Source of the DNA: Edaphobacter aggregans
GTDB lineage: Bacteria; Acidobacteriota; Terriglobia; Terriglobales; Acidobacteriaceae
Length of the DNA: 32,000 nucleotides
NCBI RefSeq assembly: GCF_003945235.1
Contig: NZ_RSDW01000001.1
Location: 3,660,001-3,692,000, forward strand
Reading direction: 5' to 3'
The stretch's first letter is position 1. Each line of letters begins with the position of its first letter. Shown piece after piece: positions 1 to 32,000 of this stretch. Below the pieces are notes generated by a model, which saw nothing but the letters and a program-made list of their open reading frames with translations, did no database searches and was not told the origin of the DNA. The position numbers and the translations under genes were made by a program.

Positions 1-79
1 CGGCTGGTCCTGCACCGGCAATGAATACGTCGGATTCCGTGATGGCTGAAGGTCGATTTGCGAGATGGCTAACGTTCAT
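1..79 (-). CDS. FAD/NAD(P)-binding oxidoreductase, N-terminal fragment (gene runs off the left edge)
   Basis: The reverse complement of 1..79 reads ATG AAC GTT AGC ..., giving MNVSHLANRPSAITESDVFIAGAGPA(G). DVFIAGAGPAG is a classic GxGxxG dinucleotide-binding fingerprint at the N-terminus of flavoprotein monooxygenases/reductases. Only 26 codons are visible. Confidence 0.45.
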   Translation of the reverse strand, partial: MNVSHLANRPSAITESDVFIAGAGPA

Positions 80-179
80 CCGACCTGTTCTCGAGGATAT
101 TCAGCGAAAATTTTTGACAGCGCAACGGATGTAGTACAGGAGCTCAACATTGCAGTTTGACCCTAAGGAGTAGGAAATA

Positions 180-190
180 GGAAGCGTTCC
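180..190. promoter_or_regulatory. third copy of the GGAAGCGTTCC motif, upstream of the flavoprotein gene
   Basis: The exact 11-mer GGAAGCGTTCC lies in the 283-bp gap between the PKS stop and the flavoprotein start, 101 nt upstream of the ATG at 79. Confidence 0.3.
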
Positions 191-361
191 GACGCAAAGA
201 TACTGAAAAAAGACAAGATGCTTACATAACGGAGACGCAGTCATGCTTTACCGCGCGAATAAGTCGTCGGTGGGTGAGCAGAACGATATTTGGCTGGAAC
301 TGCCGCGGTGTAGTTCGAGGCTTACGCCAGAAGTCAGACGCGCCGGCAAATGCCGGCTTCT

Positions 362-1438
362 TCACCACTGAAGGAGGACGAGTTCGGAGCAGAAGGCCGG
401 GCCCATGGCGGCGAGGATGCTGTAACAGCCAGGGGTTCCGGGGTGGTTGAGGAGGTAGTCCTCCATGACGGCGAGGACGGAGGCGGCGGATAGATTGCCA
501 ACCTCGCGGAGGCTCTTCCATGAGGGAGCGAGAGCGTTGGGCGGAAGGTTGAGGGTGTTCTCCATAGCTTCGAGAACTTTGGGGCCGCCGCTGTGGAAGA
601 TGTAGCTGCAGATGCGGTCCATGGAGAGATTGTTGTCGCTGAGGAAGGCTTCGACGTCACCGCGGAGATTCTCGTTGACGACTTTGGGGACTTCTGGGGA
701 GAGGACGATCTTGAAGCCGGTGTCGGTGATGTCCCAGCCCATGATGCGCTCGGTGTTGCGGTAGAAGGTGGAGCGAGTAGAGACGACGCGAGGCGCGGGC
801 TGCTCGATGCTGGTGGGGCGCTTGCCTAGAGGGGTGTCGGCCCCGGCCATGATGACGGCAGCGGCGCCGTCGCCGAAGAGGCCGCAGGAGATGAGGTTGG
901 CGATGGACTGGTCATCGTCCTGCCAGGTGAGGGAACAAAGCTCGACGGAGAGCAAGAGGACATATTGGTCCGGGAAGGCGCGGACGTAGTCGGCGGCACG
1001 GGCAATGCCTGCTGCTCCAGCGACGCAGCCAAGGCCGAAGATCGGCGTGCGCTTGACGTTGACGGGGAAGGGCATCCGGTTGATGAGACGTGCATCGACG
1101 GTGGGGCTGGAGATGCCGGTGACAGAGGCGAAGAAGATGGCGGAGATGTCGGCGGCGGTGAGGCCTACGCGTTCGAGGGCAGTGGTGATGGCTTGCTCGC
1201 CGAGGTCGACGGCGGCTTTGATCCAGGCGTCGTTGGTCTTGGTGAAGGTGTCGAGGGTGGGGTAGGTCTCGAGGGGGAAGACGATGTTGCGGAACTCGAC
1301 ACCGCAGTTGGCGTGGAGGCGGTTGAGGAGCCGGGGCTCCTCCATTTTGTGCTGCCAGCGATTTCGGAGGGCCTCGGTGATGACTGCCTGTGGATAGCGA
1401 TGGGGCGGATATGCCGTGCCGACAGAGGCGATGCGCAT
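362..1438 (-). CDS. type III polyketide synthase (chalcone/stilbene synthase family)
   Basis: 358-codon ORF with ATG at 1438. All three active-site contexts are present: Cys in FGLGCVAGAAG, His in IFHSGGPKVL, Asn in VGNLSAASVL. The many overlapping ORFs in other frames are shadows of this very GC-rich gene. Confidence 0.9.
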   Translation of the reverse strand: MRIASVGTAYPPHRYPQAVITEALRNRWQHKMEEPRLLNRLHANCGVEFRNIVFPLETYPTLDTFTKTNDAWIKAAVDLGEQAITTALERVGLTAADISAIFFASVTGISSPTVDARLINRMPFPVNVKRTPIFGLGCVAGAAGIARAADYVRAFPDQYVLLLSVELCSLTWQDDDQSIANLISCGLFGDGAAAVIMAGADTPLGKRPTSIEQPAPRVVSTRSTFYRNTERIMGWDITDTGFKIVLSPEVPKVVNENLRGDVEAFLSDNNLSMDRICSYIFHSGGPKVLEAMENTLNLPPNALAPSWKSLREVGNLSAASVLAVMEDYLLNHPGTPGCYSILAAMGPAFCSELVLLQW

Positions 1439-1580
1439 GCTTATGAGGACCCTTTTCGATTACGTGAAGATAAATTGCATTTACCACAGCCAGCCAATCG
1501 TGATCGGCCAGGGAGTGCATCCAGCGTACACGCTGAGTTGAATTTGGTGTGGGATATCTAGTGGGCGGGTGAGAAGAAGG

Positions 1581-2459
1581 CTAATGGATGCGTGAGAGCT
1601 CCTGGGCGTAGAGGGTGTTTTGGGGGTATTCCTTTGAGAGAGCGGTGAGGATGTCGCGGGCTTCCTGGGGGCGGTTGTCGCGGAGGGCGGCGACGGCGAG
1701 CATCATGCGGGCGAAGGGGGCGAGGTAGTGGCCCTTCTCGGCGGTGAGGTGAAGGAGACGGAGACCCTCTTCGCGGCTGGTGGAGGCCCCAGAGAAGCTG
1801 AGAAGCCAGCGGAGGGGTGCCCATTTGAGGCTGAGCATGTAGTTTTCGACGCCGCTGGCAAGGTGGGCGTCGTAGAGGGTAGGGTCGGCGGCGAGGGCCT
1901 GTTTGGAGTACGCGCTGGCCTCCTTGCTGTAGTTCAGGGCGGCGAGGTCGCGCTTTTCGATCATGAGGGCGTAGTCGGAGCGCATGCCGGAGACGAGGGT
2001 TTTGACATAGAGAGCGTTGGCGTCTTTGGGGTTGCGCTGGAGAGCGGTGTCGGCGAGGCGGCTGGCTTGATCGGTGCGGTCGTCGAAGTGCTTGCGGACG
2101 ATCGGGTCGGGAGTGAGGCGGTCGCGGTTGTCGAAACGGCTCTGATCGGCGAAGAGTTGTACGTCGATGACATGGAGGCGGTTAAACTCGCCGAATAGCC
2201 AGGCGGCGGCGTCGGAGACTGGGCCCATGGGGTCAGCGGGGTTGGAGGTCATCCACTGCTCAAATTTGAGGTGAGCGTCCAGGAATTGGAGGTTGTACAT
2301 GTCGTGGTAACCGTCGTTGAGTGGGTTACCGGTGAGTGGGGACGCGGGGAATGCAGCGGTGGTCGCAAGGAGAAGAAGCAACAGGAGAATCGGAGTGTAA
2401 CGGCGGCGGGTGGATTTTGCTTTCAACTGTGAGGAGATGACATGTACCTCTACTGACAT
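1581..2459 (-). CDS. secreted or membrane-anchored helical-repeat protein, function unknown
   Basis: 292-codon ORF with ATG at 2459. A basic n-region (KAKSTRRR) is followed by the hydrophobic core ILLLLLLLATTAAF, which is a signal peptide or signal anchor. The rest is helix-rich with TPR-like spacing. No family recognised. Confidence 0.6.
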   Translation of the reverse strand: MSVEVHVISSQLKAKSTRRRYTPILLLLLLLATTAAFPASPLTGNPLNDGYHDMYNLQFLDAHLKFEQWMTSNPADPMGPVSDAAAWLFGEFNRLHVIDVQLFADQSRFDNRDRLTPDPIVRKHFDDRTDQASRLADTALQRNPKDANALYVKTLVSGMRSDYALMIEKRDLAALNYSKEASAYSKQALAADPTLYDAHLASGVENYMLSLKWAPLRWLLSFSGASTSREEGLRLLHLTAEKGHYLAPFARMMLAVAALRDNRPQEARDILTALSKEYPQNTLYAQELSRIH

Positions 2460-2893
2460 TGTTGTCCCTTATATCGTATCGCTGCGTGGGGACTGGTCCC
2501 CATGTTAAGACTCGGAAGCGCGGACTTTGGGTGACCGACCTCCTTCTCTTGAGATTCCAGAGTGAGAGTGGGGGCTGTACCCCTTCCGTTGCTATGAGAC
2601 CCATGTTTTTGGAACTGCTGCTTGCAAAGCCTTGCAGGTTTTTATACGGGATGGGAGGCAAATTATTGATTCTATTGCGCTGTATTTTGGTGCTCCAGTT
2701 GCTTACTGAGGTGGGTGAGAAAACTTGGAGCAAATGTGGGATCCCTTTGCGGGATTTTTACGAGCGACAAGTGCTTTGCCATGAGCTTTATGCGTCTGGC
2801 GCTGCAGTAAATGCTCCGTCCGACGTGGAACGACTGAGGCCGGGAGGTTGCCGGGAGCGGCCTTCTAGCGCTTAGGTTACATGGAATCTTTTG

Positions 2894-2923
2894 GTCGCCA
2901 GGTTTCCTGGCGACTTTCGTTTT
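2894..2923. terminator. GC-rich hairpin with a T-run on the + side
   Basis: GTCGCCAGG (2894..2902) pairs perfectly with CCTGGCGAC (2906..2914) and is followed by TTTCGTTTT (2915..2923). The T-run is on the + strand, although the nearest gene end (epimerase stop at 2997) is on the - strand. It may act bidirectionally or end an unannotated + transcript. Confidence 0.4.
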
Positions 2924-2996
2924 AAATTGAGGGTTCTGGAGGGAAGTCCTGGCATTCATCGGGCTTTACTGGTTTAACCGATCCGCCCTGCAGGGA

Positions 2997-3974
2997 TCAC
3001 CCTTGGGTCGTCACGGCAACGGCTTGTTTTTTGACTTTTTCTTCCAAATACCAGGCTACTGTCTTCCGTAGACCCTCGTGAAACTGCGCCTTGGGCTGAT
3101 AGCCAAGTTCCTTGGTGGCACGGCTGATATCCGCAAGCGAGTGCTTGATGTCGCCCTCCCGGGGAGGGCCATAGTTTGGCTTGCTGGAGAAGCCGATCTG
3201 ATCGGCGATGGCAGCATAAACATCATTCAGGGTGTGGCTCTTTCCTGTACCAACATTGAAGACGCGACCGGTGGCCACCTCGCTCGGAGCCACGCAGGCC
3301 AGTAAATTGGCGCTGACGGCATTGTCTATGAAGTTGAAGTCACGGCTGGTGAGACCGTCACCGAAGATGGTGGGGGTTTCGCCGGCCATCATCTTGTAGG
3401 TGAACTGGGCGATCACTCCAGAGTAGGGTGAGTCCGCGGCCTGGCGGGGGCCGAAGATGTTGAAGTAGCGGAGACAGATTCCCTCTAACCCATATGCCCG
3501 ATAGAAAGACTGGATGTAGTACTCACATGTGAGTTTCTGTACTGCGTAAGGCGAAAGAGGGCGGGGCAACATGTCTTCCTGCTTGGGCTGCGTGGGTTGG
3601 TCTCCGTAGGCTGAGGAGGATGCCGCGTACACGATGCGGCGAACACGCGCGTCGCGTGCGGCGAGGAGCAGGTTCAGGGTTCCGTTTATGTTGGACTCAT
3701 GCGAGGTGACAGGGTCCTTCACGGAGCGTGGAACGGACGCGAGGGCTCCCTGGTGGAGAATGTAGTCAATGCCTTCACAGGCAGACTTCAGCCCGGCGGC
3801 GTCTCGTAGATCCATTTGCTGGAACGAAATTGCATCTCGAATGTCGGCGAGATTATCAAGGTTTCCTGTCGAGAGATTGTCGATCCCTTGTACGTAGTGT
3901 CCCTGGTCAACGAGAGTATGGGCCAGAGAGGACCCGATAAATCCTGCGATTCCTGTAATCAGATAACGAGCCAT
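2997..3974 (-). CDS. NAD-dependent extended-SDR nucleotide-sugar 4-epimerase (WbpP/TviC-like; UDP-GlcNAc or UDP-GlcNAcA 4-epimerase)
   Basis: The ORF track gives 2997..4052. The ATG at 3974 is preceded by GGAGGG (3979..3984) and places the Rossmann motif ITGIAGFIGS at residues 5-14, as expected for SDR epimerases. The catalytic YxxxK is YAVQK. GIDNLSTGNLDNL resembles the WbpP/TviC subgroup. Confidence 0.85.
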   Translation of the reverse strand: MARYLITGIAGFIGSSLAHTLVDQGHYVQGIDNLSTGNLDNLADIRDAISFQQMDLRDAAGLKSACEGIDYILHQGALASVPRSVKDPVTSHESNINGTLNLLLAARDARVRRIVYAASSSAYGDQPTQPKQEDMLPRPLSPYAVQKLTCEYYIQSFYRAYGLEGICLRYFNIFGPRQAADSPYSGVIAQFTYKMMAGETPTIFGDGLTSRDFNFIDNAVSANLLACVAPSEVATGRVFNVGTGKSHTLNDVYAAIADQIGFSSKPNYGPPREGDIKHSLADISRATKELGYQPKAQFHEGLRKTVAWYLEEKVKKQAVAVTTQG

Positions 3975-4028
3975 CGATCCCTCCACCCGAAGTCGTTCGC
4001 TGGGGTGTAACAAAAATTGTGTTGCATC

Positions 4029-4067
4029 GGAAGCGTTCCCATTTAGCGACACCCGACGAAGCGTTCC
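4029..4067. promoter_or_regulatory. two direct copies of GAAGCGTTCC in the divergent epimerase/dehydrogenase promoter region (candidate operator)
   Basis: GGAAGCGTTCC at 4029..4039 and GAAGCGTTCC at 4058..4067, 55-95 nt upstream of the epimerase ATG at 3974. The arms GGAA/TTCC form a dyad around GCG. Confidence 0.3.
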
Positions 4068-4354
4068 AATGCGAATTCAGCAGTCAGTGTAAGCATCAAG
4101 TGTTTCTGGCGAAGCCGGTCGGGTCGATGCAACTTTTGTGCAGTTCGCCGCAGATAGTGCCACGTCCAACCTGACCCGACGCCATAAAAGATACGTGCTT
4201 AAATACTATATTCAACCTTATTGCGAGAGGCATCCCTCTGCGTTTTCGATAGGGGACTACAACGGATCAAAATGGGTTATGCCTGGCGATTATCAGCCCA
4301 GATGCGGCCTCAAGAAAAACACAACAGCAACAGACTGGATGCGATAATCCAGAC

Positions 4355-5722
4355 ATGCTGACTACAAACCAAGTCGTCCTACCGAAGATTGCCCAGGAGC
4401 GCCTCAAGCGTCTCGAGAGCCGCACAGCCAAAATCGGAGTCATTGGGCTCGGATATGTTGGGCTGCCGCTTTCACTGCTTCTTTCTGAGGCTGGTTTCAA
4501 AGTAACGGGCTTCGACATTGATACCAATAAGGTGACGGATCTGGAAGCCGGTCGATCCTATATTTTCCGCATTCCGCAAGAGGAGATTCAGGGGGCGCGG
4601 CAACATGGGTTTACGGCGACGACGGACTTTTCCCATCTGTCGGATCAGGACGCCATCATTATGTGCGTTCCCACGCCGTTGACGGAGCACCGGGAGCCGG
4701 ACCTGAGCTACGTGGAAAATACGACCAGGGCCGCGGCGCCGTGGATTCAAGAGGGCCAACTGGTCGTGCTCGAAAGTACGACTTACCCCGGGACGACGGA
4801 AGAATTGATGATTCCGATTCTGGAAGCTGAGAATTTGCATGGGCTGAAAGTTCAGGGCAAGGGCACGGCGGCAGAACAAGGAGTCTTCTATGTGGCCTTT
4901 TCTCCGGAACGAGAAGATCCGGGCAATGTAACCGTAGCGAGACACAATATTCCGAAGGTCGTCGGCGGCCATGAAGAGATAGCGACCGAGCTTGCCGCAG
5001 TGTTGTATGAAGGGATATTTACACGGTCTGTCCGGGTGTCTTCGACGCGTGTGGCCGAGATGACCAAACTGCTCGAGAACATCTACCGGTGCGTGAACAT
5101 CGCGTTGGTGAATGAGCTGAAGCTGCTTTCGTTGCGCATGGGTGTGGACATATGGGAGGTCATTGATGCAGCTTCGACTAAGCCCTTTGGTTTTCATCCT
5201 TTCTATCCTGGGCCAGGGCTTGGCGGGCATTGCATTCCGATCGATCCTTTTTATCTGAGTTGGAAGGCGAAGGAATATGACTTCAATACGCGGTTCATTG
5301 AGTTGGCTGGAGAAGTCAACGAGTCAATGCCGGCCCATGTGGTGCAATATGTAGCGAAGGGGCTCAACGAGCACAAGAAGGCCGTTAACGGTTCAAAGAT
5401 TTTGATGCTCGGAATGGCCTACAAAAAGGACATCGACGATTTGCGCGAATCTCCTTCGCTTACGGTGATCGAATTGTTGCGTGAACAAGGTGCTGAGGTT
5501 CTCTACAACGACCCCTACTTCCCGACGGTTGGCAGAGGGCGACACTACAACCTCAATATGACCTGTACGCCGTTGGAGGATCTCGAACAATACGACTGCG
5601 TTCTGATCATGACGGATCACTCCGACTACGACTACGAAGATATTGTCAGCCATTCGCAGTTAGTAGTGGATTCACGTAATGCAACGAAAGGGATTCAGTC
5701 TGGTAAGATCGTTCGCTGTTAG
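4355..5722 (+). CDS. UDP-N-acetyl-hexosamine 6-dehydrogenase family (WbpO/TviB/WecC/Cap5O-like nucleotide-sugar dehydrogenase)
   Basis: 455-codon ORF with N-terminal Rossmann KIGVIGLGYVGLPLS. The catalytic Cys context GGHCIPIDP is typical of the UDP-GlcNAc/ManNAc dehydrogenase branch rather than Ugd. It is divergent from the epimerase. Confidence 0.88.
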   Translation: MLTTNQVVLPKIAQERLKRLESRTAKIGVIGLGYVGLPLSLLLSEAGFKVTGFDIDTNKVTDLEAGRSYIFRIPQEEIQGARQHGFTATTDFSHLSDQDAIIMCVPTPLTEHREPDLSYVENTTRAAAPWIQEGQLVVLESTTYPGTTEELMIPILEAENLHGLKVQGKGTAAEQGVFYVAFSPEREDPGNVTVARHNIPKVVGGHEEIATELAAVLYEGIFTRSVRVSSTRVAEMTKLLENIYRCVNIALVNELKLLSLRMGVDIWEVIDAASTKPFGFHPFYPGPGLGGHCIPIDPFYLSWKAKEYDFNTRFIELAGEVNESMPAHVVQYVAKGLNEHKKAVNGSKILMLGMAYKKDIDDLRESPSLTVIELLREQGAEVLYNDPYFPTVGRGRHYNLNMTCTPLEDLEQYDCVLIMTDHSDYDYEDIVSHSQLVVDSRNATKGIQSGKIVRC

Positions 5723-5761
5723 GCAAGCTGGCGATGTGAAGGAAAGGTATTGGGTGGGATA

Positions 5762-5791
5762 GCAGAAGCAAGGGGAGACCCCTGCTTCTGC
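5762..5791 (+). terminator. stem-loop 40 nt downstream of the dehydrogenase stop
   Basis: GCAGAAGCAAGGGG (5762..5775), loop AGA, then CCCCTGCTTCTGC (5779..5791). This gives 13 bp with one bulged A. It is followed by GCTTTAGC, which is only a weak T tract. Confidence 0.45.
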
Positions 5792-6766
5792 GCTTTAGCA
5801 AGTAGGTTTGTAGGTGGCGGTAAAAAAGAAAACGTCACCCTATGGAAAACTAAGTCGAATTCTTGTCCTCGTCATATATGGCGCTGGACGAGATCGTTCT
5901 TTGCGATACGTGCCGGATTCTTGCGGTTCGAGACCTGAACTAAACCACATAAAAAATTGCACCTGTGTTCATTTTTCAACAGACGATGGAACGGGGATCA
6001 CATCTAGGCGTCGCCGTCCTATCTGTTGCGTGATTAAGAATGAGCGGTAACTAGCAGAGAATCAATCTTTAGCTAAGGCGAGCATAACGACTAACTTACG
6101 AGTTTTTAACGGTGTTGTATTTAATAAAAATGCCTCTGTGGTTGCGGCTGAGGAGCGAACGCCGGAAATTTATCCAGCATTTAATTGCGAGGAGAACAAT
6201 ATTGGTGTGATGTGATATAAGAAACGAGTAACCTTTCCAAACGATCGCCACTGAGTTGTGTTGTGGCTGTTTTTTTACTCTGCCGGTTCTGATGACTTTT
6301 AGGAGATCTGCTCGCTAGAGCTATCTTTTCTCAGGAAGGCATGAGTATTTGTTCGATATGTCAGTGTTAACCTCCCCAAAAGTAATCCCCATCACAAAAC
6401 AAATAAGGGCATCAGGCGAGATGCTGGGCCTCTGCTTCTGTCTTGACTTGAGACGCATGTGAGACCAGCCGCCTATAGTGTCGGACTAGTTCCCTACCAC
6501 CAAAGTGGGATGTCCAACTCCATAGGAGGCATAGTTTTGCACTGCAAGTAACGCTAGGCTCCTAACTTAGATTTACCTAAACCTGGTATCTCAGGAACTG
6601 CTTAGTCGTGTCTTATCGCGGTGTAACACTCTGGCGCCTTTGCCACCTTGTGATGAGTTAGGTAACCCATAAGTTGCACTCAAACCTACTCATATAACTA
6701 CAATGGCGGCCGATTTTAGCTGTAAGTCTTATCTAAGACGCAGGGCCACGAAGTATTTCCACCGGC

Positions 6767-9700
6767 TTGTTCGGGCCGAATAATTTCAACCGAACTCAGA
6801 GGTGCGTTTTGGGAAAAGTACTAAGGACGATTGCGACGAGCATTAGCATTTCTCTCTACTTATTTGTTCTGGGATGTGGAGACCCCGCACTTTCTCAATC
6901 CGGGGCCCCGAGTATCAGCCAAATTTTCCCGCAGACTATTGCAGTGGGTACGCAAAGTCAGATTATCAAGGTGACGGGACAGCATTTTGCAAACCAGGCA
7001 GCCATTCTCTGGAATGGGCACGCACTTCCCACGACTGTTGTCGATTCCAATACGTTGTCTGGGGCAGTTCAAGGTAGTAATCTCGCCGCTCCCGCTACTG
7101 TTCAGTTGAAAGTGCAGAACTTGGATAATGGGCAACAATCGCAACCTATGCCAGTAACGGTGGCAGCGGCTGCTACGTCGTCCAGTCAACTCGTAATCAA
7201 CTCGGTCGCTGTTTCCGGAGCAATGGTGAATCAACCATATGCCAGCGCGTTCGGTGCAAGTGGAGGCACTCCTGTGTACACATGGTCGATCACGTCTGGA
7301 CAATTGCCGGCGGGCCTCTCTCTTGTGGCATCGACCGGTGTAATTTCCGGTATACCGACGGTCAGCGGGACGTTCAATTTCACTATCTCGGTTGCGGATT
7401 CAGCAAGCCCGGCACAGTCTGTCTCGACGTCGGCCTCGATCACTGTCTCGTCTTCACAACTGGCGATCCTATCGCCACAGTTTCCCTCCGGAGGTGTCGG
7501 CACGGCTTATTCGATTGCCATGAAAGCTGCTGGCGGCACACCTGCATACACATGGTCCATTACGTCCGGACAATTGCCAACGGGTCTCTCTATGGGATCA
7601 TCGAGCGGCGTGATATCCGGTACACCGACAGTTGGTGGTACGTTCAAATTCACCATCTCGGTCGCGGATTCAGCAAGTCCGGCACAGTCGATCTCGACGT
7701 CGGCCTCGATCACTGTCTCGTCTTCACAACTGACGATCTTGTCCCCACTGTTCCCCTCCGGGGGTGTCGGTACGGCTTATTCGATTGCCATGAAAGCTGC
7801 TGGCGGCACACCTACATACACATGGTCCATTACGTCCGGACAATTGCCGACAGGTCTCTCTATGGGATCATCGAGCGGCGTGATATCCGGTACACCGACA
7901 GTTGGCGGTACGTTCAATTTCACCATCTCGGTTGCGGATTCATCAAACCCGGCACAGTCAGTCTCGACGTCGGCCTCAGTTAGTGTCGGATCTTCTCAGC
8001 TGGCGATCACGTCCTCAGTGCTATCCTCTGGGATTGTCGACACGGCTTATTCGACGGCTTTACAGGCAAGTGGCGGAACACCGGCTTATACCTGGTCGAT
8101 TGCCGCAGGTAGTCTGCCTGCAGGGCTCACTCTGGCCGCGACCACCGGTGTAATTTCGGGTACACCGACGACTTCTGGAACCTCTAAATTCATCGCAAGT
8201 CTGACGGACAACAGCAATCCGGCACAAACGCAGTCCACTGCGATGACAATCACAGTAGCCGCGGCACAGCCGCCTACGGGGCCTGGAACAACCTGGTACG
8301 TTCGCCCCGATGGAGGCACACGGTATTCTTCGAATGTGACTACGGGCCAATGTGATGGTAAGGCGGATGCGCCATACTCAGGCTCCGGTGTGAACCAGCA
8401 CTGCGCGTTCAACGACGTGCGGATGCTGTATCAGGATGGGACGTATAACATCGGCGCGTCATTTCCGGCCTGGGGTTGGGTAATTGCTGGTGGCGATACG
8501 GTCCTCATTCGAGGATCTATTGGGACGGGCGTCTCCTACCGGATAGGTTGGAACGGTACGACGTACGACGGTTGGGGTATTGCAGGGGATCCGTGGAGTT
8601 CCGGGATGCCGCCTCCTCCATCGGGGACAGCATCGCAGCACACGCGTATTTTGGGTGAAAACTATGCTTCGTGTCACAGTGCATCGGCTAAGACGCAGCT
8701 CCATGGCGGACGAGGGGCTTACGCTGTCATGAGTTTGTATGGGGCTTCCTACGTGGATGTCGCTTGTCTTGATATCACGGATTTTTCGGCGTGTGGTCGG
8801 GCAACGCAAAAAGTAGGATGCGATTCGACACAAGACTTCGCACAGGTCGGGATTCAACTCCACAACACCTCAACGCATGATTCGTTCACTGATATTCATA
8901 TCCATGGTCTTGCTGGAGCAGGCGTAGCTGGATCTACTGGAGATGGCGTAGTGATGGACTACGTGGACATTCTGGGCAACGCCAGTTCCGGGTGGAACGC
9001 CGATGAGGGCGATGGGACCACCGGTGTAGGATCGCTCCTCGTGTCTCATTTCAACATCAGTTGGAACGGCTGCGCCGAGGAGTATCCGATTGTTGACTCT
9101 GTTCCGTACGGAGACTGCACGGATCAGTCCAGCGGAGGGTATGGAGATGGCTTCGGTACTGCGACCGTAGCAAGTCCTTCTCCTGGTTGGCAGGTCCACT
9201 TTGATAATGGCACTGTAAGTTACAACACGCAGGATGGATTGGATGCACTTCATATCAGCGGTCCCGGGTCGACAATGACTGACACGAGAGTGCTGGCGTA
9301 TGGAAATGAAGGACAGCAGCTAAAGGTAGGTGGAGCTACCGCAACGATACAAGATAGCGTCATTGTGGGGAATTGTGAAGCGATGACGACGCAAGCAATT
9401 CCGGGGACACCCGCGGGATTCGGGTCGGTTCTGGCGTCACCTTGCAGGGCCGCGAATACAGCGGTCGTTATCAACGTCACACCTGGCTATCAGGCTACCT
9501 TTCAAGGCAATACGGTTTTTACCCAAGGATCGATTGGTCTTGAGGTAGAGTACGCAACTGCAGACACAGGGCCAACTAACACGCTTCAATTCAACGACAA
9601 CATATTTGTTGGATTTCCGAACTCTGGGAACGGAGCGAACCCCACTCCGATTTATAGCAACACTGATCTAAAGATGCTCACGAATCCGGGTGCGAGTTGG

Positions 9701-9952
9701 TCGAATAACTCCTATTTCGGATATAGGAACAACTGGATGTGCCCGGCGGTCAATGAGAGCAATGCTCTGTGTATCGATCCTGGACTGGTAGATGAGACTT
9801 ACCATCCTTATGGCTATGGCAACATGGCACCGGCATCCAGCTCCAGTCCAGTCGTCGGAGCAGGAGTGGCTGTACCCTCCATCCCCCTGGATTATACTGG
9901 CGTAACTCGGCCGAATCCTCCGAGTATCGGAGCGTATGAGTTCCCTCAATAG
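6767..9952 (+). CDS. large multidomain lipoprotein: IPT/TIG + 4x He_PIG (cadherin-like Ig) + Cys-rich putative right-handed beta-helix domain
   Basis: 1061-codon ORF with no in-frame ATG near the 5' end. The start is TTG at 6767 or TTG at 6809 (GAGG at 6799..6802, 6 nt upstream). The signal ends in the lipobox-like LFVLGC. An IPT/TIG-like segment (PSISQIFPQ...VQLKVQN) follows, then four 90-aa repeats with GGTPxYTWSITSGQLPxGL...GVISGTPT. The C-terminal region of about 550 aa starts TTWYVRPDGG and ends IGAYEF, with periodic coils (DVACLDITDFS, FTDIHIHGLAG, VMDYVDILGNAS, LDALHISG). Confidence 0.85.
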   Translation: MFGPNNFNRTQRCVLGKVLRTIATSISISLYLFVLGCGDPALSQSGAPSISQIFPQTIAVGTQSQIIKVTGQHFANQAAILWNGHALPTTVVDSNTLSGAVQGSNLAAPATVQLKVQNLDNGQQSQPMPVTVAAAATSSSQLVINSVAVSGAMVNQPYASAFGASGGTPVYTWSITSGQLPAGLSLVASTGVISGIPTVSGTFNFTISVADSASPAQSVSTSASITVSSSQLAILSPQFPSGGVGTAYSIAMKAAGGTPAYTWSITSGQLPTGLSMGSSSGVISGTPTVGGTFKFTISVADSASPAQSISTSASITVSSSQLTILSPLFPSGGVGTAYSIAMKAAGGTPTYTWSITSGQLPTGLSMGSSSGVISGTPTVGGTFNFTISVADSSNPAQSVSTSASVSVGSSQLAITSSVLSSGIVDTAYSTALQASGGTPAYTWSIAAGSLPAGLTLAATTGVISGTPTTSGTSKFIASLTDNSNPAQTQSTAMTITVAAAQPPTGPGTTWYVRPDGGTRYSSNVTTGQCDGKADAPYSGSGVNQHCAFNDVRMLYQDGTYNIGASFPAWGWVIAGGDTVLIRGSIGTGVSYRIGWNGTTYDGWGIAGDPWSSGMPPPPSGTASQHTRILGENYASCHSASAKTQLHGGRGAYAVMSLYGASYVDVACLDITDFSACGRATQKVGCDSTQDFAQVGIQLHNTSTHDSFTDIHIHGLAGAGVAGSTGDGVVMDYVDILGNASSGWNADEGDGTTGVGSLLVSHFNISWNGCAEEYPIVDSVPYGDCTDQSSGGYGDGFGTATVASPSPGWQVHFDNGTVSYNTQDGLDALHISGPGSTMTDTRVLAYGNEGQQLKVGGATATIQDSVIVGNCEAMTTQAIPGTPAGFGSVLASPCRAANTAVVINVTPGYQATFQGNTVFTQGSIGLEVEYATADTGPTNTLQFNDNIFVGFPNSGNGANPTPIYSNTDLKMLTNPGASWSNNSYFGYRNNWMCPAVNESNALCIDPGLVDETYHPYGYGNMAPASSSSPVVGAGVAVPSIPLDYTGVTRPNPPSIGAYEFPQ
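7186..8265 (+). repeat. four in-frame tandem copies of a 270-bp (90-codon) unit encoding the He_PIG domains
   Basis: The period is fixed by GGCTTATTCGATTGCC at 7504 and 7774. Units 2 and 3 are nearly identical, for example a 53-nt exact run at 7583..7635 = 7853..7905. Units 1 and 4 are more diverged. Confidence 0.9.
8288..9823 (+). repeat. copy A of a ~1.5-kb segmental duplication (C-terminal domain of the first lipoprotein)
   Basis: It aligns with 10017..11547 at a constant offset of 1729 bp through the first half: TGGTACGTTCG at 8294 and 10023, and an exact 38-nt run at 8735..8772 = 10464..10501. Confidence 0.85.
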
Positions 9953-11717
9953 CCGCATATGCCTTAAGACGCTTTGTGTATTGGTTCTAGGATGTGCGTG
10001 TGTTCCCCTCTTCGGTACGACTTGGTACGTTCGTCCGGATGGAGGCACGCGCTACTCCACAAACGTAACGAAGGGCCAGTGCGATGGTAAGGCAGATGCG
10101 CCTTACCCCGGCTCCGGCGCGAACAAGCATTGTGCGTTCAACGACGTGCGTATGCTGTATACGGATGGGACGTATGCCGACGGTCATCACTTTCCTGCCT
10201 GGGGTTGGGTGATTGCTGGAGGCGATACGGTCATCATTCGAGGCTCTATTGGGACCGGCGCCTCCTACCGGATAGGCTGGAACGGTACTACGTACGACGG
10301 CTGGGGTATTGCGGGGGACGCGTCGAGTTCAGGGATGCTACCCCCTCCGTCCGGCACAGCTGCACAGCACACGCGCATTCTGGGTGAGAACTACGCTTCG
10401 TGTCACAGCGCGTCGGCTAAGACGCAACTCCACGGAGGGCGAGGGGCTTATGCTGTCATGAGCTTGTATGGGGCTTCCTACGTGGATGTCGCTTGTCTTG
10501 ACATTACGGATTTCTCGGCGTGTGGCAAGGCAGCACAGAAAGTTGGGTGCGATTCGACGCAGGACTATGCTCAGGTCGGGATTCAGTTACACAATACTTC
10601 AACACACGATACGCTTACAGACATTCACATCCATGGTCTTGCAGGCTCAGGCATAGTTGGAGCTACCGGAAATGGCGTAGTAATGGACTACGTCGATGTT
10701 CTAGGGAACGCCAGTTCTGGCTGGAACGCCGATGAAGGCGACGGGACTACTGGAGTGGGATCGCTTAATGTGTCCCACTACGACATCAGTTGGAACGGTT
10801 GTGCCGAGGAGTACCCCATTGTACATCCGCTCCCATTTGGAGACTGCACGGATCAGGACCATGGGGGGTATGGCGACGGCTTCGGAACGGCGACAAAGGA
10901 CAGCGATCCGCCAGGTTGGCAGGTTCATTTCGATCAGGGTGTTGTCAGTTACAACACGCAGGATGGATTAGATGCGCTTCACATCGGTGGTACAGGCTCG
11001 AGCATGACCGTTACGAACACGCGTGCCTTCAGCAGTATGGGACAACAGATCAAGGTAGGTGGCGCAGCGGCGATCATAACCGACAATCTTATAGTCGGCA
11101 ATTGTAGGGCGATGTCCAAGGCGATCCCAGGCACGCCGCCGGGATTCAACGCTCAGTTGAGTCTGTTTTGCCGGGCAGGTGACAGTGCAATCGTCGTCAA
11201 TGTGCCAGAGACTCAGCCTGCCATATTCCAGCGCAACATTATTTACTCGGCAAACCGCCTTGCTTTGGAGGTCGAGTATCTTGGGAATCCATCGCCCAAG
11301 GCCGCTATCAAATATGACGACAACATCTTTATTGGTTTTCCCAACGTGGAAGGTAGCTACCCTTCGCCAATCTACAGCAATACCGATCTGAAGATGTTCA
11401 CCAATCCGGGAGCTAGCTTTAGCAACAATATTACTTTTCGCGCTAAGAGTAACTGGAAATGCCCTGCTACCTGGCTGCACGAGACGGGTGGTAGCTGTAG
11501 CGATCCGCAACTAAAGGATGAGACCTGGCACGAGTATGGCTATGGGGATTTCTCGCGCACTAAAGCTATCGACAAGAACTCATCGCAGCCTGAACCGGGT
11601 CCTTCTCGTGGACCTTCGCATGTCTCTACAGTGATGAAGTCATTGGGAACAGCTGTCCTGGTAGCGGGTGCCTGGAGAGGATTTCTATACTTGAGGGACC
11701 GTTCAACCAAGGCCTAG
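9936..11717 (+). CDS. paralogous Cys-rich putative beta-helix lipoprotein with a C-terminal hydrophobic/basic tail
   Basis: 593-codon ORF. The ATG at 9936 has GGAG at 9929..9932 and overlaps the last 17 nt of the upstream gene. The signal ends in the lipobox-like LVLGC. From residue 28 (TTWYVRPDGG) it parallels the C-terminal domain of the upstream protein, with the Cys positions conserved. The tail ...SSQPEPGPSRGPSHVSTVMKSLGTAVLVAGAWRGFLYLRDRSTKA is unique to this copy. Confidence 0.85.
   Translation: MSSLNSRICLKTLCVLVLGCACVPLFGTTWYVRPDGGTRYSTNVTKGQCDGKADAPYPGSGANKHCAFNDVRMLYTDGTYADGHHFPAWGWVIAGGDTVIIRGSIGTGASYRIGWNGTTYDGWGIAGDASSSGMLPPPSGTAAQHTRILGENYASCHSASAKTQLHGGRGAYAVMSLYGASYVDVACLDITDFSACGKAAQKVGCDSTQDYAQVGIQLHNTSTHDTLTDIHIHGLAGSGIVGATGNGVVMDYVDVLGNASSGWNADEGDGTTGVGSLNVSHYDISWNGCAEEYPIVHPLPFGDCTDQDHGGYGDGFGTATKDSDPPGWQVHFDQGVVSYNTQDGLDALHIGGTGSSMTVTNTRAFSSMGQQIKVGGAAAIITDNLIVGNCRAMSKAIPGTPPGFNAQLSLFCRAGDSAIVVNVPETQPAIFQRNIIYSANRLALEVEYLGNPSPKAAIKYDDNIFIGFPNVEGSYPSPIYSNTDLKMFTNPGASFSNNITFRAKSNWKCPATWLHETGGSCSDPQLKDETWHEYGYGDFSRTKAIDKNSSQPEPGPSRGPSHVSTVMKSLGTAVLVAGAWRGFLYLRDRSTKA
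10017..11547 (+). repeat. copy B of the ~1.5-kb segmental duplication
   Basis: See copy A. Similarity is very high in the first ~800 bp and clearly lower afterwards, ending at the shared YGYG codons. Confidence 0.85.
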
Positions 11718-12616
11718 CTCCGTTTCGGACTTCCAATCCAATTCCAGAACAGCGACGCTGCAGTTCTAGGGTTATCCATATCGATTGGACAGATGGCTAC
11801 AGCTCGCAAGGAACTTATCAGGGCAGCCCACGGACGGTTCTGACTCTTCAGGGCGTCTGCTCGCTGCTTATAGGCGCGAGCCCAACTGATCTGACGCGCG
11901 AGTATCCCGCAGCCGGGTGCGCCATAATGTTTGTTGATGAACTGTAATTGGGCTCGTAACATTCGGTTGGGATCGGTTGACATCGAACCTGGTGAAATCC
12001 TGTAATGAGCAATGACTTTGGGCACGAACGCGACTTCGTATCGGAGGGCGATCCGTAGCCAGAGATCGCGATCTTCTGTCGCGCGCATCGTCTCGTCGAA
12101 AAGACCAACCTCGTCAACGCATTTTCTGCGAAATGTCATGGTGGGGCACGGCAGTTCAACTTTACGCATATAAATGTACGGCGCAATATTCCCTTCGGCG
12201 TATCTAGGGTTTCCCGCGAATGTTCTTCCTAACTGACCTTCCGGGTCGATGGTAGTGACGAGACCGTAGGCAAGACCAGCTTGCGGCCGCTCTGCAAAGG
12301 CTTTCAATGACTCTGAGAGGCGGCATGGGAGCCATACATCATCAGCATCGAGGAGAGCAAGGAATTCAGCTGTTGAAGCCTTAATGGCGGTGTTTCTCGC
12401 TGCCGGCAGCCCGCGGTTATTTTGCTTGATGTATTTAAATTTGGAACCGAGTCGCTCCAAGAACGGAGCGATTACTTCAGCAGTATTGTCAGTGCTGCCA
12501 TCGTCTACGAGCAAAATCTGCCAATCATCGAACGTCTGTGAAACGACACTCTCAATGGCGGCCGGTAGGTAGTGTGCAGCATTGAACGAAGGGATAATAA
12601 CGTCGACCGTAGCCAT
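11714..12616 (-). CDS. glycosyltransferase family 2 (GT-A)
   Basis: 300-codon ORF. The N-terminus VDVIIPSFNAAHYLPAAIESVVSQTF..ILLVDDGSTDNT and the later LDADDVW (DxD) are textbook GT2 signatures. Confidence 0.9.
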   Translation of the reverse strand: MATVDVIIPSFNAAHYLPAAIESVVSQTFDDWQILLVDDGSTDNTAEVIAPFLERLGSKFKYIKQNNRGLPAARNTAIKASTAEFLALLDADDVWLPCRLSESLKAFAERPQAGLAYGLVTTIDPEGQLGRTFAGNPRYAEGNIAPYIYMRKVELPCPTMTFRRKCVDEVGLFDETMRATEDRDLWLRIALRYEVAFVPKVIAHYRISPGSMSTDPNRMLRAQLQFINKHYGAPGCGILARQISWARAYKQRADALKSQNRPWAALISSLRAVAICPIDMDNPRTAASLFWNWIGSPKRS

Positions 12617-12683
12617 CTTGCGTATTTTCCCACATCGTCGACGGTTGCACTCGAATTTGTTGAGCGGTCGGCAAGCTAACTAC

Positions 12684-13655
12684 TCATGTGCGAACGCCGC
12701 GGAGTGCAAGAAATGTTCCGGTTACAAGCAGATCTTCGTCGCTGTAATCAGAGAAACATTTTTGCAGGCGGGGACGGATATCTCGAAGACCATCAAGATT
12801 CCGTTGGTCGTAATGCGTCCCCGGAATCAGGCTCTCAATATGGGGCGAAAACTCATTCTCGCCTGCGATGTGAGTGATATAAAAGCGTGAGTCATAAAAG
12901 TCGCGTGCTGCCAATTCGCGATAGGTCGGCAATCGCAGACGGTTCATGGTTGGATCAGGACGTGAGATCAGATTCCAGAGGGTATCGGAGACGGTCAGGA
13001 AATAAAGTGGATGTATTTCCCCGAAGAGGTTGTGGCAACGGAAGTCCACTTTGTGCCACATCTCACCGTCGAACCGTAAGCACCGGACCATGTTCTTCCA
13101 ACCCGTCTCCAAATTCCCAAGATGCTCCAACACTGCACGAGATATAACAATGTCGTAACTCTGCGATTCGAGAGGTGTCGCAATGCTGTCCATCGGGACA
13201 CTGTAGCGACTGAGTAAACGGTCGCCTCCGACGGTTGCCGTTCCATCGGACTGGAGTGTAACTACATCCTTAACGCGTTCCTTTTCCTCAGCGCTGAGAC
13301 CGTTGTAGATCGCCCGATAAATGTATGCGTTGTGTTTGGCATCGAAATTTGGGGCGAATCCGTCGATACAGGTCACCGTACGCGCACCCTTCGCCAGCAG
13401 GAGAAGAGCGACGCCCAGATTGTCTCCTGGCCCGACTTCAAGAACGTCTTTCCCTCTCAGGCGCTCCGTGTCGCCTCCCGCTCCATATGTCAGGTAATCG
13501 GCCACTACCCGGTGAGCATAGCCAGCAGCATCTTCTACCGACATATTAAGACCGGTCGAGCCCGAATGATGCCCACGCAGCTTGAGGCGAGTCAGAACCT
13601 GGCCTTTTGCATAATTCAACCCCGCCAATATCGGCGAGTGGTCAATGAATGACAT
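12684..13655 (-). CDS. class I SAM-dependent methyltransferase
   Basis: 323-codon ORF with ATG at 13655 and TGGAG about 9 nt upstream. Motif I is VLEVGPGDNLG. The later YDIVISRAVLEHL is typical of Methyltransf_11/23-type enzymes. There is a long C-terminal extension of unknown role. Confidence 0.8.
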   Translation of the reverse strand: MSFIDHSPILAGLNYAKGQVLTRLKLRGHHSGSTGLNMSVEDAAGYAHRVVADYLTYGAGGDTERLRGKDVLEVGPGDNLGVALLLLAKGARTVTCIDGFAPNFDAKHNAYIYRAIYNGLSAEEKERVKDVVTLQSDGTATVGGDRLLSRYSVPMDSIATPLESQSYDIVISRAVLEHLGNLETGWKNMVRCLRFDGEMWHKVDFRCHNLFGEIHPLYFLTVSDTLWNLISRPDPTMNRLRLPTYRELAARDFYDSRFYITHIAGENEFSPHIESLIPGTHYDQRNLDGLRDIRPRLQKCFSDYSDEDLLVTGTFLALRGVRT

Positions 13656-13967
13656 TGTGAAATCTCCAATCAGAGGTATGAGTCGTCAAGCGGGAATGCA
13701 GTATCCACTTGAGTTCTGTACGTTCCACTTCATGTCACGGTCGAGATTAGCGTCGAACAGAGTGCCAATTTAGCGAGGGCTTTCCGCTGTCCGCGATGAT
13801 ACACATGAACGCCAAAGACTTGAAGCCTAATGCGTGGGATCGATTCGTAAGTCACTTGTTTGCAGTTGGATGAAACATGAGGTTGCTAAAAAAGTCCAAA
13901 CAAAATGTGTTGCGACAATCGATTTTGACGCATTGACTAGAAGAGGTATGCCAGCGACATCCGTACC

Positions 13968-13973
13968 TATAAT
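13968..13973 (+). promoter_or_regulatory. candidate -10 hexamer for the membrane-protein gene
   Basis: A perfect TATAAT lies 72 nt upstream of the ATG at 14045, in the divergent intergenic region. No convincing -35 sits at 17-bp spacing (TTGACT at 13933..13938 is 29 nt away). Confidence 0.25.
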
Positions 13974-14044
13974 TTTCTCGTGCTATTCTGCTGATCAACA
14001 AGCACGAAGACGATGTCAGTTCCCGATGGGGATACGGAAGTTCC

Positions 14045-15253
14045 ATGCGCGAGGCCTGGAAACTAGATCGAATTCGACGTGCAGCCTTTATCCCGCTTAC
14101 TATCGCTGCGCTCATCTCTCTTGTTGTGGGGATTCGTCACGCCATTGAGTACCAGTGCCATGATCTGCAATGGATGGGAGCTCGGCTGGTTGGGCAGTGC
14201 ATCGATCCGTGGCAGGAGGAACTCGCACACTTCCCGCACCACTTCCCCCATTTTGTTACGCCCAACTATCTTCACCTCTTCTATTTGATTCTGCTTCCCT
14301 TTGGCCTCCTTAGCTTTGAATTTGCTGAGATTCTCTGGACTGTGACCAGTGTTGGCTTGTCTGTCGTCTGCATACTGATGCTTCGGCGACTTTTCAACCT
14401 CGATCGCTTTCAGACCATGCTGGCTCTGTGCCTGCTCTGGATGAGTTCGCCCTTTCGCGTCGTGCTGGAAGTTGGCCAGACGTCCTTCTTCGAGCTTTTC
14501 TTCTTTACAGGCGCCTATCTGGCCACTTCGACGGTGCTCGGTGGCTTGTCGTTTGGCGTCAGTTTCGCTAAGTACAGCTACTCGCCAGTAGCTGCCATGC
14601 TCTTTCTTCTCCGTGGCCGGCTGCGCTTTCTTCTTTATGCCGCTGCGGTTCCTATCGTGGGGTTATTCGGAGTCTGGCTTCTTGTCAGAACCCCGCTTCT
14701 GAAGCTCGCGATTGAGCCGTTCGCTGTATCCGCTGGCCCGACTGCGGTCAGCCCAGGTTTCGCGGACCTGATGACCCTAGCTGAACAAACTCTCAAATCC
14801 CACATTGCCTTCATTCACGCACGACAGTTTGCCTATGCTCTTGGCTTGTTCGGTAGCGCTGCTTATGCGCTTCTGCTTAGCCGCTTTCGGCTCTCGCGCG
14901 CCGCAGAATTCACGCTCATCTCTATCGCCAGTCTCTTCTTTGTAAAGCACCTCGTCTACGACTACATCTTTTTGGCCGTCCTCTTGTGTTTTGCCTTGAC
15001 CCAAAAGAGCATGAAAATCAAGGGGCCGCTCGTCGGCGGTGTTTTGGTCTTCTGGTTTATTCTCCCTATCTTCGAGAAGAGGTCGCAGTATGATCTGAAC
15101 GTCCACCTCGGGCGACTCATCATTGATTGCGGACTGCTGGCGCTACTTCTCGCCTTCACAACCGGCTACATCATTCGTGCCACAGCCCAGCCTCCGAAGG
15201 CTAACGAGATTGAACCGGAAGTATCTGCACGAGCCCTGGAGGCAACGTCCTGA
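14045..15253 (+). CDS. polytopic inner-membrane protein, GT-C/DUF2029 (GT87)-like or EpsG/Wzy-like
   Basis: 402-codon ORF with about 10-12 hydrophobic helices. The segment TPNYLHLFYLILLPFGLLSFEFAEILW resembles the first-loop/TM2 region of DUF2029-type polyprenyl-phosphate-sugar-dependent glycosyltransferases. The family assignment is tentative. Confidence 0.7.
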   Translation: MREAWKLDRIRRAAFIPLTIAALISLVVGIRHAIEYQCHDLQWMGARLVGQCIDPWQEELAHFPHHFPHFVTPNYLHLFYLILLPFGLLSFEFAEILWTVTSVGLSVVCILMLRRLFNLDRFQTMLALCLLWMSSPFRVVLEVGQTSFFELFFFTGAYLATSTVLGGLSFGVSFAKYSYSPVAAMLFLLRGRLRFLLYAAAVPIVGLFGVWLLVRTPLLKLAIEPFAVSAGPTAVSPGFADLMTLAEQTLKSHIAFIHARQFAYALGLFGSAAYALLLSRFRLSRAAEFTLISIASLFFVKHLVYDYIFLAVLLCFALTQKSMKIKGPLVGGVLVFWFILPIFEKRSQYDLNVHLGRLIIDCGLLALLLAFTTGYIIRATAQPPKANEIEPEVSARALEATS

Positions 15254-15260
15254 TAATCGC

Positions 15261-15300
15261 GGGACGCGCGCTTTGCTGATTGACCCGCCCAAAGCGTCCC
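15261..15300. terminator. hairpin between convergent genes
   Basis: GGGACGC..TTTG (15261..15275, with a 4-nt bulge) pairs with CAAAGCGTCCC (15290..15300) around a 14-nt loop. It fills the 49-bp gap between the stops at 15253 (+) and 15303 (-). There is no clear U tract. Confidence 0.35.
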
Positions 15301-15302
15301 GA

Positions 15303-16469
15303 TTAACGGAGTAAGTTCCTGTAGGTGGTGCTGATTCGGTTCATCATAGCTTCCGTGGTGAAGCGTTCTGCTACGAGTGCCTTTCCAGCTAAGCCCATTG
15401 CCTTGGCCTGGGAGGGATCAGAAAGCAAATGAGCGATAGCTGCTGAAAGCGCTGCCGGATCTTCCAGTGGGACGAGAAAGCCATTGACGCCATCTTTTAC
15501 GGCTTCTGCATTTCCGCCGACGTTGGTTGCGATAACCGGCAGAGACGCCGCCATGGCTTCGACAATGGCGTTGGAGAAACCCTCGCTGCGAGAGGGGAGA
15601 GCGAAGATGTCAGCTGTGGACAAGTATTCGTGTATGTTCGTAATGCCGCCAACAAAATGGAAATGATTGGATAGGTTCAGATCCCGAACAAGGGCTTGCA
15701 GTTCCGCGAAATAGTCAGGCTCCAACACGTCCCCAGCGATGCTGAATGATACGTTGGGAAAGCGCTGCACAATGGATGCGGCAGCCTTGATGAAGATGTC
15801 GTGTCCTTTTATACGCCGGATGTTTCCTACTGTGGTGACGAGGGGTTCGCCGGAAGGTTTAGAAGGCCTGGAGGTAGTCTTCCAATCGGAGAGGTCAAGG
15901 CCGTTGTAGATCGTCTGGACGCGAGCGGAATCGATTCGATCCACTTCGATGCAGTGTTGGCGAACCTGTTCAGATACGGCAAAGACCGCGTCGGGAGCAC
16001 CGGACATGAGCCTATAGGCAATATCGTGTTTGCGGCCCCTGAGTATTCCCATGTCCCTGCGGCTCCAAATCAGCTTTGACTTTGACATCGTCTTTGTCAC
16101 AAATCCTGCCCAGAGATCGGAACTCTCAAAAAACGTCTGGACGATCTGGATTCGGTGCTGTTTGAGGAAGTGTCTGAAGTCTAAAGCAGCACGAAGAGCT
16201 GTGAGGTCATAGGTGCGCCGCAAGGGCAGCACATAGATAGGACACGGTGGCGATTTAAGACCGCCGCTTTCGGGATGGACGGAAAAGGTCAGGATCGATG
16301 CACGGTATCCATACTTTGGAAGAAGGGCCGCGAGTCTCAGTACGATTCGCTCTCCACCGCCAAGGGTTTTGGGAAATTGATCGACCACAAGAAGTACGTG
16401 GGGCAATTCAGCATGGTTCGCATCATTCAGGCTTGAATCTTCCGGCGGCAGGACTGTGATCATACTCAT
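15303..16469 (-). CDS. glycosyltransferase family 4 (GT-B)
   Basis: 388-codon ORF. It has SRSEGFSNAIVEAMAASLPVIATNVGGNAEAVKDGVNGFLV (the EX7E region) and an N-terminal GGGERIV donor-binding loop. Confidence 0.9.
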   Translation of the reverse strand: MSMITVLPPEDSSLNDANHAELPHVLLVVDQFPKTLGGGERIVLRLAALLPKYGYRASILTFSVHPESGGLKSPPCPIYVLPLRRTYDLTALRAALDFRHFLKQHRIQIVQTFFESSDLWAGFVTKTMSKSKLIWSRRDMGILRGRKHDIAYRLMSGAPDAVFAVSEQVRQHCIEVDRIDSARVQTIYNGLDLSDWKTTSRPSKPSGEPLVTTVGNIRRIKGHDIFIKAAASIVQRFPNVSFSIAGDVLEPDYFAELQALVRDLNLSNHFHFVGGITNIHEYLSTADIFALPSRSEGFSNAIVEAMAASLPVIATNVGGNAEAVKDGVNGFLVPLEDPAALSAAIAHLLSDPSQAKAMGLAGKALVAERFTTEAMMNRISTTYRNLLR

Positions 16470-16520
16470 TCAGGAAATTTTCCAACGAGCAATTTCTACG
16501 GAGGTGGAGTGCAAGACTAT

Positions 16521-17873
16521 CTATCGATAGACCAGGTATGGATTTACTGCGATTTCAGAATCAACCTGCGCTGACTCTGCTGTCGGTTCCGATGTAGGGA
16601 AGTGAGTCGCACGAACCGCAGCTGCAACGAGAATCCAGAGGATGCCAGTGATTTCAACATAGGTCCACCGGTCACCAAACAAATTAGCAACGACGCTGGC
16701 GCAAATCGCAAGGAACAGGCCAAGGCCAAGGCCTTGATAGAGTGGATCGGTCGCCTGTTTGAAGAGGCGGTAAGAAACTGCAAGCATTTGTTGAAGCAGG
16801 AATAGAGCCATCATCATGCCAATAATGCCGGTTTCCACCAGGACCTTGACGTACCAGTTGTGAGTGTCTTTCAGATCGCCAACATGCTCCTGGAATTGAA
16901 AGGTAGCGAAGCCATTTCCTACGATTGGACTACTGGCAAACGACTTCTGCGCGTCCTTCCAAAGGTCGACTCGTTCCTGGGCTGAGGCTTCGAGTTGTCC
17001 GCTGGAGTCCGAGGTCATGTTGACACGCTCACGCACGGCCGTAGGCACGACGGCTTGCCAGGTCAGCAGAAAGGCTCCGAGGAGGAGAAGGAGTTTTCGA
17101 TCCTTCAATAGGCCAAGGACGAAGATACTAAAGAGCACCGCGAGGTAACCGCCGCGAGAGAACGTGTACATCGCTGCAAGCAGCGTGATACCCACGAGTG
17201 CATAACCGATTAATTTGATCTTCTTTCGTTTGACAAATTGCACCAATCCCCAAAAAAACATACCAAACTGGGCCAAAAACGCCGCTGTCTGGTTTGAGCC
17301 ATAGGCTAGCGGGCCACCGTCGCGCTTATTCTCATCGAAGGTTGTCCATGTTCTTGACATGCTTTCGAACAAGCTGCTTCTGTCGATCAGAAACAGAGAA
17401 ATGGCGGTGAGAATAACAATCGTCCTGACAGCTTTGCGGTCTTCAATCACCAAGCTTGCTGCCACAAAGATCAGGGGGATGAGCATGTAGTCTTTCCACG
17501 TGGTGAAGTTGGCGTCGGAGAGCCAGAGGGGTGCCGGTGCATTTCCGAACGCGGTGCCGATCCACATGGATAGATAGAGATAGACGGCAAAGACAAACCA
17601 AACCAGGTAGAGCTTTGATTTAGGAAGGTGCTTGCCGCGGATGAGAGCTCCGATAATGATTGCAATGACAAGGATGGTCAGTACGTTGCCGCCCAGTGGA
17701 AAGTCTAGGAATCTGTCCCGCAAGGTGCGATACGGTAGGAACGGCATCATGTAATAGAGGCCGAGAAGAGGCCTTCCCCCCAACGAGACGAGGCACATGA
17801 TCCAGAAGCCTAAGTAGGCAACTATCGGAATGTAGTGGCCGAGGCCTGTTCCAAACAAGGTGTGACTCTCCAA
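16521..17873 (-). CDS. O-antigen ligase/polymerase family membrane protein (Wzy-like)
   Basis: 450-codon ORF with at least 10 TM helices. YTFSRGGYLAVLFSIFVLG and a large loop before the last helices are typical of the Wzy_C/O-antigen ligase domain. The ORF opens with TTG at 17873, so the exact start is uncertain. Confidence 0.8.
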   Translation of the reverse strand: MESHTLFGTGLGHYIPIVAYLGFWIMCLVSLGGRPLLGLYYMMPFLPYRTLRDRFLDFPLGGNVLTILVIAIIIGALIRGKHLPKSKLYLVWFVFAVYLYLSMWIGTAFGNAPAPLWLSDANFTTWKDYMLIPLIFVAASLVIEDRKAVRTIVILTAISLFLIDRSSLFESMSRTWTTFDENKRDGGPLAYGSNQTAAFLAQFGMFFWGLVQFVKRKKIKLIGYALVGITLLAAMYTFSRGGYLAVLFSIFVLGLLKDRKLLLLLGAFLLTWQAVVPTAVRERVNMTSDSSGQLEASAQERVDLWKDAQKSFASSPIVGNGFATFQFQEHVGDLKDTHNWYVKVLVETGIIGMMMALFLLQQMLAVSYRLFKQATDPLYQGLGLGLFLAICASVVANLFGDRWTYVEITGILWILVAAAVRATHFPTSEPTAESAQVDSEIAVNPYLVYR

Positions 17874-17915
17874 GACGCCTGCATATGACCGTGCAGGTTG
17901 ACAGATATTAGTTTA

Positions 17916-19025
17916 CTAAACCCATACTCTATTTCTCCCTGCGACGAAATTGTAGAACGCGAGTGCGGCCGCCGCGTTGAGCATGACAAAGGTATTGGCG
18001 ATTGCTACTGGTTTTAATCTCCTGGTGGATGGACTGAGCGATCCGAGGACGGCCAAAACGTAGAAGAGTATCTGAAGCCAGAAAATTGCTCGAAAAACCG
18101 GTCCGCTAATCATCGCTGCAGCAACAAGCATAAGGACTAAGAGGAGCGGGACCAGAAGTCGTAGAAGTTTATGGCTGATAAAGCGAAAGAGAAGTGGGTT
18201 TGCCGGCGAGAGTAGCCATGGTGACAGTCGCAGCAACTGGTAGTTTCCTGTCAGAGTGCGGACCTTGCGCGAGAACTCTTTTCCCTTTTCGCTGAAAAGT
18301 CGGTCGCGCGCTATCGCTGACGGCTGAAAGATTACCCGTTTGCCCTTACGAGCTACATTCATCGGGACAAAAACATCGTCGAGAATGGTTCCGTCCGGTA
18401 TCTCGGTGTAGAACTGACGGCGTATGGCGTAGATAGCTCCGGTTACTCCGACAACCGAACCGGATGCGGACTCGAGTTTGCGTACAGCCTTTTCGATCTT
18501 CCAGTAGATACCGAGAGCATCCGAGGATGGGGCTGTGGACATCGATTCGAGGAGCAATTCTCCGCTAACGGCACCTACGGTTGCATCGGAGAAGCAGGCA
18601 ACCAGTTCGGAAATCGCGTCTGGTTCGACAAACTGCCGGGTATCGAGGAAGACGAAAATCTCACCAGTGGCGTGCTTTACGGCCTCATTCAGGGCGCACG
18701 CCTTTCCATTTGACTTGTCGAGTATGACGGGGCGGATGACGGAAGCTTGCGCACGCAGAATGTCGGCGGTCCGGTCTGTCGATCCATCCGAGGCGATGAC
18801 GATCTGAAGCCGGTCCTTAGGGAAATTCAGCAGTTGAAGATTCTCGAGCTTGGCAGGCAGGTTCGCTTCTTCATTCCGAGCGGCGATGATAATAGACACG
18901 TTGGGCGAGATGGGCTTACGGAGGATGGGCCGATTGCGCAGGCGGGCAAGCAGCCAAAGCCAGATAGCATAGCCGAAATATGCATACGCCACCAGGGCGA
19001 CGCAGAGCCAGAAGAGCGGCTTCAT
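17916..19025 (-). CDS. membrane-embedded glycosyltransferase family 2
   Basis: 369-codon ORF with an N-terminal TM (LFWLCVALVAYAYFGYAIWLWLL). The GT2 core has VSIIIAARNEE...IASDGSTD...VFLDTRQ...ILDDVF, followed by about 3 C-terminal TM helices. Where processive synthases carry Q(Q/R)xRW, this protein has SRKVRTLTGNYQ, with no Trp. Confidence 0.85.
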   Translation of the reverse strand: MKPLFWLCVALVAYAYFGYAIWLWLLARLRNRPILRKPISPNVSIIIAARNEEANLPAKLENLQLLNFPKDRLQIVIASDGSTDRTADILRAQASVIRPVILDKSNGKACALNEAVKHATGEIFVFLDTRQFVEPDAISELVACFSDATVGAVSGELLLESMSTAPSSDALGIYWKIEKAVRKLESASGSVVGVTGAIYAIRRQFYTEIPDGTILDDVFVPMNVARKGKRVIFQPSAIARDRLFSEKGKEFSRKVRTLTGNYQLLRLSPWLLSPANPLLFRFISHKLLRLLVPLLLVLMLVAAAMISGPVFRAIFWLQILFYVLAVLGSLSPSTRRLKPVAIANTFVMLNAAAALAFYNFVAGRNRVWV

Positions 19026-19304
19026 CGTAAGCTCCAGTAAGGCGTTCTGTCATCTGAGAGAGACGCAATGCGCGAGGTGTATCGCAGTGTGTGGTCAGCC
19101 AAAGAAGCTGGCGGGCAAATGCTCCGTGGAGGGGATACAACGCGAGGGCTTTTAGGAGTCACAAATCCTCTCGATGTCTGCTGCCGCATACATGATCGCG
19201 GATCAGTCGAGAACGATGCTTTTACTGATGATACGTCATCTGCAGGATGGAAAGGAAAGTGCTTTTTATACAAAAGTGGTAGGGGAAGTGACGATATCGA
19301 GGTG

Positions 19305-19348
19305 CCATCACTTTCAGTATTCGGTCACGACGCTGCTACCATCACTTT
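19305..19348. repeat. 10-nt direct repeat CCATCACTTT x2 upstream of the flippase gene
   Basis: CCATCACTTT occurs at 19305..19314 and 19339..19348 (34-nt period), 90-130 nt upstream of the TTG at 19438, inside the 412-bp divergent intergenic region. Confidence 0.3.
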
Positions 19349-19437
19349 GCGCACGCAAACATCAATGGCGGTTCTGAAAACAGATGAAGTTGAGATGTTT
19401 TCGTACGGTTTGAAGTCGGCGCAAAGGAGTTTTTAGC

Positions 19438-20964
19438 TTGCAATTGCGTTTACGGCACATTGCGCGGAGTGTACTGTCCAACTGGCTTGCAACAGCTGCC
19501 ACTCTGGCAGTTGGATTCTTTCTGGCACCCTTCATCGTCCATCGGCTAGGAAATGTGGCCTATGGGGTCTGGGTACTGGCAATCTCCTCCGTGAATTATC
19601 TGTCTATCCTCGATCTGGGCATGGCCAGTTCCGTTGTCAGGTTCGTTTCCAAGGGACATGCTACTCAGGATCATCAAGGGGCCTCCGAGGCCTTGTCGGC
19701 AGTGCTTTGGGTTCGTCTACAAATCGGAGCATTTCTGCTTGTGCTAAGCGGCGGACTTGCGGCAGTGTTTCCGCTCGTCTTCAAAATCCCTGCGGCACTG
19801 GCCGTCGATGCTCGCGAAGCCATCCTGATCATTGGGGTAACGGCCACAATTTCCATGTCGTTCGGAGTTTTCAGCTCCACACTTTCCGCATTGAACCGTT
19901 ACGATCTGCGGAGCTATGTGTCACTGACCACGCTGACTCTACGCGTGGTCGGCGTTGTGAGCGTATTGCGTGCCGGCCACGGCATTGTTGCAGTTGCTCT
20001 CTGTGAACTTTTCGCAGCTGTGGTTGGTAATGGTTTGCTGATGTTTACTGCGAAAAGAGTATACCCCGAGCTGAGAATACGGCTGACCAAACCCAGATGG
20101 GAAGTTCTTCGCAAGATCTGGTCCTATAGCATCTACGCCTTCCTGCAAACGGTAGCGGTCCAATTGGTTTATCAGTCAGACAACCTGGTGGTTGGCGCGT
20201 TTATTTCGGCTTCCGCAGTAACCTTTTACTCGATCGGAAATTCTCTGTGCCGGTATACGGATCAGGTCGTCGCCGCGATGACCACAACATTTACTCCTGC
20301 TGCAAGTTCGTATGAAGCCCGAGGCGATACTTCAGGCTTGCGAGCCCTTTATTACAATGGAACCCGGGCCGCTATGGCATTTTCGCTGCCGATTGTTATC
20401 ACTTTGATTATTCGCGGTGGCAGCTTTATTGGGGTGTGGATGGGCCCTCAGTTTTCCAAAACATCGGGGACGGTGCTTGCCATTCTGGCGACGGCTCTCA
20501 TGTTTTCCTTATCGAACACCACCGGAATCTCGATCGCTTTTGGAGTCGAAAAACATCAAGTGCTTGCTAAGTGGGCACTCGGAGAGGCCATAGCGAACCT
20601 GACGCTCAGTATTATTCTGGCGCGCAAGTTTGGACTCTATGGCGTGGCAATCGGTACGCTGGTGCCAAGCCTGTTTGTCCATCTGATTCTGTGGCCACGC
20701 TATGTCTCCAGGCTCGTGGACGTTGGTTACGTCCAGGTTTTTCGAAATGTTTTGGGGCCGGTCTTTCTCTGTGCAGTGCCGTTTGCCGTCGCCTCGTACG
20801 CAGTCGATATACTCTTGCCGGCGCGCACTATGCTAGTGTTTGTTCTACAGACGATCGCGCTCCTCCCCCTTTTTGGGATTGCCATTGGCCTAATGTTTAG
20901 GAACAATGTTAAGCGTCAGATCCTTCCCATAGTCAGGTCCTTTTTATATGCTAATGCAAAGTAA
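19438..20964 (+). CDS. Wzx-type oligosaccharide flippase (MOP/polysaccharide biosynthesis protein family)
   Basis: 508-codon ORF with about 12-14 TM helices. The N-terminus ...FFLAPFIVHRLGNVAYGVWVLAISSVNYLSILDLGMASSVVRFVSK is typical of Wzx. The TTG start at 19438 is supported by AAGGAG at 19424..19429 (8-nt spacing). Confidence 0.85.
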   Translation: MQLRLRHIARSVLSNWLATAATLAVGFFLAPFIVHRLGNVAYGVWVLAISSVNYLSILDLGMASSVVRFVSKGHATQDHQGASEALSAVLWVRLQIGAFLLVLSGGLAAVFPLVFKIPAALAVDAREAILIIGVTATISMSFGVFSSTLSALNRYDLRSYVSLTTLTLRVVGVVSVLRAGHGIVAVALCELFAAVVGNGLLMFTAKRVYPELRIRLTKPRWEVLRKIWSYSIYAFLQTVAVQLVYQSDNLVVGAFISASAVTFYSIGNSLCRYTDQVVAAMTTTFTPAASSYEARGDTSGLRALYYNGTRAAMAFSLPIVITLIIRGGSFIGVWMGPQFSKTSGTVLAILATALMFSLSNTTGISIAFGVEKHQVLAKWALGEAIANLTLSIILARKFGLYGVAIGTLVPSLFVHLILWPRYVSRLVDVGYVQVFRNVLGPVFLCAVPFAVASYAVDILLPARTMLVFVLQTIALLPLFGIAIGLMFRNNVKRQILPIVRSFLYANAK

Positions 20965-21054
20965 ACGGCATCAATCGGTGATGCTATATCTGAGAGTCTC
21001 GGTTTTGTCGATTGAGATGGCGACTTCCCGCACACACAATTTTCCGTGGCATAA

Positions 21055-22203
21055 ATGAATCGCGAAGACAGAGCTGACCAGAAGCTTACAATTGCCCACT
21101 TTATGCCGTGGAGTGGTGTGGGTGGAGTTGAAATCGCTACTCTTCGCATGGTCGAGGCAACAAACGACCGATTCCGTCATGTTGTATTTTGTCTGGATGA
21201 CGCTTCGTCGTTGATGGACTCTTTCGAGAAGCTCGGGGTCGAAACGGTAACATATGCTCCCCCTGAGCCCAGTCTGCGACATGGAATCAGATTTTACAAA
21301 AAGTCGCGTGCCGTGGCGCGACAACTTCAAGCCGTCGGAGCGGATGTGGTTCACTTTTCCGAGACCAAGGCGGCCTATCATAATAGCCTTGCTGCCCTTC
21401 TGGTGCGATCTCGCATGATGTGCCATGTCAGGAACACCTACCCGGACGTTAGCCTGCGCGAGAAGCTCACGCTGTTGCCGGTTCATCGCTTCATCTTCGT
21501 ATCGTACGAAGCGAAGCGTCATTTTAGTGTCTCTATGCCTGCCGAGAAAACGCGCGTTATCTATGACGCGATAGAAATACCAGCCATGGATATGGCCGCG
21601 AGCAATGCAGCGGTCAGACGCGAACTGGGAATTCCGTCCGAATGCACAGTGGTTGGGATGGTTGCCAGAGTCAATCCGCAGAAGGATTATTTTACTTTGG
21701 CATCTGCTGCTGCCGAGGTTCTACGTAAGCACCCCGATACTCGGTTTTTAGTAGTGGGCGACAATTCCCTTGTTGATTTGAATCGACGCCACTATGAAGA
21801 AGTAGTCAACAAACTTAATGAATTAGGTATTGCGGATAAGTTTATCTTTACGGGCCATCGAAACGATGTGTCTCGGCTGATTGCCGCAATGGACATATCC
21901 GTACTCTCCACTCATCGAGAGGGTTTTGGGCTTTGCATTGCGGAGTCAATGGCGATGCAAAAACCCGTCGTAGCGACAGCTGTCGGCGGTCTGTTGGAAG
22001 TTGTCGAACATGACGTGACCGGGTATTTACATCAGCACGGTAACAGCAAAGAGCTTGCAGATGCGATCATCAAATTGATAGATGATCCCGAAAGGGCGAA
22101 TCAACTTGGCCTGGCGGGCTGCGAACACGTACGGCAGAATTATTCTGGCGAGAAATTTGTTGATGAGATTTCGAAGGCATATTCCGATGTGATGCGCCCG
22201 TGA
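21055..22203 (+). CDS. glycosyltransferase family 4 (GT-B)
   Basis: 382-codon ORF with HREGFGLCIAESMAMQKPVVATAVGGLLEVVEHDVTGYL (EX7E region) and N-terminal WSGVGGVE. Confidence 0.9.
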   Translation: MNREDRADQKLTIAHFMPWSGVGGVEIATLRMVEATNDRFRHVVFCLDDASSLMDSFEKLGVETVTYAPPEPSLRHGIRFYKKSRAVARQLQAVGADVVHFSETKAAYHNSLAALLVRSRMMCHVRNTYPDVSLREKLTLLPVHRFIFVSYEAKRHFSVSMPAEKTRVIYDAIEIPAMDMAASNAAVRRELGIPSECTVVGMVARVNPQKDYFTLASAAAEVLRKHPDTRFLVVGDNSLVDLNRRHYEEVVNKLNELGIADKFIFTGHRNDVSRLIAAMDISVLSTHREGFGLCIAESMAMQKPVVATAVGGLLEVVEHDVTGYLHQHGNSKELADAIIKLIDDPERANQLGLAGCEHVRQNYSGEKFVDEISKAYSDVMRP

Positions 22204-22244
22204 AAGACCACATCCGCGTCATAACCACTGAGGGAGTTTTTGGC

Positions 22245-23045
22245 ATGCAATCGAATACGATCCAGCGGCGCGAAGGCGGCCGGCGGACTCTCGGACATGG
22301 GCGAACTGAACCGCCACTAGTTTCGATCATTACCGTTGTCTTTCGTGCCAAGGACGACCTTGCCAGTATTCTGAACAGTATCTTCGAGCATAACCCGCGC
22401 GACTTTGAATTGATCGTGATTGATGGCAACTCCGGCGATGGAACTGTCGAGTTGTTGCAGGAATGGGATGAGAAGGTCGACTATTGGCTGAGCGAGCCGG
22501 ACATGGGTATCTATGACGCGATGAATAAGGCCCAGGCCGTAGCACAGGGCGACTTTCTCCTCCATTTGAATGCAGGAGATAAACTGTTGCAGTTGCCCAA
22601 GGAGGAGCTTGAACTCGCACGTCGTGAGAATATTGACGTTGCAACTTTTCGTGTGTCAGTCGATGGGACTCGCGAGTTTATTCCTTCCTGTGGTTCGATG
22701 CTCAAGTTGAAGAACACCCTTCATCATCAAGGGACGTTCTACCGTCGGCAGACGTTTCTTCCGTATGACCTGCGGTACAAGATTCTTGCTGATTATGACG
22801 TAAACCAGCGATTGGCATTGCGCGGTGCGAAGATGAAAGCGTTTGATAAGGTTGTTGCCTGGCACGCTTCGGGCGGGCTCTGTGACAACATCGATGGATA
22901 TAGCGAGCACGCCAGCATTCTCCGCAAAAATTACGGATGGCCTTACGTGGTAGCATCGCTGATGCTGAATGAGTGGAAGGGGATTAAGGCCAGGCGAAAG
23001 GCTGCGCTGAAACGCTGGCTGCAAAAAAGACGCGCTTCCAAATGA
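22245..23045 (+). CDS. glycosyltransferase family 2 (GT-A, WcaE/WcaA-like small GT2)
   Basis: The ORF is open from GTG at 22200 (GTGA overlap with the upstream stop). The ATG at 22245 has GAGGGAG at 22230..22236 (8-nt spacing). GT2 signatures are PLVSIITVVFRAKDDL...LIVIDGNSGDGT and SEPDMGIYDAMNKA. Confidence 0.85.
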   Translation: MQSNTIQRREGGRRTLGHGRTEPPLVSIITVVFRAKDDLASILNSIFEHNPRDFELIVIDGNSGDGTVELLQEWDEKVDYWLSEPDMGIYDAMNKAQAVAQGDFLLHLNAGDKLLQLPKEELELARRENIDVATFRVSVDGTREFIPSCGSMLKLKNTLHHQGTFYRRQTFLPYDLRYKILADYDVNQRLALRGAKMKAFDKVVAWHASGGLCDNIDGYSEHASILRKNYGWPYVVASLMLNEWKGIKARRKAALKRWLQKRRASK

Positions 23046-23213
23046 TGTCATTGGTTTGCCGCCGAGAATATCCGCCATATGAATCGATGGTGCATTTTAT
23101 TCAGCAGGCTGGTTTTCGTGAACGTGCACAGCAATTCTGGACGTAGCTGCTATCGAGCTTTAGCGCATGTAAACTACGGAGGACAGTAGTGTGGGCCTGG
23201 GAGTGCAACGCGG

Positions 23214-24122
23214 ATGATTTCATTAGAAGAAACCTTAGATCTGGGTCGTCTAGACGCAGTTGTGTCGTGCCCGGTTTGCTCATCAGCTAATATCTCCCCT
23301 GTTGGTAAGAAGCTGACAATTCATCCGAAAGCTACGAGTCGCTTCTCCATTTTTTCCTGTGACAACTGTGGCCATTGGAGTACCGATCCGCTTCCTCAGC
23401 AGGACTATCTTCTTCAGCTGTACAGCGAAGGTTCTCTCAGCGTCTATGGCGCGGGCTGGCAAAAGGTTGTAAGCGAGCAATTTGAGGCCAAGACCGCTGA
23501 GGAGTGCCTCGGCAAGCACGGTTGGATCGTGGACGCAGAAAGGGCTCGCGAGCCAGGCAATTACCTTGAAATTGGTCCTGGCAATTGCGCTGTGCTTCGT
23601 AGTTTCGAGGCGATGAACTGGAAGTGCCATGCGATCGAGCCTGGGAGCTGGTCGAAAGATAGGCCTGGATTCTATGACAGCATTGCGCAGTTGCCCGACG
23701 TTCAGTTTGATGTGGCGGTGGCTAACGACGTATTAGAACATGTGTCTGATCCACGCGCGCTGTTGTCTGAGGTTTCTCGTGTTCTCAAGCCGGGAGCTCG
23801 CTTCTATTCCTGCTTTCCGAATGCTGACTCTATCAGAGCACGCATTCAGGGGACTAATTGGAGAATGGTTCGACCGATAGGCCACGTCCATTACTTTTCT
23901 AAGCAATCGGCGGCGGGTCTCCTGAAAGGCTGTGGCTACAATGTACGAATGATGCGCACTTATGACCTGCTCATTGATTTGGACTTGGTGGAAATTGCCA
24001 GATCGCTTGCTCATTTACGCGTAAAGTACGCTTGTAAAACAATCGCCGATGTAATGGTATCGGGTACAATATCCGCTTTGGGAGCTGGGGACCAGTGGCG
24101 AGTCGTGGCAATCCGCGATTAG
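23214..24122 (+). CDS. class I SAM-dependent methyltransferase with an N-terminal CxxC...CxxC zinc-ribbon
   Basis: 302-codon ORF. It has CPVCSS...CDNCGH at the N-terminus, motif I YLEIGPGNCAV, and FDVAVANDVLEHVSDPRALLSEVSRVLKPGARF. Confidence 0.8.
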   Translation: MISLEETLDLGRLDAVVSCPVCSSANISPVGKKLTIHPKATSRFSIFSCDNCGHWSTDPLPQQDYLLQLYSEGSLSVYGAGWQKVVSEQFEAKTAEECLGKHGWIVDAERAREPGNYLEIGPGNCAVLRSFEAMNWKCHAIEPGSWSKDRPGFYDSIAQLPDVQFDVAVANDVLEHVSDPRALLSEVSRVLKPGARFYSCFPNADSIRARIQGTNWRMVRPIGHVHYFSKQSAAGLLKGCGYNVRMMRTYDLLIDLDLVEIARSLAHLRVKYACKTIADVMVSGTISALGAGDQWRVVAIRD

Positions 24123-24374
24123 CGGCGATTTGGGTAAGGCCGCTGAGGGAGGTCCCTTGTCAGGCATTCGCGTTGGCCTCATCCCACTCATTCGTCTTGT
24201 TAAGCTTTCTGAGCCGCGAGACGGAACGGCTACCCGGACTGGATCTGCAAATTACGAAATCGTCCTCTTACTTCGTCACGCAGGCTAAGTAACGACTTTT
24301 GATTGTGACGATTGCGTCATACAAATAGAGCAGTCAAGTTCCAGCGACTCACAAACATGGGAGGAGACAGCACG

Positions 24375-25343
24375 ATGGAAAGTTCGGAGCTAAACGCAGC
24401 TCCCCTAGTGAGCGTGGCGATTACTGCGTTCAATTCAGCCAACTGGTTACCACGAGCTCTTGATAGCGTGCTTGCCCAGCGAACTGATTTTCCAATCGAG
24501 ATAGTTATTGGTGATGACTGCTCTCAGGACACAACCCTCGAGGTTGCTCGTTCTTATCGAGAGCGGCATCCAGATGTGATCAGGATATTGGAACGAAGCA
24601 AGAATGTCGGCATTCAGCGCAACTATTATGAGACCTTTGAAACTTGCCGCGGTAAGTTCATTGCATGGCTGGATGGGGATGACTACTGGACGGACCCCGA
24701 GAAATTAGCGATTCAGGTGAAAGCTATGGAATCGGATCCGTCTATAAATCTGTGCGGTCACTATATTCGAGTAGTTTCGAGAGACGGAGAAGTAAAACAA
24801 GATAGATCTCCCTCCATGCCTCCTGGGCGGTATGGACTTGAAGAGATGCTTCACAGCTGCTTTATCCCTAGCCTCTCAGCGATGTTCCGCAATGGTATCC
24901 ACCGTCAGTTGCCGGCGTGGTACTTTGATCTGGCGCCCGTCACTGAGTGGCCGATTTGGGTGTTGGCTGCTCTTTCGGGGAATGTCGTTTTACTGGATCG
25001 CGTAATGGCAGATTACATGCATACGCCGGGCAGCGCCGCCTGGAGTCAGGGAGACCTGTTCAGGGAAACGATGGAAGCAAAATTCTATGAACAGATTGAG
25101 AGCGTCCTTCCGTCGAAGTGGCACAGGCTCGTTCGTGCAGAGAAGGGCAAGCGCTATGAAGCGATGGCATACTTCCTTAGAAAACAGGGGCACTTTCGTG
25201 CATCGCGAGAGGCGGCGTTGAAGGCATTTCGCTCGCCACTTCTCCTGGACAGCGTGGGCAGCAAGACGAAGGCGCTGTTTGCTGCTGTAGTGCGCGAAAC
25301 GGAGTGGAGATTTCGGCGTCGGCGGATTGCGGACTCAATGTAG
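24375..25343 (+). CDS. glycosyltransferase family 2 (GT-A)
   Basis: The ORF is open from 24312. The ATG at 24375 is preceded by GGGAGGAG (24359..24366, 8-nt spacing). GT2 signatures are PLVSVAITAFNSANWLPRALDSVLAQ...IVIGDDCSQDTT and WLDGDDYW (DxD). Confidence 0.85.
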   Translation: MESSELNAAPLVSVAITAFNSANWLPRALDSVLAQRTDFPIEIVIGDDCSQDTTLEVARSYRERHPDVIRILERSKNVGIQRNYYETFETCRGKFIAWLDGDDYWTDPEKLAIQVKAMESDPSINLCGHYIRVVSRDGEVKQDRSPSMPPGRYGLEEMLHSCFIPSLSAMFRNGIHRQLPAWYFDLAPVTEWPIWVLAALSGNVVLLDRVMADYMHTPGSAAWSQGDLFRETMEAKFYEQIESVLPSKWHRLVRAEKGKRYEAMAYFLRKQGHFRASREAALKAFRSPLLLDSVGSKTKALFAAVVRETEWRFRRRRIADSM

Positions 25344-25417
25344 TGGCCGTTGTCCGATCTCTTGGCTAAGACTTCAGTTCGTAGTCAATGGATATGCGGT
25401 CGGTTCCCAGGATCAGG

Positions 25418-26137
25418 TTACGATTTATCCGTCGTAGCTTTAGGGAGTTCCGTATTGATCTCGAGGCCGCTTTGAGCGGCTTGGTGAAGATTTCCGAGAT
25501 CTTCAGTTGAAAAAGGATCAATCGTGTTATTCACATAACCGACAGAACCGGCGGTCGAAACAACCTTGCCAGGGTTCCCTACAATGACGGCTGAACTGGG
25601 TACGTCAAAGTTGACATAAGCACCTGGAGCGATAAGTGCATCGTGTCCAATGGTCACTTTCCCAACGATAATCGCATTTGCGCCCACCCAGACTCGATCC
25701 TCTAGGGTGGGTGCCCCCTTACGCGAGCCCCGGCTCGTGGCTCCGATAGTGACTCCCTGTGCAATGTTAACGTTGGCTCCTAAAATCGCGTGAGGACTGA
25801 TGACGACTCCTCCAAAGTGCCCAATGAATAAACCTGGGCCAATGTCAGTGGTAGGGGAGATGTCAAAGCCATACTTGAAGCGATAGTGATGAAGCTGGAT
25901 TCGGTTGTAAATATAGGGAAAGATGCCGAAGGATTTCTTTCGCTTGCTATAGAAGGCAACTTTGCGCAGATAGTACGTAAAGCGAAAACCCGGCTCGCGA
26001 ATATATGCTGACAGAAAAGCGCGTGTATTTGCTTGTCCGCGGTAACGGTAAACATCAGCTTGTAACGTTTGCCAAAGCGTAGAGGCCAATCTTAGCTCCT
26101 TCTTTTCGAGGCTTTTGGTCAGTGTGATCCGGCGCAC
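25418..26137 (-). CDS. hexapeptide-repeat (LbH) O-acetyltransferase, serine acetyltransferase/WcaB-like
   Basis: 239-codon ORF with a GTG start at 26137 and no internal Met. It has left-handed beta-helix hexapeptides (ILGANVNIAQGVTIG, VWVGANAIIVGKVTIGHDALIAPGAYV) and a CysE/WcaB-type N-terminal helical region. Confidence 0.85.
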   Translation of the reverse strand: MRRITLTKSLEKKELRLASTLWQTLQADVYRYRGQANTRAFLSAYIREPGFRFTYYLRKVAFYSKRKKSFGIFPYIYNRIQLHHYRFKYGFDISPTTDIGPGLFIGHFGGVVISPHAILGANVNIAQGVTIGATSRGSRKGAPTLEDRVWVGANAIIVGKVTIGHDALIAPGAYVNFDVPSSAVIVGNPGKVVSTAGSVGYVNNTIDPFSTEDLGNLHQAAQSGLEINTELPKATTDKS

Positions 26138-26248
26138 ACGTGATCTACCTTTGTGTCATTGGCACTGTTTGTGCTGTGGTCTAGTATTGTAATTTAGCTA
26201 TCGCAATCAGCATAACGCGAGTTAGACATATGCTTGCCTGTTGAATTG

Positions 26249-27034
26249 ATGTCGAAGGAACAGATGCAACATCCCTTGCGGAAACTTTATCTTCTGTATC
26301 ACGAGCTGCGACCCAACAGCAGCAAGTACTCGTACGCCCTTGAGGCCAGAGTGTTTGAGCAACATATGGATCTTTTTGTTCAAGTGCGGGAGGCAACGGA
26401 TTCGGGGCTATATCCCGAGATAACTTTTGATGATGGACATATTTCGAACTCTGAGTTCGCCCTACCCATTCTGCAATCGCGAGGCCTGAAGGCGCACTTC
26501 TTTATTACCGTGGGCTGGACGGGGAAGAGAGCTGGCTATATGGACTGGCCAGAGCTCAGAGCTCTTCATCAGGGCGGTCAGTTGATCGGTGCTCATGGAT
26601 GGACGCATACGCTCCTTACTCATTGCAGCGTCAAGGATCTACAGACAGAGCTGGGTAATGCGAGACTGACGCTTGAGGATAAGCTGGGAACATCTATTAC
26701 TACAATGTCCCTTCCAGGAGGCCGCTACAATCGCCGAGTCATCACGGCCTGCCAGGAAGCAGGCTACACAGAGATCTACACCTCTATTCCAAGAGCCGAG
26801 ACGGCGCCGCTGGGCCCAATGATTGGTCGGTTGAATATTCGCGGGAATATGAATCTCGAATTTATTGCCAAAGTCCTTCGACCCGACAGTAATGTTCTGT
26901 CGAGCCTGGAACGTCAATATCAGATAAAGGCAACCGCGAAAACTCTACTCGGAGACCGGCTGTATGAAAAACTTTGGGCGCTTCTGAATAGAAAAGAACA
27001 CGATACCGATGGCGGCTGGGCTACTGCTGAATGA
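26249..27034 (+). CDS. polysaccharide deacetylase (CE4 / NodB homology domain)
   Basis: CE4 motifs are ITFDDGH, HGWTH and SLPGGRYN. The start is ambiguous: TTG at 26234, ATG at 26249, or ATG at 26264 (AAGGA 4 nt upstream). Confidence 0.85.
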   Translation: MSKEQMQHPLRKLYLLYHELRPNSSKYSYALEARVFEQHMDLFVQVREATDSGLYPEITFDDGHISNSEFALPILQSRGLKAHFFITVGWTGKRAGYMDWPELRALHQGGQLIGAHGWTHTLLTHCSVKDLQTELGNARLTLEDKLGTSITTMSLPGGRYNRRVITACQEAGYTEIYTSIPRAETAPLGPMIGRLNIRGNMNLEFIAKVLRPDSNVLSSLERQYQIKATAKTLLGDRLYEKLWALLNRKEHDTDGGWATAE

Positions 27035-28188
27035 AGATCCTGCACATCATTAGCAGCGGAGGAATGTACGGCGCGGAAGCTGTCATTCTGAATATGTCGC
27101 GAGCTCTCAATGAGAGTGGTCATAACAGCGTGCTTGGCGTTTTCTCAAACTCTTCGAATCCAAATACTCAGCTTCATGAAGGGGCCGCGAAAGAGGGCAT
27201 CGAATCCCATCTGATTCCCTGCAAAGGGCAAATGGATCGGACAGTACTTACAAGCATCCGCGAGCTTGCATCTCGAACGAACGCAGATGTCATTCATGCT
27301 CATGGCTATAAGGCAGATATTTACCTCTACTCTGCAATGCGAATGGGGGGAGTGCCGTTAGTCTCCACCTGTCACACCTGGTATGACAATGATCCTTTCG
27401 TCTTCTTATATGGTGTAGCGGATCGTTTTGTGCTGCGAAACTATGCGGCAGTTGTGGCTGTCTCAGATGAAGTCAAACAGAGATTACTGAAAGCCGGAGT
27501 CCGCAAAGAGAAAATTCACCTGATTCGAAACGGAATTGACCTTCGTCCGTTCGATAACGCCCGCCCCACTCTTCGCGGAGATTCGACAGGAGATGCTGCT
27601 CTCATTATTGGATTGGTTGGGCGTTTGTCCAAGGAGAAGGGAGTCGATCTTTTTATACGTGCAGCTGCCCGCGCCCTGGTCGAGTTCCCGCGCGCGAGAT
27701 TTTTGGTCCTCGGTGAAGGGCCGGATCGAGATAAGCTGGAGTCCTTGATCGATGAGCTTAATATTGGGGATAGCCTTCAACTCCTGGGCCAACTCGATAA
27801 TATGCCGTCGATATATGCTTCACTGGATCTCATGGTTTCGGCATCGCGACAGGAAGGACTGCCCATAGCGATTCTGGAGGGGATGGCCAGCAGGCTTCCG
27901 GTGATTGCAACCGCCGTAGGTGATGTGCCGACCGTTGTGCTGGATGGCCGAACAGGAGTGCTTGTATCTGCTGAAAATATTGAAGCGCTCTCTGCAGGAA
28001 TCATAGAGCTGCTGCGGGATACTGCAAAGTGCAAGCGCCTCGGAGTGGCGGCGAGACAGTTCATCGAAAAAGAGTTTTCTGCCGAACGAATGACAACGGA
28101 TTATCTCCGTGTGTATGAATCTGCAAGCCGAACGAGCAAGGCAAGGCGATTTGAAGCTACTCGGCCTCTCGGAGAGAAAACGAAGTGA
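27031..28188 (+). CDS. glycosyltransferase family 4 (GT-B)
   Basis: 385-codon ORF with an ATGA overlap with the deacetylase stop. It has MKILHIISSGGMYGAE and SRQEGLPIAILEGMASRLPVIATAVGDVPTVVLDGRTGVLV. Confidence 0.9.
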   Translation: MKILHIISSGGMYGAEAVILNMSRALNESGHNSVLGVFSNSSNPNTQLHEGAAKEGIESHLIPCKGQMDRTVLTSIRELASRTNADVIHAHGYKADIYLYSAMRMGGVPLVSTCHTWYDNDPFVFLYGVADRFVLRNYAAVVAVSDEVKQRLLKAGVRKEKIHLIRNGIDLRPFDNARPTLRGDSTGDAALIIGLVGRLSKEKGVDLFIRAAARALVEFPRARFLVLGEGPDRDKLESLIDELNIGDSLQLLGQLDNMPSIYASLDLMVSASRQEGLPIAILEGMASRLPVIATAVGDVPTVVLDGRTGVLVSAENIEALSAGIIELLRDTAKCKRLGVAARQFIEKEFSAERMTTDYLRVYESASRTSKARRFEATRPLGEKTK

Positions 28189-29387
28189 ACGGAAGCATCC
28201 ATCGGCCCAGGATTTTCATGATGGATATGTTGGCGACGGTGCCATACTACACCGCATATCTTGCCAAGGCGCTGCTACTGGAGCACGTCGATGTAACTGT
28301 CGGATCGATCTCCTACTATCTGGATCCCAGTTGCTTCTCGAGTCGTGGAATTGAGATCGATCCGGGGTTGCTCGATGTAGTGGGCAAGTTTCATTTATCC
28401 CGGCTGCCGCGCCGAATCTTAAAGTTGATTGAGGCGATTCTGAATCTTTCTGCACTGAGCATTCGCTTTCTGGTCGCTGCTCCTCCCGATGTAATTCATG
28501 TGCAATATCTGCCAATGCTCATGTGGCGGGTTCCACTCGATCTGTGGTTTGTTGAATTCTGCCGAAAGCGGGGTTCGAAGACTGTGCTGACAGTTCACGA
28601 TCTACTACCCCACGATACCGGTGAGGCATACAAGCAGACCTTCCATGATCTCTATCGTATGGTCGACAGGATTATCTGCCACTCTGACCACATCCGCGCA
28701 AGGCTTGGTGCGGAATTTAGTGTGCCTGAAGAAAAGATAGCTGTTATTCCACATGGTCCATTCTTCTATGATCTTCCTGCAGTGGGTTCCGAACAGACGT
28801 TGCAGAATTTTCAGATTGGGCCCGATAAAGTTACGATCCTGTGGCAGGGAATTATCTTTCCATACAAAGGGATAGATCTCCTGCTGGATGCCTGGCAAAA
28901 AGTCGAGGAAAATACCCAGGACGCTTGCCTTGTCGTTGCCGGTACAGGAGCACCAGAGTTGCTTGAGCAGATTCGCGAACAAGTCAAACAACTTGATCTG
29001 AAGCGGGTGAAGCTTCACTTTCGGTTCATCTCCACCGAAGATTTGGTGGCTCTATATCGAGTGGCGGACGTTGTCGTTTATCCCTATCGTGCGATTACAA
29101 CCAGTGGTGCGCTTGCGACAGGGCTGGCTCTGGGAAAAGCTATTGTCGCTAGCGATCTACCAGTCTTTCGTGAGTTGCTGACGGATCGAGAGAATGCGCT
29201 GCTGGTTGATCCACAAGATTCCCTTAAGCTTGCGGGGGCACTGATTGAGCTGACTCAGGATGCAGCCTTGCGGGAGCGGCTTGCTGGTAAGGTGCGCCAG
29301 ATGAACTTCGGTGACCACTCGTGGCACTCCATCGCCAGGAAGACCATGCAAGCCTATGAGAGTGTTTTGCTTTATCCGCTCTCTTAG
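28185..29387 (+). CDS. GT-B fold glycosyltransferase (GT4-like, divergent EX7E region)
   Basis: 400-codon ORF with a GTGA overlap with the upstream stop. It has VLTVHDLLPHD and a C-terminal YPYRAITTSGALATGLALGKAIVASDLPVFRELLTDRENALLV. The acidic residues of the canonical EX7E are replaced. Confidence 0.8.
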   Translation: MNGSIHRPRIFMMDMLATVPYYTAYLAKALLLEHVDVTVGSISYYLDPSCFSSRGIEIDPGLLDVVGKFHLSRLPRRILKLIEAILNLSALSIRFLVAAPPDVIHVQYLPMLMWRVPLDLWFVEFCRKRGSKTVLTVHDLLPHDTGEAYKQTFHDLYRMVDRIICHSDHIRARLGAEFSVPEEKIAVIPHGPFFYDLPAVGSEQTLQNFQIGPDKVTILWQGIIFPYKGIDLLLDAWQKVEENTQDACLVVAGTGAPELLEQIREQVKQLDLKRVKLHFRFISTEDLVALYRVADVVVYPYRAITTSGALATGLALGKAIVASDLPVFRELLTDRENALLVDPQDSLKLAGALIELTQDAALRERLAGKVRQMNFGDHSWHSIARKTMQAYESVLLYPLS

Positions 29388-29410
29388 AGAGAGGTTTTCT
29401 CGTCGCAGGT

Positions 29411-29469
29411 CAAAAAGAAATTAGGCGTGTACCCTTGTTCGGAAGAAGCAGAACAAAGAGGCACACGCC
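29411..29469 (-). terminator. rho-independent-type terminator of the TPR lipoprotein gene (possibly bidirectional)
   Basis: An imperfect 16-bp stem (29424..29440 with 29451..29469; 1 mismatch, 2 bulges; 10-nt loop). On the - strand it is followed by UAAUUUCUUUUUG (the complement of 29411..29423). It lies between the convergent stops at 29387 and 29510. Confidence 0.5.
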
Positions 29470-29509
29470 CAATTGCATCATGTTGAAAGATACCCACGGT
29501 TCTGATGAG

Positions 29510-31807
29510 CTAGCTCAGGGAACTAAGCGCCTTTTCAGCATCTTTTGATGTCTGACTGTTGGGCGCCAGGGCGACAGCCTTCTTCAGATGATTCACAGCG
29601 TCTGCGGTGTTCGAGAGTTTTGAGTAGGTCATTCCAAGGTGATAATGTACCGCGGCGTCATTTGGCGAAACCTTCACTGCGTCTTCCAGCAAGTCCCTTG
29701 CGGAGGTGTAATTTCCTTTCTGGTAATAGACCCACGCCAACGTGTCAGCCGTGCTGGGTGAGTCAGGCATCGCTCGGCGAGCAATCTGAGCAAGGGAGAG
29801 AGCAACGTCGGTATTCTGTCCGCCTTCCACCATCAGGTAAGCGAGGTTGTTGGCCGCGACTGGCTGTTCGGGTTGGATCTTGAGGGCTGCCTTGTAATAA
29901 TCGATGGCTTTGCCCTGATCTCCGCGTGCTTCTTCAAGCGCACCCAGGATGGTATTTGCTTGTGCGTCGCTGGGGTGGGTCTTAAGCCATTGTTGCCAGG
30001 TGTCGATTGCTTTTGCGGGGTCTCCATGGCTGAGAGTTGCACGGGTGTAGACCATCAAAGCGGCACCGTTGTTTGGATTGAGCTGCATCGCCTTTTGGGC
30101 CGAGGCTGTGCCCGCGTTTATGTCACCGGTCTGAAGCTGCAGCTCAGCGAGCATGGTGTACATATCTGCGTTCTGCGGGACTTTGGCGATCTGCTGCTGA
30201 ATACGATCAATGGCCTTGGCTGGCTGCTTCTCAACCAGCATGGTGTAGACAAGCAGGCGCATGGCGCGAGCGGAGTTTGGGTCGTTGGTGAGTGCCTGCT
30301 CGAGGAGAGCCTTGGCTTCGGGAATATTCTTCTGAGTCAAACGAAGCTCTGCCAGGGACAAGGGAGCGAGAGCGTTTTTGGGGTCGAGTTTCATGGCCTG
30401 CTTGAAATCGGCCTCTGTCTTGTCGTACTGTTTCTGATTCCCTTCTGACATCCCTCTCCAAATGTAAGGATTCGCGAGCTGCGGGTTGATGGCGATGGCG
30501 GCCTCCGCAGCCTGTGCTAGAAGCCCGAAGTCGCGGGCATCGAGGGCGGCCTGAGCGAGACCCTCCTGGGCCTGGAAGTTTCTCGGGTTGAGCTTTACAG
30601 CGTCGCGAAAGCTCTGAAGGGCAACGGTCTGATCGCCCTTCATGCGAGCGGCGCGGCCCAGCCAAATCTTGACCTGAACGTTCTCGGGGTTGTTCTTCGC
30701 AGACTTCTGCAGGAGGTTGAAGGCTTCAGTTGCCTTGTTATCGTTCAAGAGGAGCATGGCGTTGAGAACTGCAACGTCGGGGTCGCCCGCGTCGGTTTTT
30801 TCAAGATCGTCAGCGATGGGCTTGGCCTTCGCCACGTCCTTTTTCATGAGCAGGATGCGGGCATAGGCCAGCTTGAGTTGCGTGCTCTTAGGATGTTTGG
30901 CGACAAGATCAGCGTAGGCCGGCTCGGCACGATCCAGCTGCTGGGTGCTGATGTAGTAGCTCTCAAGAAGGTTAGCCCCGACCGGTGAGTCGCTGAGATC
31001 GTCGGCTGTTTGCCGGAAGGTCTCTTCGGCCTTGGCCTTGTCACCTTGGCGGAGATATATATGGCCGAGGTTGGCGCGTGCGCTGACATTTTTGGGGTCG
31101 GCTGTGACGGCGGCTTGCATCGCTTGCAAGGCTCCGGACAGGTCACCCTTTCTCTCGAGCAATGCGGCGAGCGCTATGTGAGAAGTGGCGTTCTTCGGAT
31201 CGAGTGAGACGGCCTTGTTGAGTTGCTCTTCGGCAGCAGGTTCTGTGGCGGGATCAGAGGCCTGGAGAAGGCCAAGCGCGGTGTGAAAGTTGGCCCGGTT
31301 CGGGTCGATGGAGAGGGCGTGTTGAATCTGGGAGAGGGCTTCGGCGCGATCTCCCTTGGTGGCGGCTATGCTCGAGAGAAGGGCATAGGCGTCGGCGTTG
31401 TTGCTGTCGATCGCCAGTACAGCCTTTGCCTGTTCGGCTGCACGGTCAGGCTGGCGGCCGGCCAAAAGCATGTTGCCGAGGTCGATCCGAGCCTGGGTAT
31501 TGCTGGACTGCAGGTCGACTGTGCGGAGAAGCTCGGCGTAGGCGGGCAGCATATTGCCCTGTTTGACATAAACTTTGGCCAACTCATAGTGGGCCGCAGC
31601 GAAGTTATGATCGACCCTGAGAGCGTTGGAGAACTGGATGGCCGCTTCCTTCAACTTATTGTCGGCAGCGTACCGTTTGCCGCTCTCAAGATACTTCTGT
31701 TTTTGCTTGTTGGGGTCGCGCGAACAACCAACGGTAAGCCCCAAGGCGATCGAGACAGCAAGTACCGCAGAAACCCGGAACCATCGTGGAGCTAATTGCA
31801 TTTTCAT
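29510..31807 (-). CDS. TPR-repeat lipoprotein, PEP-CTERM-system PrsT-like
   Basis: 765-codon ORF. The signal MKMQLAPRWFRVSAVLAVSIALGLTVGC has a lipobox, followed by TPR units almost end to end. The N-terminal segment YLESGKRYAADNKLKEAAIQFSNALRVDHNFAAAHYELAKVY resembles PrsT (TIGR02917), but this protein is shorter than I recall for that family. TPR lipoprotein is confident; PrsT is tentative. Confidence 0.8.
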   Translation of the reverse strand: MKMQLAPRWFRVSAVLAVSIALGLTVGCSRDPNKQKQKYLESGKRYAADNKLKEAAIQFSNALRVDHNFAAAHYELAKVYVKQGNMLPAYAELLRTVDLQSSNTQARIDLGNMLLAGRQPDRAAEQAKAVLAIDSNNADAYALLSSIAATKGDRAEALSQIQHALSIDPNRANFHTALGLLQASDPATEPAAEEQLNKAVSLDPKNATSHIALAALLERKGDLSGALQAMQAAVTADPKNVSARANLGHIYLRQGDKAKAEETFRQTADDLSDSPVGANLLESYYISTQQLDRAEPAYADLVAKHPKSTQLKLAYARILLMKKDVAKAKPIADDLEKTDAGDPDVAVLNAMLLLNDNKATEAFNLLQKSAKNNPENVQVKIWLGRAARMKGDQTVALQSFRDAVKLNPRNFQAQEGLAQAALDARDFGLLAQAAEAAIAINPQLANPYIWRGMSEGNQKQYDKTEADFKQAMKLDPKNALAPLSLAELRLTQKNIPEAKALLEQALTNDPNSARAMRLLVYTMLVEKQPAKAIDRIQQQIAKVPQNADMYTMLAELQLQTGDINAGTASAQKAMQLNPNNGAALMVYTRATLSHGDPAKAIDTWQQWLKTHPSDAQANTILGALEEARGDQGKAIDYYKAALKIQPEQPVAANNLAYLMVEGGQNTDVALSLAQIARRAMPDSPSTADTLAWVYYQKGNYTSARDLLEDAVKVSPNDAAVHYHLGMTYSKLSNTADAVNHLKKAVALAPNSQTSKDAEKALSSLS

Positions 31808-32000
31808 CGAGCTTTCCTCTTCAGATAAGAACTTGTACTACGTAGATGTTTACTCCGTTACAGACCCATCTGGCACGATGCAGTATTTTCGCAACGGTTG
31901 CCGAGCTTCAGTCGGGAATAAACTGCGGCAGAAGTGGTGCTAACTCACCGGCGAAAAGTAGAGCGCGGTCCCGGGCGCTGGAGATTGGCTCGGACGGCAG

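Follow-up and report, generated by a model that had tools for sequence, protein, structure and literature searches.

The variable, repeat-unit-specifying half of a probable XrtA-like exosortase/PEP-CTERM-associated, Wzx/Wzy-dependent exopolysaccharide locus in Edaphobacter aggregans

The 32,000-nucleotide stretch of Edaphobacter aggregans DNA analysed here (the window) is probably the variable, repeat-unit-specifying half of an XrtA-like exosortase/PEP-CTERM-associated, Wzx/Wzy-dependent exopolysaccharide (EPS) locus. Every gene in the window was assigned by domain search or, for the gene at 9936-11717, by structure comparison, and profile searches of the open reading frames with Pfam and NCBIfam bore out the gene inventory and positions of an earlier note made from the same DNA. 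That note matched the combination to no characterised locus. Judged by its genes, however, the locus is a member of an already known class, the XrtA/PEP-CTERM, Wzx/Wzy-dependent exopolysaccharide systems, because its TPR gene is PrsT, a hallmark of the PEP-CTERM/exosortase system, which was described in 2006 and is associated with EPS loci (PMC1569441); the glycan structure is a prediction from the genes. In Aquincola, flocculation requires prsT, epsB2 (TIGR03013) and a PEP-CTERM protein (PMC9850573). To call the locus unusually elaborate was also an overstatement, as approximately 19 kb are collinear in the related genome L084, its modules recur elsewhere in other combinations, and loci already characterised in other bacteria, such as the Rhizobium Pss-I region, use more than 20 genes to assemble an octasaccharide (PMC9961541, PMC7589315).

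The conserved core begins with PrsT (29510-31807, minus strand). This protein scores 358 bits against TIGR02917 (cut-off 312), carries a lipobox-like LTVGC motif and adjoins EpsI and exosortase genes in 75 of 80 related loci; it is the gene earlier labelled a TPR lipoprotein. The window closes with 93 bases (31908-32000, minus strand) from the 3' end of epsI, which encodes an exosortase-associated protein and continues past the window. The 30 residues encoded there differ at one position from the EpsI C-terminus of the soil contig L001, which is 98-100% identical to the window across 27,700-32,000, its last 4.3 kb. The remaining core genes were read from this relative, the epsI tail being the part directly seen in the E. 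aggregans window itself. Past epsI (TIGR02914, 110 bits, cut-off 42.8), L001 encodes in order an exosortase (TIGR02602, 198 bits, cut-off 105.6), a divergent Wza-like exporter, a 450-aa protein and a Wzz-like determinant, then an ATPase resembling TIGR03015, a tyrosine autokinase (TIGR01007, 114 bits, cut-off 108) and a priming transferase of the TIGR03013/03025 type (TIGR03025, 333.6 bits, cut-off 295.6), with Poly_export/SLBB and Wzz/GNVR domains in the exporter and chain-length genes. This order is common to 71-80 of 80 Acidobacteriaceae loci. Thus the earlier observation holds to the letter, in that the window contains none of the priming, export or exosortase genes in complete form, but their apparent loss is an artefact of the window edge, which falls inside epsI, a gene end that the note could not have recognised, with the core following directly in L001.

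Several core proteins score below the cut-offs of the XrtA-system models, namely XrtA (200.6 bits against 208), TIGR03027 (146 against 180), TIGR03007 (221 against 279), TIGR03015 (282 against 324) and, for a truncated protein, TIGR03013 (353 against 393), and the exosortase matches the XrtD model (227 bits) slightly better than XrtA. As most of these equivalog models fall below their curated cut-offs, the acidobacterial core is a divergent version of the XrtA system. Neither prsK nor prsR was seen, and no PEP-CTERM substrate gene was found within the window; at least ten relatives have genes for proteins with classical PEP-CTERM tails in the slot after PrsT.

The glycosyltransferase island occupies a hypervariable slot bounded by PrsT on one side and a TPR/PKS flank on the other, both conserved. 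Two genes mark this left flank: a type III polyketide synthase outside the locus (362-1438, minus strand; Chal_sti_synt_N and _C domains, DpgA-like at 163 bits, under cut-off, GC3 0.83) and a small secreted TPR protein (1581-2459, minus strand; weak TPR matches, GC3 0.79). In six island-less relatives the synthase lies about 3 kb from PrsT; the TPR gene is the last in common with such loci, and nucleotide homology to them stops at about 2339. The junction that follows (2460-2996, GC 0.521) contains short ORFs and no credible gene, and at this position L084 has one or more PEP-CTERM genes and a DDE transposase. In six relatives the slot after PrsT is 2.2 kb long and contains a single flippase gene; in E. 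aggregans it measures approximately 27 kb. A breakpoint at approximately 27,600-27,800 falls within the glycosyltransferase gene GT4c (27031-28188, plus strand; Glycos_transf_1, E 2e-38), where identity to L001 rises from 72-85% to 98-100% and identity to L004 and L003 drops from 90-97% to 65-83%. In our reading, homologous recombination between members of the Acidobacteriaceae has rearranged the island, and the breakpoint is better evidence for the mosaic proposed earlier than GC content.

That the low-GC segment is a foreign genomic island, recently acquired from a donor outside the Acidobacteriaceae, appears highly improbable. Such an origin would suit the lower GC of the island (0.522, GC3 0.50-0.64) when compared with the left flank (1-2459; 0.602, GC3 0.79-0.83), the presence of the island in some relatives and its absence from others, and the IS transposase at the left junction in L084. 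However, the homologues found are all from Acidobacteriaceae, the window has no tRNA and the scanned ORFs no transposase or integrase domain, and the conserved, vertically syntenic core from PrsT to the priming transferase has a similarly moderate GC3 (0.56-0.67), so that low GC is not confined to the island. In L001, GC past PrsT is back to 0.52-0.56 for at least 8.7 kb, with no compositional boundary on the right over that distance. By windowed GC the locus is therefore distinct from its left flank, as had been claimed, but not from its right. The five spot GC counts behind that claim (43/60, 40/60, 26/60, 30/60 and 31/60) were all exact on recount; the line taken as right flank (30601-30660) falls within PrsT, itself part of the system.

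Two genes point to the sugar-nucleotide supply. The first encodes a WbpP/TviC-like UDP-HexNAc(A) C4-epimerase (2997-4052, minus strand; Epimerase domain, E 1e-58), with a possible start at about 3976 and a length of 325 aa by gene caller on a related contig; the TviC model gives 283 bits, under its cut-off, and the nearest solved structures are WbpP (1sb8, E 1.4e-86) and WbgU. The second encodes a UDP-HexNAc 6-dehydrogenase of the WecC/Cap5O/TviB group (4355-5722, plus strand) in which all three UDPG_MGDP_dh domains are present (TIGR03026, 406 bits, cut-off 189.8), nearest in structure to the UDP-ManNAcA dehydrogenase 4r16, Cap5O and the NDP-GalNAcA dehydrogenase 3g79. Pfam likewise confirmed the tailoring set: two SAM-dependent methyltransferases, one (12684-13655, minus strand; Methyltransf_11, 30.5 bits) missing in L084 and the other (23214-24122, plus strand; Methyltransf_23, E 2e-22) 99% identical to L004, a hexapeptide-repeat O-acetyltransferase of the CysE/EpsC/WcaB type (25418-26137, minus strand; Hexapep, E 3e-12; EpsC model 104 bits, under cut-off), and a CE4 polysaccharide deacetylase (26234-27034, plus strand; Polysacc_deac_1, E 9e-22), which is probably cytoplasmic since a hydropathy scan found no hydrophobic segment. 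From these enzyme families we may reasonably infer a glycan containing a HexNAc uronic acid that is O-methylated, O-acetylated and partly de-N-acetylated. The Wzx/Wzy-type assignment with its dehydrogenase/4-epimerase pair and tailoring enzymes is borne out by the domains.

All eight glycosyltransferases previously noted, four GT2 and four GT4, were recovered by Pfam and NCBIfam. The GT2 enzymes comprise one of soluble type (11714-12616, minus strand; Glycos_transf_2, E 1e-32), whose block with beta-helix, methyltransferase and GT87 genes is conserved in Tunturiibacter, the membrane-anchored GT2b (17916-19025, minus strand; Glycos_transf_2, Glyco_trans_2_3 and Glyco_transf_21) bearing one hydrophobic segment at the N-terminus and three at the C-terminus, GT2c (22200-23045, or from 22245, plus strand; Glycos_transf_2, E 2e-12; protein 99% identical to L004), and GT2d (24312-25343, or from 24375, plus strand; Glycos_transf_2, E 3e-28). 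GT4c is accompanied by GT4a (15303-16469, minus strand; Glycos_transf_1, E 1e-42), GT4b (21055-22203, plus strand; Glycos_transf_1, E 5e-35), which best matches the XrtA-system glycosyltransferase model TIGR03088 (147 bits, under cut-off), and GT4d (28185-29387, plus strand; Glyco_trans_1_4, E 3e-22). Three polytopic proteins were also as described: a Wzx/MOP-family flippase (19438-20964, plus strand; Polysacc_synt_3, E 2e-16; Polysacc_synt, E 9e-12; about 11 hydrophobic segments), a Wzy_C-family protein (16521-17873, minus strand; PF04932, 70 bits; about eight segments) and a GT87/DUF2029-like candidate of GT-C type (14045-15253, plus strand; PF09594, 34.4 bits, cut-off 25; at least seven segments).

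Membership of the Wzy_C family cannot tell polymerases from ligases, and the Pfam family includes WaaL ligases and PglL/TfpM-type O-oligosaccharyltransferases. The Wzy_C protein could then be a ligase or O-oligosaccharyltransferase that transfers an oligosaccharide to PEP-CTERM or other surface proteins (O-glycosylation) or to lipid A-core (O-antigen), with no free EPS formed. Its best NCBIfam match is TIGR03097, 'putative O-glycosylation ligase, exosortase A system-associated' (60.8 bits), followed by TfpM (48.6 bits), the GT4a-Wzy-GT2b block adjoins PrsT in approximately 16 relatives, and the slot after PrsT also houses PEP-CTERM genes. These scores are nevertheless far under the cut-offs of 188 and 600, no second Wzy candidate was found to polymerise the unit, and the full PCP/tyrosine kinase/OPX export set read in L001, needed only by a polymer, adjoins. 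We consider ligation unlikely, and prefer a repeat-unit polymerase.

The eight glycosyltransferases need not all act on a single repeat unit, since modules of the island occur separately elsewhere. Two or three independent glycan modules may lie side by side (IgBH-BH-GT2-MT-GT87, GT4a-Wzy-GT2b-Wzx-GT4b and GT2c-MT-GT2d-AcT-CE4-GT4c-GT4d), in which case the predicted repeat of nine sugars with multiple decorations would be too large. GT4a-Wzy-GT2b-Wzx stands beside PrsT in approximately 16 loci and CE4-GT4-GT4 in six, Tunturiibacter has CE4-GT4-GT4 abutting IgBH-BH-GT2-MT-GT87, the island switches strand at least nine times, and protein identity to L004 varies sharply among modules, from 99% to 77%. 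Yet L084 keeps its 19 kb in the same order, and Wzx, the Wzy_C protein, the priming transferase and the export set each occur once, as fits a single polymer. Independent modules are a real but lesser possibility than one pathway with a very long repeat.

The two beta-helix-like lipoproteins reported earlier are paralogues, each with an LGC lipobox-like N-terminus. The first (6767-9952, plus strand) is a surface protein with a choice-of-anchor-Z domain (NF058597, 65 bits), four He_PIG Ig repeats (E 6e-45 in four stretches), a 270-bp tandem repeat covering 7261-8054 and a C-terminal beta-helix, its LGC being present if an upstream start is taken. The second (9936-11717, plus strand; 593 aa), a paralogue of that C-terminus, has a C-terminal transmembrane helix, is identical (100%) to E. 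aggregans EDE15_3079 and has more than 2000 homologues; the 1002-aa E. aggregans Ig-domain protein P0065, taken as the product of 6767-9952, is 74% identical across 87% of it. The second protein has no match in Pfam or NCBIfam, but its AlphaFold model (AF2, pLDDT 73) is a right-handed beta-helix whose top Foldseek matches are AlgE4/AlgE6 C5-epimerases, PL6 alginate lyases, RbmB and chondroitinase B, making it a candidate polysaccharide lyase or epimerase.

In our putative single-polymer pathway, the dehydrogenase and WbpP-like epimerase would supply UDP-2-acetamido-hexuronic acid, a polyprenyl-phosphate hexose-1-phosphate transferase encoded just past the window would start the lipid-linked unit, and the eight glycosyltransferases, four GT4 and four GT2, would lengthen it. 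The unit would be modified by the acetyltransferase, both methyltransferases and the deacetylase, apparently a cytoplasmic enzyme, then flipped by Wzx and polymerised by the Wzy_C protein, with the Wzz-like protein, tyrosine kinase and Wza-like exporter past the window controlling chain length and export. The GT87-like protein may attach a periplasmic branch sugar, and trimming or epimerisation of the uronic-acid polymer may fall to the two beta-helix proteins. Coupling of the polymer to PEP-CTERM surface proteins would depend on PrsT, EpsI and the exosortase, as happens in Zoogloea and Aquincola, which form flocs.

Between the dehydrogenase and the first beta-helix gene lies a 1-kb gap without genes (5723-6766), where GC reaches the window minimum of 0.46. 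A block within it matches no Rfam family at gathering score and lacks a folding signal; this block (approximately 6222-6398) is conserved at approximately 86-88% identity to L084, compared with 56-65% for the remainder of the gap.

An ORF map combined with Pfam and NCBIfam scans over 23 window ORFs bears out the gene set that the earlier note had proposed. Eight glycosyltransferases are encoded, four of the GT2 family (11714-12616, 17916-19025, 22200-23045 and 24312-25343) and four of the GT4 family (15303-16469, 21055-22203, 27031-28188 and 28185-29387). The Wzx flippase is a MOP-family gene (19438-20964) matching Polysacc_synt_3 and Polysacc_synt above their cut-offs, and the further GT-C/DUF2029-like polytopic protein is a GT87/DUF2029-like protein (14045-15253) with no NCBIfam match at E ≤ 5. 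The tailoring set of two SAM methyltransferases, a hexapeptide acetyltransferase and a CE4 deacetylase is likewise recovered by the Pfam and NCBIfam scans. The proposed Wzy/ligase-family polymerase carries a Wzy_C domain (16521-17873; 70 bits against a cut-off of 31.7), but this family also includes ligases.

Sugar supply was attributed to a UDP-HexNAc dehydrogenase and 4-epimerase, and an NDP-sugar dehydrogenase (4355-5722) and an epimerase (2997-4052) are indeed found, divergently arranged. The nearest solved structures to the epimerase are WbpP (1sb8, E 1.4e-86) and WbgU (E 3e-77), and those nearest to the dehydrogenase are UDP-ManNAcA dehydrogenase, Cap5O and NDP-GalNAcA dehydrogenase; the assignment of the pair therefore stands at family level. 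The arrangement resembles the UDP-GalNAcA supply of P. aeruginosa O6 (WbpO/WbpP) and Salmonella Typhi (TviB/TviC), in that the epimerase is nearest to WbpP and to the TviC model and is paired divergently with a UDP-HexNAc 6-dehydrogenase. The dehydrogenase, however, is closer to UDP-ManNAc dehydrogenases (4r16, Cap5O) than to TviB, and substrate and product are predicted ones. The only exact match to the dehydrogenase protein lies on a 6-kb JGI contig, and exact look-ups of five proteins, four from the window and P0001, gave no match. Two further candidate genes were discarded. A 122-aa ORF (19068-19436) in the divergent promoter gap between the GT2 gene at 17916-19025 and wzx has a GC3 of 0.455, no family match (Pfam; NCBIfam at E ≤ 5) and no homologue among 80 related loci, so it is probably no gene; and a 167-aa gene called between the TPR gene and the epimerase on a related JGI contig is not intact in the window.

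At the right end of the window, the TPR protein (29510-31807, 765 aa) is PrsT, the TPR lipoprotein of the XrtA/PEP-CTERM system (TIGR02917, 358.4 bits against a cut-off of 312.2), and the last 93 bases encode the C-terminus of EpsI. An exact 41-mer from this end is absent from GTDB representative genomes and matched a 120-kb soil metagenome contig, Ga0070734_10000297 (L001), whose EpsI differs by one amino acid over the shared stretch. L001 is 96.7% identical to the window overall and 98-100% identical from ∼27,700 to 32,000, the last 4.3 kb; it is a close relative and not the window's own contig. Priming, export and exosortase genes had been reported as missing. None is complete in the window, but all lie within 8.7 kb of its edge as read in L001. 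On the strand of PrsT and EpsI (TIGR02914, 110 bits against 42.8) an 8-TM exosortase adjoins EpsI (PF09721, E 4e-76; TIGR02602, 198 bits against 105.6). The divergent strand encodes, in order, a Poly_export/SLBB protein, a 450-aa protein, a Wzz/GNVR chain-length determinant, a TIGR03015-like ATPase, a tyrosine autokinase (TIGR01007, 114 bits against 108) and, directly after the kinase gene, a priming polyprenyl-phosphate glycosylphosphotransferase (TIGR03025, 333.6 bits against 295.6).

Scanning species-representative genomes with the exosortase yielded 80 Acidobacteriaceae loci, in 71-80 of which the same core order recurs: priming glycosyltransferase, kinase, ATPase, Wzz, 450-aa protein and Wza on one strand, with exosortase, EpsI and PrsT diverging. 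The priming transferase is present in 71 of the 80, the PCP (Wzz/Wzc-type) and OPX (Wza-type) export proteins in 72-73, and a PrsT gene syntenic with EpsI and the exosortase in 75, the TPR repeats themselves being promiscuous. The 450-aa protein (L001 4695-6047, minus strand), between the Wza-like and Wzz-like genes, occurs in 73/80 loci with a median identity of ∼42%; it has no Pfam match and no NCBIfam match even at E ≤ 5. Its position makes it a possible outer-membrane partner for the Wza-like protein, which is short (243 aa).

The domain models place this module near the PEP-CTERM/EpsH XrtA system described by Haft et al. in 2006 (PMC1569441). Points in common are a PrsT score above the cut-off, an EpsI gene next to that of an 8-TM exosortase, and best matches to XrtA models for the chain-length determinant, ATPase, kinase, export and TIGR03013-type priming proteins. 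For the L001 proteins, TIGR03027, 03007, 03015, 03018 and 03013 are each the best or joint-best match, while all score below their equivalog cut-offs (146 vs 180, 221 vs 279, 282 vs 324, 114 vs 231 and, for a truncated protein, 353 vs 393, respectively). Most equivalog scores just under the cut-off are a point of difference from the XrtA system, as is an exosortase that falls between two models, with 200.6 bits against a cut-off of 208 on the XrtA-specific TIGR03109 and a marginally better 226.9 bits against 400 on XrtD, the latter over the N-terminal half only. The lineages differ too, Acidobacteriaceae here and Proteobacteria there, and neither prsK/prsR nor a PEP-CTERM gene is seen in the window (motif scan for the latter) or in the 8.7 kb beyond it, read in L001. 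These two-component regulators may lie elsewhere, as they do in Aquincola, where prsK/prsR have a locus of their own (PMC9850573). In L001 (7206-8842) the exosortase and epsI are separate genes with a 4-nt overlap, and both proteins score best on the fused XrtD (VPLPA-CTERM) model (227 and 163 bits, respectively). The acidobacterial exosortase may, judging from these model scores, be a subtype of its own.

Past PrsT, the DNA is hypervariable among the 80 loci. In six genomes a single 514-aa flippase gene (2.2 kb) is followed by counterparts of the small TPR gene and type III PKS in the left flank of the window, and the ∼27 kb at 2460-29387 is therefore a presence/absence polymorphism. The flanking type III PKS (DpgA-like, 163 bits, below cut-off) and small secreted TPR protein (362-2459) are a conserved gene pair, lying 2-3 kb from PrsT in six Acidobacteriaceae genomes. 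Parts of the island recur in other combinations: the GT4 gene at 15303-16469, the Wzy_C gene and the GT2 gene at 17916-19025, with or without Wzx, directly adjoin PrsT in ∼16 genomes; the two GT4 genes at 27031-29387 with the CE4 deacetylase adjoin PrsT in six genomes, as in the window; and Tunturiibacter keeps a block of the Ig/beta-helix gene, beta-helix gene, GT2, methyltransferase and GT87-like gene, with CE4-GT4-GT4 directly upstream. Other genomes carry unrelated genes past PrsT, including classical PEP-CTERM proteins with tails such as TPEPSSLLLLGTGLIGSAGALFRRMRA. At least 10 relatives encode tails of this kind next to PrsT, and finding them in the same slot confirms, as far as gene content can, that the acidobacterial exosortase module is a true PEP-CTERM system; classical PEP-CTERM genes at the same locus are a further likeness to the XrtA system (PMC1569441).

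A longer counterpart of the island is provided by L084, a MAG contig with an 84% identical beta-helix protein, whose gene order follows that of the window over ∼19 kb, from the TPR flank to Wzx (74-79% nucleotide identity). L084 departs from the window in four respects: PEP-CTERM gene(s), again with classical tails, and a DDE transposase occupy its left junction; methyltransferase 1 is lacking; the Ig/beta-helix gene is fragmented; and only short fragments are called at the positions of the first GT4 gene (15303-16469 in the window) and the Wzy_C gene. At this left junction (L084 844-3100, equivalent to window 2322-3007), the classical PEP-CTERM gene seems to be broken into two ORFs and the DDE transposase is 472 aa long; the window has just ∼0.7 kb of DNA poor in ORFs at the equivalent place, which may be a deletion scar.

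The earlier note had also suggested a GC mosaic distinct from its flanks, from five spot counts that all proved exact on recount. On the left side the contrast holds (GC 0.60 and GC3 0.79-0.83 in the flank, against 0.52 and 0.50-0.64 in the island), but no right-hand boundary is visible within the 8.7 kb read in L001: the high-GC TPR line taken for a right flank belongs to PrsT (GC3 0.67), and beyond it, in the L001 core, GC returns to 0.52-0.56 with a GC3 of 0.56-0.63. The island (GC3 0.50-0.64) thus shows no difference from the conserved core including PrsT (0.56-0.67). Where relatives lack the island, GC3 is the same in the PKS/TPR flank as in the core. What contrasts, and in this lineage only, is therefore the PKS flank with the EPS super-locus as a whole.

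A mosaic is more strongly supported by sliding identity than by GC. Over 22,500-27,500 the window is 90-99% identical to two related loci, L004 and L003, with a dip to 72-86% around the intergenic gap at 24.0-24.5 kb, and right of the breakpoint identity to them falls to 65-85%; to L001 it is 72-85% just left of ∼27,700 and 98-100% to the right. The nearest relative thus switches sharply at 27,600-27,800, where identity to L004 and L003 drops from 90-97% to 65-83%, which places a recombination junction inside the GT4 gene 27031-28188 and, from this pattern of identity, points to recent homologous recombination. Acquisition of the island from outside the Acidobacteriaceae would have been another account of its origin; we rejected it as the main explanation, given that the homologues found are all acidobacteriaceal, that the core has an equally moderate GC3, and that no transposase, integrase or tRNA accompanies the island. 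Pfam finds no transposase or integrase domain among the window ORFs scanned, the IS transposase being confined to the relative L084, and the window contains no tRNA.

Both beta-helix-like proteins of the earlier note are present and are paralogues of each other. The shorter (593 aa, 9936-11717) matches the hypothetical Edaphobacter aggregans protein EDE15_3079 at 100% identity and has more than 2000 homologues, every organism-named one of which is from the Acidobacteriaceae. The longer (1061 aa, 6767-9952) has, in addition, a choice-of-anchor-Z domain and four Ig repeats of the He_PIG type, the He_PIG Ig domains being encoded by a 270-bp tandem DNA repeat (7261-8054; 2.9 copies, 86% matches). 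An E. aggregans Ig-domain protein, P0065 (1002 aa), is presumably the product of the 1061-aa gene with a later start assigned; it aligns with 87% of the 593-aa protein at 74% identity. Among relatives the length of the Ig/beta-helix orthologue varies, from 892 aa with a second He_PIG protein of 1785 aa in the related locus L082 to 1002-1061 aa here, and it is fragmented in L084.

No Pfam or NCBIfam model matches the beta-helix family, nor did a profile search against PDB sequences give a match; fold comparison alone succeeded. An AlphaFold (AF2) model of the 593-aa protein, built from 27 homologues, is a right-handed beta-helix with moderate pLDDT (73) and a pTM of 0.75, and Foldseek returned 34 PDB matches to it at E ≤ 1e-3. 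The nearest folds are the mannuronan C5-epimerases AlgE6 and AlgE4, PL6 alginate lyases, the Vibrio polysaccharide lyase RbmB and chondroitinase B (E 2.5e-5 to 5e-4; probability 1.0, TM 0.5-0.6 on the target), at a sequence identity of only 9-13%. The predicted folds of the 593-aa protein and of the 1061-aa C-terminus match AlgE4/AlgE6, PL6 lyases and V. cholerae RbmB best; all of these act on uronic-acid polysaccharides, which fits the HexNAcA supply predicted here, although low identity and the lack of any Pfam or PDB sequence match set the acidobacterial family apart. Invariant motifs such as GYGDGFGT and NTQDGLDALH run through it. From the modelled fold, we infer that the beta-helix proteins could trim or epimerise a HexNAcA-containing polymer. 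The fuller reading, that the family (two paralogues here, one Ig-fused) comprises new surface enzymes cleaving or epimerising a 2-acetamido-uronic-acid polymer and, together with the GT87-like and Wzy_C proteins, would serve exosortase-anchored matrix remodelling or glycan attachment rather than simply free EPS, strikes us as improbable. After the beta-helix, the C-terminus of the 593-aa protein (11540-11717) ends in QPEPGPSRGPSHVSTVMKSLGTAVLVAGAWRGFLYLRDRSTKA, a sorting-signal-like tail with a PEP tripeptide, a ∼15-residue spacer, a transmembrane helix and a basic tail; no sorting-signal family is found in it (NCBIfam, E ≤ 5), and conservation across the family does not extend to the PEP.

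The analysis shows the gene families and their order, as well as the conserved core of the near-identical contig and the relatives; a pathway can be proposed from what is established for Wzx/Wzy-dependent synthesis and from the PEP-CTERM model (PMC1569441, PMC9850573). UDP-HexNAcA would be supplied. Synthesis of a unit would begin on polyprenyl phosphate, as many as eight glycosyltransferases would lengthen it, and tailoring would take place in the cytoplasm. The island is modular, so the eight enzymes need not all work on a single repeat unit. Wzx would flip the unit, the Wzy_C protein would polymerise it, and the PCP, kinase and OPX proteins would export the polymer, which would be coupled to exosortase-processed surface proteins, leading to cell aggregation. 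E. aggregans is named for forming aggregates.

In Zoogloea resiniphila ('zooglan') and Aquincola tertiaricarbonis, cell aggregation comes from large EPS clusters that work with prsT, a priming transferase of the epsB2 type and PEP-CTERM proteins (PMC9850573; epsSMASH preprint 10.64898/2025.12.21.693542). The present locus is alike in placing a large EPS cluster beside prsT and a priming transferase, but its glycosyltransferase set, GT87-like protein and beta-helix/Ig proteins are specific to the acidobacterial island. A locus of this scale is not unprecedented, as the Rhizobium leguminosarum Pss-I region shows, with more than 20 genes for glycosyltransferases, modification and polymerisation/export (PMC9961541). 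Pss-I, however, has an unrelated gene order, is without an exosortase module and makes EPS of other sugars (Glc, GlcA and Gal at 5:2:1, PMC7589315). No characterised locus is known to be collinear with the island. Taken on its gene and domain content, the locus is best placed in the XrtA/PEP-CTERM EPS class known since 2006, of which it is a divergent acidobacterial representative; no new kind of system is revealed.

Acidobacteriaceae count among the most abundant bacteria of soils, to whose aggregation their EPS is believed to contribute. In the literature searched, the sole characterisation of acidobacterial EPS chemistry covers two Granulicella EPS, with no genes linked (PMC5259719). For this family, the loci show a conserved exosortase/export core with an adjoining hypervariable, recombining slot that would decide which glycan or PEP-CTERM proteins are made. 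Aggregation in E. aggregans can thereby be approached through a defined gene set, and acidobacterial EPS loci can be typed within a common framework. Two points deserve attention, namely the unannotated beta-helix family and the recombining slot beside the conserved exosortase core.

Finally, a ∼180-nt block (6222-6398) within the gene-free gap 5723-6766, which has the lowest GC of the window (0.46), is 86-88% identical to L084, against 56-65% for the surrounding gap. The block gave no RNA folding signal and no Rfam family at gathering score, as was the case in the Rfam scans run on the window, and a sigma-54 consensus scan of the window gave no match. One possible role is that of a regulatory site ahead of the Ig/beta-helix operon.

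Follow-up and report, generated by a model that had tools for sequence, protein, structure and literature searches.

The Wzx/Wzy-type EPS locus of the soil acidobacterium Edaphobacter aggregans captured in the window (the whole 32,000-nucleotide stretch of DNA that we analysed) carries, beside its glycosyltransferase and uronate precursor genes, two adjacent genes for cysteine-rich proteins, here called P1 and P2, and raises the question of what such a pair might do to the polymer made there. We lean, with limited confidence, towards the reading that P1 and P2 are duplicated, exported EPS-processing beta-helix enzymes, most likely ones that endo-cleave the polymer of their own locus, that is, cognate depolymerases.

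The pair consists of two + strand ORFs, P1 at 6767..9952 (the maximal ORF, TTG, 1061 aa) and P2 at 9936..11717 (ATG, 593 aa), in agreement with the adjacent genes and 17-nt overlap described in the initial annotation (Table 1). The overlap is not kept in evolution, given that 162 nt separate the Tunturiibacter orthologs. The start of P1 is most likely the in-frame TTG at 6809 rather than 6767, because a Shine-Dalgarno-like AGAGGTG precedes it by 6-12 nt and the P1 orthologs start with MGKVLRT; the NCBI gene model of P1, with 1002 aa from V60, thereby loses the signal peptide.

Table 1. Coordinates of the P1/P2 gene pair, its domains and its most constant neighbour in the window
Feature	Position	Strand	Details
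P1 gene, stalked lipoprotein form	6809..9952	+	1047 aa from probable TTG start; maximal ORF from 6767
P1 signal peptide ending in lipobox VLGC	6809..6877	+	Cys codon 6875-6877
P1 N-terminal Ig-like choice-of-anchor-Z repeat domain	6905..7162	+	NCBIfam NF058597, E 3.6e-18, residues 47-132 of the 1061-aa ORF
P1 stalk, four He_PIG Ig-like domains	7184..8266	+	Pfam PF05345, 4 stretches, E 6e-45
P1 beta-helix catalytic-type domain	8285..9829	+	residues 507-1021 of the 1061-aa ORF; AF2 pLDDT 84.5, pTM 0.88
P1 C-terminal module resembling choice-of-anchor Q (...DYTGVTRPNPPSIGAYEF)	9836..9943	+	NF041518, E 0.0013, 19 bits vs cutoff 25
Overlap of P1 stop and P2 start	9936..9952	+	17 nt, read from sequence
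P2 gene, stalkless form with C-terminal anchor	9936..11717	+	593 aa; identical to EDE15_3079 of Edaphobacter aggregans (100% match)
P2 signal peptide with lipobox-like VLGC	9936..10013	+	lipobox not conserved in orthologs
P2 beta-helix domain	10014..11555	+	residues 27-540; AF2 pLDDT 82, pTM 0.81; 12 conserved Cys
P2 Pro/Ser-rich linker, predicted disordered	11556..11621	+	pLDDT <50 for residues 546-573
P2 C-terminal Gly-rich hydrophobic helix and basic end, family-specific membrane anchor	11622..11714	+	predicted helix 563-592
GT2 glycosyltransferase, most constant neighbour of the pair	11714..12616	-	Pfam PF00535

Both proteins contain a common domain, put at about 520 aa on first inspection, which aligns over 517 aa with 74% identity (P1 residues 507-1021 against P2 residues 27-540, starting GTTWYVRPDGGTRYS). 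This core is covered by no Pfam, NCBIfam or PDB sequence model. A PDB sequence search (phmmer and profile, E up to 10) returned 0 matches, a Pfam search at E up to 1 gave no polysaccharide lyase family, NosD or CASH match, and Pfam Beta_helix (PF13229) scored 14.6 bits for P1 and 12.4 bits for P2, below its gathering threshold of 25.9, with a match in 1 of 40 divergent members. Thus, by sequence, neither protein belongs to a characterised PL family of the PL1/PL6/PL9 type or has a link to CAZy. The confident AF2 models present both copies as right-handed parallel beta-helices of the pectin-lyase-like fold, as had been proposed from their periodic short coils. The significant Foldseek PDB neighbours of both models were all right-handed beta-helix carbohydrate-active enzymes (Pel9A, AlgE4, PL6 lyases, GH136, RbmB). 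The P1 domain matched GH136, Pel9A (TMt 0.56) and AlgE4 (TMt 0.55), AlgE4 was the top match for P2, and the best target-normalised TM scores across the two models were 0.53-0.56 for Pel9A/PL9, 0.50-0.55 for AlgE4 and 0.53 for RbmB. Against BFVD, the neighbours were phage depolymerases and tailspikes. All these matches are at the level of the fold (TM 0.3-0.56, about 10% identity), and they span a C5-epimerase, glycoside hydrolases and lyases, so that the fold does not settle the chemistry.

Conservation within the domain points to a polar core. In P2 numbering, this core comprises D97, H233, D266, E291, Y312, D314, N340, D343, D346, H349, K373, N389 and R413, and among 99 domains with 31-59% identity, D97, H233, D266, D314, D343, H349, N367, K373 and N389 are each at least 94% conserved. 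K373 and R413 are invariant (for R413, in alignment A2), and the conserved polar residues lie about one coil apart along the domain sequence. The cysteines, estimated at about 14 in the initial annotation, do form a real conserved set, but the number shared is exactly 12, each conserved in 75-100% of the 99 divergent homologs.

Judging from their N-termini, both proteins are exported, and neither carries a twin-arginine (Tat) signal. The lipobox strings noted earlier in both (LFVLGC and LVLGC) are present, but a lipobox conserved among orthologs is found in P1 only. In P1, the lipobox Cys is kept in all six orthologs with complete N-termini (P0077, P0082, P0088, P0101, P0103, P0115), with the pattern ...[LVAT]GC followed by G, as in bacterial lipoproteins processed by signal peptidase II; this residue, C37, is the sole Cys of P1 outside the beta-helix domain. 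The stalk had been described as an IPT/TIG domain plus four Ig-like domains. The latter are four He_PIG domains, the middle units of which form a 270-nt tandem DNA repeat at 7261-8054 (TRF: period 270, 2.9 copies, 86% matches), but the supposed IPT/TIG part is a choice-of-anchor-Z repeat domain, and the Pfam IPT/TIG model does not match P1. The C-terminus of P1 has the expected IGAYEF ending (IGAYEFPQ), and among 40 divergent family members the choice-of-anchor Q model NF041518 matches 14, with E values as low as 8e-10.

For P2, we rejected a conserved lipoprotein: the lipobox pattern occurs in only 29 of 83 P2-type proteins, the Cys position is V, G, W, A or S in many orthologs, and VLGV, IVGG, LLAV and similar strings replace VLGC (alignment A1), while the ...PL[FY][GA]-TTWYV junction is conserved. 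Instead, the P2 subfamily keeps a signal peptide and a C-terminal membrane helix. E. aggregans P2 itself fits the lipobox pattern, and thus may be lipidated in this strain. As anticipated, P2 lacks the stalk and ends in a hydrophobic, basic tail, the consensus of which, KSxGAAxLxTGxWxGxRYLRxR, is conserved in 67 of the close homologs. We also considered the tail as a PEP-CTERM/exosortase sorting signal and rejected this assignment: NCBIfam gave no match, the tail HMM was specific to the family within the examined loci (103 family C-termini matched, 0 of about 3,900 other ORFs), and the EP dipeptide lies ~13 residues upstream of the helix, not directly before it.

Clustered at 50% identity, the family resolves into 1132 groups, nearly all of them from Acidobacteriaceae, and its genomic distribution ties it to EPS synthesis. 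Among 56 loci of at least 15 kb, 45 carry homologs of the E. aggregans EPS-cluster genes, 42 of them three or more kinds, and the tandem P1/P2 pair is kept in 33; the suggested association with Wzx/Wzy loci is thus borne out, with homologs that are not scattered across unrelated contexts. Gene order around the pair is shuffled between genera, and despite these rearrangements the genes that accompany the pair stay the same (GT2, GT4, deacetylase, Wzx, Wzy), with a GT2 ortholog (at least 45% identity) within 2.5 kb in 37 of the 56 loci. A nucleotide-sugar dehydrogenase and a TviC-like epimerase, both present in the window, are often found directly upstream. In a rough NJ tree, the copies of P1 type and those of P2 type fall into distinct old clades. 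The remaining 11 loci have no EPS neighbours, and three of these lie in prophages.

Homologs of the domain also occur in phage tail-to-lysis regions: on 12 IMG/VR contigs, where the neighbours match baseplate, tail, portal and head families, in the three prophages, one of which (L042) has the domain gene followed by endolysin and integrase genes, and in cultured Tunturiibacter phages. Tunturi_1 gp17, for example, is flanked by a tail spike gene on one side and the endolysin gene on the other. X5P2 and M8UP27, both phage hosts, themselves carry the EPS locus described here (L009, L010), and phage and host copies interleave in the rough NJ tree. All phage copies keep D97, D266, Y312, D314, N340, D343, D346, K373 and R413, whereas Tunturi gp17 lacks H233 and E291. 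The label 'virion structural protein' is a prediction (PMC11924767). The position in the tail module fits a virion tailspike, but every phage copy has a signal peptide and 12 Cys, which would favour export over cytoplasmic virion assembly. These homologs make it more likely that the proteins act on surface polysaccharide, and shift the balance in favour of cleavage.

These observations are consistent with the following scheme, in which P1 and P2 would derive from an ancient duplication and act as Sec-exported, disulfide-stabilised enzymes dedicated to the EPS of the surrounding Wzx/Wzy (PrsT/XrtA-type) locus. The chemistry that we favour is beta-elimination at a HexNAc-uronate residue of the candidate polymer, in which the Asp cluster D266, D314, D343 and D346, conserved even in the phage copies, would bind a carboxylate or cation, with K373 and R413 acting as base and stabiliser. 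The C-terminal helix of P2, its basic end in the cytoplasm, would keep the protein on the periplasmic side of the inner membrane, close to the site of Wzy polymerisation, where it could trim or clear nascent chains. P1, a putative lipoprotein in which five Ig-like domains form the stalk that carries the beta-helix domain, would act farther out, and phages of the same bacteria would deploy secreted copies of the domain, presumably against the same polymer.

Modification of the polymer, with an AlgG/AlgE-type uronate C5-epimerase as the leading candidate, would begin in the same way, by abstraction of the C5 proton that a lyase removes, followed by reprotonation from the other face; P2 would then work on the nascent periplasmic chain and P1 on mature polymer farther out. 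The best structural matches include the A-modules of AlgE4 and AlgE6 (E 9e-6, TMt 0.50-0.55), a match was also obtained to 8jaz, a bifunctional alginate epimerase/lyase, uronate precursor genes adjoin the pair, and the conserved Y312, H349, D314 and D343 are residue types that we take to be those employed by AlgE4. Moreover, the phage copies that have signal peptides and lie beside integrase genes look like lysogenic-conversion genes for changing surface glycans, and since the phage copies may be secreted or act in lysogenic conversion instead of forming tailspikes, modification fits them as well as cleavage. Mannuronan C5-epimerases of this type, however, have a DPH(D/E)-type catalytic motif, and no DPH-type motif is present in P1 or P2, nor a NosD/CASH Pfam match at E up to 1. 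The invariant K373 and R413 are more typical of lyases, and in Tunturi_1 and Tunturi_2, which are phages of lytic type, the domain is encoded in the tail-to-lysis region, whose products usually cleave glycans; on this evidence, we consider modification unlikely.

We find it improbable that the proteins merely bind polysaccharide, as an EPS tether, a scaffold for the export machinery or, for P1, a stalked surface adhesin. Such a role would suit the Ig-like stalk and choice-of-anchor domains, which are typical of surface adhesins, and AlgG has a structural role in addition to catalysis. WceF likewise aggregates with its glycan (PMC7949094). Against this, the structural neighbours are all enzymes, and the charged set (several Asp, one Lys, one Arg, one Tyr) stays invariant down to 28% identity and in the phage copies, which favours catalysis over binding alone. 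Acidobacteriaceae encode many secreted carbohydrate-active enzymes, and P1 and P2 could accordingly serve to degrade polysaccharides of foreign origin as nutrients, or could be left over from prophage tailspikes, their place in the EPS locus being a coincidence; the 11 paralog loci outside EPS clusters and the interleaving of phage and host copies would fit such an origin. Yet the linkage of the pair to the same five kinds of EPS genes across genera and the separate old clades of P1-type and P2-type copies speak against it. Furthermore, no phage genes were seen in the 32,000-nt window, and no transporter, TonB-dependent receptor or sugar-catabolism theme among the neighbours, and we consider this reading improbable.

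Extending the cognate depolymerase reading, we tentatively raise the possibility, which is doubtful at present, that P1 and P2 found a new CAZy lyase/glycanase family for acidobacterial HexNAc-uronate EPS. The inner-membrane-tethered and stalked lipoprotein forms might then constitute a two-tier host system setting chain length and release, and the form in which phages might repeatedly capture the domain would be a 'secreted depolymerase', exported by Sec and dependent on disulfides, instead of a virion tailspike.

Several characterised systems offer points of comparison. AlgG/AlgE mannuronan C5-epimerases (PDB 2pyg) are beta-helix enzymes that act on a uronate polymer after polymerisation, AlgG in the periplasm, but the conserved residue set of P1 and P2 differs, and the kinship with AlgG and its CASH domain suggested in the initial annotation is limited to structural similarity, with no NosD/CASH or Beta_helix match at threshold. 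The PL9 pectate lyase Pel9A (PDB 1ru4) heads the target-normalised TM scores with both models (0.53 and 0.56). PL9 enzymes have an Asp cluster for calcium and a Lys base on successive coils, an arrangement that D314, D343-x-x-D346 and K373 may resemble; PL9 enzymes are, however, secreted catabolic enzymes with no sequence-level similarity to P1 or P2. RbmB of Vibrio cholerae (PDB 9ozl), a beta-helix polysaccharide lyase encoded with matrix genes and proposed to use a Lys general base and calcium (PMC12993940), shares the fold (TMt 0.53) at about 8% identity but has a different residue pattern and neither stalk nor membrane anchor.

VexL, from the Achromobacter Vi-antigen locus, is a periplasmic, disulfide-stabilised beta-helix depolymerase of PL1 within a biosynthesis locus (PMC6003464), and its HexNAc-uronate polymer is made via TviB/TviC-type enzymes, much as the window encodes a nucleotide-sugar dehydrogenase and a TviC-like epimerase. 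It differs in its Arg base, its soluble form of about 400 aa and its ABC-transporter-dependent system, as opposed to a Wzx/Wzy locus, and the PL1 Pfam model does not match P1 or P2 at E up to 1, where only the sub-threshold Beta_helix hit appears. WceF of the Pantoea stewartii stewartan cluster is an exported right-handed beta-helix enzyme that acts on its own EPS and whose knock-outs make longer chains (PMC7949094). Like WceF and AmsF-type proteins, P1 and P2 are beta-helix proteins encoded inside a Wzx/Wzy EPS cluster, and they share with WceF its export and its resemblance to phage tailspikes. WceF, however, is a soluble trimer with a Tat signal encoded in single copy, whereas P1 and P2 form a tandem pair with membrane anchors, Sec/lipobox signals and 12 conserved Cys; no sequence similarity was detected, and WceF is absent from the best 50 Foldseek matches and the PDB sequence matches. 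Phage tailspikes and depolymerases are linked to P1 and P2 by the BFVD neighbours and by the phage homologs of the same domain, although the acidobacterial phage copies differ in their Sec signal peptides and 12 Cys. Overall, EPS-cluster beta-helix depolymerases are a kind of enzyme already known, and what would be new in P1 and P2 is the form, a domain outside existing sequence models that is deployed as an anchored tandem pair.

P1, the stalked protein, and P2, its stalkless neighbour (100% identical to EDE15_3079, in a window that matches Edaphobacter aggregans), are in the best-supported reading a pair of cognate exopolysaccharide (EPS)-processing enzymes. The initial annotation had described two overlapping genes sharing a domain, and this holds: the forward-strand ORFs overlap by 17 nt, and P1 residues 507-1021 are 74% identical over 517 aa to P2 residues 27-540. 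The domain is Cys-rich, as had been proposed, but the estimate of about 14 conserved cysteines does not stand; exactly 12 are common to P1 and P2, each kept in 75-100% of 99 divergent homologs, and the lipobox Cys is the sole Cys of P1 beyond these. The stalk of P1 comprises four He_PIG Ig-like domains (E 6e-45), with a choice-of-anchor-Z repeat domain at the N-terminus (E 3.6e-18) and a weak choice-of-anchor-Q match at the IGAYEF end (19 bits versus a cutoff of 25). Translation of P1 likely starts at the TTG at position 6809, because this codon is preceded by the Shine-Dalgarno-like AGAGGTG and the orthologs begin MGKVLRT. In public annotation, P1 appears as a 1002-aa "Ig domain-containing protein" (P0065) that begins at V60 and so leaves out the signal peptide and lipobox.

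Coordinates of the features discussed (in the window, unless a compared locus or contig is named)
Feature	Location	Strand	Detail
Type III polyketide synthase	362-1438	-	
Small TPR protein	1581-2459	-	
Spacer upstream of P1	5723-6808		1.09 kb
Conserved element in spacer	6281-6341		~60 nt
P1 ORF	6767..9952	+	1061 aa
Segment bearing on P1 public annotation	6767-6950		P0065
Tandem repeat in P1 stalk	7261-8054		270-nt unit
P1/P2 mosaic	8285-9829 vs 10014-11555		
P2 ORF	9936..11717	+	593 aa
GT2, methyltransferase and GT87-like genes	11714-15253		
PrsT (XrtA/PEP-CTERM system) TPR protein	29510-31807	-	765 aa; NCBIfam 358 bits vs cutoff 312
Extra multi-He_PIG protein, Tunturiibacter locus	L001 15789-21146		1785 aa
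P1/P2-like pair, Verrucomicrobiae MAG	L032 7000-20000		OY970299.1
Phage/prophage copies	L042 9989-14029; L057 10028-14361; L063 9392-15231; L073-L084; L085 5819-9373		L085 is Tunturi_1 gp17

The right-handed beta-helix anticipated for the domain was borne out by confident AF2 models of both copies, beta-rich throughout (P2, pLDDT 82 and pTM 0.81; P1 domain, pLDDT 84.5 and pTM 0.88), and by Foldseek searches of the PDB, which returned right-handed beta-helix carbohydrate-active enzymes only: AlgE4 C5-epimerase, GH136 lacto-N-biosidases, rhamnogalacturonan lyase, the PL6 enzymes chondroitinase B and alginate lyases, Pel9A, RbmB and phage tailspikes. The best target-normalised TM score was to Pel9A (0.53 and 0.56 for the two models), and the search of BFVD found phage depolymerases and tailspikes. 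With TM scores of 0.3-0.56 at ~10% identity, what the predicted models establish is the fold class, not the family. At E up to 10, no PDB sequence matched either P2 by itself or a profile built from 37 sequences, and no Pfam or NCBIfam model reached threshold on the core domain, Pfam Beta_helix being sub-threshold. A GH28-like reading of the motifs NTQD, HG and QIK was dropped, as there was no GH28 Pfam match and their order differs from what we take to be the GH28 order.

A profile search delimited a sizeable family: 1132 clusters at 50% identity, of which 694 have E up to 1e-30. Its members are 355-2016 aa long and have Ig-like, Fn3-associated or CHB_HEX_C-type stalk modules as accessory domains; among 40 divergent members, 14 carry a choice-of-anchor-Q C-terminal end and only one reaches PF13229. 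Literature searches turned up no earlier account of the family, nor any of the EPS locus in acidobacteria. Ten polar residues (D97, T146, H233, D266, D314, D343, H349, N367, K373 and N389, in P2 numbering) are at least 94% conserved across 99 domains of 31-59% identity, and R413 does not vary in a second alignment. The predicted strands place these conserved polar residues about one coil apart, as would be expected for a groove-lining active site.

The pair resides in a Wzx/Wzy locus, which encodes Wzx and a Wzy_C protein, four GT2, four GT4 and one GT87-like glycosyltransferase, two methyltransferases, an acetyltransferase, a polysaccharide deacetylase, a nucleotide-sugar dehydrogenase and a TviC-like epimerase. 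A TPR protein also passes the NCBIfam cutoff for PrsT, by which the locus is assigned to the EPS systems of the XrtA/PEP-CTERM type; the window itself contains no exosortase gene. The suggested association with Wzx/Wzy polysaccharide loci extends well beyond this genome. A genome scan for the family yielded 70 loci, nearly all from Acidobacteriaceae/Terriglobales, with one Verrucomicrobiae MAG and one Bryobacteraceae MAG, and the 56 with at least 15 kb were used for context counts. Homologs of the window EPS genes occur in 45/56 loci (three or more kinds in 42), the tandem beta-helix pair is retained in 33 and a GT2a ortholog lies at most 2.5 kb away in 37; the remaining 11 hold paralogs with unrelated surroundings. 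Gene order and orientation differ from genus to genus, which speaks for selected linkage over common descent alone, although every locus is from a single bacterial family.

In several genera (e.g. L001, L004), GT2, methyltransferase and GT87-like membrane glycosyltransferase genes accompany the pair as a mini-module, and in the Tunturiibacter locus the module is adjoined by an extra multi-He_PIG protein, the counterpart of which is absent from the window. The type III polyketide synthase and small TPR protein genes that flank the EPS locus are again next to it in about nine related loci (e.g. L004, L012, L016, L021, L022, L024, L031). In the MAG labelled Verrucomicrobiae, a P1/P2-like pair of ~55-58% identity occurs with Wzx, GT2 and acetyltransferase homologs; either the module was transferred horizontally or the bin carries a wrong label.

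Three of the 11 paralogs outside EPS contexts are located at prophage ends. The gene order in one of these (L042) is a large protein, a 135-aa protein, the 698-aa beta-helix protein, an endolysin (phrog_938) and an integrase (phrog_1); the beta-helix copy itself has no match in PHROGs. IMG/VR contributed 12 contigs with relatives at 28-64% identity, on which no EPS genes were found and neighboring genes match baseplate hub, tail, portal, head-tail adaptor and major head families. The domain is also present, at 28-32% identity over 85-97% of its length, in the GenBank phages Tunturi_1 and Tunturi_2 (host X5P2) and Tunturi_4 (host M8UP27), and both host strains themselves possess the P2 EPS locus (L009, L010). 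In Tunturi_1 gp17, the domain spans residues 394-936, and the gene sits between those for a tail spike and an endolysin; it was labelled "virion structural protein" by Phold-type prediction rather than from proteomics (PMC11924767). All phage copies start with a Sec-type signal peptide and most have the 12 Cys, features uncommon among proteins with a virion or tail annotation. Most phage copies also keep D97, D266, Y312, D314, N340, D343, D346, K373 and R413, with single substitutions in the most divergent contigs (e.g. D266 to Pro in L084). In gp17, H233 and E291 are missing, and some copies have Tyr in place of H349. A domain whose disulfides must form in the periplasm would require export, so the phage proteins are more likely to be secreted enzymes than tailspikes assembled in the cytoplasm.

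As to activity, cleavage of the cell's EPS would be our favored reading, with a C5-epimerase, a hydrolase and a binding-only protein as the alternatives. The structural matches include AlgE4 for the first of these and the GH136 enzymes for the second; in favor of cleavage are the retention of the domain by phages in their tail-to-lysis regions and the match of several Asp and the invariant Lys and Arg to the ingredients of beta-elimination lyases. PL9 enzymes use an Asp cluster and a Lys. From the neighboring dehydrogenase and TviC-like epimerase, the polymer is predicted to contain a HexNAc-uronate, without which a lyase could not act. Cleavage is favored, too, by precedent: the three beta-helix enzymes from EPS/CPS loci that were considered, WceF (PMC7949094), VexL (PMC6003464) and RbmB, proposed to use K227 and calcium (PMC12993940), are all depolymerases.

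The two proteins appear to be held at the cell by different means. Lipoboxes had been read in both; that of P1 is sound, the pattern ...[LVAT]GC|G being kept in 6/6 P1-type orthologs with complete N-termini, but in the P2 subfamily it is not a conserved feature. There, only 29 of 83 proteins match the pattern and the Cys position is often V, G, W, A or S, with a ...PL[FY][GA]-TTWYV junction kept, so that P2-type proteins look like ordinary Sec substrates; lipidation of P2 in the E. aggregans strain is possible. P2-type proteins end in the consensus Q-x-E-P...S-[YH]-x-S-[VI]-A-x-K-S-x-G-A-A-x-L-x-T-G-x-W-x-G-x-R-Y-L-R-x-R, and AF2 predicts the C-terminal region of P2 as a helix after a disordered linker. 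A PEP-CTERM or other sorting signal was rejected, since the tail has no NCBIfam sorting-signal match and its HMM hits 103 family C-termini and no others among the ~4,300 ORFs and proteins compared. Searching a 5.8-billion-protein database with a 44-aa tail profile returned one 75-aa fragment without recovering known members and was thus uninformative. We infer that the tail is a type-I membrane anchor with its basic end in the cytoplasm, so that the domain of P2 would sit on the periplasmic side of the inner membrane.

P1 and P2 resemble each other in a mosaic fashion. Over residues 27-330, the N-terminal two-thirds, protein identity is 83-93% and third-codon-position identity 42-78%, compared with 51-63% and 30-50%, respectively, for the C-terminal third (residues 331-540). 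This pattern points to partial gene conversion between the two tandem genes or, alternatively, to an N-terminal part under stronger constraint. Recent within-genome duplication was rejected, as P1-type and P2-type copies form separate clades in a whole-domain tree; in this rough NJ tree the two clades are old, and several phage lineages interleave with host clades. Near-identical He_PIG units of the stalk are encoded by a 270-nt tandem repeat (2.9 copies, 86% matches), through which stalk length could vary. Upstream of P1, the ~60-nt element is 76-87% conserved ahead of P1-type genes of different genera (eight loci), much more than the spacer on either side, and can form an imperfect hairpin of 20 pairs with only one compensatory change; it may be a regulatory site or leader element. 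Rfam has no family anywhere in the window, this element included, and a promoter/terminator scan upstream of P1 gave nothing above chance.

In soil, Acidobacteriaceae belong to the most abundant bacteria, and the EPS they make shapes how soils aggregate and hold water; we know of no account of how they process it. The family defined here lies outside Pfam, NCBIfam and PDB sequence models, and both candidate catalytic residues and two distinct predicted modes of anchoring can now be given for it. The cultured Tunturiibacter phages provide an experimental handle, allowing phage and host enzymes to be compared on the same polymer, and, if the activity is confirmed, the family would represent a new group of carbohydrate-active enzymes and a tool to dissect or degrade acidobacterial EPS. 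Cognate beta-helix depolymerases in EPS loci are already known in concept (WceF, VexL, RbmB, AlgL-type roles). P1 and P2 probably resemble WceF, VexL and RbmB functionally, but by sequence belong to none of their families, nor to any PL, GH or CASH family, and differ from all three in their distinct 12-Cys domain, in forming a conserved tandem pair with two predicted anchoring modes, and in having probably secreted phage homologs.
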